A stretch of DNA of 64,000 nucleotides from Trichosphaerium sp. ATCC 40318 (taxonomy: Eukaryota > Protista > Tubulinea): NCBI GenBank assembly GCA_038496445.1, contig JALMLS010000257.1, positions 1 to 64,000 of the forward strand. Reading direction: 5' to 3'. The notes below the pieces were generated by a model. That model saw nothing but the letters and a program-made list of their open reading frames with translations, ran no database searches and was not told where the DNA came from. The position numbers were made by a program, and so were the translations under genes. Shown in pieces: positions 1-64,000 of this stretch (position 1 is its first letter; every line of letters starts with the position of its first letter).

Positions 1-963
1 CTTGTGTGGCGCTATTTATAAATCGTTTTCATCTCTTCAAATTGCGTATTTTGATACCATGATAACTAAAGTACTCTCAAACAACTTTTGTGAGTACTTT
101 TTTCAAAACAAGTTTTTTTTTGACAACATCTTTAACACTTCATAACTACCATAACGTTACAAATTGTCTGGTTTTCTATTGTTATTGAGTTATCTTATAA
201 TTTATGTATACGCTCTTTAAACCTATTTCCTTTACATTGTGTTTTATGATTGTTACTAACTCTCTTTTTTTTCCAAGACCAAACTACCCTTACAGTGAGC
301 GTGAATACTTTCTTTCATCAAAAGGAGCATCTGGGAGTGTACCTGCTTTTCTTCGAGTTAAGCACTATAAGATAAGACCAAATGATGTTGGATTTCCAGA
401 AAAGCTACCTAACCCGCATGAAGACCAAACTGGTATTTTGAATCAACACTTACTCTTTCCTTCTTTTTTTTCTTACAGTTTTTTTTTTTTGCAGAGGACA
501 ATAAAGATGTTGAACGTCAAGTTGTATTTGAACTAGCTGATATTATGAAAAAAAACATGGCCGCATATCCAACAACATTAGAGGTACAAACATGATACTA
601 GCATACAAAAAAAAACAAAAAAAAAACATCTTTGTGTTGATTTCGTTCGTTTCTCAATCAAGAGAATGCCTTACCTGTATTGTTTTTTAATGTGCTTACA
701 TACTGTAGGAAGATTTAGAATTATTAAAGCGAGATGACTTACCTGAACGTCAATATTTAGCTGTAGTTGCTAGACTTTCTGAAAAGGTAAAAATGGGTTT
801 TTTCATCGAATTTTTATATTTTATCACCATTCGCTAAGCCGAGCTAAAATTAATATAGCTTGCTTTGAAATCTGCTCAAAAAGAAGTAAATGTCCGTAAA
901 GTAAAGGAAGGCGAACAATTTTCATTCTTTGCAGACGATGATGATGAAAAAGTAGAAATGTAA
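1..963 (+). CDS. 3' part of a SET-domain lysine methyltransferase of the SETD3/Rubisco-LSMT type (substrate-binding domain), multi-exon, 5' end outside window
   Basis: Spliced exons give ...MAAYPTTLE|EDLELLKRDDLPERQYLAVVARLSEK|LALKS...EM*. This matches the YPTTLEED...R...A...RL.EK signature of the Rubisco-LSMT substrate-binding domain. GT-AG introns; stop TAA at 961-963. Confidence 0.75.
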
Positions 964-1320
964 AAAACAACTAATTATATAAACAAAACTGCTTTGTGAT
1001 CTTCATTAGTTCATCCTCTGCACCCTCTGTTGTTTACAATCCCACATATATAACGATCAGAGATTATAGAAATACTACTGTAGTTGGTCTTGCAACTGCA
1101 TTCTGAAGTTTTCTAAATAGACTCACTTTGTCAAAAGAAAAACATTTCACCTAAAATACAAAGAAATATTCATACAAGAGTAAGTACAAGTTTTGTGCTT
1201 TTTTTATTTACAAAGGATTATTTGACAATATGTGGCAATTAGGAGAGTGCAGTAAAAGTTCGAAAGAAAGAAAACCTCTCCCAAGAAGGGGTTGGTAAAG
1301 CTGAGTTGGTTTTTTTTTTC

Positions 1321-4300
1321 TCACTTTGGTTTTAGTGCACTCTCAACAAGAAACGTTAAAGGATTTCCCTTCTTAGTTGTAGGATTAATAGGTCTTGTGA
1401 TTACATGTGATCCATTCATAGGTAATCCATTATTCATAGGTAGACCACCCATAGGACGAGTCTAAATGAAACAACTGTTAGAAAAAAAATTCACCAAAAA
1501 AAAACCAAAAGAACAACAGTTCTATTCAACCTTCCCTCAGCCTCACCTCATACAAATACCTTCTATTTTATGAGATAGTATTATAAGAGGGTTGAAAGTA
1601 AGAATTTGAGTGAATAGAACTGTAAGTCATCGATCTATTTACCACGTGCTGATAATTTAATGAAAAAAAACCACAGATGTGGTGACCAATAAAAAAACAA
1701 AGCGAATAACTCTTTTGCACAGCACGTTCTGTTTTTGTAACTGTTGAATATTAAAAGTACTGTACCTGATGCGCCGGAAAAGACTTAAAAATTGGCGTAG
1801 AGATAGGTCCCAAGGTATTAATATGTGTACGTCCAGTATGTCGCATGTGTCCCATATTACGAACATTCCCAACATTCCCCACATTCCCCATAGTTCCCAT
1901 ACGTCCAAGGGTTGGTGGTATAGCTACAGGTGGTAGTATAGGTTTTGCTGGAGGTCTAACAACTTGACGTTCTTGGCTGCAAAGATTAACCAAATCCATA
2001 AAACCTACGAAACTGTAAGAAAGCAGAAAACAAAGAGAATAAAGTCGTACTGCTTGATCGTGGTGGTTCAGGTGGATTAGGTTTACGTGTTTGTTGGTGT
2101 TGGTTTTGGAGGTGCTGTTGAAGGTGTTGTGGGTGCTGTGGAGGTGTTTGCATCATTGGTGGAGGTTGTATCCGTGGAGCAGGAGGAACGCGAGGAACAT
2201 GATTTGTCCATCCACCATGAGCTCCATTGTGATGATGCTGTGTTGTTATTGAATGACTGAATCCTAGAGTCCCTAAACGAAAACACAAAGGTAAGAAAAA
2301 GGCAACCACCATACCCTCAAACCAAAAAAAAAAAGAAACAAGAAAAAAATAAGAAGAAAAAAAAATAATAGATTCTAACCTGACACTAATAAGGGGTTTA
2401 CCGCAACTACAGGATTGAGTCTTCCCATACCAGATAAAGCATGACCTCCTTGACCAGGAGGAACATACTCATCATCTGAATGAGTGTCCTTTTCTTCTTT
2501 TTTAGGCCTCCCTGTACGTCAATTAACAACCAACACATTACCATGAAAATGCTTGCAAAAAGAGTCTTACCTGGTCTCCGCCGTTTGTTCCTGGTTGAAG
2601 CACGTGGTGCAATATTACGTTGAACATTTCGTGGGCTTCTTGTAGGTACACGAGACTTCCTATACGTACAAAAATTAGGCCAAAAACTTACTTTACAAAT
2701 CAAACAAACCAAACGGATTTAAAACGGTTAAAAAAAAAATATCCACGTGCATCTCATCAACTTCTACATGATTCCCTCCTGGATTCAAAAGATCATCAAC
2801 AGAATTCCTCCTAGACTTTCGAAGTGGTCTACCACGAGAAGAGTGTCCAACAGGCGTCGTAGCATCGAACGAAGCTCGCGGTGGTATATAAGCAGTCTAC
2901 AATAGTAATAAATACAAAAAGCTGGTCTACAAAGAGAAAAAAGCCTAAAATAATAAACTATGCGTACCAAGCCATCAGCGATATCTTTACGCGGTCTACC
3001 AGGTCCTCGGCGTTTTTGTACAGTGAAAGAAGGAACCTGAGATGCATGTAGAAGCATTTCGTTTGTAGTCATAGACTCATCAAAAGAACGCTTTCTTGGT
3101 CGCCCTATTGACCAATGTAAGCTCGTTTATACTTGTAACTACAAGAAAGTGTACCTGGTCCTCGTTTTCTTACTTGAACTGGAGCATCTGTATTAACCTT
3201 TGGTTCGCTATTATTACGCGTAGCAGCACCTCTAGGATATTTTCTTGGTCGCCCTGGACCCTTTCTAAAGTAGTATGAGGTAACTGAGGTAAATACACTT
3301 TATAAAGGTATCGTACTTGACTACAACTACCTGTGGCCTGTCATCAGGACGAGGATATTTTCGTGGACGCCCTCGTCGCCTACAAGTATCCAATTAGCGG
3401 TTTTTTTCTCGAGAAGTCAAACAAAGTAAGCCATAATTAAAGAAGTACGAACCTCTTTGGTTGACTCAACTCTGGAACAGGTATTTCTTCCACAGGTGGG
3501 TTTTTAGGATATTTTCTTGGTCTACCTCTTCCACGCTTGAACGGAGGCGGTTCTTGAGCTAAACACATCGTGTAAGAACGTGCACGTTAATCATAGATTT
3601 TTACGTGAAAAAAAACTGAACTGGCTTAAACACAAGCTAACTTAAACACCTTTGCAAAAAATCGAGACGCACCCTCCTTCCCAGCTTTACGTTTTCGTCC
3701 TCCTTGTGGATCTTCTATTGTAACAGACTCATACGAAAAACAACTACAACCTTCACAGTTTTTACGACCAATGCCAAGGTGATTAGTTTCAATATGCAAA
3801 CGTCTTTGTTTCCTTGCGTCAAGTCCTTCAAATACCTCTTCACAAGAATCATAAAGACAAGCCAATTGTTCACCCTCTCTAGCATCAAATTTTGCTTTAT
3901 GTTCTTTATCCACGTGATCACGTAACTCGAAAAGATCAAAAAAAGCACAAGAGCATTTTGGATAAACACACTTATAAGGTCTATTGTTTTTGAGCATATT
4001 AACGACTCTAGCTTCTGCCATGCAAAAAAGATAGTAACCAGGTGAACAATCTGCATTATGCCATGGCTCTCTGTGTATATATGTACGTGCTGTAGATGGT
4101 GGTTCCAATATAGCATTACAATGTTCTTGACACTCAGGACATTCACCTTTAGGAAGTTTAGGTTCAATCTTCTCAGTTTTTTTTGGTGCTACTTCTTCTT
4201 TATCATTCGCCTTACTATTTCCCTTAAAATTGTCCATTAGCAATTGAAATCATACTTTATAGTGTAAATGAGTTCTAACAATTTGTACAGTCACCTCGAA

Positions 4301-6488
4301 GAGCCAGCAATGACACCAAAATAAAATAAAAAACCTATGACTTTCTAATATTTATTACCTGCGTTTCTTCATCGCTCTTAGGACCTTCACTCATCTCTTC
4401 CTTTTCCTTATAGGAATCAGACATACTACTCGCACTTTGTTTAGATGAGTAGTCAGATTCATATCCCTACAAAACAAAAAATCTAATGAACAACAGAGCG
4501 AAAGCAGTGAACAAAAACAAAAGTGTTTTGTCTTTTAATCAAAAAAAAAAATCATTAAAGAAGGATCACAGAGCAACCAATCTCAACAACCAATGATAGT
4601 ACCACCAAGCAAGGGATAACACTTATAAATAAACTTACCGATGTAACGCTATTACTACTTGATCGAGTCCTTCTGCGACGTTTTGGCAAACCAAAACTAT
4701 TCAACTTGCTACTCTTCAACAACCGTTTTTTTGCAGTCTCCTTAGCTTTTCTTGTAGTTGTCCTACGCCGCCAAATAGTATTTTTATTCTTCGCTCTAGA
4801 TGCAGTCTCTACTTGCTTTTTTTTATCAACCGTAGACCCAGAAGAACGTAAAGATAACCTACGCCTACTTCCTATAATCTCATCTGATAGATCAACATCC
4901 TCCAACGAAGAAAATTCCTGGCTTTCATCCTCTTCCTAATACCCAAAAAAAAACGCGTCAGAGAGACAAGGGAGAAACCTAATGGTTGTTGCAAAACGCC
5001 AAATTAAATCAACTTGTGTCAAGCACACTAATTTACGCCAAAGCTGGTTGATCCAAGATAATACAATGTTGATAGATAATAATTCTTCGTACCGAACTTG
5101 ATTCTTCTTCTTCTTCTGATGACTCATCCTCTGAAGATTCCACTGATTCTGAAGACGATGAAGACTCATACACAGGGTACTTTCTTGGTCTTCCTGGACC
5201 TCTCTTTTTTTTCACAGGTACCTTGAATTTAGTAAATTACATGCATTTGTGATCCCATAAAAAAATAATGATTCAACAAATCAATAAAAAAAATAAAGTC
5301 GAAGAAGCCATGTGTATAAGTTTCCAAGAAGAAATTATGAATATACACGTACAACTTTGCTCTTTTTCTTTCTAGCAGCGATCATTTTTTTCAAAGCTCT
5401 AGTTAATATCTATTAGCAGTTGATCAAAAAAAACGGAAAAAAAAATGGTTAAAAAAAAACCGTTTGGTTTTAGGGATGGTAGCAAATCTTTTTTATAATT
5501 TTAGGAACATTTTATATCAACCCTATTATATTATATAAACGCAAATAAAAAGAATTTAATACCCAAAAAAAATTGGGCAGCCCAAAAAAAAAGCACAAAG
5601 TCTTTTTTTTTCACTTCGTTAACAAAAAAAATCCGAATCACTCCACTTGCCTACTACTACCTTTATCATTTCCATTTTTTCTCATAGCATGTGAACTACG
5701 TGTGGGAACCTATCACCGATTATTTACTTACACTATCACATGTACATATCACAAAAAATCAATTTTGTCAAAAAGGACAAAAAAACGCGGAATAAAAACA
5801 AACCCGAAGAAGAAAAAAAATACGTAGTCAGGTTTTTTTGTTTCTTTTTTTTTGAGTTTACAAAAAACCGTAAATGCTTACCCGTTTCCAGTTCTTTTTT
5901 ATATACTCATATGCTTCCTCTAGAGCCTCCTGGAACATTTTATTTTTTTTCTTTGTAACAGTAAACTTTTGAAAGAACTCTTCCCATTTTTTAACTCTAT
6001 CTTTAGGATCTACCCATGCGCTATGATAGAAATAAGCGGTTTTAGAGTTTTTATCAAAAATCAAATAATTTAAAAAACATTTAAAGATAAGCACAAAACA
6101 ATTCAGATGCTATTAAAATTGCTTCCACGCGACGCAATAAATTACAACGAGTGCGTTTGTGGGTATTTTAGGAATTAGAATTTTTTTTGAGCAGCGTGAG
6201 TCTTAACTTACTAGTCGTGGCTTCCAAAAAAATATACGAGCATCAGATCGTCGCTACCTTGTTTTTGGACATTTTCGCTCGCTTCGGTGACATCAGCTCT
6301 CTAAAAATTTGATCAGCGTTTAAAAACTTCAGAACAACACCACGGCTATAGGAGTAAATACAGGGACGCTATGATGAATTCTCTGCGTATAAAAAGAGCT
6401 TTAAATCGTTAAAACGTACTCTGGCTGGCCAGTACGGATACCCGATGACTTTAACCCAGCCAAGCTCTCCAAACTCCAACGCGTTCAT
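1321..6488 (-). CDS. Multi-exon chromatin protein: N-terminal PWWP domain, many AT-hooks, C2H2 zinc fingers, Q/P-rich C-terminus
   Basis: Start exon MNALEFGELGWVKVIGYPYWPAR; later exons give FFGSHD and AWVDPKDRVKKWEEF...FQEALEEA (PWWP). RGPGRPRK/RGRGRPRKY motifs recur. Exon ~3673-4222 carries YKCVYPKC...H...H and CLYDSC...H...H fingers. The 3' end is approximate. Confidence 0.75.
1516..1623. repeat. Intronic fold-back (13-bp terminal inverted repeat plus nested inner stems), possible tiny MITE
   Basis: ACAGTTCTATTCA (1516-1528) is the reverse complement of TGAATAGAACTGT (1611-1623). Inner CTCATA/TATGAG also pair. Confidence 0.45.
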
Positions 6489-6807
6489 TCCTTTACCATA
6501 GTCCGTTTGACAGGTAACGCCTTTTCTTTGTATTTCAGCCAAATGAACAAACAGAGCCAAGAGAGAAAGTGGGGAGTAACGTTGGGGTGTTTTTGTGGTG
6601 CAAATGTGCGTGTGAGTAATGCGGAGGTGATTTTGCTTGACTCCCGTTTCTGAGATTACGAGCGTGTTATTTCGAGTTGAGCGTTACGGAATCGTCTTTT
6701 ATAGAGAAGTACGTGTGACAGAGTCAATAACAAGATCAACAAAAGCAACAGAAAAATAAAAAGGTAAAGTCAGTGTGTTAGAACTAATTTGCTGAATTTA
6801 TTCTATA

Positions 6808-8740
6808 GCGTTACAACTCTGACAGAATGCTTGGAACTTCAATGGAAATATCAGATAACTCTGGGCGTGTATTAGACAATGATTTACTTGATAGATACGT
6901 TACATATTGTTTAAATAACCTTAACTGACTGTACGTACGTTATTATTCTTGAACGTTGGCGAGGAGGAGCCAAGCGCACCTACAACATTTGGAGGACCAC
7001 CACCACGCAATACGCCTTCATCTGCAATGAGTAATTTCATTTATTGCGTCGATTGAATAACTTTATCGCTTAGAGCGCAAAAGAGGGCGTCCAGAAGAAA
7101 GCTCATCAATATCTGAAACAAAACAAGCTTGGGAGGTATGTTGTACAATCTGACGGTTATAATACAATACAACTTTAATTAAAATAGACTATTATAGATG
7201 GCAGCAGTATCAGGAAAAGAATTCTGGAAGGATTTAAAGAAAAAGGCTCACGGGAAGAAGAAAAAACCAACAACTTCAGTACGCTTACTTAAATTCTCTT
7301 ATTATGGCTTCCTTCGCCTAAATTACATCATTTTAATTTAATTACACCGCTTCGTACAAACACATGTTTAGGACTCCGTACCGCTTGATATAATTGTGGA
7401 TGGATTAACAAAATATGACTTACAAGAGTATGCTAAAGGGCTAAAAACACTTCTACAACAAGGTAAGATATTGTGACATTATATAGAGTATCTTTTTAAC
7501 CTGGTACATATATTACCAATCGTGTTATTTATAAATCAAGAATAACGTCTCCGCCCACAATAATTTTTTTTTGGACAATTCTACAAAATCTCGAAAAGTC
7601 CAAAACGTACTTGTTGTACTATCGCTTTGCGTTTTTTTCGTTTAGATAAACGATTTGTTTTGTTTTCTTGCTAATAAAACTGTTTTTAAGCTACAAATCT
7701 AACAGGAAGTGAGCAAATCGTTCCAAGGGCAAGCTGGGATATATTTTTGATGACTTTTGGATCAGATTTACGTGTAGCATGTCATAGGTTGGGTTATTTT
7801 GTTGCAAAAGGGTGCGTTGTTGTTTTGATTAAGTGTGTAGAGGCAGCTAAGGCAGTTTTATGTCGTTTAATGTTTTCCTTTTTTCTGTTTTGTTTTTGGC
7901 GTCTTCTTTGGTGTTTTGACTTATATCCCTATGCCTTTATTCGTGCATACAGTTAAAAAAGTACTGCAGAATGCTGTTGTTCTTGTTTGTTTTTTTTCTT
8001 CTTTTTTCTTTTTTTTTCGTTTGCTGTACTTCTTATTCTTCTCTTGCTTTAGTTGGTTCTTTGGTATTGTTGAGAAGACAGAGATTGAAACTTTAATGGA
8101 AATGGAGGAACCTGGTACATTTCTTCTTCGTTTGAGCACGTCAAATTCAGGTATGAAAGAAAGAAGAGCTTATGTTGTTTATGTTGTGTGAATCTTCTTT
8201 ATTTTTATTTTGTTCTTCACTTTTGTACACGCGTTTTTGACTTATTTTGTTTGAAGGTTTTGCTATTTCACGAGTGAATAGTGAAGGTAAAATAAGGCAT
8301 CATCACAATATAAGCTTTGTTGGAGACTCTGGTTATGAAATAAAATGGTACGTACACATGAATTTTTTTTTGGAAAATCCTTTAGTACACCATTCCGATC
8401 GGATTCTTGTTCTTCGCTCACATAAAATACCGTTTTTGTCTGTAGAGTAAAACCTAAGGTATTTATGTGGTCTGAGAGAACAAGAATTAGAATGATTTGA
8501 ATGATTCTAACTGAGTAGTTTTATAAAGGAAACCCGACAAAACGAAAAACAAAAGATCCGTTTTTTCAAATTTATTTTTTGGTGCTGTCTTGTACTCACG
8601 TGTTTTTTTTTTTCAGGGCCGATAATGGTAATCATACTTATCGTGATATGGATGCATTAATTAGTTCCTTAAAACATAAACTTAAATGGGCTGTAAAAGG
8701 ATCACGGTTCATGCAATATCATCATGAATTATCTGATTAA
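6808..8740 (+). CDS. SH2-domain protein, multi-exon (5' end uncertain)
   Basis: Spliced exons give WFFGIVEKTEIETLMEMEEPGTFLLRLSTSNSG|FAISRVNSEGKIRHH..., an SH2 WF.G...GTFLLR.S signature. Stop TAA at 8738-8740. Divergent from the PWWP gene. Confidence 0.75.
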
Positions 8741-9119
8741 AATTTATCACCACACGCCAAATAGAATAGTGTGATGGTTTCTTGTAAAAATAAAGACTAC
8801 TTCAGAAGTAGTTAGTTGTTGTCGAATATTAAACTTAGCATGGTTGTGAAGCTGTGAAAGTGGTTTATGGTGCTTTCAGAGCACGTGACAAGGTATTAGG
8901 GAAAAGATTGTTTTTTTTTAACCCTTAGATAAACTGGTGTTTCTTACTTCTCAATACGCATGCTGCAAGTTCGTCTTCTTTCAACCTCTTCCCTAGTTGT
9001 AGAAGGCACAACAAAACACGTACTGTTAGTCCAATCCAAGAAATCCCACGTGATTACTTTAATTGACTGCTTTAGCCAAAGCCCGAGTAACAACAAACAA
9101 CCAAAGTAATAAGTGTAAA

Positions 9120-9683
9120 ATGGACCTTATCACATTGCCAGTTGAAATAATCGTACATATTCTTCTCCGAGGAAGGTTTACGCTACGTTCAGCTCAAACA
9201 TGCCACTTTCTACATGATATCGTCCACAAGCATGTAGGATATGGCAGTATTGAAGTATCGAGCATAGATGAATTAAAAATACTTTCTGGCAGTATGCTAC
9301 TACAGAATACAGCTATTTCTTTATTTAAATTGAAACGTGTTATAAACGACAGTCACTTGCGTTTACTTACAGGTGTACACACCATCAAGTTGATTTCCTG
9401 TAAACTGATAACAGACAATGGTATCTCGGCATTGGCTGGTGTGCATACAATAAACTTATCATTTACAAATGTTACAGATGAAGGTTTGAAGGCTTTGGCT
9501 GGTGTACATACAATTAAGTTATCAGGTACTAAGATAACAGATGAAGGTTTGAAGGTTTTAGTTGGTGCACATTGTATCAGACTAAGGCATTGCAAATTCA
9601 TAACAATTGCTGGTATCAGGCTATTATCTGGAGTCCATACAGTTTACTGGGGTAAAGGAAGGGAACCGCTAGCATTGCAATAG
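9120..9683 (+). CDS. Intronless F-box + leucine-rich repeat protein (short)
   Basis: MDLITLPVEIIVHIL (F-box-like start) followed by LAGVHTIxLS.T.ITDEGLK repeats; ATG at 9120. Confidence 0.85.
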   Translation: MDLITLPVEIIVHILLRGRFTLRSAQTCHFLHDIVHKHVGYGSIEVSSIDELKILSGSMLLQNTAISLFKLKRVINDSHLRLLTGVHTIKLISCKLITDNGISALAGVHTINLSFTNVTDEGLKALAGVHTIKLSGTKITDEGLKVLVGAHCIRLRHCKFITIAGIRLLSGVHTVYWGKGREPLALQ

Positions 9684-9690
9684 TGGTTAT

Positions 9691-12041
9691 CTCTTTCCGG
9701 GTAGTAAGTTGAAAAATTATGGATAGTAAAATTTTTTAAACAGCCCAGAAACCCTCGCAATCCACTCTTGCACGTCCATAAAACCCAATGCGAGACCATA
9801 AAAGGTCATGTAAAAATAAAAATTATGGATAGTAAAATCGCGGATAGTAAAACGTTGTCAAAACTCCTTAATAATCTTCAAAAACTCATCACATACGCAT
9901 GATAAACCTGTTGCGCGAGCATCTCACTAAAAACAAAACAAAAATTACAAAAAAGAGAAAAAGAGCAACTTCAACACGTGGAACAACTAAAAAACGTAAA
10001 CTAAGCAACAAACAAAAATATTTGACAGAACTTCAAGAACAATTCAAGTACCTTCCTGAAAATGGCTGGAAGGTTCTTCCTGATAGTAAAATACATCTTC
10101 CTGAGGTTTTGTGGATATCTCGGCCTAACTATCGGAATTTTGCGCGCATAAAATCAAACACAGATGCGCGCACTTACACTCTACAAATTTATACCAATTT
10201 AATTAAAAAACATATTTGGAATCACGTGGTCAAAAAAACAGAAGCAAAGCGGAGAAAACTTATGGATCAGTTCACAGCGCAAGGCATAAAGAAAAATACT
10301 TGGTGGAACACTAAAATCAACCACAAGGAAGTTATGAAATTCATAGGAACAGTATGGCTGTGGGAGCAAAGAAGCGGAGAAAAAGAATATGAGAAAGTTT
10401 GCAACCAATTCTATGAAGCCAACCCAGATTGGTTGAAGAATAATTCCTTGTTAAGCCGAACAAGATTTTCGATACTGAAGGCTTGTTTCTCATCAGACAT
10501 TCAAGGATTATGTAACTTGTTGAGTGACGCATTTATGAGAGGTTGGTTACCAGGAGATACTTCCACAATAGATGAAACCATTTTCAAATTTTTGGGTCAA
10601 AGTCGCTATATTATGTATGTACCAGGAAAACCAAATCCAAAGGGTTTAATGATATATGTACATGCTGTATTCTCTGACAAGTATGGTAAAAAGCCTTACA
10701 TACTTGGTATCATTCCTCACTGGGGGGAATATCGTAAAGCTCCAATTTCTCCGCTAGATGCTGCAAAAAAATTAATTATAAAATTTGAACAATTTTATGA
10801 GTATACACCGCATGTGGTAATGGATTCAAGATTCATGGAGGGGCATCTGGTAAGCTGGGTAGCTGCAAACTCACAGAAGAGCAAAACTGGTGGCATTACC
10901 GCTGCTCTTCCAAGTTCACACCAGAAGGAAATATTCGAACCACTTTCATATGGCCTTCCATGCAACAGGTGGAGAATAGCAACTAACTCTGAGGGTAAGG
11001 TGGCGTCATTCATGCGTAAGAAAAATAACAAGGGTAAAATTGTTGAGTGGCGGTTGCTTGGATACGGCTGGAACACTGGTGAACCAAAACAGACTCCAAC
11101 TCCCGTGTGTTTGTCTGATTACGAAAAAATATGTGGATTATCTCGTGAAACTTTAGTTTTTTTGTCACGGAAGTGTAACGGACATGGTATTGGAAACAAT
11201 ATTGAATTAGCGCAAGAGTTGTGTGAGCTCTCACCTGAGAAAGTAATGGCATTAGTGGAGAAGAAAAGGCAGAAAGCATCTTTAGTTGAACATCATAGAA
11301 CGAGGAGTAAAAAACCAGAATTACATTGTTTTGAAGATTGCCGACACAATAGAAAAGAAGTAGAAGACAAACCGATGATACGATGCGATTACTGTGATGT
11401 ATGGTACCACTCTGAATGCCTTGATTGGGACAATAAGACGTGGAAGAGAAAAAGTAAGGCCAAAGAATGGTTCTGTGATTTGTGTCAAAAACTTTATACA
11501 AAAGTTTTAGAAGGACGTGCTCACCTGACCCCAGAAATGTTAGAAAACAAGAAAAAACCATTCTTACAAAGATATTGTAGTACGTTGGGCCTCAAACAGC
11601 AAGGAAACAGACAGGCATTGATCAACAGACTCACAAATGCAACAAATCCAGAGTGTTTACAAAATATTGACTCTCAATTGCAACATTTTTTGGGTGCTCC
11701 ACGTCGTGATAAACCTATTCTACATGACTTCTATAACCATACATTTTCAGCTATTGATAAGGCTAATCAGTTGAGTTGGTCAAACACAACATCCTGTAGA
11801 GTTACAAGTGATGAGTGCCGAATGACTTTGGGTTTGCTAAAACTGACTTTAACGTGCACACATACAATTTGTGACTATGTTCTTCAAAAAGATGCTTTGA
11901 GCTTTTCCGATTTACACTACCTTGTAGCAACACAGTTGTTTACAGGGAAACTTTTGTAAGTCATTTGAAGATAATGTAAGTTCAACCGTTGTCAATAAAA
12001 TTTTACTATCCATAATTTTTTTGGTTACTATCCATAAAGAG
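9691..12041 (+). mobile_element. Apparently intact piggyBac-related DNA transposon with imperfect ~45-bp TIRs and GTTAT direct repeats
   Basis: Left end: CTCTTTCCGGGTAGTAAGTTGAAAAATTATGGATAGTAAAATTTT. Reverse complement of right end: CTCTTTATGGATAGTAACCAAAAAAATTATGGATAGTAAAATTTT. GTTAT at 9686-9690 and 12042-12046. Extra GGATAGTAAAA copies at ~9827-9852. Confidence 0.9.
9899..11959 (+). CDS. piggyBac-family (PGBD/DDE_Tnp_1_7-like) transposase, 686 aa, with inserted PHD finger and SAP domain(s)
   Basis: Motifs LSRTRF, TIDETIFKFLG...YVPGKPNPKG (D225), VVMDSRF (D309), FYNHTFSAIDKANQ (D620). PHD C4HC3 at 11327-11485. SAP-like LQRYCSTLGLKQQGNRQALINRL. Basic N-terminal NLS-like tract; no introns. 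Confidence 0.88.
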   Translation: MINLLREHLTKNKTKITKKRKRATSTRGTTKKRKLSNKQKYLTELQEQFKYLPENGWKVLPDSKIHLPEVLWISRPNYRNFARIKSNTDARTYTLQIYTNLIKKHIWNHVVKKTEAKRRKLMDQFTAQGIKKNTWWNTKINHKEVMKFIGTVWLWEQRSGEKEYEKVCNQFYEANPDWLKNNSLLSRTRFSILKACFSSDIQGLCNLLSDAFMRGWLPGDTSTIDETIFKFLGQSRYIMYVPGKPNPKGLMIYVHAVFSDKYGKKPYILGIIPHWGEYRKAPISPLDAAKKLIIKFEQFYEYTPHVVMDSRFMEGHLVSWVAANSQKSKTGGITAALPSSHQKEIFEPLSYGLPCNRWRIATNSEGKVASFMRKKNNKGKIVEWRLLGYGWNTGEPKQTPTPVCLSDYEKICGLSRETLVFLSRKCNGHGIGNNIELAQELCELSPEKVMALVEKKRQKASLVEHHRTRSKKPELHCFEDCRHNRKEVEDKPMIRCDYCDVWYHSECLDWDNKTWKRKSKAKEWFCDLCQKLYTKVLEGRAHLTPEMLENKKKPFLQRYCSTLGLKQQGNRQALINRLTNATNPECLQNIDSQLQHFLGAPRRDKPILHDFYNHTFSAIDKANQLSWSNTTSCRVTSDECRMTLGLLKLTLTCTHTICDYVLQKDALSFSDLHYLVATQLFTGKLL

Positions 12042-12725
12042 GTTATAGCTCAAACCACTCCAAAAAACCCGAGCTATAAATAAAAAAAAACCACCGTTAT
12101 TCTACACATTACTTAGTGGGTGTAACAGGTTATACGGGCTGTTGATGTTTAGGTAGAACCTATTTAAATGTGTTTCTATTGGAAATAATGTGGTAGGACC
12201 AGTAAATTAACAATCAACTAATTTAAGTATCACACTGGGGACACATGTCAAACAGCAAAATAAAGTGTCATTCATAAAATAATACGGATGGATACTTAGT
12301 GATCTTTCAGGCGCTGTTGTACGCTATAACTAAGCCACGTGTTATTAACAAAAAGCCAAGTACGAACCTAGCCTATTTTTACCCCTTAGTCGCTGTTATA
12401 ACTCGAAATTGTTGGTATGACTCTGTACATTTTTTACTTAAACACGATTGAGTCCAAAAAACAACTAAAAAAAAACCGCTTCAAGTCACGTGGACCTGAG
12501 TAAGTCGAAATCGGTCACGACTTCCGTACAGTCGTTTAACAACTTAACAACCATTACTTTCTGTCAGCAAACGTCGTACAGCCGCTAAACGCCACATCGC
12601 ACCCACTTTAATACTGTTTTGCAGCTACAATATGTCAAGCCAAGGTCTAGTCGCCCATCAAAGGTATCATGCTAATATTGCTTTGTTTGATCATCTGACA
12701 TCCAGCTAGCACACCAATACATCTT

Positions 12726-13487
12726 TTGGAGTTACCTACAGAGATTTTGGCTCATATTTTATGTCACACGAATAAAGCACGATTTAAAGCTTGTCAAACA
12801 TGCCATCTCATTCATGATATCATTGGATACGAAAATGTGATGATATCATCTGTTGAACAAGCAAATGCGCTGTTAAAACACCATAGCACTCTAGAGCACA
12901 CAAAAATCAGATTACACTACAATTGGAGAGGTGATCTAACAAGGTTTGCTGGCGTTCATACCATCAATCTTGATTGTTGTAATAATATTAAAGGCAAAGA
13001 CATAAAACCCCTTGCTGGTGTTCATACTATCAATCTCGATTGTTGTTTTGGTATTAAAGATGAAGATATAAAGTACCTTGCTGGCGTTCATTCCATCAAT
13101 CTCACATGTTGTGGTATTACAGATGAAGGGGTAAAAGCTCTTTCTGGTGTTCATACTATAAACCTCAGTTCATGCCGTGGTATTACAGATGAAGGGATGA
13201 AATACCTTGCTGGCGTTCATACCATTGATGTTTCTCACACTTTGGTTACAGATGAAGGGATAAAAGCTCTTTCTGGTGTTCATACTATAAACCTCAGTTC
13301 ATGTGGTATTACAGATGAAGGGGTAAAAGCTCTTTCTGGTGTTCATACTATAAACCTCAGTTCGTGCCATGATATTACAGATGAAGGGATAAAATCCCTT
13401 GCTGGTGTTCATACCATTGATGTTTCTGGCACTTTGGTTACAATTAAAGAGCTACAAGCTCTCTCTGCACATACAATAGTTTATTAG
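12726..13487 (+). CDS. F-box + LRR protein (true start possibly ATG 12632 via a small intron)
   Basis: LELPTEILAHIL followed by about 8 GVHTINLxxCx(x)ITDEGVKALS repeats. The ORF as called begins at TTG. Confidence 0.8.
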   Translation: MELPTEILAHILCHTNKARFKACQTCHLIHDIIGYENVMISSVEQANALLKHHSTLEHTKIRLHYNWRGDLTRFAGVHTINLDCCNNIKGKDIKPLAGVHTINLDCCFGIKDEDIKYLAGVHSINLTCCGITDEGVKALSGVHTINLSSCRGITDEGMKYLAGVHTIDVSHTLVTDEGIKALSGVHTINLSSCGITDEGVKALSGVHTINLSSCHDITDEGIKSLAGVHTIDVSGTLVTIKELQALSAHTIVY

Positions 13488-14079
13488 AATTTACAAGACA
13501 TTGTCTGTTTATAAAAACTTTTACTATTTGTATAATGTTATATAACGCTCAATATCCTTGCCTAATAAGGTTATACTAGTACCAGATCTAGTGCTGTTAA
13601 TCAATTGACTTTTGACAAAAGCAATGTTACAAACGAGTATTTAGTGTAGAATAAATTCCTTGTGTAAGGAAACTTGTTGGCATACAATCTTGTTTTTTTT
13701 CTTCATTTACATGGTGGATGTTCTTTTTTTTGTACAATGATCTAAGATCAACGGGATCTATGAGAATACAAGATATACAAGTGAACAAATAGATAGACCT
13801 TAATTACATACAAAACATCTTGTTGTATCCTCTGTTACATCATCTACTGTGAAATCTCTTTAACGCTCTGCAATGTTTGTATTTTCTCTTCAACAAAAAA
13901 AACCAATTAGTTGAGCCTACACAGCATGAAGCTGAAATAGAGCCTGTAATACAAGGAGCTTGTAGGAATCCTACTGTAGATGATTTGAAGATGCCTCACA
14001 GAGAGAAAGCACAAACTTTTTGACTTCCGTTGAAACTATTACTGCCACATACACAACATTAAAGGCATAATTTTGCCAA

Positions 14080-14317
14080 ATGGAAGGAGAATTAAAAATC
14101 CCGATTGCCGACTTGTTTCGCTGCCAGTGAAATAGTTCAATTCTTAAACAAAGAAGGCGTATGCTATGTTCAGCTCAAACACTTTCTACGTAATATTGTA
14201 CACAACCACATTGGATACACCGGTAGGACTAAGATCTCGGGTGTTGACCTTGACTATGTTGGCGTCTTGCTTGGTCAGTGTTGTTCACACAATATATTCA
14301 TCTGTGTTCAACTGTAA
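14080..14317 (+). pseudogene. Frameshifted F-box remnant of the F-box/LRR family
   Basis: Nucleotide similarity to the 5' part of the 9120 gene (gttcagctcaaac...actttctac...cac...ggata) with indels; ...FLRNIVHNHIGY is retained but no LRRs follow. Confidence 0.6.
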
Positions 14318-14493
14318 ATTACATTGAAAAATCCGAAAATTCATTGAAATACCATTAATGGACCACAATGGAGTTTTTCACAACATTAATGGCTGTCACA
14401 TTAGTAATCCGCAACACTTGCCACTAACCTTGTAGTGTTGTTCAGCATAAAGAAACGTCCGATAGGTTTTTTTCAATAATTAATTAAACGACG

Positions 14494-15201
14494 ATGGAAC
14501 AACCGCTAAACTTACTTTCTCTGCCTCCGGAGCTTCTATACGACATTGTAGACTTTGATTTCAAATTATACATTAACTGGCCTCTAATATGCTCTCACCT
14601 CGCTTTAACGTCTAGATTTAATACGGAATATGATAAGCACGGTAAGTTTAATCAATATTATCCAGATGGAACTCTTTGCGCTGTCGGAAACTTCGAACAT
14701 GGTAAAAAACACGGAAAGTTTTATTGGATGAACGAAGATGGTAAAGTTCTTTCTGAAACTCTATTTAAGGAAGGTCTACAGCATGGAGAACAAATTCATA
14801 GATACAGCAGTGGGTCTTTGATATGTATTGATAATTTCAGCTTCGGATTACAGGATGGTGAACAGAAAAGTTACTTCCACAATGGGAGATTAAAATCAGT
14901 TTCTCATTACTCGAAAGGAAAAAAAGAAGGTGAGTTTAAGAGGTTCTCTAAGAATAAAGATCATAAGTTAATGGAAGTAATACAATATAAGAATGATAAT
15001 AAGCATGGGGAGTGTTATATTTATCATGAATATAATGATGGTAAGGATACTCAAGTGTGGGAAGATGGGTTTTGTGTTGAAATAAGACATAAGTACCGAG
15101 GTGCATTAAAGATTACACGTTATGATAAGAATATAACTTGGTTTTCACGACACATTAAGGAATGTATGTTAGAAGAGTTATTAAAACAACGAGATCAATA
15201 A
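14494..15201 (+). CDS. Intronless F-box + MORN-variant repeat protein
   Basis: LLSLPPELLYDIV followed by repeats of the G..HG....YY..G type (GKKHGKFYWM, GLQHGEQIHRY, GLQDGEQKSYFHNGRLK, GKKEGEFKRF). Confidence 0.85.
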   Translation: MEQPLNLLSLPPELLYDIVDFDFKLYINWPLICSHLALTSRFNTEYDKHGKFNQYYPDGTLCAVGNFEHGKKHGKFYWMNEDGKVLSETLFKEGLQHGEQIHRYSSGSLICIDNFSFGLQDGEQKSYFHNGRLKSVSHYSKGKKEGEFKRFSKNKDHKLMEVIQYKNDNKHGECYIYHEYNDGKDTQVWEDGFCVEIRHKYRGALKITRYDKNITWFSRHIKECMLEELLKQRDQ

Positions 15202-15680
15202 AAGAGATAGTACAGTTTACATGAAATTGATTTATCACATGTTTAAAGAAATTAACAAGACTCGTTGAGTGAACACTGTAGAGCATAGTTAGCACGTATA
15301 CCGTTTTGTTGGTTTTATTAGTATTACGTGTAAGCAGTCCTCTATAACTACTCAGTTAGTATACAAAAATTCTTACTGCAATCAGCGAAGAACCACCTTC
15401 AAATCATGAATATTTTTTTGGGATGTTTTGTACATTACCTAGCCGAACTTGTTACTTTTTTAGTATGAAACATTCCCACGTAGTAACATAATGATGTGAT
15501 CGTGAATCTCACTAACAGATTAAAACATAGATTGTATTAATAAACCAACAATTAAACAAACAGACACGTGTACCCAGCTCCATAAAGAAAGCACGTTATT
15601 CTCAACAGTTTTTTTTAACATGTGATGTCTTCTCTGAAAATTGAGAGCGGTCTTGTACGTCCAGAGGGGGCACGTTCTCT

Positions 15681-17210
15681 CTAAAACAGAGGGAAATATT
15701 GACGCTCGATATACCTTTTTCCTTTTTTGCCTGTGAGAGGTGATTGATACTTCTCTCTTACACCTTTCTCAACAATAAATCGGACTCCTTTAAGCAATCT
15801 TACACCTCTTTCAGTAACTTGTCCACAATTGCGTACTCCAATTGCATAGACATCAGTCAACACCTTTAGAGCATTATTTGTAATATGGATACATTCACTC
15901 AAGTCAATTGTATGAACACCACCCAATGCCTTCACACCCACATCTGTTATAGCAGTATTTGTAAGATCTATAGTATGAACACCTGTCAACGCCTTTACAC
16001 CATCATCAGTAACAGCAGTTGCTACCAGACATATTGCATGAACACCAGCCAATGCCTTTACACCCTCATCAGTCACGTTTGTGTACCTAAGGTTAATAGT
16101 GTGAACCCCTGACAGTGCTTTAATTCCGACATCTGTAATATTGTTACAACCTTGTAAATCAATTGTATGTACACCAGCTAATACAATCAATTCATCATCA
16201 TTCACTCTTGTGTGAGAGAGAAACACAGTATGAACACCTGCCAGTGCTTTACAACACAGTGGTTTACAATAGCATAGCTTAATTGAGTGAACTCCAGTCA
16301 ACAATTTAACACCTTCATAAGTAACTTTTGTTTCCTTCAAGCTTATTTTATGAACACCACACAAAGCTGGCAAACACCTATCTGATATTGGAGTTTCATC
16401 TAATGTAATTGTATGAACGCCAGAAAGTGCTTGGACACCCTTGTCCGTCACGTATACACATCCAGTTAAATCAATTGTATGAACACCAGACAATGATGCA
16501 ATGCCTTCGTCTGTCACATGTGAAGAATGAAACAATACAAGTTTATGAACACCTGCCAACGCTTTAATGCCAACATCTGTCACATCTGTCATTGAAAGAT
16601 CAATTGTATGGACACCTTTTAAGGCTTTAACTCCATCGTCAGTTACTTTTGTACAGCTAAGGTTAATAGTATGAACTCCTGCTAATGTCTTTATGCCTTC
16701 GTCTGTTACATTCATACATCTTTCTAAGCTTATTGTATGAATACCACACAAATACTTAACTCCAATGTCTGTAATATATGGTGAAGTTATTGAGATACTT
16801 TGGATTTTAGGAAGGTAAGCTAGGTGATCATCTCTTAATCCATAAAAAGCAGAGAGGTCCAGAGTATCAGTAATGTTGAAGCCTTTCCAGTTTAGTATTT
16901 TAATATCATAAGGTTTGAGGTAGTAAACGCCTTGTAGGTATTTTAAGTGACTCTGTTTAAGAGTAAACTGGATGATGACATTATGTGTTTCAATGAGGTG
17001 TTTTGCAGTTTTGAATAGCTTTTTAAGCTCCTTTGGAGTTGAAAGGACGATATCTCTTCTGTTTGAGTATCCCACATGCTCTGTAATGACGCTATTTAGT
17101 ATTTTAGATACACGTGCTATGGAGTGCATAGTTAACGTTGAAATGAACTGTAGGATGTGAACAATAACTTCTACAGGGATTTCATCAAAGAAGGCTGTAT
17201 TTTGGTCCAT
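15681..17210 (-). CDS. Intronless F-box + LRR protein, 509 aa
   Basis: FDEIPVEVIVHILQF followed by roughly 15 GVHTIxL..T/C.VTDEGVKAL repeats. Confidence 0.9.
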   Translation of the reverse strand: MDQNTAFFDEIPVEVIVHILQFISTLTMHSIARVSKILNSVITEHVGYSNRRDIVLSTPKELKKLFKTAKHLIETHNVIIQFTLKQSHLKYLQGVYYLKPYDIKILNWKGFNITDTLDLSAFYGLRDDHLAYLPKIQSISITSPYITDIGVKYLCGIHTISLERCMNVTDEGIKTLAGVHTINLSCTKVTDDGVKALKGVHTIDLSMTDVTDVGIKALAGVHKLVLFHSSHVTDEGIASLSGVHTIDLTGCVYVTDKGVQALSGVHTITLDETPISDRCLPALCGVHKISLKETKVTYEGVKLLTGVHSIKLCYCKPLCCKALAGVHTVFLSHTRVNDDELIVLAGVHTIDLQGCNNITDVGIKALSGVHTINLRYTNVTDEGVKALAGVHAICLVATAVTDDGVKALTGVHTIDLTNTAITDVGVKALGGVHTIDLSECIHITNNALKVLTDVYAIGVRNCGQVTERGVRLLKGVRFIVEKGVREKYQSPLTGKKGKRYIERQYFPLF

Positions 17211-17484
17211 TTCGTTTATATTTCAATTTATTCTTCTTAGGTTTGTGTTACGGAACAGCAACTGTTCTAGAACGATATATTATAGCAAATAAGCCGCATT
17301 TTAAAGGTATGTACTTAACCTCAGGCTTGGGAGGCAGGTTTTTTTTGTTGCTTTAAGACTTGAACACGTGCGTTCTATGGAGTCGATAACATTGGTATAG
17401 CTGTCTTACAAGTACAAAAAACTATGCTGGAAATGTCATTTTGTAGTTCATTATTCCGTATTATTTACCCGAACACTAATAATA

Positions 17485-19587
17485 TTAACAGCACATTACA
17501 TCCATTTCCATAAACTCATCGTCCTATGAAGGATACGATATTCAATGCAGTACTTTGGTTCATTGTAAACTCATATTCCGTCAATAAGTCACGTGACTAT
17601 TGAATTGGAGATATGCTTCGTTCAAAAGGGCAACAGCAGTTCAACTATTGTACAGGACTACCTATTTCAATAAAATTTACACTAACATATTTCACATCTA
17701 GTTAACAGTTTCTGACGTTCATGTACAAAGGCATGCCATGAAATACAGTTCAAGAGATTGGTTAAACTGAGCAGTGTTTATGGACTTATTACACGGTACA
17801 TTACTATCAGCCATAAGCTACGCCACCATAATACATATGATGTATAGTACCCAGTTGACGATAAACACTTATACTTGTTGCCTAGGTACAGAATGCCTTG
17901 TGTTTCGAGGATTGCTACAAAGTAAAAGATGGATGAACAGTCATTCTAGTTGTTTTTTTTTTGGTTCTTCGTACCTGGCTTGACTACAGAACAACCCTTC
18001 GGTGTAGACACCGATATATTTGATGTATCGTCTATTTCGCAGTTCTTTGAAAAGTGAATGAGTGTCAGCGTTTCAGCTGTATCATTGAGTTTAAACGTGA
18101 GGCCATTGAACGATGGACATCCTTTCAGAATAATCTTGGAAAGGTCATCAACAAGAATTATCGAACCAGTGAAAGTCACGTTACCTAGTATGATATTTTA
18201 TTAATAAACTATTATGATGTATTTTAGGGTTACCGTTTGAAGCTAATGTGATTCCACGAAAGTCCAGGGTACCACTGAATACAACTGTAGTTTCATTTTC
18301 AAACATGCAAAATGATTGATTTAAGCAATTCGCTCCTAAGTCAACCAATATTTGCGTTACTGAACTTGATGGTTCCGAAGACTGAACAGTAGGTTCAGCA
18401 CTTGGTGTTGTTGCTCGTGTAGGTTGTCCAGGAATGCATTTTCCGAACTCTGTTGTGTTTATGTTAGTTGATATTTTTGGCTAAAGTTGTTTTTCTGAAG
18501 CTACACCTCCTACTTCGTAGATTTGTTGAATGGTACTCAAATCGAGAGCCTTATTATAATAGGATAACTGATATATTACTGGTTAGATTGTATATGCGCG
18601 TATAAGAAAGAACGTACTTCATCGATGCTAAGTGCTAGCTCTCCTCCAATAGTTAAAGGTGTCTCTGGAGTCGAAGCACAGCAACTTATTGTTTGACTTC
18701 TGCTCGATACATCTGTACCATTGACTGCCAACAGAATATCACCTTGCCTCCTTTTGTTATAAACACGTTAGTGAATCAATTATTGGTTTCAAATAACAGT
18801 CCCCCCTGTTTGCCCACAGGGGGGACATAGTATAGTATAGAGTACCAAGCGATAGAAAGTGCGAAATGATGCCATTCATTTGTCCGTAAAAAAACTGTAT
18901 TTGAGCCTGTTTGTATGCTTGTAGAACGTAATTTTACAGTGAGGTCTATTGATCCAAATTCACTTATAGATAGTTTGTATCCTTGTGTATCGATAAAAGA
19001 AACTAAGTCAAGTCCACCACTTGAAGGTAGTTCTAGTATCATTGCCCAAAACTCCAAAGTGAAGTCACCTGTTCAAAAAAACCGTTAAAATGCGAAAAAA
19101 AAGTGAGCTGTGTTTGACGCACCGAGGTCTTCGCCAACCGTATTCGGCATTGTCATCAAAAGAGAAGCATTCGAGAGGGTAATACCTGTACCTACAACGC
19201 CCTGAAATTGGTCAGAAAGCGAATCTCCAGACAGCAGTCGAAAAGTTACTTCACTCTTCATTTTGTAGTTCACACGTGATGTTGGTTTTTTTTTTTCAAA
19301 CAAATCTGCTTCGAAAGCTACTTGTGATCACGTGGTGGAAAATGAAGAACGTGTTCCTGTAAAAATATGGGAACAAAACGCTGAAAAAAAAATTTGCGGG
19401 CAAACAAACATACCGCTGTGTGTACTGGTAACCCTGTAAAATTAGAAACCGTTTCTGAATTGGAGAATACGTTTACACCAAGATCATTGTTATCAAAAGT
19501 ATACCATTCCTTCAACGACTCATGGGCTATAAGACATTCGCCAGTTGTAGTAGCTATATTACATAATATCAGTAGTACAAGATACAT
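17485..19587 (-). CDS. Multi-exon secreted/membrane protein with LamG (concanavalin-like) domain and probable C-terminal TM helix
   Basis: Signal-like MYLVLLILCNIA; WYTFD, FTLEFW, NEWHHFALS, PLTIGG, IDE|LSYYNKAL are LamG/pentraxin-like motifs; hydrophobic stretch near the 3' end. Confidence 0.65.
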
Positions 19588-20341
19588 TGTAGGTGAGATG
19601 CGTCAAGAGAAAACCGCCGCACAAAATTGCTAAAACTGCTCCAGCTTAAAACAAGTCAAACTATTTCAAGAGCGAAAGGCCAACGCCTGTAGAATGTGTT
19701 AAGTAATACTCTGATGCACTATTGTAAACAACAACTTTAGGAACATGAAAAGATATCTCAAACTTGTTATCAAATCACTAGTGACCCTATGGAGGCTATC
19801 TATCAGAATCGAAAATTGTGAGAATTACCATTAATGCCACATCCGACTTAGACTACAGCGACGGTCTCGTTTCGAACCAGTAGTGTGGCGTGTGTCAAAA
19901 AAACTGTGAGGCAATTGTGTATCACTACATAAGTAAGCTGTGGTCAAAATATGAATCGTACATGTGTTGACTGCATTACAATCTCGTGTGAAATCAAGAA
20001 AATATAAAGGATTTCTTTCCTAATCTAAGGCTCGTACCGTTTTGCAAGTTATATTCTTTGAGTGCGCTATTTGGTGCCTCAAATACCTACAACGATTCAG
20101 GCTACCATCCATTGTATAAAAAATGACAACGATTGAAGGTTCACAAGAAATTGGACTGTCAATAACAAACACATGGTGAGTACATAGGTTGGATGAAAAG
20201 GCCTATTTGTTTATGATATTTTGATAATACTGGAAGGAGTTGATTCAAAGAGAATTTGATTTATGAATTAAGTAAAACTGTAATACTACAATCTAGTTTC
20301 ATACAATCACGGACTGTCCGTCTCTTAGACATATCAGAGCA

Positions 20342-22006
20342 TTAGGCAAACAAATAGCTACTTCCAATATCGTCACCAGAATCCAATAGCACCAGAATTG
20401 GATCAACTATATTTACACCATGTTCACTTAACATCTCCAAATATCCCTCATTACCAATTATCTCAAACACAATATTCTTCACACCAACTAACATATTGAT
20501 ACCCTCCAGTGTTATTTTGTTGCATTCACACAGAGAAATCGTGTGTACTTTAGACAACACCTTGATACCTTCATTGGTTATACTGCACTTATCCAAGTAA
20601 ATAGTATGTGCATCTGACAATGCATTCAAGCATTTATCCGACACGGTTGTCTTCGAAAGATGAATTTCATGTACACCTTTCAATATCTTAACGCCATCAT
20701 CTGTTATTGATGTGCAACCATTCAGATAGATAGTGTGTACACCCTCCAAAGCCTTCAAACCTTCATCTGTTATTTGATCACAACCATTCAAGTTTATAGT
20801 GTGTACGCCCGCCAAAGCCTCCAAACCTTCATCTGTTACTTTTGTTCCTTTCAGCATAATCTCGTGCACTCCAGCCAATGCCTTGATTCCCTCATCAGTT
20901 ATTTTAGAACAGTCCTCTATGTCAATGGTATGTACACCTGCCAATGCTTTGATGCCTTTATTTGTTATTAGCTTGCAACCACACAAATAGATAGTGTGTA
21001 CACCTGCTAAAGCCTTTAAGCCTTCATCTTTTATTGCTAAGTTCCTACTCAAGTCAATAACCTCTACACCAGCCAATGCTTCAAGATGCTCATTGGAAAT
21101 ATTAGAAGACTGTAAAGATATTTTTGGTATTCCAGAAAGTGCCTGCAAGTCTTCAGTTGACAACCTACAATCATCCAAGCAGATTTCTTGTACGCCTGAC
21201 AATGCTTTGAGGCCCTTGTGTGTTATTTCTAAACTCCTCTCCCACTTTTTTTTATAGATGTGAACACCTGCTAAAGCCTTCAAACCTTCATCTGTTACTT
21301 CTGTACCCGATATATCTATTTCATAGACTCCAGCTATTGCCTTTAAACCTTCATCTGTTATTTGAGTACAATCAGTAAGATCAATCGTATGTACACCTGC
21401 CAAAGCTTCCAAACCTTCATCTGTTATTTGATCGCAACCATCCAAGTTTATAGTATGTACACCTGCTAAAGCCTCCAAACCTTCATCTGTTATTTGATCA
21501 CAACCATACAAGTTTATAGTATGTACGCCCGCCAAAGCCTTCAAACCTTCGTCTGTTATTTCTTCACAACCATACAAGTTTATTGTATGTACACCCGCCA
21601 AAGCCTTCAAACCTTCATCTGTTATGTCTGTAAGTGCTAAGTTAATTTTATGCACTCCTGCCAATACTTTCATTCCCTCATCAGTTATTTGTTGACAATT
21701 GATCAAGTCTAAAGACGTAACTCCCGAAAGTAGGTGCAAATGATTGTCTGAGGCGCCTCCATTAATGCAACACAATGAAATACGCGTATTTTTAAGTAAA
21801 GGGCTACCAGAAAGCCGCATTAACTCTTTTTCGCTCAAAACAGTGATTTTATTGTATCCCACATGTTCGTGGATGATATTTCGCAATAAATGGCACGTTT
21901 GGGCTGAACGTAGGGTGAAAGTCCCGCATTTTAAGATATGAACTATTGTTTCTACTGGTAGCGCAGTGAGTCCAGGTAAATAATACTTTGAGCCAGCATC
22001 CTGCAT
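20342..22006 (-). CDS. Intronless F-box + LRR protein (~554 aa from ATG 22006)
   Basis: LTALPVETIVHIL followed by roughly 18 LAGVHTINLxGCxxITDEGLxA repeats, several near-identical at DNA level (~21400-21620). Confidence 0.9.
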   Translation of the reverse strand: MQDAGSKYYLPGLTALPVETIVHILKCGTFTLRSAQTCHLLRNIIHEHVGYNKITVLSEKELMRLSGSPLLKNTRISLCCINGGASDNHLHLLSGVTSLDLINCQQITDEGMKVLAGVHKINLALTDITDEGLKALAGVHTINLYGCEEITDEGLKALAGVHTINLYGCDQITDEGLEALAGVHTINLDGCDQITDEGLEALAGVHTIDLTDCTQITDEGLKAIAGVYEIDISGTEVTDEGLKALAGVHIYKKKWERSLEITHKGLKALSGVQEICLDDCRLSTEDLQALSGIPKISLQSSNISNEHLEALAGVEVIDLSRNLAIKDEGLKALAGVHTIYLCGCKLITNKGIKALAGVHTIDIEDCSKITDEGIKALAGVHEIMLKGTKVTDEGLEALAGVHTINLNGCDQITDEGLKALEGVHTIYLNGCTSITDDGVKILKGVHEIHLSKTTVSDKCLNALSDAHTIYLDKCSITNEGIKVLSKVHTISLCECNKITLEGINMLVGVKNIVFEIIGNEGYLEMLSEHGVNIVDPILVLLDSGDDIGSSYLFA

Positions 22007-23376
22007 GTTTGATGTGAGCAAAATGTTAAAAATGACTTAAGTGCACCAGTTAGGCCTTAAAAAATTGACTTCGGATAAACAATTCTCTTTGAACTTATGA
22101 TTGTTTGTGAAGAACTCAGGCAAACACTTCTCGGCAAAAACTGTCATCAGAAGTGAAAAGAATATCTATATCCATTCGTAAATCCTTCTTGCAGGTTGAT
22201 TTCCTGATTTTGAGACCTTACCTGACTTCATGGTGTTTTGAGTGAACGGTTTCCGTTATCGCCAATGGTTAATGGACAAAGATATTGATAGTAGTCTCCG
22301 TCATCACTACTTCAAATATTGTAGTGCCGCTGTCAAAGTTTAGGTAAGAAGTTTAAGCTGAGTCTGGATATACTCTGTATGACGGAGCAAATACAATGGT
22401 TTCACAAGTGATGAATTGCTTGGTAGCACTTTGTTTTCCGGGCTTTTTGTCCAATTAGAGAGATTCCTAGTGTTAACAAACAACAAAGAAATCTCCACAA
22501 AGCTCGCCACAAGTTTTCTTGAGTAGGTAAAAGCTATCGTCATTGTCTGACTTTTTTAGTTCGGGTTTGTAAAGAAGTTGTGTTAACACATTGCCACACG
22601 CATAGGCATCTCTGTTGGTACTCGTTCAGCGTATTCCTTCGGATAAATGAGTATATCCGCGAGCTTTGAGCTATTTCGACACTTATATTCTATTGCGACT
22701 TTTTGTACGCTGATACGCACGCATTAGCTCTTATCGAGTCTAGCCCTGAGTTTCCGAAGCTATTAAGGTGTGTTACATAATTGCTTCTATTTGTGGCATT
22801 TTCGTACTAAACACCCGCGCATTGCGTTAAACTCAACGCAAACAAGTCTTCGCGCCCTTTTTGAGTTGACCTGATACGTGTTAACAAAACTGTCACTTTT
22901 TTACGTACTACCGCTTCGTTAACGAAGATAAAGCGCGTATCTTCGCCTTAAAACTATGAGTTCCATCAGAGAAAACCATTTACAACTTTGTCTAAATAGT
23001 TTTCGTTAAACAACGGTTCATCGTTAACTTTTTAAGTAAAAGACCACACGAGCTGTTTAGAAGTACAATGGTATTTCTAGACCAAACGTCAAAAAAGGCA
23101 AAACGGCAAGCGTCATAATGCAAAAACAGCAATTTACGATGAACCGTTTTGTTTTCCTTTTTCGGGCCTCACACGGATACATGCTCCGCTTAATAACCAT
23201 ATCATGACGGGTATCAATTTTGCCTTTGGCGTAAATAGAACAAAGACGGAGAAATATGTTTCTTAAAAATCTCAAACATGCCTTTTAATAAATTTGATAA
23301 AAAAAAATAGGAACAAAAAAAATCATTAAGCAATAATCAACAAGCGTTAAACAACAACTCATCAAAACAACACAAA

Positions 23377-23798
23377 ATGAACATATCCGAACTACTCAAC
23401 CCAAGCGCCGTACAACAACAACAACTTGTACAACAGCAACAACAACATAGAGACGTAATATTAAGCCAAAACCGAAAAATGAGCGAAGAGAATGTTCCTT
23501 ACAATCAATGCAGTACGTTAACGTTACACAACGGTTTTTCTTTCTGTTTTTTCAAAAAAAGAAAGTTTTTGTACTAACACCTTGCTCATTAGTATCTCGA
23601 TTCAGTGCTAAGCGTAATAAGAGGACCAATAAAGCCATTGCGAGTAATGAGGAAACTCATATCAAACGACAAGGAGATATAAACGGCCCTTTCCAAATGA
23701 ACTATTATCGTATAACGTTAAACTACAACAATAAGTATAACACAGAATCAACGGACATACAGCTCTTCGAGTTCACACCGATGAACAGGCGTCTTTAA
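23377..23798 (+). CDS. Small Q-rich protein, one intron, N-terminal MNISELLN motif
   Basis: ATG in A-rich context; GT...AG intron ~23513-23592 joins two ORF halves; flanked by a long upstream non-coding region. Confidence 0.55.
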
Positions 23799-26082
23799 AT
23801 GAACAAAAAAAAAAGAAACCCTTGTATTTAGTATTAAACAATGTACAGTAAGCCTGATAGTGTATCTATCGCGGTAAAAAGTAAAATAAAAAACGTAGAT
23901 TTGTAAAAAAAAGAGTTTACGTTAGTTTTTCTCAAATTGACTCTACAAAATAAGAAATTACTTAATTTACGCGTGTAGTAATTAATTATTGTAGTTTCTG
24001 TCGATTTTGTCGCATTTTTTTCCTTCGGCCATTTTTACGAGTTGTTACTGTTTTTTTTTCAAACGAAAACGCGCAAATACGGCTCACAGTACGCTAAAAA
24101 CGTATTAGAGTCGGTTATTGTACAGGTAAAAAAGAAATCGCCAAAACAAAAAAAAAAGCATTTTTGCGTAAACGCTTTCGAGTTCCGGCAATGTAAAATA
24201 CGCTACGTACGTTCCTAACGCAAACAGAGGTAGTAGGGCTAACCGGAAATGAATTCTAACCTTCATAAAACAATAATTTACAAAAACGCCTTTAAACGCA
24301 CCGCGACGCAATAAAAAAAATACCTGCCCGATAAACTCGCCCTTCGGAGTAAAAATCTTTTGGAAAAGCAACCAAAACGAAGTGAAAATTTTTTTACGCT
24401 TTCTGACTCTTTTATTACGTGTTAACAAGTCTGCATATACGATATAATACGGTTATAAATAATTAAAATACGTACAGAGGCTAAATATCTTAAAAAGGAA
24501 AAAAAAACCACCCAAAAACTTCTTCGACGGCCTTGCGGATAAATTCACTTACCCGCTTCATTTTCTTTCAAAAAAAAAAAAAAGAAAAGTTACGTAAGTT
24601 TAGACAAAACGTTCGTTCTGTCGTAATCGAGCCACCAAAAAAAATCTCCTTTTATGTATACTATTCCTCACAACCTTATCTCCCTGTGACTAATAATAAC
24701 AGTTAAATAACGTAATAAGGATAATAAATATAGAGGTTTTTTCTAATGTCAATGACAAATTGTTTTCGAAGTTCTTTTTTTTTTTTCGCATTGAAACGCG
24801 TTTAAACGGTTTTAAAACAAACATTGGAAGTTTTTTTGTTGAAATGGTAGTGCGTTAATCCTTTTTATAGATTCAGATGCTTCGCTCTGTATCTTTTTTT
24901 GGTTTGTCACAATAACAATGTATTCACCACACTCATGAGAAGTAGGTCACATCCATTGTATTAATTTGGTTTTGTTGACAAAAAAATCAAGTTTTTTTCT
25001 AAAAGAGGTTTTTTTCCGCTGTGTGCGAAAATATCTTGCAACCTTCGGTTCTCTGGGCATAAGCAGTTCTAAAACTAAAATTTAAGAACTCTTTATGCGC
25101 TCAGGAACAAGTTCTAAATCATAAAAAAAATCGTGAAACTCGAGTTTTGTTTTCGCGCACTTTTTGTACGTTCTGGTCGTAAAACCCCAAATTGTGGGAA
25201 AACGCGCGTTCTTTTGTAGCATTGTGATGTGCAATGGGCTGAATGTAAATTTACCTAAATATAAATTCGTACGTACCATCTCAGTGGCCATTTTTACGCG
25301 CTCCGTTCAGGGTTTCCTCAAAGATACTGCTTTAGGACAGCGTGGTCCTTTTTTGCGTCTTGAGTTTTTTATAGCTTCTAAGGCCACCAACCGCTCTATA
25401 ACACCTCGCAATCGTTCAGCTGTTTGGTTTTATGCAACGACGAGGGTAGTTCGGAGCATTTGGATGTATCCTTTCTCTTTTTCTTCTCTGATAAAAGTTC
25501 AGAAAACTATTCTCACCTCCATTGCACCTAATAATTATTTTAACAAAGTCTATGAGTCATACATTCAAAAAAGGTTACCCACCACAGAACTGCAGACGGT
25601 AAAAATAACCCTTTTTGCAGACTTTGCGTACTATGCACAGGTGCTACATGTAGAGCATTTTTTATGAACCTAGTTAACTGGAATTAACAACCACAGCCAA
25701 TCTGTGTGAGCGTTCACGGAGTAGTACTTAGAACAAAGAACTCTGCCACGTATTATTCAAGAGAACTCGGTCAATAGGGCTGGTTCTTTGTCCGAATTAC
25801 CAACTGTTGACTGATGTGGACTTTGAACTTTTCGAAATATTTAGTTTGTTGCGTCTTAGTTCCGGTTTCCAAGTCTGCTTCCCAGACATATGCAACAGAA
25901 AAGACTACTAAGTATGTATGTACAACTAAACCTTACAGTACTACACCTTGAATTCACGTGTAAGCTCAACGGATATATTTTTGCCATAAACAGTTTATTT
26001 TTTGTTGAAGTTGCTTTCTTCTCTTTAACAATTACAGCAATCAATAGCATTCATAAACGTAATATACTTCTTCATCAAACGT

Positions 26083-26159
26083 AAACAAACAGTTATTGTA
26101 TATCAAGACACACCACGCTTGAAATTAAGTTTTACAGTGCATCCATCATAAGTTTGTTC
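26083..26159 (-). promoter_or_regulatory. SECIS element (type II) in the 3' UTR of the GPx fusion gene
   Basis: Minus strand reads AACAAAC-TT-ATGAT-GGATGCACTGT-AAAA-CTT(aatttc)AAG-C-GTGGTGTGTCT-TGAT...GTTTGTT. This gives helix I, the AUGA/UGA core, an 11-bp helix II (several G-U pairs), unpaired AAA and an apical mini-stem. Confidence 0.85.
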
Positions 26160-26438
26160 TCCGTTTTTTTTTTTGTTTTTGAAAACAAAAAAGTGAGAAA
26201 GAATGATTTTCTTCTTAACTTATCATCTAACCCTGCTGTTATTTGATAAGTTTCTTGCAGAATTCACAATGGTATATATTTAATAAATCTAGTGAAAGTG
26301 TAAGTAACGAAGAAAGAAAAGAAACGAAGAAGTAAACAAACAAAAAATTGGTTTGCATTTTAGAACTTTCATATTTATGGTCTATGTTGCTAACGTACGA
26401 TATTAAATATACTGTGAGTAGCAACAACAACATCTTGT

Positions 26439-28889
26439 CTATAGATTACTCTGCAATAAAATGTTAGAAAGAACGTATAAAGTCTAGAAAATGCAAAATA
26501 TCTTCGTTTGACAATACCTTCTTCTCAGAATCTTCAGAGTCTTCCTTGGCACTTTTGTTAGTGCTTGGAGGTACTGGCTCTTCCAATAATAATTTAATGG
26601 TCTTGACAAGCTTCAAAGGCTTCATAGGAGGACTGTAACGCTTTACTGGCTTTCCACTTCTATCAATAAGAAATTTTGCAAAGTTCCATCGAATGGTACT
26701 ACCCAGTGGTCCTGAAAGGTTCTTTTTAAGGTATCTATAAAGAGGATGGGTGTTTTTTCCATTCACATCAATCTACAAACAACCACGTGAGAAATAAATC
26801 AAACCAGAAAAAAATGACAAAATAAAAAGGCGTTTCTCTTTCACATGTGACGGCTAAATATTGTCCCGTATTACTATAAAAAGCATCTCGGAAGTAATAC
26901 GACAGCTCTGTGATAGTTTTTTTTTTGTAAAACTGGGAAGAATCTTTTTAAAACATACCTTGCTGAATAACTGAAAAGTAACATTCCATTTTGCACTAAC
27001 TTCTGCCTTGATTTCGGCTTCTGGTTTAGGTTCTTGTTTACCAAACTACAAGAAAAATTAGCCAGTCTCACCCCAAGCATAGAAAAACAACAGAGCTTAT
27101 ATATCACGTGACAGCATCATATTGGAAAAAAATTTACTTACTTGGTTGCAGGGAAACGCAAGAATCTCCAACCCACTTTCTCCGTATTCTTCATAAATAC
27201 TTTGAAATTGCGTATAGTGGGCTATGCAAGAGTCAAACAAGGAAAACAAGACAACAAAAGTTTTTACAACTTTGGTAAGGTCGGAAAATCCAACGAATAC
27301 ATACCTGGGGTTAGACCTCAGTAGGTCGCAACGTTCGTTATAATGCAAACTTTACCCTTTTAGGTTCATGAGTTTAAAACAATTATAAAATAAATGTACT
27401 TTGTATTTGCTTAACGAAACGTTGTTACCATCAATATCGAGTGCCTCGAAGTCATATATAGAGTCCGCTGACATTTGTGCGGATGTGGACTACAAAGAGT
27501 GAGCAAAAAGTTCTCAAGGGCAAAGAAGTGCGTACGTTTTCTTCAGCGAATTTGACGCCAACTTCTGCCAAGGCACTTAACCACTCTTCTTGTTCAGACG
27601 TGCTTGATGCGCAGATACTATGCTTTTTCCTTTTTTTACCTAATCACGTATTTTATATTAGTACAAACTCGAACACACGTGACCAAACGACATTAAACAA
27701 AATAAAATATAGTAAAAACCTGAAAATTTGAGACTAAACTAAAGCGCTTACCTTCTCTAACAGTCCAACAATATTCTCCTTTCTTACACTCACAATCAGC
27801 GCCAATCAAATCAGTGTTATTAAGATTGATAAGAGACTTAGGTGACGTAGACTAGACGCAAAAAACAGTAAGAACGTAGCAAAGTATTTCCGAAGAAAAA
27901 AAAAATGGGAGGAAAGGGAGAAAAAAAAATCCGATAGTTCTGCCCAAGAATTACTTCTAGCACTACCGCGACGCGAAAAAAGTTGATACAATCCGTTTGT
28001 AGTAAAAAAAAATGAGAAAGTAAAGTACCAGTTCAGACTCAAAGAAGTATAGATGCTTCTTTTGTTTATCCAATACAGCGTAACGCTCACTCCAGAATAG
28101 GATACCTTTTTTCTTTAGTTTACCTGCTCTTGAGATGACTTCGCCTAAATTTAATTAGAGAAGGGTTACAGTACAAAAAGTACTACGGAACGACATGCTA
28201 TGAAGTAGTAGAAACGTTATGGAAGGTAAAGAAGGCTCAAAACCGACAACAAGACAAGCTATTTAAATTTCCGTCCGAAGAGGCAGACAGCTTTTCAATG
28301 TTGTTATTTAAACGTACTTTTCTTAAGAGAAGCTACAGAGGGACCTCTCTTTGCGTCTGTATCATCCTCCTATAACTCAGGTAAGTTTTAGAGTTTTAAT
28401 GAGTAAATTAAAAAGTCAGAGAGCCTGGTTATCTTACGTTGAACCGATAAAATAGTTCCTCGTTCTTAAAATTATGAGCGTCTTTAACGTGGTGGAGCAA
28501 ATCAGCGTCCATCATCATTTGTCCTTTTGACGTTATTTTAGTAAACGAAAACCGCCTAAACAACGTACCTAGCGAAACTGCGAGGTTTGCATCCTCTGCA
28601 AAGCCGTGCGTGACCAACCAAGCTACACCTTCGGTTCCTGTTGTTTAAAATGTTATTTATTGCTTTGCAGTACTGTTGACGTGCCAATAAAACACTTTGG
28701 GTTCTTTTGAAGATGGTATCTTCTATCTTTAATGGAAACGCCATCAATAGGGTCGCGCATCTATCAACATGGTTATCGAGTGAACTAGACAATTATACTT
28801 ACTTTATCTACAATACTCTGAAAAAATGCCTCCGTCATCTCTTTGGTGGAGGTAAAATCGGCCTCATCAGAAGCCTGATCCTCTTCCAT
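26439..28889 (-). CDS. DEP domain + PH domain + selenocysteine glutathione peroxidase fusion, multi-exon
   Basis: DEP: GVSIKDRRYHLQKNPKCFIGTEGVAWL...LLHHVKDAHNFKNEELFYRF. PH: WSERYAVLDKQKKHLYFFESE...SASSTSEQEEWLSAL. GPx: SIYDFEALDIDG..., NVATY-TGA-GLT (TGA at 27320-27318), LAFPCNQFG, IRWNFAKFLIDRSG. Confidence 0.85.
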
Positions 28890-29143
28890 TGTTAACGGAA
28901 GGAAGACGTAATACAAATATACCGACGGTCGCTATTTCCCCAATTAAGTCAAGTGTGCCAAAATTGTTATCCATGACGTTTAATGACACTATTAGTATTT
29001 GTGATACACGGCAATCAGTGGTTGAGTCTTGCATGGCAAACGTTAAAAAAAAAAGACTCAAATAAAGCTAAGGCATCGAGCAATACCCTTAAAATGCTGT
29101 TGTATTGGTGTATTAGCGTGTGAGAATTGCTATGACTCATTAA

Positions 29144-30333
29144 CTCTTTACCTGTAACAAAAAAAAAAGTTACCTGTAACAAAATTGTCCCATACATATT
29201 TCTCAGCGCCCTCTTTTCAACTTTCTCTGATATGAACATAATCCGTCCCAATCATGGTTGTAAGTGTGAGGCGCACACCATAATGAATTTAGCATTTGCC
29301 AACAAAGCTGTCGAATCAATTAACTGATCCCAATTTTTCCATTTTTTTCGCTAAGTGTTTATAATTTTAGATTTATATTCCATCTTTTGACCACACACCA
29401 CTATGTTAAGCTTCTACGTGTTGTAGTGAATGACATGCAATAATAAAATCTATAAATGGAATGTTTTATAATGGTAATGGAGTTGGGTCACATTGCAAAA
29501 ATTACTTAGAAATTTTTTCTTGTTTTTTTCAAATTTGTCACATGTGGTATGCTGACTCTTGAATTTAAATTGTACTAAATTCTATTTCTAGATGGTATAT
29601 ATAGCTCATATACAAGCTTTAAAGTTGAATTTTGAATACGAATTAGCTACCAGCACGTCCAGAAAATGTATTTTTGTGATATTTGCATGTTTTTAAAACG
29701 CTGTTTTTGTGCTACAATTCAACACGTGTTCAAAATTTCAACTATGAACATTGACCACACACTGTATTGTTCGTTCTCAAAAAACTTTTTTGGAGTACAA
29801 AGTACAACATTGCTGCCAAAAACTGTGTTTTTTTGTTCGCTCCAAATTTTGTTTCCCAAAGTGTTTGGATAAAATTATCCAACGTACTACACTTTATCAA
29901 GTGTCTAGGTAGTGTGAAGATGTACTGGCCTCGGTATTAGTGGTAAGGGGTACAATTAAACAAATATATATCATTAAAACTCGATAAAGTTAACCAATGA
30001 CCATGACAAGGCTTGCTATTATCTTTCCAGCGCCTAAAATTCGTGTTATGTTACTTTTAGCGTAGTTTACGCTTGTGTTAGCTTATTTTAACGGTTTTTT
30101 GTAAACCTTGCTGTAAGCGGTATTATACGTTTATTAGGCGCTAAAAAATCAGATGCTGTGCGTATTTACGCTAGTGTTAAACAGTGTATCAGATTAGGGT
30201 TTATTCTGCTTATTTGCACTTTTGCGTGGCTACAATAGGTAATTAACATTGTTTTAAGGTCATTTTAGTGGTCAATAGTGAGTTTTGTTGAAACATGTTA
30301 CAGGTAATTTTTTTTTTTGTTACGGATAACGAG
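29144..30333 (-). mobile_element. Non-autonomous, decayed piggyBac-related element A (1190 bp), ATTAA direct repeats
   Basis: Left end CTCTTTACCTGTAAC-A10-GTTACCTGTAACA; right end TGTTACAGGTAA-T11-GTTACGGATAACGAG. ATTAA at 29139-29143 and 30334-30338. Patchy internal similarity to element B in inverted orientation. Confidence 0.85.
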
Positions 30334-30375
30334 ATTAAGAATATTTTCATGCTCGCAAAACTGATTACACGCACA

Positions 30376-32247
30376 ATGGCCGAACAAACTCCACAATACG
30401 CAAAGTCGTTTGACATTAAAGACGTTGAAGGTTATGTAAAATACTTTAACGAGGTTTGTACACTTTATTACGCAATGTACCTCAAAATTATCGCTAAGAA
30501 ACACTAGAATGGATATGTGGTTATTGGTACAATTTTGTGGTAAATTACGCCTGTTTAACTCTATAGATAACGTAATCACGGAAGAAGCGTCTCGTATATC
30601 TAAGGACGAAATGTGGGCATATATAAAGCATAAATCGCAAGGTACACGCAAAAAAACGCTTTAGTCTAACAAAATTACAGGCAAAGTGGACAGAAATGAC
30701 TCTAAGACATGGTTGAATGATATTTGGCCAAGAGACATTTGTAGAAACGGAGGTGAGAGCAAACTGTTATTTTCTTGTTTTTTTCCTCACATTCAAAGAA
30801 TTCCATGTTTACGTTTAACTAGGCTTCATGGGTCGATTTCCATACATGAAACGTATTAATGTTGCAAAAGAGCTAATACCAGAGCAACCACAGGTTAGTA
30901 CTATCAAAGATAAGCTTAGAATAATCTATGTTGTAAACATTTGGTTAGGCTTGGAAAAATCGCGAAAATCCGCTTGTATATGAAGCCTTTGCTAATGTAA
31001 TGGCAAACAAAAAGCTATGGGTATCCATAGATAGATATGGAGTTATGAGACCAACCGAAATAGGTCAAGGTATGCAATAAACAGAAAAATAGCATCAACT
31101 ATAAAAAAAAGTTTCACGTCGCTTCAACTCATTTTTTGTCACAAAGAAATTGTTGGTTCCAAGGATGAGACCTTACAAGAAGACTGGGCAACAAAAAAAG
31201 ATTGGTTACATTGGGATTTGTCACCTTTCCATTATGCAACATCAGCTGCAGGTTAGTGTCACAGTGTGCTTATTATCTAAAACAAAAAAAACTAACTCGT
31301 AGAAATAATTATAAACTTTTTTGGCTCTATGAGCTACCAGTACTCTTTCCTGGTATTTAAGTTTTTAGGATTTGCACCACGTGATGTTCCAAAAGACAAA
31401 CTAGCAGAATCATATGGCAGTAGACGTGTACAGGGTCTTATAACGCTAACTGATTGCAAGTCCATCAATGGAGGATTTCATTGTATTCCAGGATTCCATG
31501 GTTCGTTTGGAGCACTACTGTTGAGATAATGTTAATAATAAATATAGGAAAGAGATTTGAACAATGGGGTAAAGATAATGCAAAGAGGTATAGAGCACAA
31601 ACCGAATAATAGCTCTCATGTTTTTTTTTCATGTTTTTTTATTGGATACTGCTGTATCTTTTATAGTGGCCTACCGGCCAGTAGTTTACTTATATTCATT
31701 TTTTAGTTATGGTTCAGATAAGAGAGTATATAATAGAAACTTTGTAGAAGTACCTGATGATGATCCAATGCGTAAAGAGTGCACTCAAGGTTTGGAAAAA
31801 AAAAACTGAACGGAGAATTGATTTGTCTTACTTTAGTATTTAGTACCAATGCGTGAACGCTCCCTTCTCATATGGGATAGTCAGTTACCACATGGTATGT
31901 AATAAAGCCTACCTCAAAAGAGAATGTTAAAATGAGTTATCACACAGCGAGCTGACTTATTTTTTTTAAAGGTAACTTTCCAAATCACAGCAAGCAGTTC
32001 AGAATGGTTCATTACATAAAGATGATACCAGCAGACGATCCTCGCGAGTTCCAACCTGTATTTCATTATACTAAAGCTGACCCTAAAGAGTGGTTTGGCG
32101 ATAAATATACGCCTTCTCCACTTGGTGTACGAACGGATTTTTAGTTGCTGTTTTTTTTTTTATGCGGAAATCAATGTGCTGCTGAACTAATGTTTGTTAT
32201 CGTAGGAAAAACTCTTTGGTTTGAAAGAATGGACAGAATCTTCTTAA
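30376..32247 (+). CDS. Phytanoyl-CoA dioxygenase (PhyH)-like 2OG-Fe(II) oxygenase, multi-exon
   Basis: YFNE|NGYVVI, LWVSIDRYG, WLHWD (HxD), RVQGLITLTD...GGFHCIPGFH, LLIWDSQLPHG|NFPNHSKQFR. Confidence 0.8.
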
Positions 32248-32633
32248 GGGCTCTTAAAGAGTATTGGTTTTATTTACACGCTTAACATTTGAGTTGTTAA
32301 CTTGGAAGTGACAAGGAATGAACGACGGCGTCGGTCGCAGATTGTCAAATAAAATTATGCATCAGGACGTGAGCGTTTGTAATGCCCCACCAAATCCCTT
32401 ACTTAGGTACTGGTGTTACTCCGTTAACAATTGAAGGTTTCTTTAACAACTTGTACTTGTACACAACGTATTTTGTTTTACGCGTACAATAGTGTTTCTG
32501 ACGATGGAGCAAGCGTTGGTTGTATCAACTTTTAACCTTTAACGCCAACAGAGCACCTTAAACCGTGCTGTAAGTAGAACTGTTAATATTTCTACCAAGG
32601 TACAGACTCAAAGCCATCAGTGAGAAGTATTAA

Positions 32634-34168
32634 CTCGTTATTCGTAACAAAAAAAAAAATTACGCGTAACAAATTTTAATAAAAACCCCTGTTGACCATG
32701 ACAACATTAATACCACTACATTGGTTACCTATTCCAATAGTTTAAAAGTTGCTTCACGCAAATTAAAACCCAAACCGTTACACAATCATGAAATCGCGTA
32801 AAAGCCGTGCTGCTATGCGTCAATTACTGCTTGACAATGCAGCCGGATGCAGGAGCAGGCGATAGCCTAAAATCGCTAAAATATCGTGCACTCAGACATA
32901 AAACAAGCTAAAAGCCAACAGGAAGAGACAAATGCAAATGACAGAGCAGAGTGAAAAGCTAAACAAAGTTATCGATGAAGGTTGGCGAGTGTTGACATAT
33001 GAGCAAATTTTCCTTCCCCCGAAATTGAGCACATCTCTAAACCCAGTAGCAAAACTGGGAGTTCCAATACAATGCAAAGAAGTGTTTGAGTGGTTGGTAA
33101 TAAGTCAGAATTAATTGATAGACTTTTAAAGGCACGTGATCCTACTTTTGAAAACAGCTTTAATATCCATACTAAGCTAGTTTTTGGGGCTGTTCAGCTG
33201 TGATACATTCATTTTATACAACTCACTTTGATGTTGTTGATCATGCTAATCAAACTAAATGGAGTACTTCAATGCCTGGGCAGTGTATAGAGCAAAACTA
33301 TCGAATGACTGTGGGAATTATGAAAATGACAATTACATCCCCCGTGGCCATCACAGATTACAATATAGTATCAAAGTGTCCTGACCATGGTCAAATACAT
33401 CTTGTACTTGCAAAGGCCTTGTTTTGTGGTGATGTTTATAATTCTGAATAAAGTGTATTTTTTTTTTGTTGGACACCCAAAAAACAATCCAAAAAATGCT
33501 TTCACCAATAGGTAACTTTAAAAAAGATGGTGTTAGTTGAAGGAGATGCTGTATTTCAGACGATCAAATGATCAATATTGACTAGGTGCACAATATTAGC
33601 ATAAAAATGAATTGCTACATACACACAAAAGAGACAAAAAACTATTTTCTGAACCTGTTTGTAGCTAACTGTAACAAACCTTTTACATCTAGCACTCATA
33701 TATAAGCAATATAAAGATGTTAGAAAGTGAAATTACTAAAAAATTTATTCAAGAGTCTGTGTAGTACATGCGACAACTTTGCAAAAATCAAAAAAAACAA
33801 TCTCAACAATTTTTGAGGTGTCTGTCAATTCTGTCATTACACTAAAAAACTTCAAGTTTAATGAGGTTTGTTTAATACCATTCTATTTTATGTGTTGTAT
33901 ATATAAACAACAATGCTTGGACAAAAGATGGAATATTATTGCAAACTTTATAACAAATACCGAAAAAACCCACTAAAATTGGAATCAGTCAGCTGACAAT
34001 GCTGGCTTGTTCACAAATTCCATGATTGCATCAAAGTATATCCTGCACTTGTAGGCATGATTAAAACGTATATGGCGTTTCTCAAAAAAAAATAAAACAA
34101 GGACACTGAGTCACTTGCCCAGGAAAAATTTGTTACGCGTAACTTTTTTTTTTGTTACGCGTAATGAG
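32634..34168 (+). mobile_element. Non-autonomous, internally deleted piggyBac-related element B (1535 bp), ATTAA direct repeats
   Basis: Left end CTCGTTATTCGTAAC-A11-TTACGCGTAACAAATTTT; right end AAAATTTGTTACGCGTAAC-T10-GTTACGCGTAATGAG. ATTAA at 32629-32633 and 34169-34173. Contains transposase remnants. Confidence 0.9.
32788..33451 (+). pseudogene. Internally deleted transposase pseudogene homologous to 9899..11959
   Basis: EGWRVLTYEQIFLP vs NGWKVLPDSKIHLP; GNKSELIDRLLKARDP vs GNRQALINRLTNATNP (SAP); IHSFYTTHFDVVDHANQ vs LHDFYNHTFSAIDKANQ; RMTVGIMKMTIT vs RMTLGLLKLTLT. Stops and frameshifts present; the central catalytic region is deleted. Confidence 0.85.
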
Positions 34169-34639
34169 ATTAAACGTTTCACTCCAAATGTATTTCTGTG
34201 CAAACTTTATTCTACCCTCAGATGGGTAGAGTATTACCATGTTAAAATAATCGGCTTTGGGCTTTCGTATTACTTGCCGTACTTGACCATCACGTGTATG
34301 CCATTCAAAAAAAGTCTTGTGAATGTCACCTGTTCTTCGCACGTGTGGGAATCTTTGAAATATGCCACTTCAAAATCACGTGTCGGATACAATTTCGTCA
34401 ACAGTTGTGCTTATATTCTTTTAGAAATATACAGACATAACACCAATAGCAACGCTTCTTAATGTTTCTTAACGCAATAAATTTAACTCTATTCATACTC
34501 ACATTACAAGTGGCATTGGTATATACACAACCAAGTTGTCAGAACGTACTCAACTGGCCGAGTGATCCTAGAAGACCTAATCTGTACGTTCTTGCAACAT
34601 AACTCATAGACAATTTCTCTAACGGTTTGTGCTAGAGTC

Positions 34640-37600
34640 GCAAGTCAATTTGTTAGTGGTGGGCGCTGCTGTCAGTACTGTACTTCAGATCACAGTGTTT
34701 GGTACGCTATTGAACATATCTTACTTGAAGTGTCTTTAACCTCCGCTAGGATTCCTGGCCTTGCTTCAGACCTTGTGTTTATTGGCGACACGAGACTTGA
34801 TCTCGTGGGAGAAGATGATAGTGATCCAACACGAATGGCTACAATAGTAGCCCCAGAATTGCAAAGGTAACGTATTCAGCTATGACAAATTGACATCTAG
34901 CTAACTTTTTTGTAGTTTGAGCGATCGCTCAGTTGCCTTCAGTGCAAGATTTGATTTTTTCGACTTTGTACCATGCTCAGAAGTTCCTCCTGGATTCCAG
35001 GTATAGGATTGTAACGTTATGTTTTATTCACAGCTAAAAATCTCGTTCTAGGTGTTGAGACAACTGAGAAGTGACTGTATGTGATATTACTCAATTTCGT
35101 TCTTTGTAACATGACATTTGACATTGTATTATAGGTTATGGTGATAATAACCCAAATGCAAATCAAGCTGCTAAACCTTCTTGTACGTCACTTTTTTATG
35201 TTTGTTTTTTGACATTTTGCATTCAAGGTTGGCTTTGTGCTTGTGATTGGAATGGTAACGATTTGGTTTATTTACAAAGACGTGTACTCACGTGATTTTA
35301 GGAACTATTAGAGCGTTACCTACCAGTAGATGGAGAGGTGCCGTGTTTACTATTCAGAACGTTCAAGGAAGATGTGCACAAGTACGTTTTTTACCAAGCA
35401 GCTGTTTTAGCTTGTTCTTCTTTGCACGTGTAGCTCACGTGTTTTTTTTATAGTTTGGAGTTGGTGCTGGTAACAAGAACCTACTTAATTTTTCTTCGTC
35501 TGGATGGTATGACATATAGCAGTTCATAAGTTTAAACTCAACGACAAGCTTTATTCAATCTATATAGGTTTGATGTTGAAGTTGTTCAAGAACCAAGAAC
35601 AAGACAACCAGAACAAGAATCAAGCAATTTTGAACATCTTACAGGAGATATAAATATTGATTATACTATCGGTATTTTAATAATTTTAGAGCACTTGCAC
35701 GTGTAAATCACACGTCTTTTGTTTTTTTTTTGTGGCCAAGTCTTATTTTTTTCATACAGGTAACTTTGAAGCTTTTATTAATATCATCTTGGGCAACTTC
35801 TTGTTTCGTGATGAAAACATGGACGGCTTTCAAGGTAAATTTGCTCACTTAGTTTCTCATTTTCATAAAGTTCCGAATGCACGTGATCCCTGCGTCCACG
35901 CAAAACGTTTTTTTATTTTTTTTTAAATGAACAATTACTCAATTGTTTCTGTCTAGATTTTGACGAGTTTGGTTATGGTGATGTAGATGTATACTTATTA
36001 TCTGAATTTGGTAGTATTCTTGCAATAACATCAACAGATTCAGATGGATTTTACTTTTTCAACAAAGAAATGAACGCTCTACAGCTTGATTTTGATATGA
36101 CATTTCTGATATGTGTTGACTTCTTGGACGGCATTGGTAACGTAACCTTATCTCCTCTAAGTCCTCCTGGTATAGGAACACCTCCTACAGATTCAAATGG
36201 AGTCCTCACACAACTTGACTTGGATGAGGATGACGTTCTAGAGGTACTATTCTAACAAAAGTTGTTTTTTTTTCAAAGAAATCTTACTCACCGGAACTTT
36301 AGCAATATTCATGCTCCCCTGTTGTTGTTCCTGTTGCAGCACCTGATATACTTGTATACATCGACCAAACGATAGACTTTGGTTTCTATGATCCTAATGC
36401 TACAGACGTACGCACTTAGCACATCCTAAAATCGAAATAATTCTTACTTCTTTCCAAGCCTCCAACTGAAGTTCCAACAACGCTCCCTCCTACTACAGCT
36501 CCTCCCACTACAGAGCCACCTACTGAACGTCCTACGACTCAACCGCCAACAACTGCTCCACCAACAGTAGTTCCTACAGCACCTCCTACGTTGCCTCCTA
36601 CAACCCAATCGCCAACTACAACATCGCCAACAACAATACCTCCAACGACTTTATCTCCGACTACCAACCCACCTACAACGCTACCTCCAACGACTCTTCC
36701 GCCAACCACAAATCCGCCAACGACTCTCCCACCTACTACCCGTCCACCAACTACAAACTCGCCAACAACGGACGCGCCGACTACACCGCCTCCAACAACA
36801 TCTTCACCGACTACGGTATCACCAACAACGCTTCCTCCAACAACGTTACCACCTACAACACTTCCTCCAACGACGATACCACCCACAACAAACCCACCGA
36901 CTACGTTACAGCCTACAACTAATCCTCCAACAACACGTTCGCCAACAACACAGCCGCCTACTACTCGCGCACCAACAACACAGCCACCTACATTACCTCC
37001 TACAACACTTCCGCCTACAACAGCGCCACCAACAACGTTACCTCCAACTACTTTACCTCCTACAACGCTACCACCTACAACATTACCTCCAACAACATTA
37101 CCTCCAACAACGTTATCTCCTACCACCCTCGCACCTACAATACCACCTCCTACAACACGTTCGCCAACTACACAACCTCCTACCTTGCCTCCAACAACAC
37201 AACCTCCAACCACTTTACCTCCAACAACGCTGTCACCAACGACTAACCATCCGTCGACCTTACCTCCAACAACAACTGCGCCAACAGTAAGACCAATAAC
37301 ACCTCCACCATCCACAGCATCACCAACAACTCAGGTACTCATTAAACCATATTGATTGTTGACAATAACTCTTTATTTAAGTCGCCTACAACGGAACCTC
37401 CAACAATGACACTACCTCCTGTGGAACCTACGACTCCTTCTAGACAACCTACAACAGAAGCGCCTCCACCACCGACAGCACCAAGTACGTTTTTCTATTC
37501 CTTTCGGAAAGTAGAATTTGAAGGGCGGAATTTGTTTTATAAACTGACTGTTGCTTAGGCTGTCATGATTATGAACCTGGAACATCAAAACCTTTATACA

Positions 37601-37806
37601 TGGTACATATTTAATTTGTTAATAACAATCTGATCCAAAACTTACTCTGTCACTAGCCTCGATGTGAGAATGATTCTCATTGTCTCATATTTGTTCGGAT
37701 GTATCACTGTATCCAGACAATGACTTGTACGCCTATTGGTGTATGTGCTGTTGAAGAATGCTTTGATGCACGTGCGTGCAGGAACAAGTGGTATTGTACT
37801 CCATAA
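34640..37806 (+). CDS. Secreted/surface protein with SdrD-B/CnaB-like domain, long Pro/Thr mucin-like stalk and Cys-rich C-terminus (5' end uncertain)
   Basis: LGNFLFRDENMDGFQ|DFDEFGYGDVDVYLL...TSTDSDGFYFF resembles SdrD B repeats; (PPTTL)n exon at ~36459-37334; Cys-rich final exons. Confidence 0.65.
36459..37330 (+). repeat. 15-bp coding tandem repeat (PPTTx pentapeptide)
   Basis: Degenerate ccNccNacNacN-nnn units throughout. Confidence 0.9.
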
Positions 37807-38310
37807 TCGTTAAAAAAAACACCCCAAGAACCTATCCTGTCATAGATACTTTGTCAAGTGGGTTACACCATCATTTGTATATTCTATTTGTAGCCGAAAT
37901 AAAAAAGCTGAACTTTTCTCAACCACGTTCAACATAGTTTTAAAACAAATTCAATTTGGCTCGTATGCCATTCAAGGAAAAAAAAAGCAACACAAAAACT
38001 GCATAACATTGTCAAGATAATTCAATGTTAAAGGCAGATTTGTTTGCTTCGATTTATCATCAATCAGTCACCATTGCTGTTATATCAACACATTTCAATG
38101 ACACATGAAGCATTGCATCAGTGTCTGGCGTTAACATACAATAATGATTAGAGCACAGAAAATGCAGAGCTGGTACTTTGCAACATTCGAAGTGGACCTC
38201 ATAGTCAAGTGCATTGTATTTATTTAATGTTTAAACTTTCAAAGCAGGGATTTAGACGTGTTCTGTAAATGGTTACATTACACGTGACAGACAAAACTAG
38301 TACTTTATCT

Positions 38311-41300
38311 TTATGAAGTCATTTTGATGAAATCTTCTGATGTAGGTAATCCAGAACGTCTCTGAGGAATAGGATCATCGGGAATATCTTCACCATTCAG
38401 TTTTCTTTCAATCTTGTCAATAGTATTTTCCTTTATTCTCTTCTTTCCTTCTTCAGATAACTTCTTTGATTTTTCAAGAGATATAGGGGAAATATCATAC
38501 ATGAACTTGATTACTTTAAAAGGAACATGTGGGTATCTCATAATAGCATACTGAAAAGCAGATATGCCTTCTTTATCAAGAATGTCAAAATCAGCACCTA
38601 AACGAAAATAAAAAAATTAGAGTTTGACAAAGAGTCTTCGCTTTATTTTCTGAATTTGTACCTCCTCTTGCAATGTGTTGAAATACTAGTATTTCTTCAT
38701 CATCCATTGGATTTTTAGTTGAAGTACCAAAGTATGTAAAAAGGCGATGCAGAGGCGTTGAACCTGGACACAAAGTAAACAACATATGAAAATCCAACAA
38801 AGTGTAACTTGTAAATTTAAACTGTTTCTGACAACTGTCTCCGATAAAACAAGCCAAACATGTAAGTAATTTTCTTTTAGCTACTACTCGACTTTTGTGA
38901 TTTTGTATTAAAAAAAAAACCCAACACGTGTTTTAGGAGAAGTTGCGAAATGTTTTCGAAAAAAAAATTATGCTAAGGTACCATTAGAGTCCTGTGCGTT
39001 AACATTTGCTCCCTTTTCAATAAGAAGTTTTGTAAGTTCTGCTGATCTTTTCTCTGCACAATAGTGACGACAACAAATATAATGAAGAGGTGTCTGATCT
39101 TTAGACTTCATAAAATCGCCCGAACTAGAAACACCAAATTAATCAAAAAAATCTGAAAAAAAAACTACATACTCGCAAAGAGCGTTAACGTTAGCTCCAT
39201 GAGCGATTAGTATACGTGCTGGATTTACAGCTGAAGCAGTACAACATGTATGAAGAGGTGTGACGCCATTTTCATCAGAGACATTAGGATCAGCGCCATT
39301 ATCTGTCAACAAATCGACAATGTCTTCGTTTTGAGGAAACAAACCAAGAAGAGTTGCACCTTTTGCTCAGTAAGTAATCACGTGACAAATGTTATTTGAT
39401 GTGTTTAATGTACCAGTAGACATTGTTGTGTTAACATCAACACGTTTGCAGGATAATAAAGCTTGAAGAGCAGGTGTTCCACCAAGTGCTGTCATGTGGA
39501 TCGGATAAGGAGCCATAGCGGTAATATATTCTTCTTCGTCTTCAGAGTCGTATCCTGATTCAACAGCTGCTTTGCAATTTACCTCGCATGTAGTATCGGA
39601 TGTAAGGTACTCGATGATTTGGATATGACCTTTTAGACAAGCAATATGAAGAGGCGAAAGGTCATTGAATCCAGTGACATTAATATCAATCTGAAAAAGA
39701 AAGTTAAACCAAACAATCAAAACCATAAAAAATAACGATTTGTACTCTACCTTTTTCCCTTCAACTAGTGATTTGACCTTTTCCAAATCATTATTAAGAA
39801 CTGCATGGTGTAACAATGTGTTATTTTTGGAATCACGACCATCAACGTTCTTCACAAGAGGAATCAAGTAATCAACCAAATCATTGTGACCACATTCAGA
39901 TGCAATACCAATACATGATGACCCATTACTCATATTCATGGATGTGTCTGCTCCATTTTCGATGAGGAAAGTCATAACAGGTACGTTTCCCGACATTGAG
40001 GCTACAATGGCAGGTGTTCTACCAGAGGTATCCGCGGCATTGATGATTTTTAAAAAGTCAACGTTTTTCGTTTTTGCCAGATTAAGAATTTCCAAAGCTG
40101 TCGTTGTGTTTGATTTCCCTGTGACGATTTGGTTCGGATTATATGCGTTTATAGCTATCAAGTGTACGATATTCCATTTTGAACCATCTAACGTCTTCTC
40201 AAATAAGACAGGGTCAAAATCTTTGTCTTCCATTGATTTTTTCAAACCATCCAAATCATTTACAAATGCTTGGACATGAAGATTACATCCTTGACCTGCA
40301 ATTGCTTTCTTCGCTGTTGACAAAAAGTGTTAATACGTGCACATTGTTAAAGTATCGCTATAAATATCGTACATGCTTCTAAAAGCCATTCTTTATCTTC
40401 AGGCTTCTCAAGTACATCAAACGCATTTTCTTGCTTCAAAAATATTAAATGGACAAGTTTCTGTTTCTCTCTCATACCTTAGCATTCTTTGGGATTAAAG
40501 GCATTGCGCCAAGACTCAATAACTTCTCTGCTACCTCTTTACGCTGTTCAAGAGATGCAAATGGGATTATAGTACTATTACTGTCTTTGCTACTTGACCT
40601 AAAAATAATTGAGTGTAACTGCTCACTGCCGTTTTTTCAGAAATCTGACCAGTCTTTCGCGTAAAAAGCACCAACTGACTCTAATATAGGCGTCTCACCT
40701 CCTCTCGCAGTCCTAGAATACAAGTTAACTTGACAACAGTAGAACAGAGCAAGCTTCCCAAAAGAAAAATAGAATTCCATGAAAAGTAAAAATAAAAACC
40801 ACTGTCACGTGTTTTTTGGTTTTAGGTTTGTTTATGCTTACTTTGCAGTTGCGTTGATATCCGTATTTGTAAGTGCTTTGCGCTCCAAAAGAAGATTCAA
40901 TGCTGGCAGATGACCACCGCCTGCACAGTAGTGATAGAGTGTATTACCTCGGGAACTACAAAGTTTGTCAATAAAAATATTTGAACAAAAAAAGGAGCTA
41001 GTACTCTATGCCATCAGTATCACACTTTTTATCCACTAAATACTGAATAACATCAACTCCAGCTCTACAGTTAACAGCCCAATGAAGGGAATACGTAAAG
41101 TCTGACCCAACAACTAAAAAATCGTTATCTTTGAATGAGTCTCGTATAACGAAGATCGGTTACGTTTGTTCGCGTCTGCGCCTTCTTCTACAGCTGATTT
41201 AATAGCTTTTAGGAAACTAAACAACTGTTAACGGCCAAAGCACTTAAAAACGTCTCAAAAAAGCACCAAGCGTATTGAATACTCTAAAACAGCTTGTATT

Positions 41301-41383
41301 GTGTACCTGTACATTAAAGCGCTTTTAATCCGCTCCTCAGGTTTCTTTATACGCATCGTGTGCGACAACATACTATAAGACAT
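38311..41383 (-). CDS. Multi-exon ankyrin-repeat protein
   Basis: GRTPAIVASMSGNVPVMTFLIENGAD, LSPLHIACLKGHIQIIEYL, GVTPLHTCC, GSTPLHRL and further ANK motifs; may be one long gene. Confidence 0.8.
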
Positions 41384-42074
41384 GGTTACAGCGTTATAAA
41401 CAGCAATATTTATGGGAAGGGACTAAGCTGTTAAGGAAGTTTGTTTTGTGAATATCCAAAAAAGACTAGTAACACTTGACAGGCTGGAAGTTAAAATGTA
41501 TGCTGAGTATTGTCTGTAACGTGCAACGTCACCACGTTCAGTACCAACATTTCCACCAAGACTTCACTGTGAACTTTGACGAAATACACAAATGTATTCT
41601 ACAATGATATTCGTATTTTGAGGGGTTAACGTACTAATAAATTACGCTATTATCCTACAACTAAGGCCACGTCTCTCTTACACGTATTCTCATCTTTCGT
41701 GTGCCCTTTAACGTTTCATTGTCAGGTTTCTTCGTGGGTGTTCTCACCTGCCTACACGTGCATACGGATTTGACCAGATAATCAATAAAAACGGAGAGAT
41801 AATCCTATTTTTTTCTTAGGTCATTGTTTAATAGGTACTTTCTTGTTATTTCACAGTTTAATGCTACCTCTATGACAAAGAAGTAGTGCTGAGATGTACA
41901 GCATGTACACATCAACGCGATCTTGCACTTCAGATTCGTTGGTGCCCTTTGTTGTACTGTTTATTGCAGTTAGGATATTGTACAAATTGTCTTTTTTTGA
42001 AAAGGCTTGTTAAACAAAACATGTGCAACTATGATTCGCTCAAGTATGTTCATTAGATCTCTCCTGGTTTGTTC

Positions 42075-42235
42075 AATTATATTGGGTTCAAAGAACCACA
42101 AGCCATGTTTATCAGCAAACTCCTAAGTACATTATATTACATGTAAACAAAAGAAAGGTGTTATTTATTTGCACACCTGACCCGCCTCTGTTGTCACTTC
42201 ACATTTAGATTCCAATCTTGTTTTGAAATCAAGCA
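42075..42235 (-). pseudogene. Possible decayed Rab-like small GTPase fragment
   Basis: LESKCEVTTEAGQ|EFADKHGLWFFE resembles the Rab region between NKxD and ETSAK. A similar fragment EAQDFADRNDLHFIE lies at ~44590-44640 (+). Confidence 0.35.
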
Positions 42236-43368
42236 GAATAAACTGTACATTGTCACGTGTGATGTTTCTTTTTGCTAATTTTGTAAAAAAGTTGAGTTGC
42301 TTGTAGGATTCGAGATGGCATAGCCGATATGTTTTAGGGAGCGTAACTTACAATATTAAAATCGCAAATAGCATCTCAAGAGTATTGGATATGACACGGT
42401 GGCTTATATTTACTGCAAGATGTACACAACAGTAGAGCTTTCCTAGCTCATTTCGTCTTACAGCGTTTTTGCTTAGTGAACAGTTACAACCAACGCATCT
42501 CTTTGACAATGATACCATGATGGATATTCGGATTACTTTTGCTGTGAGAATAGTCCACTAAGCTATAACAATCGCTTGTTTATGAAGTTGTAATAAGCGA
42601 TATGAATTTTATTCTGAAATGTCGTTACACAACAAAGACCAGTACTTGTTTATGTTAACCTAGCAAAGTCACAAGTTCAGTAAAATAAAGATGTTTATGG
42701 CCTCAGGAAAACAAGACAATGTTGTGTTTGAAAATAACTATTAATCATGGAATGTTGTAACTGTATTACGGATAGCCAACTATGTATAGATTGGAAATAA
42801 ACAACGTTATTGTAAACAAACCCTATGTTAAAAATGACCATTATGAGAAAAGTCTGATACTTCTGCATATGATCTAAATGCTTATTTGATACTTTCTAAT
42901 CAACTTTGGCAACACTCGGAGAGTTTGGGATTATTTTGAGAGACAAGAAAACTCGACACTTTTTGAATAAAGATAAAAAAGGTAAAACAAAAAAAAAATG
43001 GGTTCTGTCGAACGTGTCAAAAATCAGATTGTACTCCTCTTCTACAATACTTTACGTAGCATCTGACATACACTAAACAAGAACAACTCCTTAATTCAAA
43101 TCATTCCTCAATTCTCAAGAGAGACCAAAAAACGTTTGGGATTTTCTCGATTTTTCACGGTGAACGACTCTGTTTGTTTAGGGCTCATGGTGGCACTGGC
43201 ATAAAATATACAGTTTTTCAAAATTTGCATGGTGCAATATTTGTGTCTTTTTTGTACAAAAAAGTGTTTTCCAGCACGTGATAACAAAGTCTGATAAAGT
43301 CAAAAAAAAGGAGAAAAGTGATAAAAAAAAAAAGAAACAATTTGAGTAGCACCTTATCTAGATCAACT

Positions 43369-44430
43369 ATGCTTATCAACCACGTAATAGCAGCAATTGT
43401 ACTATTGTCCATGACTACTATTGTGTCATCAATCTCCTCTATTCGTGAGCGCCATACAAAACTTCAAACCTCCACAATAGCTGTGAACAGGTTACAAACG
43501 AATGGAACCATTCCGCCTTCAACTAATGGAACAAACAGCACCTTTCCGCCATCAACCAACAGCACATTTCCTCCATCAACCAATGGCACTTTCCCGCCAG
43601 CAATGAACGGAACATTTCCACCCTCAACAAATGGTACATTCCCGCCATCAATGAACGGAACATTTCCACCATCAACAAATGGTACATTTCCACCGTCAAC
43701 GAATGGCACATTCCCGCCATCAATGAACGGAACATTTCCACCATCAACAAATGGTACATTTCCACCGTCAACGAATGGCACATTTCCTCCGTCAACAAAT
43801 GGTACATTTCCTCCGTCAACGAATGGCACATTCCCACCATCAACGAATGGCACATTTCCACCATCAACCAATGGCACATTCCCGCCAGCAATGAACGGAA
43901 CATTTCCACCCTCAACAAATGGTACATTCCCGCCATCAATGAACGGAACATTTCCACCATCAACAAATGGTACATTTCCACCGTCAACGAATGGCACATT
44001 TCCTCCGTCAACCAATGGCACATTCCCGCCAGCAATGAACGGAACATTTCCACCCTCAACAAATGGTACATTCCCGCCATCAATGAACGGAACATTTCCA
44101 CCATCAACAAATGGCACATTTCCACCGTCAACAAATGGCACGTTCCCACCATCAACCAATGGCACATTTCCTCCATCAACCAATGGTACATTTCCACCAT
44201 CAACCAATGGCACCTTCCCTCCGTCTTCAAACAGTACTAATCCTCCAACTTTAGCTCCATCATCGCAACCAAATTTCTTCTGTATTTGTTGTATTGTATC
44301 ATTCCCTCTTCCACCTTCTGGATCTAAACCTAATTGTAAACTTGTCTATTACCCAGAAAGTACAAGATACAGAGACGACCTCTTTTGTAGTTGCTATCCG
44401 TCATCACGTGATAAACCTCACTTTAACTAG
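43369..44430 (+). CDS. Secreted glycoprotein with ~28 octapeptide (S/A)(T/M)NGTFPP repeats and Cys-rich tail, intronless
   Basis: Signal peptide MLINHVIAAIVLLSMTTIVSS; 24-bp tandem repeat at ~43500-44230; C-terminal CICC...C...CSC. Confidence 0.8.
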   Translation: MLINHVIAAIVLLSMTTIVSSISSIRERHTKLQTSTIAVNRLQTNGTIPPSTNGTNSTFPPSTNSTFPPSTNGTFPPAMNGTFPPSTNGTFPPSMNGTFPPSTNGTFPPSTNGTFPPSMNGTFPPSTNGTFPPSTNGTFPPSTNGTFPPSTNGTFPPSTNGTFPPSTNGTFPPAMNGTFPPSTNGTFPPSMNGTFPPSTNGTFPPSTNGTFPPSTNGTFPPAMNGTFPPSTNGTFPPSMNGTFPPSTNGTFPPSTNGTFPPSTNGTFPPSTNGTFPPSTNGTFPPSSNSTNPPTLAPSSQPNFFCICCIVSFPLPPSGSKPNCKLVYYPESTRYRDDLFCSCYPSSRDKPHFN

Positions 44431-45273
44431 CGCTGGCTTTAAATAAAAATCTACTTTGTCCCAAAGTTGTACTTATTTCACATAACTAACAATCAATTTG
44501 GGCACTTTCTCAATCCATACTGAAGCGTCAAACCAAAAGGATACAAACGCCACTTATTGAACCATTTAATTGTTAGGGAAGTTACGGAGGCAGGAGGCAC
44601 AAGATTTTGCTGACAGAAATGATTTACATTTTATAGAACTCTTTAAAGTTAATACAATTTGCTACTTTGGAAGACAGAGTCATACCGTACTACTTAATTT
44701 AATAATGACAACATCGTTCCACATCAACTTGAGTCAACAGAAAAACCCTCATTTCACTGCCATTGTCAAAGGCTGTCTTGTACTGCGCATACACTGTCTT
44801 TGTTATAAAGAACCTCTAACTCACAAAACGAAATGAATAAAGACTTTCTTATGCCTAACAGTTGCATCTTCTCGTAGTTCCAAATTATGCGTTTACGCGC
44901 AAACATTTCTCTTAAACTACTTTCCAACAATAAAAGCTATGAACTTTAAATGGAAGGCTACACAACTACTAAGCATTGGGATGATAAAACAACATTCCTA
45001 ACATAGCGCTTCTCCAAATGCTAATTCAGGGAATTGTGTAGCCAACGTGATACCCTTGATTGCAATTGCAGTACGTAGTAAAATGATAGTGTACCTTGAA
45101 ACCGTTGTCTGTTACATTAAAGCAGCCTGAACTCCAACTGTAAAGAAACATTGTTTTGTAACCATTTCATATATCAAGAAACACAGTTTATTGAATTACT
45201 AGCACAGAACCTAACATTTGTGAAGAGGTATTTCTATGGTTTTGTAAAGCAATATCGATCTCTTTATCTTGAT

Positions 45274-46050
45274 CTATTCGTTTGTGTGGCACAAATAAAT
45301 ACTACAGGTTTCAAGACTCGCTCTAATATACCATATCTCATAGATCGTACAATTTTCATTCCAACACTCCCAAGTTTGTTCCAACTGTGGAATTACATTA
45401 TTGTAATCTTCATTATAGTCATACTCTTCAAAACTGAATAAATGATACTCACATGCTACACGCATTCCTCTATTATTAGCCTTAAACAGGCAGTTGCTGC
45501 AATAAATCTTGTCTTCCCATTCACAACTGGCTTTAGTATTATGGCACTCTACACATACTAGTTCAGTAACTTCTGTACTTCCATCTGGAGCACAACATTC
45601 ACAAACTCTATCTCCATTCACCCTTACTGATACCAACTCAGCTTCACAAATATCACATAACATGAAGTCAGGGTAGAAATAAGAATCCATAAACCATTTA
45701 TAGCAACTCAAAGCATCCTTCCAAGGAAATGAATCTTTAACAAAAGCGTTGTCATCGTACCTACTGAAAAAAACATAATTCTTAGTTCTAATGATTGGTA
45801 GTATGTCTGGTAGATTTTTTGGGCACAAACAAGAGAGCACGTGAACGTGTAGAAGAAATTTATCGTCATTGCCAATATAACCTTGTATACGTCTTTGAAA
45901 GGTGGTATTTGTTGATTTAAGCTGTACGAGACTACAAACGTTTGTGTAGAGGAGTATATCGACTATAATGAAGAATACGTCGTTGTATAGTGTTGAGAGT
46001 GTTATACTATCTTGATTAACTGCAGAAGAACTTTTTTTATAAGCGCTCAT
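45274..46050 (-). CDS. Intronless protein with degenerate F-box-like N-terminus and multiple CxxC zinc-binding motifs
   Basis: LSTLYNDVFFIIVDIL...LVQLKSTNTTFQ; CDIC, CECC, CVEC, CSNC, CEYH. Confidence 0.65.
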   Translation of the reverse strand: MSAYKKSSSAVNQDSITLSTLYNDVFFIIVDILLYTNVCSLVQLKSTNTTFQRRIQGYIGNDDKFLLHVHVLSCLCPKNLPDILPIIRTKNYVFFSRYDDNAFVKDSFPWKDALSCYKWFMDSYFYPDFMLCDICEAELVSVRVNGDRVCECCAPDGSTEVTELVCVECHNTKASCEWEDKIYCSNCLFKANNRGMRVACEYHLFSFEEYDYNEDYNNVIPQLEQTWECWNENCTIYEIWYIRASLETCSIYLCHTNE

Positions 46051-46539
46051 GTGGTATTTGTTATTAATCCTTTCATTGTATTAAAAGTGATGCATTTAAC
46101 GAATCCTTCAATGACAGTTAGCTAAGTATCGCTGTTAATGTGCTAAGCTACTAAGTAAGTGGTCTTGTCATTTAAATACTCATTATTTAAGTGTGAGCAC
46201 GTGCAGAACCAAAAATTAAGAAGGAATATGGAATAGGTTGTAAATCGCTAGATTTTTTTAACAACAAACATTGGTTTGGTAAGTTGGATAGTTACACGCG
46301 TATGCAATTAAAATAAAAACTTATGTACTCCATAGTGAGTGTATCACCGAATTCTAGGTTCAATAAAGGATTTTCTTCCTTGTTTTTTGGGTAGCGTTCA
46401 TCGGGTCTATACTCTTGCTAGTAAGTGGAATAAACGGTATATATATTGCAAAGGAAATGTTAAGTTTTGTCTGATAATATGCTTTAGTAAAATCTTATAT
46501 TAGAAAGTAAAATACAAATCGTAAGTAGTAAAGTTAGAG

Positions 46540-47273
46540 TTAAACGTTTTCAGCTCGTAACTTTTTGAGCGTATCACTCTTTTCGTATTGCTTTAATTGC
46601 TCATGAAATCCATAATTAGGCTCTGCTATAGCTCTTTTCTCACTAGCAAAAGTACACGCTTCATCTAAAGTCATACCTTGTCTCGCCTACACAACTTTCT
46701 TAGCAGAGATAACAGCAACAAAAAAAGTAAAAACAAAGTTGTTTGTATACCATAAGATAAGCTACTACCACAGTTGTACTTCTTGATTTTCCTTGAGCAC
46801 AATGAACAATAACACTACCTTTTGATAACCCTTCATCAATGAATCTAATGCACTCTTCCAACTACAAACAACATTAAAGACCACAAAGTCAAAAAAAAAA
46901 AGCCAAGTAAAAAAAAAGCACTTCAAAGAAAAAGCGACTGACGATCACCAAGACTTTCAATTGTCTTAAAATATGGCCTATTCTATAGATATACACGTAC
47001 TGTATCCCATGGCTTATTCTCGAATAGCTTCTGTTCCGGCTTGTCAACCCAGGTAAGTTTTTTGAAAATAATTCCGTCGTCTTCTAATGGTTTTACGTTT
47101 CTTTTCGCCCAAGCTACAAAAAACTTTTCCAAAGCAACTCCAGCGCAGTTAAGTATATGTGTTATATTGTTATCTTTAACAAATTTGATCGTTGAAGCCT
47201 GATAAGCTCCCAAATATAGAGTTCCTGGTTTATCTTTTAAAACAACGTTTGCTGGGTTTTTTGATGAATCCAT
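46540..47273 (-). CDS. Dual-specificity protein phosphatase (3 exons)
   Basis: LYLGAYQ, ITHILNCA, VIVHCAQGKSRSTTVVVAYLM (HCx5R), AEPNYGFHEQL. Confidence 0.9.
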
Positions 47274-47769
47274 AGAGATAGCGACTGATATATCTAACAT
47301 TTACGTTATTTCTTATTTTAAAACACTCTAGTACACTTGTCATCCTTAACAGCCTCACTTGTATGGTCACGGAGGTGATACGAACAGTTCTGAATGGAGT
47401 TAAATCAAAAACGAGCTAATAACGTTATTGTACCCTACAATGCGTCTTTCTGAACGGATTAGGCGCAAACTCGTCGCATTTGGCCTTTCCCGAAAATGTT
47501 ATCTGCGCCCTTACACTCTAACTCGGATTAACAGTTATACTTGTTTATCAAATATGTACCATGACTAGCAGGCGTGTTTGTATTGTATTGATGAAAATAG
47601 ATGAGGCGAAGGAATAAAATCAGAGAATTTCGTTCTAAATACGCCGAAAAAAAAAAAGTACAATTTGCTAAGTACGGAACTAACGGTTTGTTTTGTAAGA
47701 TAAATAATTTCACGCTCTCCGGAACCCGTTTTGAAGAGTCAACCGCAGTCTTAACGATAAAAACACGTG

Positions 47770-48695
47770 GGAGGGATGAGAAATTCTACCGAATTGGAGC
47801 AAAATCCACTCGAGGGGATTTTGATACAGTCACTCCACACACGCCACTACTATGTAAATAAAATTTTGGTGCCTTATAGTTGACGCTAAAGTTAGGAAAA
47901 GTAGTTAAGATTTATTTGATTTCAAAAATGCAACAAAAAAACACTCAAACTATTTATAGACCTTAATAACCTTGCAGATAAAGCTGCAGCCATGACTAAA
48001 ACACCTGTCATACCATCTGCGTATACACCCTTGGACCATACGCTCTAAAGATGCCACAATTACTGGCAATCTTTTCCTAAAACTCAAAGAACTTCTCCGT
48101 GCTAAACATATTAAAAACTTCAAATAACGCAATAAAAATTAACATCAAACTCCACACAAATCGCATCATACACGAATTCCTCAACAAACCAGACGACACA
48201 GACCCAACAGAACAATATAACGCTCATGCAGGAGGTAACAATCACATTTGCAAAGACAAATGGCCATCCAAAAGAAAACGCAAACTGTCTAAAGACCTCA
48301 TTGAGTTAGCAAAAATAGGTAACTCTGACATCAAATACAATCATAAAGACTATAACATAACATCTTAGTACCTCACTAATGACAACCAATCCAAAATTAA
48401 CTTCCGTGGATCACAAGGTTACGTCACTTCGGAACTCCTACAACAACTAACAGTTAAACTCAAAATCAACACTCAAAACACAATCTTCAAAAAAGAAAAC
48501 GGTCTACATGTGTCTACCCAATACGTCCGTTGGACAGCTTACAAAACAAATTAACAAATTCACATTCCCTCATTCCCTAACAATAACGAAGGAATAACGT
48601 AACCATCTTTAGCACAGGAGAACCAACTCTGCAGAGGGCTCTTTAGGTAGTCAACCGGATTCTCCTGGGTAAATATCACTTTCTTCTTCTTCTTC
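47770..48695 (+). mobile_element. Non-autonomous LINE-derived insertion with 12-bp direct repeats and (TTC)n tail
   Basis: TAAAAACACGTG at 47758-47769 and 48696-48707. 3' tail TTCTTCTTCTTCTTC. A/C-rich broken ORF with RNase-H-like LNNLADKAA. Stem CAGGAGAA...TTCTCCTG in the 3' UTR. Confidence 0.6.
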
Positions 48696-48820
48696 TAAAA
48701 ACACGTGACTAACAAATACCCACGTGGCTTCAAGTCTTCGCACTCACATAGTTCAGCAGCCATTCTAAACGAAGGCTACACGTATTTACAAAGACATCAG
48801 TTCAAGCTTATTTTACATAA

Positions 48821-49765
48821 ATGGAACAAGTAACGCACTTATTTTACCTTACTATGCTCCCAGTTGAAGTAATAGTTCATATTCTTAAACAAGGGCCATA
48901 CACACTTCGTTCAGCCCAAACATGCCGCTTATTGCGAGATATCGTTCATACTCATGTTGGATATGGTAAAATCTATGTTTTAGACAGAAGTGAAGTGAAA
49001 ATTCTATCTGGTAGTCCATTACTGAAGAACTCAGCAATTTCTTTTGATTACTTTACTAACGTAACTGACAGACACGTACAATTACTAGCAGGCATTCACA
49101 CCATCATTCTAAGACATTGTACCCGAATAACAGATGATAGTTTGGAGGCATTGGCCGGTGTACACACAATTCACTTAAAGCTTTGTAAGTATATAACAGA
49201 TGAAGGTGTGAAGGCATTGGCTGGTGTACATGAGATTGATTTATCCATGACAAATATAACAGATGAAGGTTTGAAGGCTTTATCTGGTGTACACACTATT
49301 CGCTTACGGTATTGTAACTCAATAACAGCTGAAGGTTTAAGGGCGTTGGCTGGTGTACATAAAATTGATTTATATTGTGCCTCAACAACAGATGAAGGTT
49401 TGAAGGCGTTGGCTGGTGTACATGAGATTGATTTGGCCATGGCAGAAATAACAGATGAAGGTTTGAAGTCATTGGCTGGTGTACACACTATTCACATTGC
49501 CTCTTGTTACTTAATAACAGATGAAGGTGTGAAGGCGTTGGCTGGTGTGCATACAATTGATTTATCACAAACAAATATAACAGATGACAGTTTGAAGTCA
49601 TTGGCTGGTGTGCATACAATTGATTTATCACAAACAAACATAACAGATCAAGGTTTGATATTTTTGGTAGGTGTGCATACTATCAATATCACCCATTGCT
49701 ATAGTATAACGGATAAGGGCATTGAAGTACTAAATAGCGCGTTTAAGATAATCAGAGGGTATTAA
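48821..49765 (+). CDS. Intronless F-box + LRR protein, 314 aa
   Basis: LTMLPVEVIVHIL; TLRSAQTC...HVGY shared with paralogs at 9120 and 22006; about 10 LAGVHxIxL repeats. Confidence 0.9.
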   Translation: MEQVTHLFYLTMLPVEVIVHILKQGPYTLRSAQTCRLLRDIVHTHVGYGKIYVLDRSEVKILSGSPLLKNSAISFDYFTNVTDRHVQLLAGIHTIILRHCTRITDDSLEALAGVHTIHLKLCKYITDEGVKALAGVHEIDLSMTNITDEGLKALSGVHTIRLRYCNSITAEGLRALAGVHKIDLYCASTTDEGLKALAGVHEIDLAMAEITDEGLKSLAGVHTIHIASCYLITDEGVKALAGVHTIDLSQTNITDDSLKSLAGVHTIDLSQTNITDQGLIFLVGVHTINITHCYSITDKGIEVLNSAFKIIRGY

Positions 49766-50133
49766 CCAAGAAAAGTAAACAGTAACAGCTGCCCAACATG
49801 GGTCTTGAATATAGCCATAGACTTGTGATATCATTGAAATAAAAACAACTAAAATCATACCTTTCACGTGGTTACTCTCCTTTGTCTTTGCATCTAAGTT
49901 TGTTGTTTACCATTATGACTTGTACTGTAACTTATGAATTTAAAAAAAAGAAAACACTGAAACAGGGTTTACATTGATACTTTTTTATTCATTTTTTACT
50001 TTTATGTTACATTGTTTTTTTTTTTTGGTTATTTTTCGGGTTTTTTTTTAATCTTTATCACAACAATCCGAAAAGAATTTATCTAAAGTCACATGTTCAT
50101 GTCTTCTTGCTTTCATACATAATCAAGTATAGG

Positions 50134-52606
50134 TCACCTAAATGGAAAACCCGTATTAGTAAAAAGAAACAACAAAAAAAAACAACAAAAACATTCAATC
50201 AAAAATCGAACAAAGCTAAGGACGTACAGTATTACAACTTCTTCACACGTTAAATCAATACTATTAGTTAAATCTATTGTTGTTGTTGAAGTAACAGGTG
50301 AAGTGACTTTACTAGCACTACCAGCGAGTTCTTTATTCTTAGGTGGAGTGCTAAGATAAGCCCTCAATCCTTCAGCATTCATTGTACCACCAACACTAGC
50401 ATGTGGATCTAAAAACCGTGCATTCTGACGTATAGGTGCAGTAGAAGGTTGAGGTGAAAGTGTTGCTTCAGCAACAGCAGCAGGTAGTTTTACTACGCAA
50501 TTTCTAGCTGTTGTAGGGTCAAGAAACTGCCTGCTCTGAATTTGTGCTAAAGACATTCTTCTTTCAGGTTGTGTTGTCGCTGCTGTAGGCAGTGGGTGCG
50601 GTGTATGTGTAGGTGAGTGAGTGACACGATGTGTCATTGTTTGAGGAGGTGATGTGTGATTTGTTGTTGGTTCTACAGCTCTGGGAGGTGTAGTTTGAGG
50701 TGTATTTTGCTTTGGTGGGGTAACTGGAGGGGTAGAAGCTTTTTCAACAGCAGAGGACTGTTTCTTAGTTGCCACAGGAGCTGGTCTTCTAAGTGATGAT
50801 AAAAATTTGATGCCTTGAACATTGAGAGATGTATTGGCGTTAAATAAACTCTTGAACATTTCATGCACAATTTTTTGCCTACAAAGAACACGTGAGTACC
50901 AACAAAAGACTAAAATTAGAACGCTTACTTTCATTAAAAAAAATCCAAAAAAAAACCTGCTACTAACCTTGGTGGTACAGGCGCTGATTGCTGTGGTGTA
51001 ATTTGTCTTCGTGACTTATTTCGTCCAAGATTTGTTGGTCTATTTGGAACAGCCACTCCAGAAGATACCCTTCTCTTTGCTGATGATGTTTTGGGTTTTG
51101 TTCGTGGTCTACCTCTTTTTTTGGCTCCAGCATGTACATTTTTACGCTGTGTGTAATTTGTTCTTCCTCCAGTTCCTGAAGCTCTTCCAGTACGCAAAGG
51201 AGCTGTTCTAGCACCTGAAGGTGTCCAAGCAGCTGCACCATCAACACCATCCTCAAACCAATTGTCTGCGTCAGGAGACCAAGCATCTGGAGCATCAGGG
51301 TTCCAAGCATCTTCTCCATCAATTACACGAGACGCTCTTGACAATCTATGAGATCTAGGTTTTGTAGTTGGTTTCGGTCCCATAACTAGCCTGATTCTTC
51401 TTAGTTTGGTTACTGCAGCTGGTGCCACTCGTTGTACAGTATGTTGTGGAAGCTGTTGTACTTGTTGTGGTTGTGCCCGTGGTTGTGGCTGTGGTCGTGG
51501 TTGTAGCCGACGATTTTGTACCACCATAGTCAGCGGCGAAGTGTTTGAAGCAGCGATATTTGTTGGAGCTGTAGGCCTTGGAATAATGACAGGGTTCTCG
51601 TTGCGTATTCTCTTAGGCGTTGGTTGCTTCGAGAGATAGTAAGCAAAGCGAGAAAACGATATTTAGGCTTGATTTTTTTTTATAGAAGAGAAATTTCGTT
51701 AATTTTGGCGTTTGTAGAATTTTCTGGTTTTATGCCAAGTCAGAGATTTTTTCTTGTGGGTTTGGAAAAATTATGTTTTGCTTCGTTTTCTCACTTACAT
51801 CTGTATTATCTACTTCATTTGGTCTTTGACGCTTACGCACTTTAAGTTTAAGAGCGCCTGATGCTATTCCTTCTTGAACTAGTGAAGTTATAAGCAAAAT
51901 ACGCTAAAACAACGCAAATTATTTTTTCGTCTTGTTTTGTGCGTGTTGTGGATGTTGGTAAAGGTGTACATACTCAGTTGTCCTTTATCTTTATAAGTTT
52001 GTTTAGCATTTTCGCTCATAGACCTCCACACAGAACCTGCAAGCGAGTGTTAGTCATTTCATCAATAACTTCGGTAAAAGAACGAAAAAAATCGCTACGG
52101 TTCTTCAAACTGTGCTAAGGACTTATTTGTAAACCACACAGTCAATTGTACCGAGATTATGACGATGTAAAACGCGGTAAATGGAATTTAAAGAATTTTT
52201 TGTAGTACAGTTGTTGCGTACCAAGTGAGCTTGTTGTTGGCGCAGCCTTTTGTTCTTTTTTAGCAAGCTGGCGTTGTTCCATGCAAAAAATGTAGAAAGG
52301 CGTTGGCGCTTTTATTGGACGCTTCCCGGCCAATATTTCCTTGCCCAGAGCAGTTGTGCCTCTTGACGAAGGGCCTGGTATTCTGAGGCGGGTCGTAGAA
52401 GCCATTGGAATCGTTGTATTAGAGTTACCCAATAACTGCAACGTTCTTGCAGTGGTTGCGCGGCTATTTGGTGTGTTTTCAGCTACAACAGTGTTTTCTC
52501 TTGATATAAAGTCTAGAGTAGATCCTCTGCCCTGTACAGAGTTCTAGATGCAATAGAGAGTTAACTTTTGTAGCATTATCACACTGTGTTGCGCTACCTG
52601 TGACAT
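50134..52606 (-). CDS. HMG-box protein with AT-hook and low-complexity P/T/Q-rich regions, multi-exon
   Basis: KRPIKAPTPFYIFCMEQR...L|GSVWRSMSENAKQTY (HMG box); KKRGRPR (AT-hook). Ends are approximate. Confidence 0.65.
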
Positions 52607-53049
52607 TTAGCAGCCGTTAAATTAGTATAACCCGAAGAGACGTGTTGGCATTGCGCACAAAATCATCACTCGACTGTTTTGTTAAGTTAGTCAATCTATT
52701 TCCAAAAACAAGTGTCATCCGTCGTTAGTAACACTTCTTGGAGTAGATCATGGTGATAGCAACCAAAAATAGTACTACTCCTGTGGGTGATACGAAACTG
52801 TTGATTGTATTAGTTTTGTATTTGAGGAAACTTAATGATATTTTTAGACTCTGACACTGGTTGCTTGTGAGCTCACGTGACATTATTAATGTCCTGTAGC
52901 TATTCATTTATTAATACAATATTCAACACGTGCTTACTCAACTTTTTAGATTGTCCTTGGTGGACAAACGGTATTTTTTTTTCTTTTTTTCTAACTCTCT
53001 TTTAGTAGCAATGGACAACAATTCGTTCCTTTAGTTAGTGGACACCAAT

Positions 53050-53245
53050 CACATGGAAGAGCTTGAGGTAATTAAAGATGAAATGAACGTGCTGGTAGCT
53101 CAACAGTGTCAAACTGGTTTGACATTTATTGTTAGTATTTGAAAGTGTACAACAAGCATGGCATAAAGCTGCTTGAGAAACGGATGGAAAGACAGAAATA
53201 AGCTACCAATTTTGCACGGTTGGATTTATGATGTTGCTACGTTCA
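53050..53245 (+). pseudogene. Beta-carbonic-anhydrase C-terminal remnant
   Basis: Broken reading gives EMNVLVAQQ..., VQQAWH..., ILHGWIYDVAT, resembling the beta-CA E.NV..Q / VQ.AW / LHGW.YD motifs; no intact ORF. Confidence 0.5.
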
Positions 53246-53504
53246 GATAAATCTACGTGTCTGACATTGATCAAAGATTCATCTGTTATTTGTCACCAAA
53301 AATACAAACAGCGTACACATTCCATGGAACATTTTTAGCTTACTCTTTCCTAGACTCACTCAGCTTATCATATTTTATGTCAACGAGTCACAGAGAATTG
53401 CTCGTGGTTAAATTTAATCAGCCCATACAAACCCCTCAGAAAGAAGCGGAACTTCTGTTTCTCTGAATGTTTACAGTATTACAGTTCCTTTTGTATAAAC
53501 AAGC

Positions 53505-56500
53505 ATGTTAAAGTTTGCATCCGATTTAGTGTACGCTGGCGACGAAGACGACGAAGATTTGGTACGTGATAAGAAAACCGAAAAATAACACACGTTCTAT
53601 GGCTTTAAAAAATAGCCTACGCTGATACAGACGTAGAGTATCTCCAATTCAAGTATTGACGACGAAGATTGCTTTATAGTAAGCCCTCCACCTCCTCTAT
53701 CCAGTTCTTCCAACCTAGAGACGACTCAGGATCGATTAAATCAACCACAAGGGTAAACGTCTTTTTGTTTTTTTCAAAACCGTCTATCAACGTTTCTGTC
53801 CGCGTACAAGACTTAACCGAAAGCGTTTTCACTTCTTCTGTTCAAATAATAAACTTATTGTAGTCCTTTCAGCCAGCAACCGCTTCAACCTACTCAACCG
53901 CTTAGACCGAACGTTAACCAACCGCCATCGTATCCTGCTTTTCTTTCACGTACGCTTCCTATACCTCTTCTCCTCCCAATCTTATCATTCTTCTCTCTAA
54001 CCTCCACTAGCTTCCATACAACCGAACGTATCACAGGATGATGACTATGGATCCCTACCCCTTCCATACTCTGATTTAGGTTCTAGCAACGCCTCGTCAG
54101 GGTTTGGAAGCAGCAATAGCGTGAACCACAACATAGGATCAAGTTTTGGTAATACTGCTTCACGTGGACTCTCACGTGGTCCATCTGCTTTTGGTAGTAC
54201 CAACTCAAGTGCCCCTTACTACCATTCTATACCTACAAGAGGAAACTCAGAATACGATACAGCGTCGCCGTTTGGAAGTAGCAATACAGGTCCCGGGTTC
54301 GAAGGAGCAACCAATAGCTATTCAACTCGTCCTTCACAATTTGGTGGTACTGCTTCACCTTTTGGTGGTAATAATGCTTCACCTTTTGGTAATAGCAGGA
54401 CCACGTCAGGTTACGGGACTGTTAACCAATCAAGTTATAACACAAACACATCACAAGATAGTGAATACGGAACACTGCCAAATTCATCTTCACCTTTTGG
54501 TGGTAATAATTCTTCACCTTTTAGTGGTAGTAATGCTTCACCTTTTGGTGGTAATAATGCTTCACCTTTTGGTGGTAATTTGAGCGCGGGAAATAATTCA
54601 CAATTTGGTGGCAATGCTTCTCCTGTTGGTGGTAATAATTCTTCACCTTTTAGTGGTAGTAATGCTTCACCTTTTGGTGGTAATAATTCTTCACCTTCTG
54701 GTAATAGGACCACTTTAACTTTCGGCACTGTTAACCAAGCAAGTAATAACACAAACGCATCACATGACGATCCGTATGCAATACTGCCTCCTCAAGCGCC
54801 TTTTGGGAATAACAACCGTTCTGTTTCGAATTTTGGGCACCAGCATTCTCCAATTGGAGTAAGTAATCCACCACGTCCAAAGAGAATGAGAAAGTCTCCG
54901 AAGGAGAAGAAAACAACATTTAACCTCTCAAATAAGGAACAAAAGAAGAGTGCGAATACAAATATACTTGCAGTAGAGTACGTTATTTTCGGTTTCGGTT
55001 TCTTAGAACATTTTTTCTTTTTGGTTTGTTTAACACGTGCAATATTGTTACTGCACGACACTTTTATTGTTGTGTTTATTGTGTGCTAAGTATCTATTTT
55101 TGTTTAGTTTGGGCAAGCTTGCAGATGATGCGGATGTTGTTACAGGAGATCCTCTATTTTGCAAAAATTGTCGTGCACTTTTTAATAACAAGAGGTATGT
55201 CAGCGTTCACTTTTTAGTTAGAGAACTATTATCAGTTTGAATTTACATTAACATAATTATTAGTGTGACAGAGTCAAAAGAAGACGATTTATTTTGGTCA
55301 TGTGAGTTCTGTGGTGAGAAACAAGAGATCTTTATCGAAGACGAAGAGGTACACTTATTGTTTTTTTGCGTGTGTTGTTTCTTTTTTAACCCCTTTGAGT
55401 TAGATACCAAAATCCAGTTCTTGTGATTATGTTATAGATGCTTGTAATATTAAGCCTACATCAGACTCTGCAGAGACAACTATTATTTTCGTTCTTGATA
55501 TTTCAGGGTACTTTCTATGTTTCTATTTATAGATTTTGTGATTTTGTATTGACTGCGTGACATGCCTTTCTCTAAGCAACACATCAATATTTTACAATAG
55601 TCTAAACTTACGATACAGTAATTCTTACAATGTCGCGTATTGCACGTGATTTTGTTGCGTTCTGAATCAATACAACAGTTTTAATTTCGTATACGTGGTT
55701 TATAGTCTAATTGTTTTCTTAAAGGTCCATGTGCGTCACTTCTCCTATTGCTGGAAACCATAAACTCCGAGGAAATACAGATAAAGAATGGCAATCAGTA
55801 TTACAACAATACCAGCATAACTATCATCAACCAAACTCTTCAGGTATCCTATCAGCAAAAAATCTGAATAAGCAGTTTTTTTGTTTGAAGTACTGACATA
55901 CTCGTAGTAACGTACATTTCTCGCCTTCAATGTGTTCAAGCTGCAATAGAGAGCCAACTTAAAAATCTCAAAACGGAACACCCAAACGCAAAAGTAGGCC
56001 TTGTGTGTTTCAACAGCGAGGTGCTTATATTTGGTGATGGAACTCAGGTACAATCAATAAGAAAAACAAAGAACGACAAAACTCGTTATTACACCATCTG
56101 TGTCTGCGTAACGCCGAAGTACATTAATACCTAGCGCGTTAATGTACATTTTTGTTTCTGTTTAAGTTCAGGCGTATTGACTAGGCAGGAGAAGGGAAAA
56201 GCGCCAGCAATCTAATAGTTTTTTTTTTGTTTTTTTTTTGGAGCCTTAAAACAAAACGTACCACTTTGGTGCATAACGTGTATTGCTCCAAAAATAATAT
56301 TGTAAATAGGATATCACTGTTGTTACTGGAGATAAGTTACACGATTATGATGCTTTGCTAGAAGGTGGAAGAAAATACCAAGTTCAAAACGAAATTTCCG
56401 TTTCTCATGATCCTCTCGTAAAGAAACTCTTCGATTTGGAGGAAAGAGGAGCTACTGCACTCGGACCTGCTATTCTTGTTGCCATAGGAATGGCTGAAGG

Positions 56501-58450
56501 ATCGCCTGGAGCCAAAATTGTTTTAGCAACAGGCACGGAGTACTTTTTTGTACAAAATGAGTTTTCTAATTTATGACTTCTATAGATGGTCTTGCAAATA
56601 TGGGTATAGGTTCACTTGATACATTCGGTATCGCCCCAGATATGGCTAAACAGTTTTATGATAAAACTGCTACGTATGCTTTAGAAAAAGGTGTCACAGT
56701 GTCTGTCCTTGGGTATGTCTTTTTTTTTTCTTTATTATTTCTTGTTTTTTTTGATTGTTGTCTCTGACTTTTTTCCCTTAGTATTAAAGGAGAAGATATC
56801 AACCTTGCTACTCTAGGTAAACTAGCAGATGTAACGTACGTGTTTTATTATTTATCTTTATTTTTCATAACGCACGTGTTATCTTGCTAATGAAAGATGA
56901 AGTTCTGGTGATGTTGACACTGTTGATCCAACAAAAATTACAGACACCTTTGCGAATATATTAGCGGCACAACTTGTTGCTACTAAAGTTGAAGTGAGAG
57001 TTTTCTTGCATAAAGCTTTTGGGTTTGTAACATACGATGAAGATAAAGATGAGGTACTAAAAAATTGCTTACTCATTTGCAAAAAGACCTTTCTTTGATT
57101 GTTTAGTCTTGGTATCTTTTCTTAACTCCGCTCATTCCCACCATATTCAAGTGGTATTCAATTAATTTATTAATACTCCTTAATGGTGGTTGTGGAGTGC
57201 GAATTACCTTTTAGTTTTTTTACCTTTATATTTCAGTCTTTAGTTGAACTCCACGTTCTTGTCTGATTAGTTCTTGAGCAGTACGTTTGGTATTTATTAT
57301 ATTCTCTAGGAAAAATCAGATAGTGCAATGGCATCTAAATCTGTTGGAAATGCCTTTTCAGATTCTGAGATAACTTTCGAATATGTGCTTAAATCAAAAG
57401 ACGAACTTAAAGGAATTCTGAAAAAAGATGAAAAATCAGAGGACGACAATGATGAACATTCATTACCTTTTCAAATACAAGTATGTTAAGAACAATTAAT
57501 AATACTACTACTACATTGATTTTAATACAAACACGTGATATCTCTTATTTGATGACTTTTATTGGCGATTAACTTTTTTGTGCTTAGATTGAGTATACTA
57601 AGATGAATGGAATGCGATGTATTCGTGCTTTCACTGCTACTAAAAAAATTACTACAAATAAGATAGAAGCTCAAAAAAATATAAATGTTGGTGTTGTTGG
57701 TATGCATGCTAATCAACAAGCAGCTGCAAGATGCTCTAGAGGTAATTTTTTGAAGGAAAAATCTCGTGTACCACTTGGCTTTTTTACTTTGTATCGGGTT
57801 TTTTTAGTATTGTTCTTCTACCTGGGTTTTAATCCTTACGTTCGTACTTTTAGGTGATTTTTACGGTGCTGTACAATCAAATGCAGGTTTTGGAAGTCTG
57901 ATACGTAACAATATAAGAACTCCATCACAAAGAGAGGTAATTGTTGGTTTTTTTTTGTATGCTCAGTTCTTTTTAAGGTTTATGGTCGTTGGGCGAACCA
58001 TCAAAATGCTTTCAATAATCAAATGCTTCAAGCACATCAATCACAACAGATGCATTACGCACAACAAGCTCCACAAGTACGTTACAATTAAACAACGCAA
58101 GCACCGCTTTTTCTTTTGTTTTGTAAAATTCTTGGAAGTGTTTTTTGCCATTGCTGATCTTGGTTGTTTTAGAGTGGATTCGGTCAATCATCCAACCAAC
58201 AACCGCAACAAAGACGAGGGAGTTATAGGCCTGATGATGCAACTTCTGCTATGATCTCAGGGTTTGGTGTACGTGATTCAAATTACTTGTTGTCTGTTTT
58301 TAAGTTACCACGTAATTCATTGGAAAATTGCCACGAGTTTGTTGTTGTTTTCCCTGAGTTTTTAGGCCATTTCCCACTAAACTTACGGTTGTATACTTGT
58401 CTAAATTTTGTTTTAGCACTCTCGCCAAGCAAGAAACTTCAAGTGATTGA
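53505..58450 (+). CDS. Sec23/24-type Zn finger + vWA protein resembling Dictyostelium circularly permutated Ras protein (CPRas) C-terminal region, with S/G/N-rich repeats
   Basis: TGDPLFCKNC...WSCEFCG, FVLDISGSMCVT, YISRLQCVQAAI, GATALGPA, LATDGLANMGIGSL. No Ras motifs were seen. 24-bp SPFGGNNA repeats at ~54340-54700. Confidence 0.75.
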
Positions 58451-58823
58451 GTACTTGAACGCTGAAGTGTCGGTAGAAATTGTAATGATGACCATTTTAC
58501 TTCTTCACGCACATTTGTTAATACACAACTAAATAAAGCCTTTGATTTTCTATGCGTATACCTTTTTTCAGCAGAGGATAAAGGCAACCTGTTGTTTGTA
58601 AGATTTGTTGAAACTTATATGCTAACACCTTGTGATAATGTCAGAAAACGAAATAACCACATCAATCTACAAGTACGTTCGACTTAAAGTTGGCTAAACA
58701 TCTCAACGTGATTTGACAGATTATACGACAGGTTATCCAGGTTAACTTACTCCAAACGTGACATACTGTTAAGCGATACTTAAAGTGAGTGTCGTATTTA
58801 CAACAAGCTCGCAGCTAATTGTC

Positions 58824-60948
58824 ATGTACTCTTCTGTATCTGTATTGGCATTTATTCTCGTTATATACTTCGCTGAGAGCACGTGTATCGTTGTTTCAAG
58901 ATGTAAATGGCAAAATACAACCTATGTCTTACACAATATCACAAATAATGGCAAAGGTTGCGAGCAAGGTAAATAGTACTTTAATTAGCCATAATTTATA
59001 AGTTTACTATGCTTTTCGCTTTAACAAATGTTAATTAGGTTTCAAACCACTAAAGCTGGATAGCATACTTGAATCGTCCGTGATGAGTTTATTCCCGGTA
59101 CACTTAATTTCCTTTTTTTCAAAAAACGCCATAAAACGAATTCGACATTTATCACGTGTTTTTTTTTCAACCTAAATTTCAGCCGAGTTATCCTTGTTCC
59201 TACCATAAAAAGGCTAGTATCTTGAAGATATAACCGCGCTGTGAAGCATTTGTAACATGTACAGCGTGGAACCTTACAACACTAAAAACATTTTGTGTTG
59301 TGCTACTATTTCTGATAAAATGTAGAGCCTGCGTTTGGATATTACATACAACAGTACAGATAACTTTTGGTATGATGCTACTGTCGTAAATCGTATTACA
59401 ATGCATAAGGAATATCCAGTTACCAACCGTACCTGCCCAACGCTGCAAGGAGGAGTAAGCATTCCAAAAAAAAGCCAGAAAAAATCACTTTGACGCACGT
59501 TTTTGATCAAGTCGATTAACGTTCTTTGTTAGGTTATAAGAAATAACTGTGAGTCTGATCACTTTGTTTGTGAAGGTACATCAAGTGCAGTTTCACAACC
59601 TTGCATACAAATAAGTCGGGGTGTACCTTGTGAGCATTTTAGAAGTAGTTCCGGTATGTTGGTTCAGGCTTTTGGTTCTATTGCTTACTCTACCTAACAT
59701 GGTCCCCAGGTAACTGCTATAATGTTATTTCTAGTAAACACACCTGGCCTGAAGCTCAAGGTAGTACTATAAACCAAAGAAAAGGCTTCTTTATTCTAAG
59801 TGTTTTCAAAACAGGAATTTGTTTGAAACATGGCGGATATCTTGCCACAGTTAACAACAAGGATGAATTCGATTTCATAGAAAATATCCTTAGAGGATTA
59901 AACTTTTCTACTTCTTGGATTGGACTAACAAGTGGATACAGAGAGCACTTAGATTTCAAATGGGTGCGATACTATTTTTTTTTGCCTTTTCTGTTTTTGT
60001 TTACAATTTTACACCTAACCAGGCAGTGACCAATGAATCACGTGATTTTGGAAGTGACCTTAAGGATAGTCCGTGGGCTGAAAATGAGCCGGGGAATATA
60101 CAAGTTAATGGTGTATCAGAAAACTGTGTTTTTACTAACATGCGCGATAATAATGGATTAGTCTGGCGTGACTCAGTTTGCAGCTCAACTAATCGATTCA
60201 TATGCGAGATTGAACCAAATGTAGGTATGTAGAAATTTAGGTTTTTGAATCTATATCTAGCTACGGAGCAACGCAGTAGATGAGATGTCTAGACTACATG
60301 CTCTACATACTTTTTTTCAAAAGCCAATTTCTGTTTGCAATTTCTTCCTTCTAGCAGTGCCATCACCTCCTCTCATTGTGTTTTTAGAAGACTTAGTATA
60401 CGCCGATGATAGTTCCGTTATCTTACTTGATACTGATATTTCAGTAGATGGTACCCTTCCTTAGAATATTGTTGAAACTTGTATTTTGCACTTTCTACAA
60501 AGCCTTGTGTATTAAATCCGTTTTGAGGTATGGCTTTTTTCAGAAATACAACACTTAAACTTGTGGGAAGCAATACGAACCTAAGTGTAAGTGGTTGCAT
60601 AAATGGGGAATTTTACATTGATACTTTTTCAATTGAGGTACGTACCCTAAAAATTACATTGTAATATTCTCACTCATATACTCTTTTAATCACGTGATTT
60701 ACTCTAACAATATTATTACTCTAACAATATTATAGGTAGCTTCAATTATCATATCGCAATACAAGGAATGTAAAGAGGTCACACCGGAAGTCATCTCTGG
60801 TGAAAACCAATGTGTTCAACAAAAGCGGTCTTCTTCAAGCTTTTTAACTATTCTCACCATCAAAGTTTCAAAGTGTAGCAACAATACTGGTCGAGTGGTG
60901 GTAGTAACATGGGCATTGCTTCTATCTGTAGTTTATTTGGTATTGTAA
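58824..60948 (+). CDS. C-type lectin domain membrane/GPI-type protein, multi-exon
   Basis: Signal peptide; CY...TWPEAQ..C...GGYLATVN...WIGL...FKW...WAENEP...ENCV...WRDSVC...FICE; hydrophobic C-terminus. Confidence 0.8.
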
Positions 60949-61338
60949 TAAGACATTAAATGCTTGGTATGGATACAATCTAGCTAGTCCACCAACTGAG
61001 AGGACTTAAATAAATTCTTTTTCCATTAATGTGGAACTTCCCAAATTCAAACTTTCTACTCATTAAAAGGTTAGTTCGTGCTTTGAATTATTTCTATGTA
61101 GAGATGCAAGGCCGAAATACTAATAGTATGTCTAATACTTGGTGCGTTAGAATAAGAAGGAAGTCCTAGTTCCAATTTCATTTCTTTTTCCGATTTCACT
61201 ATTTTCGGAAGAATTCGCAAGACTGTGTGAGTTGTCTACTGTTAGTAAACTCGTATTGGAGAGATTGTTATTGTTCAGTTTATCTACAACCAGTTCTACA
61301 ATACAAACTGCTTACTCTTACCATCAATGACAACTCAA

Positions 61339-63920
61339 ATGCGCTTCGTTTTTCTGTTCTCAGTTCTCATCTTTATATCACTAGGTACGACGCCATTTCT
61401 TGCTTTTTCATGTACTATCACGTGATCTTACTACTATTAAAGGCTTTTCGAATGAAAATCTACCCAAAACGCTTAAAAACCTAAGTAATCGAAGATACAA
61501 GTTCATAGATGTGACAGACCCGAATGCATGTGATCATATTTCTGAACCTTGTGCTAAACTAAACGATATCTGGTAACCACGTGATTATTTAGCGTACGAA
61601 ACACTTACACTCGAAACAAGGGGCTATGAAGTATCTCATGAGGATGAATCAACAGAGTATTACGCTATTGTAGGCATGGAAAATGGTATTGATTTCGTAG
61701 ACGTCACAAAACCAAAAGAGCCGAAACAAGTGAAGTTTATTAAAGGCTGTATAAACAATTGGCGGGATATCAAAAGGTACCAATAGATTACTTATCCGCT
61801 ATAGAGCCTTATAGTGACTAACACGTTCTTTAGTTGGGGTACAACTCTTTATGCTATTACTGAGTACACTCAAACATGCGCTTGCCCTGAAGGTAAAAGT
61901 GCATAACAATTGTGAAGATTCAAATGTATGTTAGGCGAAGCTTGCATGGAGAAACTAAACATTACTGCTCCCGCGAACTTAGTAGGAAATATGATTATGA
62001 CTGAAGGAAGGGATTCACCTCAGCTATCTAATATTGGACCAGTTGTACGTACTAATACGATACAACTTAATACTCAAACCAAAAATAGGGCGGAAAAGTC
62101 ACTCCTGTTTCTCCGTGGGAGGATAAAGCATGTGATTTTATTTCTAATGCTGATGATATAAATGGTAACATTGCCTTGATTCCACAGGGTGATTGTTCGT
62201 ATGCTCAAAAGGTTGTCCACGCTCAACATGCCGGTACACTTTTTCGCATTTTTGTATTTTGAAGAGCTTTTTGTTCACAAGTCACGTGGTTAGGTGCTAT
62301 CGCTGTTATCGTTCAAAATAACGTTGATGACTTTATTTACCCTGGGATGACTGGATGGATGATAAACCTCGAAAACGTTACAATATATCCTGGTATGCCA
62401 GGTGGACATAAAGAAGAAAACATAACAATTCCTGGTAAGTATTCCTCGTTTCTTCTCAAAAAACCGATTCAACTTGTGGTTGCCCTCTGCCTTCATTTTC
62501 TAAACCTTTTTAGTTGTGATGATCGGTAAAAGTGACGGGGAGAAGTTGCGTAACAATACAGATGTTGAGGTATTACTGGATTCGTCTGTTCGATTTCATT
62601 CAGATTTCTTTTCTCCTGGGCAAGGTACATCTATTTATAAAATGCCTAAGCATGTGATTTATCTGAGTATTTAGGCATTACTGTTATCGATATGCAAGAT
62701 CCACAAGAACCAATAGTGAAGTATCGCCATCAAACAGAGTTTGTATATTCTCATAATATCTACATTGAGACGGATAGATCATACATGTACGAACGACAAT
62801 TTTTCCAAAAAGTGTTTTTGCTAATGGGATTTAGGTATGTATGTGGTACAAGCAATGGAAGATTAGAGGATGGAAGAGATACCTGGAATTACGTAGCAAA
62901 CGGTGGTTTAGTTATATACAACGTATCAGACCCTGACAACTTACAATTGGTTGGCATGTGGAACGGCACTTACATCCATGATATGATGGTACCATATCGT
63001 AGCTTGTAATTTGTTCACACTTTTGATTCAGGTTCGGGAGTGTGATGGTGTATACTATTTGTTTGGCGCTAGTATCACAGACGATGACGTTTATGTTTGG
63101 GATGCACAAGATCCGTCAGATCTCAAAATCGTTATGAAATTCGAAGGTACAAAATCCAGTTTATTATTCTTTTTTAAGACATCGTCATTAGGTCGACAAG
63201 GTTTTGCTCACAATGCCTGGGTTGACGATACTTGTCGTATTATGTATCTTACACATGAAACTGAAAATGAGCCTATTACTGTATGGCAGTTCTTTGAGAC
63301 AGCTGACAACAAGATAAATTGGAATGTCAAACCAAAATGTACAAATCCATTTTGTAGAATGCGTGCTAACAGTCATTTTTAAGATTTGGGTTCACTTTCT
63401 TCGAACCAGTTTGCTGGAACTTTACCTCACAATGTAATGGTAAAGGGGGATGTATTATGGGCAGCGTACTACAGCGAAGGTAAGATATTCATTAAAACTA
63501 GAGTGGACACCACATAATAGTGCCTTGATTGATTTATGCTGTTCATCTGTGTTTTCATTTTGAAGGCATCAGAGGCAGTGATATTATCTAACGTGTTTTT
63601 GTTCAGGTGTAGTAGCATGGGATATATCGGTACCATCAGAGCCAACGCTAATGGCTCAATACAAAACATCTGATTTCCCTAGTACGAATCGTTCAACAAG
63701 TTGGTTTTTTTTGACAAGCAAAATTTAAGGTGGATTTCATGGTGTTTGGGGTGTTTATCCATTTGCTTCAAACGACTTAGTGTATGCATCAGATAGAGAA
63801 AATGGTAGGACATTACTTGGCGTATAAGTATAATTCCTCTCATGCTGTCATAGGATTGTTTATACTGGAGTTGGAAAACAAGCAAGTAAAGGAGGATACT
63901 AGATATAAAAGTACTTTACT
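61339..63920 (+). CDS. Secreted choice-of-anchor-B/LVIVD-type beta-propeller protein with inserted PA domain, multi-exon (3' end uncertain)
   Basis: NDIW|GY...EYYAIVG...FVDVT.P, WRDIK, SHNIYI, YIHD, AHNAW, PHNV...AAYYSE, WGVYPF. PA motif IALIPQGDCSYAQKVVHAQHAG|AIAVIVQNN. Confidence 0.7.
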
Positions 63921-64000
63921 CTTTTTTTATATGCTACTTTTTTACTGTTCTATTAACGTGACTGTAGGTGTTACAATCGTCCTGGGTGTTCTATCTGGTG

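Follow-up and report, generated by a model that had tools for sequence, protein, structure and literature searches.

PiggyBac-related DNA transposons with CTC..GAG ends and probable 5-bp target-site duplications in Trichosphaerium sp. and environmental DNA

Three elements, named E1, E2 and E3, in a 64,000-nucleotide stretch of Trichosphaerium sp. ATCC 40318 (GCA_038496445.1, JALMLS010000257.1:1-64000; hereafter the window) are best explained as DNA transposons that move by cut and paste, belong to a divergent clade related to piggyBac and insert with a stagger of 5 nt. We assign this reading a probability of roughly 0.85. As judged from the duplication length, the stagger would differ from that of piggyBac, since a 5-bp duplication corresponds to a stagger of 5 nt. 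The clade, with its CTC..GAG ends and 5-bp NTNAN duplication, holds beyond the window in environmental DNA.

Results

The host of the window is an intron-containing eukaryote, and a GT..AG skip was observed at 8346-8616. E1 spans 9691-12041, with CTC at 9691, the closing GAG at 12041 and GTTAT on both sides (9686-9690 and 12042-12046). The left junction was also read in a contig of run X2, which may be the source sample; this contig does not differ from the window over 9547-9741. The left terminal inverted repeat (TIR) of E1 (9691-9735, plus strand, 45 bp, 84% complementary to the right end) consists of the CTC end and two GGATAGTAA-type motif copies with an A-rich spacer between them; the right TIR, with end GAG, lies at 11997-12041 on the minus strand. 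Additional subterminal copies of the terminal motif are found at the left end only (9810-9851, plus strand; motif at 9825-9827 and 9842). E2, a non-autonomous element of 1190 bp on the minus strand (29144-30333) with TIRs of about 38 bp, lies between ATTAA repeats at 29139-29143 and 30334-30338 and is inverted relative to E3. The latter, an internally deleted element of 1535 bp from a sister family (32634-34168, plus strand), is likewise flanked by ATTAA (32629-32633 and 34169-34173).

All three elements start with CTC and finish with GAG, and their TIRs are imperfect and 38-45 bp long. In a window-wide scan of CTC..GAG pairs for terminal identity and flanking repeat, these ends ranked first (13/16 identity). 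An exact repeat of 5 bp, and none longer, flanks each element; lengths of 4 and 6 bp misfit, and the chance of a fifth-base match at all three is about 0.019. The initial annotation had described three related elements with CTC..GAG ends and exact 5-bp repeats, and every junction pair lies where it had been placed. The claimed relatedness stood in part: E2 and E3 are 65% identical over about 550 bp of DNA, in opposite orientation, and E1 is linked to E3 at the protein level, with E2 tied in through E3, whereas at the DNA level E1 resembles the other two in end architecture only.

E1 is 2351 bp long and contains a single intronless ORF (9899-11959, plus strand) for an intact piggyBac-like DDD transposase of 686 aa, which was recognised by PF13843 (E 1.6e-7), by profile and by its predicted model. 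The catalytic triad, D225 (10571), D309 (10823) and D620 (11756), aligns with the piggyBac motifs. A profile of 59 relatives matched the T. ni piggyBac structure (6x67) at E 8.7e-30, and the predicted model (mean pLDDT 84.8) gave its best alignment with piggyBac (Z 28.3, 364 residues, rmsd 3.3; 18% identity over aligned residues), compared with Z scores of 26.9 for piggyBat, 16.5 for Tn5 and 5.1 for HzTransib. A PHD finger (aa 481-529; 11339-11485, plus strand; PF00628, E 2.1e-6) and a SAP domain (aa 550-581; 11546-11641, plus strand; PF02037, E 3.8e-5, just below its cutoff) occupy an insertion that separates the second catalytic Asp from the third; SAP is present in 19 of the 59 aligned relatives. 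The C-terminal cysteine-rich domain is absent from E1, where the protein stops two residues beyond the stretch that aligns with piggyBac residue 514, and the internal PHD finger is the sole Cys-rich domain. The omega loop has the same length as in piggyBac (D225 to Y240 in E1, D268 to Y283 in piggyBac), and Y612-N613 correspond to piggyBac Y439-N440. R275 and K290 of piggyBac are replaced by L232 and P247, and both replacements are general among relatives. E1 is a full-length and possibly autonomous copy. In addition, a contig of run X1 carries the left part of E1 with an internal deletion at a depth of 15.9, against 2-4 for window-identical pieces, which hints at a multicopy non-autonomous E1 derivative, depth being a weak measure.

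E3 retains transposase remnants in different frames (32926-33436, plus strand; tblastn), namely an N-terminal piece at 32926-33036, the SAP end at 33096-33143 and a C-terminal part with the third Asp motif at 33200-33436. The C-terminal pieces matched at E 2.3e-10 and the N-terminal piece at E 0.14; the remnants match many proteins of the clade, and the central catalytic region is missing. No transposase or other coding remnant was found in E2, and the segment common to E2 and E3 gave no sign of a second gene. Both are non-autonomous members of the sister family, with a terminal motif unlike that of E1. Because the terminal motifs differ, the E1 enzyme is probably not the one that moves them.

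A full HMMER search returned 141 proteins, nine of them at E < 1e-30; those whose origin was checked stem from assemblies of metagenomes or sequencing runs. The contigs of the closest relatives yielded six metagenomic families with recognisable CTC-type ends. Copies within one family lose their similarity precisely at CTC and GAG, so that the ends are fixed without assuming any duplication length. CTC..GAG termini occur in all clade families, and most ends follow a common design, in which CTCN is followed by a motif starting with TT and an A-rich spacer, and the motif recurs about 22-23 bp further inward. In a catalytic-core tree, which covers divergent relatives only and includes no canonical piggyBac or IS1380 sequence, E1 falls into one clade (support 99/91) with M1, M2, M5 and M8, the four CTC-ended families that the tree could place; the M7 protein and seven other C-terminal fragments were too short to include, and M6 is not in the alignment. 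No relatives were detected in viral contigs or, by tblastn, in plasmids, and none in prokaryotic genomes by TIR pattern. A word-index protein search, a method limited by length and shared words, gave nothing with E1 or a narrow alignment and one distant match with a wide alignment.

The duplication length was further assessed on elements outside the window. L031, a decayed CTC..GAG element on a 102-kb contig from another sample, carries ATTAA on both sides, and the chance of a fifth-base match at E1-E3 and L031 together is 0.005. Flank statistics were based on 21 outside junctions (11 left and 10 right), leaving out the right flanks of L009, which enters its own interior, L014, which enters its own left end, and L032, with a degenerate GCG end. 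All 11 distinct left flanks have T at -4 and A at -2, and the right flanks have T at +2 in 10/10 and A at +4 in 7/10. If left and right flanks both represent the same duplicated target, n=5 is the only register that brings these columns together. Profile agreement between both sides is highest at n=5 (0.54, versus 0.38 for n=4); the registers n=2, 3, 4 and 7 are rejected at p of about 0.001 or lower, n=6 fails at a single position (p 0.004), and no position speaks against n=5. The symmetric consensus NTNAN fits 20/23 sites, with a lean to T at position 1 and A at position 5. RTTAW, proposed earlier as the duplicated target, fits the three window copies but just 4 of the 23 sites, and as clade consensus it gives way to NTNAN. 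The broader proposal of a piggyBac lineage with a 5-bp duplication is supported by the transposase fold, the exact repeat of L031 and the register of the 21 outside junctions, and a 5-bp target duplication in this clade is very likely.

A variable stagger (mostly 5, sometimes 6 or other), or imperfect repair of the junctions, would make 5 bp the mode and not the rule, which we regard as improbable. Three right flanks, GTTTAA, TTTTAA and ATAGAA, do fit a 6-bp frame better (NTNNAA fits 3/13 right flanks), near-repeats with a mismatched first base occur at L004 and L008, and an exact 5-bp repeat is missing from all nine two-ended short contigs (0/9). Duplication length also varies inside other superfamilies (PMC10045372, PMC9587614), with mixed lengths known in KolobokP (PMC9587614) and IS481EU (PMC10045372). 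However, all 14 left flanks conform to the 5-bp frame, and the four reliably paired loci (E1-E3 and L031; three with the same 5-mer, ATTAA) have exactly 5 bp. Collapse of multicopy elements during assembly probably accounts for the mismatched pairs and for the two-ended short contigs without repeat, because L007 and L011 share the same left flank but differ on the right; the same was seen in a TTCCCC-ended family. No empty site was found in the only three public runs that share a small part of E1, and reconstructed empty sites gave no paralog across the junction and no clear reading frame testing the duplication length.

Very unlikely is an ordinary 4-bp TTAA/TTAT duplication accompanied by one element-encoded or asymmetric terminal base. 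Four bp is the duplication of canonical piggyBac (PMC10813416, PMC10045372), all three window repeats contain TTAA or TTAT, and L014 reads as an exact 4-bp TTAA, yet its right side enters its own left-end interior. TTAA is contained in just 7/23 sites, and the register n=4 is rejected at p 0.0002 (T 11/11 versus 2/10, Fisher) and 0.001. Moreover, the flanks read in element orientation are TTAAT for E2 and ATTAA for E3; since the two elements are inverted, a 4-bp reading puts the spare base on different element ends. Within near-identical families the base right after GAG differs between copies and thus is not element DNA. The initial annotation had taken the unpaired base for target DNA, and these data agree. 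Finally, the idea that the ends stem from another 5-bp superfamily (Transib-like), with the piggyBac-like ORF as mere cargo, can practically be dismissed: although the termini are not the CC..GG of piggyBac and 5-bp duplications are reported for Transib (PMC1131882), no family has a transposase other than the piggyBac-like ORF, which takes up most of the element, ends and transposase associate across one clade, and the model scores Z 5.1 against Transib versus 28.3 against piggyBac.

Discussion

With piggyBac (Trichoplusia ni; 6x67) and piggyBat (9c0f), the elements described here share the DDD triad, the fold, the omega-loop length and the Y-N motif before the third Asp, as well as TIRs with internal repeated motifs and an A/T-rich target. 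The E1 clade differs from piggyBac in its 5-bp NTNAN duplication instead of 4-bp TTAA and in CTC..GAG instead of CC..GG termini (PMC10045372, PMC10813416); E1 itself has PHD and SAP inside the core and is without the C-terminal cysteine-rich domain. Because duplication length, termini and C-terminal domain all depart from the family traits, E1-type elements are piggyBac-related and are not filed here as canonical piggyBac members. According to reviews, piggyBac and IS1380 are distant relatives, both with 4-bp duplications and CC..GG ends (PMC10045372). The bacterial IS1380 element ISEcp1 makes a 5-bp duplication, TATGA (PMC2887853), and is similar to the E1 clade in this length; however, TATGA misfits NTNAN on both strands, and E1 carries eukaryotic accessory domains. 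E1 gave no match to the IS1380 transposase model and none in plasmids by tblastn. A survey of 212 animal piggyBac types reported 4-bp variants only (PMC10813416). Clade E animal piggyBac and Pokey resemble the E1 clade in that some depart from TTAA (TATG, CTAA, ATTA, TCAA; PMC10813416), but all of them have 4 bp and keep CCC/CAC termini. No paper on a piggyBac with a 5-bp duplication, or on a clade of this type, was found in the literature searched, outside of which lie Repbase Reports and most subscription papers. Repbase holds piggyBacA and piggyBacX, divergent piggyBac-like groups with non-standard ends or duplications. A search for papers describing these two groups returned none, and the E1 clade may overlap with them.

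The piggyBac transposase first nicks the 3' end, then makes and opens a hairpin that reaches four nt into the flank, and finally attacks a TTAA target in a bent and unpaired state (PMC7351741). Its omega loop (R275, Y283, K290) together with Y439 and N440 holds hairpin and target (PMC7351741). Some of these hairpin-contact residues are kept in E1 (Y240, Y612, N613). By analogy with piggyBac biochemistry (PMC7351741), the E1-type transposase might bind the two motif copies, about 22-23 bp apart, at each end, and nick at the 3' end of GAG; release of the ends through hairpins would then follow, as suggested by the fold. The two 3'-OH ends would be joined to phosphates that lie 5 nt apart in a bent, A/T-rich target, in which T2 and A4 would be the only strongly selected bases. 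Since positions 1, 3 and 5 vary, overhangs carried along from the donor should rarely pair with the new target, so that flap removal and gap filling by the host would be needed to complete the insertion and make the 5-bp duplication permanent. Donor ends would be complementary, and excision could be seamless, if the hairpin were likewise cut 5 nt out in the flank. As the length of the omega loop is unchanged, the sequence itself does not reveal what widens the stagger.

PiggyBac is defined by its 4-bp TTAA duplication, a feature that structures connect to seamless excision (PMC7351741). With a natural clade that combines the same fold with a 5-bp duplication and a target rule of two bases, one can test which residues determine stagger and specificity, and whether a fixed target sequence is required for excision to be seamless. 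Such elements would be overlooked or wrongly trimmed by annotation pipelines that demand TTAA and CC..GG ends. The piggyBac enzyme family is used in genome engineering, and the clade points to a different cutting geometry; E1 is a compact, intact candidate, its value as a tool being speculative. It is tempting to speculate that these elements represent a widespread, undescribed piggyBac-like branch in microbial eukaryotes, in which the stagger changed to 5 nt and the target to NTNAN, the C-terminal domain was lost and hairpin-coupled seamless excision was kept. Neighbouring branches may use other staggers; for the family with TTCCCC ends, 2 bp is suggested. This wider scenario is tentative, and we consider it doubtful rather than probable. 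If true, it would provide a scarless transposase with a target set much denser than TTAA, and the stagger would be an evolvable trait of the piggyBac fold.

Target duplications and termini of the relatives

Among the relatives of E1, the CTC...GAG element with an intact piggyBac-like transposase, is a more distant family, that of the proteins P0149 and P0160 (contigs L017-L026), which encodes a piggyBac-like SAP transposase and has the ends TTCCCC..GGGGAA. Its flanks, represented by four types on each side, carry A at position -3 and T at position +3, and in an open frame a left-flank CC is matched by a right-flank CC. These features together suggest that the target duplication of this family is 2 bp, while one contig type gives a 3-bp ATT reading in place of 2 bp. 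Another relative, the P0025 family (L028-L030), has the ends CTTT..AAAG; its left flanks end in AT and its right flanks begin with A.

Two outside contigs carrying relatives have one flank in common (L033:2075-2110 and L035:1-30), which adjoins the right end in one of the two assemblies and the left end, in reversed form, in the other. L033 also shows a tandem TTGAA TTGAA. This arrangement may reflect either a 5-bp footprint or two oppositely oriented insertions at one spot. L033 continues with a DDE_Tnp_4 gene. Inspected by eye, the right flank of one copy of M2, a CTC-ended metagenomic family (L011:2359-2400), resembles the 3' half of a gene for tRNA-Asp, starting at the anticodon.

Genomic context in the window

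E1 is located directly past the stop of one ORF of an F-box/leucine-rich-repeat gene cluster (9063-9683, 12726-13487, 15681-17210, 20342-22021 and 48821-49765; repeat units of 63/66 bp). Coding-like tandem arrays are present at 36459-37331 (period 15 bp, reading as a Pro/Thr-rich repeat), 43410-44333 and 54305-54750 (both period 24 bp). Between the non-autonomous E2 and the internally deleted E3, an apparently multi-exon host gene was recognized by eye (30378-32290), and E2 appears to be inserted about 40 bp upstream of a possible start codon. The outer ends of E2 and E3 form an inverted pair flanked by ATTAA (29144-34168) that encloses 5 kb including host exons. Joint mobilization of this pair as a composite is thus conceivable in principle.

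Follow-up and report, generated by a model that had tools for sequence, protein, structure and literature searches.

Positions 9691-12041 of the window (the whole 64-kb stretch of DNA that was analysed) look, from the letters, like an autonomous cut-and-paste DNA transposon that was recently active. The element is flanked by two members of a host gene family and consists of one gene framed by repeats; a decayed second copy, copy B, lies further downstream.

9691..12041, + strand: whole transposon, 2351 bp with one intronless gene; inverted repeats at its ends, flanked by a 5-bp direct repeat
9686..9690, no strand: left putative 5-bp target-site duplication GTTAT, the same as at 12042-12046 (sequence reading)
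9691..9742, + strand: left terminal inverted repeat, tip 5'-CTCTTT (repeat search: 52 nt, 81% complementary)
9719..9850, + strand: left subterminal repeats; the GGATAGTAA core occurs three times, at 9721, 9827 and 9842 (exact motif); candidate transposase binding sites
9899..11959, + strand: transposase ORF, 686 aa, ATG start, uninterrupted, no internal stop
11990..12041, - strand: right terminal inverted repeat, tip ...AAAGAG-3' (repeat search, partner of the left 52-nt repeat)
12001..12033, - strand: right subterminal repeats; the GGATAGTAA core occurs twice (exact motif)
12042..12046, no strand: right putative 5-bp target-site duplication GTTAT (sequence reading)
33093..33436, + strand: copy B, the region of the third catalytic Asp (D3) plus a trace of a helix of SAP module 2, frameshifted (tblastn; queries: window protein, family members)

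Ends, flanks and insertion sites

The canonical tips of piggyBac elements are of the CCC...GGG type. Here the tips read CTCTTT...AAAGAG, and a CTC(G/T)TT tip is common to the element and two related elements. The flanks are GTTAT/GTTAT and not the TTAA with 4-bp duplication of piggyBac, a result with few insertions behind it. The left and right flanks already differ at the sixth base, beyond GTTAT, and by our own estimate a match in exact register with the inverted-repeat ends would arise by chance in about 1 of 1000 cases. Insertion therefore appears, on this reading of the flanks, to have duplicated 5 bp at the target site, instead of TTAA. The earlier note on this DNA, made from its letters, was silent on these non-piggyBac-like ends, both the CTC...GAG tips and the 5-bp GTTAT duplication. 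When the 64-kb window was scanned, the exact GGATAGTAA motif was found to be confined to the element itself.

For the two related elements, the boundaries are fixed precisely at CTCGTT...AACGAG by contigs that differ in their flanks. One relative (L004) has flanks that agree at 4/5 positions in the 5-bp register. In two contigs of one related element TTAA adjoins the left tip, these being the only such cases among eleven flanks; flanks are AT-rich and in several cases TTAA-like, those of the related elements being mostly not TTAA. In other metagenome contigs of relatives the left and right flanks do not match; the likely cause is that copies of identical repeats were joined to arbitrary flanks during assembly. 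The 5-bp duplication is thus based on one perfect case, the window element, and one 4/5 case, L004, the unpaired metagenome flanks being counted neither way.

No empty paralogous site for the element was found in the window, and its left flank matched a leucine-rich-repeat gene family only. A scan of metagenome contigs for the terminal motif CTCTTTNNGGRTAGTAA gave at least 120 matches, none of which lay near a related transposase by tblastn; we rejected them as ends of related elements and regard them as chance matches. On L006, a long contig that carries a member of the broader clade, the search for element ends returned low-complexity matches only. Two public sequencing runs contained small shares only; one has variant copies, and one that is possibly RNA yielded just one contig, of 245 nt and 98.8% identity, which speaks neither for nor against expression.

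The transposase and its internal cassette

By sequence and by model, the predicted product of the gene is a DDD enzyme of the piggyBac structural family. Its parts are as follows.

10184..10843, + strand: residues 96-315, helical DNA-binding/dimerisation part at the N-terminus, then the RNase H-type core up to its midpoint (Pfam DDE_Tnp_1_7; alignment to 6x67)
10571-10573, + strand: D225 codon, GAT (codon check)
10823-10825, + strand: D309 codon, GAT (codon check)
10967..11065, + strand: three-stranded beta insertion domain, residues 357-389 (model strands 357-362, 367-375 and 381-389, pLDDT ~96)
11111..11236, + strand: SAP module 1, diverged, residues 405-446 (profile-profile match to SAP module 2)
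11264..11326, + strand: basic linker, predicted disordered, residues 456-476 (pLDDT <50)
11327..11485, + strand: PHD finger, residues 477-529 (Pfam PHD; histone-tail-reader PHD structures as best matches)
11375-11377, + strand: M493 codon (codon check)
11402-11404, + strand: W502 codon (codon check)
11546..11641, + strand: SAP module 2, residues 550-581 (Pfam SAP; model helices 553-562 and 571-582)
11696..11956, + strand: D620 helix and C-terminal part of the helical DNA-binding domain (aligned to piggyBac 432-480)
11756-11758, + strand: D620 codon, GAT (codon check)

The earlier note had proposed a piggyBac-like transposase with D225, D309 and D620 as catalytic residues, spaced by 84 and 311 residues, and this holds. 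Pfam places DDE_Tnp_1_7 on residues 96-315 with an E-value of 1.6e-7, which passes the cut-off. In a phmmer search of solved structures, residues 204-262 fall on 247-305 of T. ni piggyBac, which places D225 on D268, and residues 605-655 fall on 432-480, which places D620 on D447; D309 aligns with piggyBac D346. Asp occupies 92/96, 89/95 and 59/65 of the filled rows at the columns of D225, D309 and D620 in a 143-row alignment. An AlphaFold model built with 142 homologues reached a pLDDT of 87.2 and a pTM of 0.80; an alignment-free prediction was discarded (pLDDT 39). Foldseek returned piggyBac 6x67_C as the top match of the model (E 1e-11), followed by piggyBat and Tn5, and with VIA-align 364 residues could be superposed on 6x67_C (Z 29.1, rmsd 3.4 Å, model 72-684 on piggyBac 117-514). 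This superposition, which the earlier note had suggested as a check, predicts that D620 shares one RNase H-type core with D225 and D309. The model strands also form the three-stranded insertion domain that follows the fifth core strand in piggyBac. At the N-terminus, a basic stretch (KKRKR...KKRK) looks like a nuclear localisation signal.

At the other end, the protein stops early. Only 66 residues follow D620, with three Cys and two His in no paired zinc-ligand motif, and only 30 nt separate the stop codon from the right inverted repeat, which leaves no space for a C-terminal Cys-rich domain. The 686-aa transposase thus lacks this mark of the piggyBac superfamily, as had been claimed.

In DDE transposases, the site between the fifth strand and the third carboxylate is a common place of insertion, and piggyBac carries its three-stranded insertion domain after the fifth strand (PMC7351741). 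In the window protein, a cassette of ~200 residues, in the order SAP, PHD, SAP, separates the three-stranded insertion domain from the D620 helix. Pfam recovers DDE_Tnp_1_7, PHD and SAP in the order that had been claimed, SAP just below its cut-off. The modules do sit inside the catalytic domain, but the core is not otherwise uninterrupted, as the cassette follows a normal insertion domain. SAP module 2 scores 23.6 bits in the window protein, 0.3 below the cut-off of 23.9, and up to 37.7 bits at the same position in relatives; with the profile match go the ~35-residue helix-loop-helix and the Leu/Gly pattern of a SAP. SAP module 1 is more diverged. As an isolated segment it gave no Pfam match, and a profile search of solved structures was not significant; its identity was settled only through profile-profile comparison, in which the family profiles of modules 1 and 2 align in register (hhalign 95.7% probability, E 9.6e-9). 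In one relative (P0059), the segment itself scored as Pfam SAP. What had been described as a degenerate SAP-like helix pair is, on these comparisons, a real, diverged second SAP.

At 28.1 bits the PHD finger clears the cut-off of 24 (Pfam PHD, residues 481-529), and its ligands make up a full Cys4-His-Cys3 set: C477-x3-C481, C496-x2-C499-x4-H504-x2-C507 and C526-x2-C529. The stretch PMIRCDYCDVWYH fits the pattern MIxC...W-x-H and aligns M493 and W502 with the matching stretch of CFP1 and Bye1; from what is established for ING2, TAF3 and RAG2, we take these two positions to be cage walls. The earlier description of a canonical PHD with cage residues needs one correction, since the first zinc pair is an atypical C-x3-C, also found in P0005 and P0111, where canonical fingers have C-x2-C or C-x-C. 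The cage position ahead of the first zinc ligand is His476 here and Phe in P0005, neither Tyr nor Trp. The best matches among solved structures include CFP1, Bye1, TAF3, DIDO1, PHF23, Pygo2, BPTF and RAG2, whose PHD fingers are H3K4me3 readers. Histone reading by this PHD is plausible because it resembles the CFP1, TAF3, Bye1 and RAG2 types and has M493 and W502 in place.

Database proteins matched by the PHD alone carry zf-CW and YEATS reader domains. Another database protein is P0111, a transposable-element protein in which a PHD occurs together with a GDSL esterase and a CCHC knuckle. It has the unusual start C-x3-C-[KR]-H-N-R in common with the window PHD and is 32% identical over 101 residues (E 1e-10). 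We rejected the idea that the internal PHD is the C-terminal tail of piggyBac moved inward: it matches chromatin PHDs and the PHD of another transposable element, but not the piggyBac tail.

A lineage known from metagenome relatives

A word-indexed protein search for relatives returned nothing; they were found by an exhaustive HMMER search. Relatives occur as identical 2.2-2.4-kb units whose flanks differ. In the 47 proteins that have both Asp, D2 and D3 lie 98-378 residues apart, mostly 180-260. All but two have at most 83 residues after D3 (mostly 57-75), the exceptions being P0035 (228) and P0139 (134). Pfam SAP occurs in 20 of these 47 clade members and PHD in two, and the ESM Atlas holds unnamed clusters in which DDE_Tnp_1_7 and SAP appear together. 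Judged by sequence comparison, the transposase belongs to a wide, undescribed eukaryotic lineage, with a C-terminal Cys-rich domain that is lost, 165-378 residues between D2 and D3 and usually one or two SAP before D3.

The window protein falls in a subclade of six with support of 100, in which the two PHD rows stand outside a group of four with a Cys4 knuckle. The zinc module is, in the alignment, restricted to this subclade. In four members it is a reduced Cys4 knuckle, aligned to ligand pairs 2 and 4 of the PHD plus the helix after them; the two others, the window protein and its closest relative P0005, carry a genuine PHD between the two SAP modules, with all eight Cys4-His-Cys3 ligands and the M...W pair, at 33% overall identity.

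The earlier note had argued from copy B, which it said keeps the SAP just before D3, that the architecture is a family trait. In copy B the D3 region (33194-33436) is recovered at 32-43% identity to family members, and the SAP part comes down to a weak trace of its second helix (33093-33146); no terminal repeats were recognised for this copy in the window. The relatives found elsewhere are better evidence for a family trait than copy B. They share the enlarged insert, the internal SAP (one or two) and the loss of the tail; the architecture is inherited and no local accident, but the PHD, present in 2/47, does not belong to the trait.

Proposed mechanism and known systems

Our preferred explanation, to which we give a probability of roughly 0.6, is that of an autonomous piggyBac-fold transposon with SAP modules for DNA anchoring, a PHD that docks onto H3 and a 5-nt stagger. 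The twin SAP modules would take over the DNA anchoring that piggyBac achieves with its Cys-rich tail, binding the subterminal GGATAGTAA repeats, bent AT-rich target DNA or both. They would hang off the insertion domain, which in piggyBac lines the target-DNA channel. The PHD, held at the same spot on a flexible basic linker, may dock onto the histone H3 tail, most likely K4-methylated, and thereby bias integration towards promoter-proximal nucleosomes, while an altered offset of the active sites would yield the 5-nt stagger. In its strongest form the proposal describes a chromatin-guided transposase: a nested PHD that reads H3K4me3 beside the target channel, SAPs that hold the DNA, and promoter-directed, non-TTAA integration with a 5-nt stagger. 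We advance this full form tentatively and would bet against it as it stands. The Cys4 knuckle of four of the six subclade members cannot form a methyl-lysine cage, so histone reading is not the conserved job of the zinc module.

The same knuckle opens another reading, in which the zinc module is a DNA-binding or structural substitute for the lost Cys-rich domain, holding the ends or the dimer together, and the likeness to readers is inherited but unused. In piggyBac the Cys-rich domain, too, is a cross-brace finger resembling a PHD, and its target is DNA, not histones (PMC8086355; PMC7351741). Moreover, what the four knuckle-bearing relatives keep, pairs 2 and 4 plus the helix, means that the part conserved in the subclade is not the histone-binding surface, and in the PHD itself His or Phe stands at the first cage position and the first zinc pair is atypical. 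Yet both PHD members keep the complete ligand set and the M...W pair despite their divergence, the best matches are chromatin readers and not the piggyBac Cys-rich domain, and the basic linker ahead of the PHD, predicted to be flexible, would suit a tethered reader. Such a substitute seems to us possible, but less likely than the preferred reading.

Much less probable is a domesticated host gene of the PGBD or PiggyMac/Tpb2 kind, no longer mobile, with PHD and SAP serving a chromatin function. The ORF is intact while copy B is broken, and domesticated piggyBac transposases of ciliates contact histone H3 (PMC8086355; PMC3861120). However, 52-nt inverted, subterminal and flanking direct repeats frame an ORF that almost fills the element, all three catalytic Asp are retained, the relatives are identical units in different surroundings, and the position, with a member of one host gene family on either side, is what an insertion would give. 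With the transposon ends intact, we rejected domestication. It is just as hard to believe that the element, though its ORF is intact, does not move, that GTTAT is coincidental and that the lineage uses TTAA-like sites with a 4-bp stagger. Such a view can point to the single perfect flank pair, to the two contigs with TTAA at the left tip and to the several AT-rich, TTAA-like flanks. Against it, the window flanks agree 5/5 in exact register with the repeat ends, L004 agrees 4/5, nine of the eleven flanks have no TTAA at the tip, and the tips are CTC...GAG, not of the piggyBac type.

Why would the preferred reading, with its SAP anchoring and H3 docking, matter? PiggyBac is a main gene-insertion tool, and three of its textbook features are assumed to hold throughout: it targets TTAA, the geometry of the dimer sets a 4-bp offset, and a zinc finger at the C-terminus binds the ends. 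The largest recent mining study kept only zinc-finger-tailed elements with a TTAA duplication, using a TTAACC filter, and would therefore have discarded this lineage (PMC13461360). An intact tailless member with an apparently altered stagger and target, and with a PHD of the histone-reader type and two SAP that probably sit at the mouth of the target channel, is a system in which to study how target choice is encoded in the piggyBac fold, and in which to ask whether a DNA transposase can read chromatin marks directly. If it does, it would by analogy unite in one chain what RAG1 and RAG2 do together, and could serve as a natural model for tools that integrate at chosen targets.

The closest known systems are piggyBac of T. 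ni (6x67/6x68) and piggyBat (9c0f), which have the same fold (Z 29.1 and 28.2, >350 residues aligned) at about 14-19% identity. They share with the window transposase the DDD triad positions, a helical DNA-binding/dimerisation domain made from segments on either side of the core and the three-stranded insertion domain that follows the fifth strand. In contrast, piggyBac spans D2-D3 with 101 residues where the window transposase has 311, contains no SAP-PHD-SAP cassette between insertion domain and D3 helix, has a C-terminal Cys-rich domain that is missing here, carries a fourth Asp (D450) where the window transposase has Asn, and duplicates a 4-bp TTAA where the window element has a 5-bp GTTAT and CTC...GAG tips. 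The Cys-rich tail is taken as a feature of all piggyBac transposases (PMC5381638) and binds the repeats of the transposon ends (PMC7351741).

For chromatin contact, there is a precedent in the family. PiggyMac and Tpb2 touch the H3 tail with a zinc module: the Cys-rich domain of PiggyMac, of C1-like and not PHD fold, binds H3 weakly and that of Tpb2 prefers H3K9me3/K27me3 (PMC8086355). Theirs is the C-terminal Cys-rich domain of host genes without transposon ends, whereas the window transposase belongs to a mobile element and has a chromatin-type PHD inside its catalytic domain. RAG1/RAG2 likewise couples a DDE recombinase to an H3K4me3-reading PHD, and the RAG2 PHD is among the sequence matches of the window PHD; RAG1/RAG2, however, comes from another superfamily (Transib) and has its PHD on a separate subunit; the likeness would be functional only. 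RAG1, too, has zinc-binding modules placed after the second catalytic residue and before the third.

PHD fingers occur in proteins of other mobile elements as well. Kapitonov and Jurka are said to have described, in 2003, ORF1 proteins of CR1-like LINEs with esterase and PHD domains, and the Mutator-like Rehavkus transposases have a PHD finger (PMC6446971). Both belong to other superfamilies or classes, and in neither is the PHD nested inside a catalytic domain as it is here. The position of the cassette, finally, is one that other transposases have used: Hermes/hAT, the P element, Tn5 and RAG1 all carry an extra module at the same topological site, from the fifth strand to the third carboxylate. 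Their insertions have other contents, whereas here recognisable domains that fold on their own and are of chromatin- or DNA-binding type, SAP, PHD and SAP, were added to the native insertion domain.

A piggyBac core interrupted by a cassette

The transposase ORF is real: it opens with ATG and runs without an internal stop. Pfam matches on its product bear out the order of piggyBac core, PHD and SAP claimed in an earlier note on this DNA, with the SAP just under cut-off. The DDE_Tnp_1_7 profile is matched over its first 218 of 349 positions only, as expected if an insert has pushed the latter half of the core away. At about 36% GC the window is AT-rich, and long ORFs are sparse in it, so it is eukaryotic DNA.

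Transposase gene and protein
9899-11959, + strand: transposase ORF, 686 codons, ATG start, 0 internal stops
10571, 10823, 11756: codons of D225, D309 and D620, all GAT
residues 96-315: DDE_Tnp_1_7 (piggyBac transposase family), Pfam E 1.6e-7
residues 481-529: PHD, Pfam 28.1 bits (cut-off 24)
residues 550-581: SAP, Pfam 23.6 bits (cut-off 23.9)

In cryo-EM structures, the active-site residues of piggyBac are D268, D346 and D447 (PMC7351741). A sequence search of solved structures aligned residues 204-262 of the window protein with T. ni piggyBac 247-305, and 605-655 with 432-480; counted along these alignments, D225 falls on D268 and D620 on D447. An exhaustive HMMER search found 141 proteins, 29 of them with E below 1e-10. 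When they were aligned with the window protein, Asp occupied 92 of 96 filled rows in the D225 column, 89 of 95 in that of D309 and 59 of 65 in that of D620. The AlphaFold2 model built from this alignment has a mean pLDDT of 87.2 and a pTM of 0.80 (structure prediction without an alignment gave pLDDT 39). Its top Foldseek match is the piggyBac strand-transfer complex (6x67_C, E 1e-11), followed by piggyBat and then Tn5 transposases. VIA-align ranks them alike, with Z 29.1 for 6x67_C (rmsd 3.4 Å, 364 residues aligned), 28.2 for piggyBat and 17 for the next family, Tn5. Because model residues 72-684 span piggyBac 117-514, the segment C-terminal of the cassette re-enters the piggyBac fold. The conserved Asp column, the alignment with D447 and the superposition all support placing D620 in the same core as D225 and D309.

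After D309, the model shows one strand between two helices, followed by three strands (357-362, 367-375 and 381-389, pLDDT about 96) that match the three-stranded insertion domain of piggyBac, which breaks its core after the fifth strand. The extra residues begin beyond this domain and end before the helix of D620.

Insert in the model (residues)
405-454: four short helices
456-476: disordered basic linker
477-537: PHD
545-582: three helices
584-598: long helix, then the D620-bearing helix

Pfam gives no match to the SAP-like first module in the window protein or in nine relatives. Yet a profile of it built on 28 clade members and one of the second module built on 46 align in register across 36 columns (hhalign probability 95.7%, E 9.6e-9), and the Pfam SAP match of the relative P0059 (386-409) sits in the first module. 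For these reasons the window protein holds two SAP modules, the segment previously called SAP-like being a diverged one.

The PHD finger and its distribution in the lineage

The PHD has a complete Cys4-His-Cys3 ligand set, with the first pair spaced C-x3-C. The solved structures that match it best are an Arabidopsis PHD, SHPRH, CFP1, Bye1, KAT6A, Pygo2, DIDO1, TAF3, PHF23, BPTF and RAG2, several of which are H3K4me3 readers. The Met and Trp claimed for the aromatic cage are present: M493 is at the M-I-x-C position and W502 at the W-x-H position, each of which supplies a wall of the cage in ING2, TAF3 and RAG2. The third cage position, directly before the first Cys, is His476 in the window protein and Phe in the relative P0005.

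Among the database proteins whose match is confined to the PHD are zf-CW/PHD/YEATS readers and P0111, a 677-aa metagenome protein that combines a PHD with a GDSL esterase and a CCHC knuckle, a set that looks like the ORF1 type of CR1-like LINEs. Since its PHD has the same unusual C-x3-C-[KR]-H-N-R start as the transposase PHD (E 1e-10), there is a hint that this PHD subtype may circulate, or be exchanged, among mobile elements.

The whole architecture had been proposed as a family trait. Both D2 and D3 (the D309 and D620 positions) are covered in 47 proteins. There the two are 98-378 residues apart, mostly 180-260; no more than 83 residues, mostly 57-75, follow D3 in 45 (P0035 has 228 and P0139 134); and Pfam detects SAP in 20 and PHD in 2. 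Thus the enlarged insert, the internal SAP and the mostly short C-terminus stand as lineage traits, and the PHD does not. The ESM Atlas holds clusters with DDE_Tnp_1_7 and SAP, unnamed or automatically named; a phylum is on record for few of their members, and it is Chlorophyta. A neighbouring cluster that lacks SAP is recorded from Bacillariophyta.

In a tree of core columns only, with the cassette columns taken out, six proteins form a group with support 100. Two of them, P0005 and the window protein, carry the PHD and lie outside a group of four with CxxC...CxxC (support 97). The family alignment sets these Cys4 ligands on PHD pairs 2 and 4, and a helix after the ligands, ending ...EG, is common to both types. 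The simplest reading would be a PHD at the base of the six that one branch pared down to a single zinc site.

P0013, a 746-aa metagenome relative with the longest D2-D3 spacing (378 residues), has an acidic Ser/Glu-rich low-complexity stretch in place of the zinc module between its SAP modules. Four clade members from metagenomes (P0017:218-260, P0023:217-259, P0028:217-259 and P0073:202-244) have a segment with a chromodomain-like motif, Y-E-T-x-W-x-D-G-D-x-T-W-E/Q-P, where SAP module 1 would lie; no Pfam chromodomain matches these segments at E 0.1. A genuine chromodomain here would make a second type of chromatin reader at this one site of insertion.

Transposon ends and genomic setting

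Repeats and neighbouring genes (window)
9691-9742 and 11990-12041: terminal inverted repeats, 52 nt, 81% complementary, flanking the ORF
9063-9683, 12726-13487, more to about 22000, and 49100-49700: F-box/LRR_6 ORFs

Within the 64 kb, the core GGATAGTAA is confined to the element: three copies lie inside its left end and two inside its right end. Unlike piggyBac, the element has CTC...GAG tips (CTCTTT...AAAGAG) with GTTAT as the five bases outside each, the sixth base being mismatched; TTAA is absent next to both tips. On the left, 7 bp (9684-9690) separate the element from the preceding stop codon, that of an F-box/leucine-rich-repeat ORF. This flank matches many paralogous leucine-rich repeats within the window; the next such ORF begins about 680 bp downstream of the element. 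The surrounding genes form an intronless F-box and leucine-rich-repeat (LRR_6) cluster whose repeat units closely resemble one another.

In a small public run, one 1009-nt contig contains the left end (window 9704-10021) in variant form: 18 other letters stand in place of a 118-bp segment, and there are several substitutions. Other data sets thus hold diverged copies of the element. The close relatives are all encoded on metagenome contigs of about 2.2-2.9 kb. Four of these (L002-L005) carry the P0005 element; they agree at 100% identity across 2220 bp and differ beyond it, which sets the ends of this element exactly at CTCGTT...AACGAG; the P0142 element, identical over 2370 bp on L007 and L008, has the same CTCGTT tip. 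As both end like the window element, CTC(G/T)TT...AA(C/A)GAG tips are a family trait. The flanks of these contigs are mostly unpaired. Those of L004, TTGAA/CTGAA, match at four of five positions in the 5-bp register; we attribute the other mismatches to arbitrary flank pairing in the assembly of identical repeat copies and count them neither way. A 44-nt AT-rich GT...AG intron, lacking in the window copy, splits the P0005 gene directly before the D2 motif (L002:936-981), which identifies its contig as eukaryotic DNA.

Known parts and a proposed mechanism

A C-terminal Cys-rich finger has been called a feature of all piggyBac transposases (PMC5381638), and a survey that mined 116,216 elements required this domain and a TTAA duplication (PMC13461360). 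Histone H3 is contacted by the tails of ciliate domesticated enzymes (PMC8086355), and a PHD is recorded in Rehavkus transposases (PMC6446971). Full-text searches on piggyBac with SAP, or with PHD and SAP, yielded no description of this architecture. Therefore the component parts are known, and their arrangement and the non-piggyBac ends are undescribed in the literature searched.

The cassette seen in the earlier note is confirmed, and the interpretation given with it is partly supported. The data show the fold, triad, domain order, ends and trait distribution; we further envision a PHD, tethered by the flexible linker before it, that would dock on the H3 tail of a nucleosome nearby. The main alternative would make the zinc module no more than a structural or DNA-binding stand-in for the lost Cys-rich tail; the relatives with Cys4 in place of the PHD support this alternative, and the cage Met and Trp are those expected of the histone reader that we propose.

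The target-DNA channel of piggyBac is lined by its insertion domain, and the Cys-rich tail holds the enzyme to repeats that lie internally in one of the ends (PMC7351741); this lineage, in contrast, lacks the tail and has one or two SAP modules at the end of the insertion domain. Because the tail is missing and the modules hang from this point, we propose that they could be a substitute DNA anchor, on subterminal repeats or target DNA. A 5-bp duplication would, in turn, imply an altered offset between the two active sites, compared with piggyBac, where dimer geometry mandates 4 bp (PMC7351741).

Follow-up and report, generated by a model that had tools for sequence, protein, structure and literature searches.

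The window, a 64,000-nucleotide stretch of DNA from Trichosphaerium sp. ATCC 40318 (GCA_038496445.1 JALMLS010000257.1:1-64000), carries on its minus strand, between 28918 and 25983, a single gene of 15 exons and 14 introns. The surrounding sequence is eukaryotic in character, with a G+C content of about 35% and short introns of 42-186 nt. Exons were placed by reading frame and splice signals, and the model was then checked against the cDNA contig L001, a 1642-nt transcript contig from JGI whose source is a strain or allele nearly identical to that of the window. In a word search with exon 13, the 127-aa product borne by this contig (P0001) was found to be 96% identical to the exon. When L001 was compared with the window by exon coordinates, 1630 of 1643 aligned columns were identical (99.2%) and all 14 introns (13 GT-AG, one GC-AG) were spliced out. 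The contig spans the 5'UTR, the DEP, PH and glutathione peroxidase (GPx) parts, the stop codon and a SECIS-like hairpin. The following features were assigned:

28803-28918, minus strand: exon 1, comprising 5'UTR (28918-28890) and the first 29 codons from the ATG at 28889; L001 begins at 28918
28438-28760, minus strand: exons 2-4 (28760-28685, 28637-28569, 28523-28438), DEP domain (Pfam, L001)
28638-28684, minus strand: intron 2, GC-AG (L001)
28318-28369, minus strand: exon 5, linker between DEP and PH (spliced in L001)
27536-28144, minus strand: exons 6-8 (28144-28029, 27851-27752, 27639-27536), PH domain with the Cys-rich hairpin DCECKKGEYC (Pfam, AF2 model, Foldseek)
27490-27535, minus strand: intron 8, 46 nt, GT-AG, at the junction of PH and GPx (spliced in L001)
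26518-27489, minus strand: exons 9-13 (27489-27400, 27356-27305, 27221-27142, 27045-26959, 26772-26518), GPx4-type domain (Pfam, PDB matches)
27318-27320, minus strand: TGA, predicted selenocysteine codon 273 at the catalytic position (in frame in window and cDNA)
26399-26450, minus strand: exon 14, last three codons (SNL), stop TAG 26441-26439 and start of the 3'UTR (L001)
26289-26398, minus strand: 3'UTR intron, 110 nt, GT-AG (absent from L001)
25983-26288, minus strand: exon 15, rest of the 3'UTR up to the end of the cDNA contig (L001)
26083-26158, minus strand: predicted SECIS element with lower helix, AUGA 26149-26146, helix II, AAAA, mini-stem and UGAU 26105-26102 (fold, scanner)

The reading frame comprises 421 codons from the ATG at 28889 to the TAG, and a genomic in-frame stop is located 14 codons upstream of the ATG. 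An earlier note on this DNA had proposed that spliced exons link the DEP, PH and GPx parts, and this is borne out by L001, in which all three lie in one mRNA and one frame with the UGA as the sole break. The cDNA also revealed that the donor of intron 2 is a GC (28684) while a nearby GT is left unused, and that the apparent tail of exon 13 is spliced away with a 67-nt intron, which is why the protein ends in ...EKK-SNL. The 3'UTR intron lies between the stop codon and the SECIS-like hairpin.

Domain searches were performed with the window exons one by one and with longer pieces taken from L001, each side of the UGA being searched separately. Exon-wise Pfam matches were collinear with the profiles: exon 2 matched DEP positions 1-21, exon 4 DEP positions 44-72 and exon 6 PH, and GSHPx positions 1-20, 39-63 and 64-92 were matched by exons 9, 11 and 12, respectively. 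With the L001 product, DEP (PF00610) was matched at residues 36-105 with 74.4 bits (cut-off 32.7) and PH (PF00169) at residues 131-221 with 39.5 bits (cut-off 25.1), the PH domain itself covering residues 125-222 approximately. The GSHPx profile (PF00255, cut-off 27) gave 28.2 bits before the TGA (residues 241-271, profile positions 1-31) and 96.5 bits after it (profile positions 34-108). The linker between the PH and GPx domains is about 14 residues long, and its short length is conserved among relatives.

An AlphaFold (AF2) model of the N-terminal cDNA piece, calculated from a 14-sequence alignment, reached a mean pLDDT of 84.4 and displayed a DEP fold followed by a PH fold with seven strands and a C-terminal helix. 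Foldseek matched the DEP part of the model to DEPTOR, RGS7 and P-Rex1, and the PH part to the PH domains of SKAP-Hom, dynamin and Grp1 (TMt 0.6-0.8) and of pleckstrin. The best matches of the DEP domain were likewise the first DEP domain of P-Rex1 and DEPTOR (E 1e-23 to 1e-25). The phosphoinositide motif K-Xn-(K/R)-X-R of the PH domain is incomplete, as the first basic residue after the Trp is missing (W-S-E-R here); therefore, no specific lipid binding is predicted. Among relatives, the K-G Lys and the x-R-Y/F Arg are largely retained. No close paralogue of the DEP-PH module was found in this genome.

The GPx part contains the complete catalytic tetrad, made up of the predicted U273 encoded by the TGA, a Gln in FPCNQFGKQE, and a Trp and an Asn in RWNFAKF. 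Against the PDB, E-values of 1e-34 to 1e-35 were obtained for human GPx4, poplar GPx5 and Schistosoma mansoni GPx, whereas GPx1-3 and GPx5/6 reached only about 1e-15 to 1e-17. Judged by these matches, the peroxidase domain is closer to the monomeric GPx4-type than to the tetrameric GPx1-3 enzymes. With GPx4, the phospholipid-hydroperoxide glutathione peroxidase, it shares the thioredoxin-fold GSHPx domain, the Sec-Gln-Trp-Asn tetrad and, as predicted here, decoding by a SECIS in the 3'UTR. A tetramer-interface loop and a resolving Cys are absent from it, as they are from GPx4, the S. mansoni GPx and poplar GPx5. Known enzymes of the GPx4 type consist of one domain and, targeting peptides aside, have about 160-200 residues, while here about 235 additional N-terminal residues carry DEP and PH.

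The TGA at 27320-27318 stands in the context NVATY-[TGA]-GLT, at the position occupied by Sec or Cys in GPx enzymes. The earlier note had already read it as the catalytic codon, and it was found in frame in both the window and the cDNA. Downstream, a SECIS-like hairpin was identified with the pattern AUGA-12 nt-AAAA-GA (ATGA 26149-26146, TGAT 26105-26102). Measured from the stop codon, its core lies at 290 nt in the genome, within the range of about 280-350 nt given before, and at 180 nt in the mRNA. The hairpin consists of a helix II of 9-10 bp, an unpaired AAAA located 12 nt past the AUGA, a short mini-stem and a flanking lower helix. In the window allele the mini-stem has just 3 bp and is not predicted by the minimum-energy fold. 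The cDNA allele carries two A->G substitutions in the element; the one at 26142 preserves the pairing as G-U, and the one at 26126 extends the mini-stem.

UTRs were searched with a scanner that asks for an AUGA, an AA 9-13 nt further on, at least 7 pairs in helix II and a closing GA. Exactly one site was returned for each of the UTRs of the window, L001, L003, L007 and L032, and two overlapping sites, one of them with 12-nt spacing, for that of L033. In all six UTRs, which represent five independent lineages, an AA is found exactly 12 nt after the AUGA. In dinucleotide shuffles of the window UTR any match occurred in 22 of 300 cases, and the chance of a match per UTR was 1-7% of shuffles. The element of L030 was recognisable by eye and not called by the scanner, and no SECIS was found within the 130-nt 3'UTR fragment of L031. 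Rfam SECIS_1 gave a weak match on a 221-nt scan (17.2 bits, gathering score 35), and a scan of 24000-30000 yielded no SECIS at E<=1. As Rfam also failed to match the elements of the relatives, it was treated as insensitive here and not as counter-evidence.

The genome was further searched for the selenocysteine machinery, whose absence would have spoken against the proposal of the earlier note. A tRNA-Sec was detected by Infernal with 61.7 bits, with the anticodon UCA in the anticodon loop CUUCAAA; the same tRNA was not called by ARAGORN. A multi-exon gene for SepSecS and selD-like exons are present as well. In addition, three further GPx genes were found that have a TGA at the active site and one scanner match each 650-750 nt later. 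Beside the Sec-GPx genes, the genome encodes one Cys GPx.

The family was searched with the N-terminal cDNA piece and subsequently with a profile made from it. Gene products of relatives are 249-292 aa long and contain DEP, PH and the start of GPx. In an exhaustive profile search, DEP-PH-GPx products were obtained from about 38 representative clusters (<50% mutual identity), in which the single match reaches the C-terminus and all products end in ...VNVA(S/T/C)x, the last residue being the one that directly precedes the Sec codon. In each of the eight lineages for which DNA was available, this position is a TGA, and GLT...FPCNQFG...WNF(A/T)KFL comes next; a TGA and then a conserved GPx sequence were found in L001, L002, L003-6, L007/8, L030-L033 and the sponge locus L035. 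The L007 lineage has the architecture DEP-DEP-GPx.

Two NCBI entries of the sponge Geodia barretti fall into one cluster of the family, CAI8030419.1, named 'DEP domain-containing mTOR-interacting protein', and CAI8030417.1, named 'Phospholipid hydroperoxide glutathione peroxidase'. On the genomic contig the TGA is followed by in-frame GPx exons. The only family product that is read past the Sec position is a 788-aa homologue of the choanoflagellate Salpingoeca urceolata (EukProt), which has a Cys at the Sec site and other residues in place of the tetrad Trp and Gln. Among animals, the searches returned the family from the sponge and from no other. By sequence, the fused gene is common to at least an amoeba, a sponge, a choanoflagellate (there with Cys) and dozens of lineages from environmental samples, and a Sec is predicted in nearly all of them.

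Taken together, these results make it highly probable that the locus is one gene for a 421-residue DEP-PH-GPx4-type selenoprotein, in which the UGA at codon 273 would be recoded to selenocysteine via the predicted hairpin in the 3'UTR. As a rule, DEP and PH domains serve to dock their proteins on membranes or on partners bound to them, and GPx4-type enzymes act on membrane lipid hydroperoxides. Because of these two properties, and because the linker between the two parts is short and conserved in length, the simplest functional reading is a peroxidase held at a membrane, which we consider somewhat better than evenly probable. The DEP-PH module would dock the enzyme on a membrane surface, either of the plasma membrane or of endosomes or phagosomes, where the monomeric GPx4-like domain may reduce phospholipid hydroperoxides or local H2O2 in a thiol-dependent manner.

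The same gene structure would also serve a peroxide sensor or redox relay, in which H2O2 oxidises the GPx domain and the oxidation is then transferred to cysteines, either in the PH domain of the same chain or in a partner, so that membrane binding or signalling through DEP and PH is switched. A precedent is known from yeast, where Orp1/Gpx3, a peroxide sensor with a GPx fold, hands its oxidation on for signalling. Orp1/Gpx3, a possible functional analogue, consists of a single Cys-GPx domain that includes a resolving Cys, whereas the protein described here has a predicted Sec, no resolving Cys and a candidate acceptor in the same chain. Such a candidate acceptor is the Cys-rich PH hairpin C-x(1,2)-C-K-x-G-x-Y-C, which was found in 24 of 48 family representatives. 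The short linker of conserved length and the closeness of the DEP domain to the signalling proteins P-Rex1 and DEPTOR are in line with a relay. Furthermore, the choanoflagellate homologue retains the architecture although the Trp and Gln of its tetrad are replaced, which suggests a role beyond catalysis. However, the Cys motif is missing in half of the family, including the sponge clade, and the GPx domain is GPx4-like and lacks the resolving Cys typical of relay-type Cys-GPxs. On balance we regard a relay as unlikely.

A narrower proposal, to which we give even less weight, is a self-contained redox switch at the membrane. Here the Sec would sense peroxide that arises at the membrane, for instance from an oxidase of the phagosome or the plasma membrane, and would oxidise the Cys hairpin of its own PH domain, thereby altering docking or the binding of partners. 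If this were true, the protein would represent a peroxide-to-signalling transducer common to amoebae, choanoflagellates and sponges.

Two readings that would change the gene itself are far less probable than either of these. The first assumes neighbouring genes, one for DEP-PH and one for a GPx that starts from an ATG in exon 9 (Met236), joined by read-through or a polycistronic transcript. This ATG indeed lies five codons into exon 9, directly before the GPx domain. However, the two parts are only 46 nt apart, and this interval is a GT-AG intron that is spliced in frame in the cDNA (junction ...AEEN|STSAQ...) and leaves the sequence between PH and GPx free of stops. Separate transcripts for DEP-PH and GPx had been named beforehand as the finding that would speak against a fusion, and L001 instead joins both parts. 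In addition, an equivalent of Met236 is not conserved in 13 relatives, and the roughly 38 divergent clusters have DEP-PH and the N-terminus of GPx in one ORF, which makes two genes very improbable. It is hardly credible, too, that the UGA is a true stop, with a product of 272 residues made up of DEP-PH and a GPx stub, and that the GPx sequence downstream is a decaying remnant. All gene callers do terminate the product there and the SECIS stays below the Rfam threshold, but all eight lineages and the sponge show strong conservation beyond the TGA and retain the catalytic Gln, Trp and Asn, this part scores 96.5 bits against GSHPx, SECIS-like hairpins recur in relatives, and the genome has both the Sec machinery and other Sec-GPx genes.

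The predicted DEP-PH-GPx selenoprotein was further compared with known proteins that contain DEP domains. Pleckstrin (PH-DEP-PH) shares the combination of DEP and PH, and its Protein Atlas clusters were the nearest ones at 0.79, a value below the meaningful level. Pleckstrin, DEPTOR (DEP-DEP-PDZ) and P-Rex1 all differ from it in the order and number of domains, and none of them has a catalytic redox domain. An identity as DEPTOR or pleckstrin was rejected, since the architecture is DEP-PH-GPx and has neither a PDZ nor an N-terminal PH domain, despite the name of the sponge entry at NCBI. A DEP domain joined to a redox domain of the thioredoxin fold is also found in plant glutaredoxin-DEP-DUF547 proteins, which form an Atlas cluster of 60 members from Streptophyta. 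These proteins have a glutaredoxin and not a GPx, lack PH and Sec and show another domain order, and the likeness is one of predicted structure only (TM 0.52 by query).

Sec-GPx enzymes are treated as small single-domain proteins. Full-text literature searches, which included a paper on animal GPx families, returned no description of a GPx linked to DEP or PH. The parts and the recoding mechanism are known, while the DEP-PH-GPx architecture and its breadth are, as far as could be found, undescribed. In the protein predicted here, a GPx4-like selenoenzyme would be permanently tethered to two docking domains of the signalling type. The conservation of this arrangement over many lineages points to an old and dedicated placing of lipid-peroxide or H2O2 control at particular membranes. 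This would be relevant to how GPx4-type protection from lipid peroxidation arose, and to redox signalling.

The fused gene has been overlooked in many protists and in the sponge because gene predictors stop at the Sec codon. Such a truncation by automated annotation had been anticipated in the earlier note and was indeed encountered: all the public gene calls that were found break off at the UGA. The JGI and Logan calls split L001 into a 281-aa product, which contains DEP, PH and a weak GSHPx match, and a 127-aa product that matches GSHPx. Both Geodia barretti entries at NCBI end at the Sec codon, and one copy of the sponge gene is listed under the name of DEPTOR.

Comparison of the window with L001, a natural cDNA contig (JGI transcript), revealed no differences across the first 1087 nt. 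All 13 mismatches between the two were located within the last three exons (window 25983-26772, minus strand), and this clustering suggests that L001 represents another strain or allele whose 3' end has diverged. The following features of the gene were assigned on the window:

28638-28684, minus strand: intron 2, GC-AG, donor chosen from the cDNA
27780-27810, minus strand: Cys-rich motif C-x(1,2)-C-K/H-x-G-x-Y-C, PH-domain hairpin
26289-26450, minus strand: last coding exon (Ser-Asn-Leu and stop), followed by a 110-nt intron in the 3'UTR

An alternative GT, 12 nt downstream of the intron 2 donor, would also preserve the frame and is not used in the cDNA. Retention of intron 13 would result in a different tail of 17 residues. 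The junction of the 3'UTR intron lies 40 nt past the stop codon and upstream of the SECIS. The tripeptide SNL, with which the product ends, resembles a weak peroxisomal PTS1, but relatives do not conserve it. The Cys-rich motif of the PH hairpin was present in 24 of the 48 family representatives.

A family member was located in the sponge Geodia barretti (L035; GCA_030341885.1, CASHTH010002481.1, 5001-7450). The annotation of this locus gives two products, 'DEPTOR' (276 aa) and 'PHGPx' (213 aa). Each of them ends at the TGA, and in-frame GPx exons continue beyond it. Among the family members found, Cys in place of Sec was obtained only for P0381 (EukProt, Salpingoeca urceolata), in which other residues stand in place of the tetrad's Trp and Gln and a low-complexity C-terminal extension of ~390 residues is present. 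The loci L007/L008, from a marine metatranscriptome lineage, have the architecture DEP-DEP-SecGPx without a PH domain, and their own SECIS-like hairpin carries AAAA 12 nt after AUGA. In the environmental protein P0348 (JGI, 851 aa), TPR repeats and a Mob1/phocein domain precede DEP-PH-GPx, which may reflect a longer fusion or else a merged gene call.

Related DEP domains were also found joined to other redox domains, namely pyridine-nucleotide disulfide oxidoreductase (PF07992) and glutaredoxin, in environmental sequences (P0201, P0210, P0211, P0223, P0225, P0220). A plant DEP-redox fusion, the Grx-DEP-DUF547 proteins, was retrieved as an Atlas match.

Besides the window gene, five GPx loci were detected in the genome of the source organism (G000):

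C7:494945, active site TGA
C82:249750-250038, active site TGA
C82:235594-235874, active site TGA
C49:60859-61217, active site Cys (TGT)
C79:1741-2030, active site not located

Each of the three TGA loci is followed by one SECIS-like site, 650-750 nt downstream.
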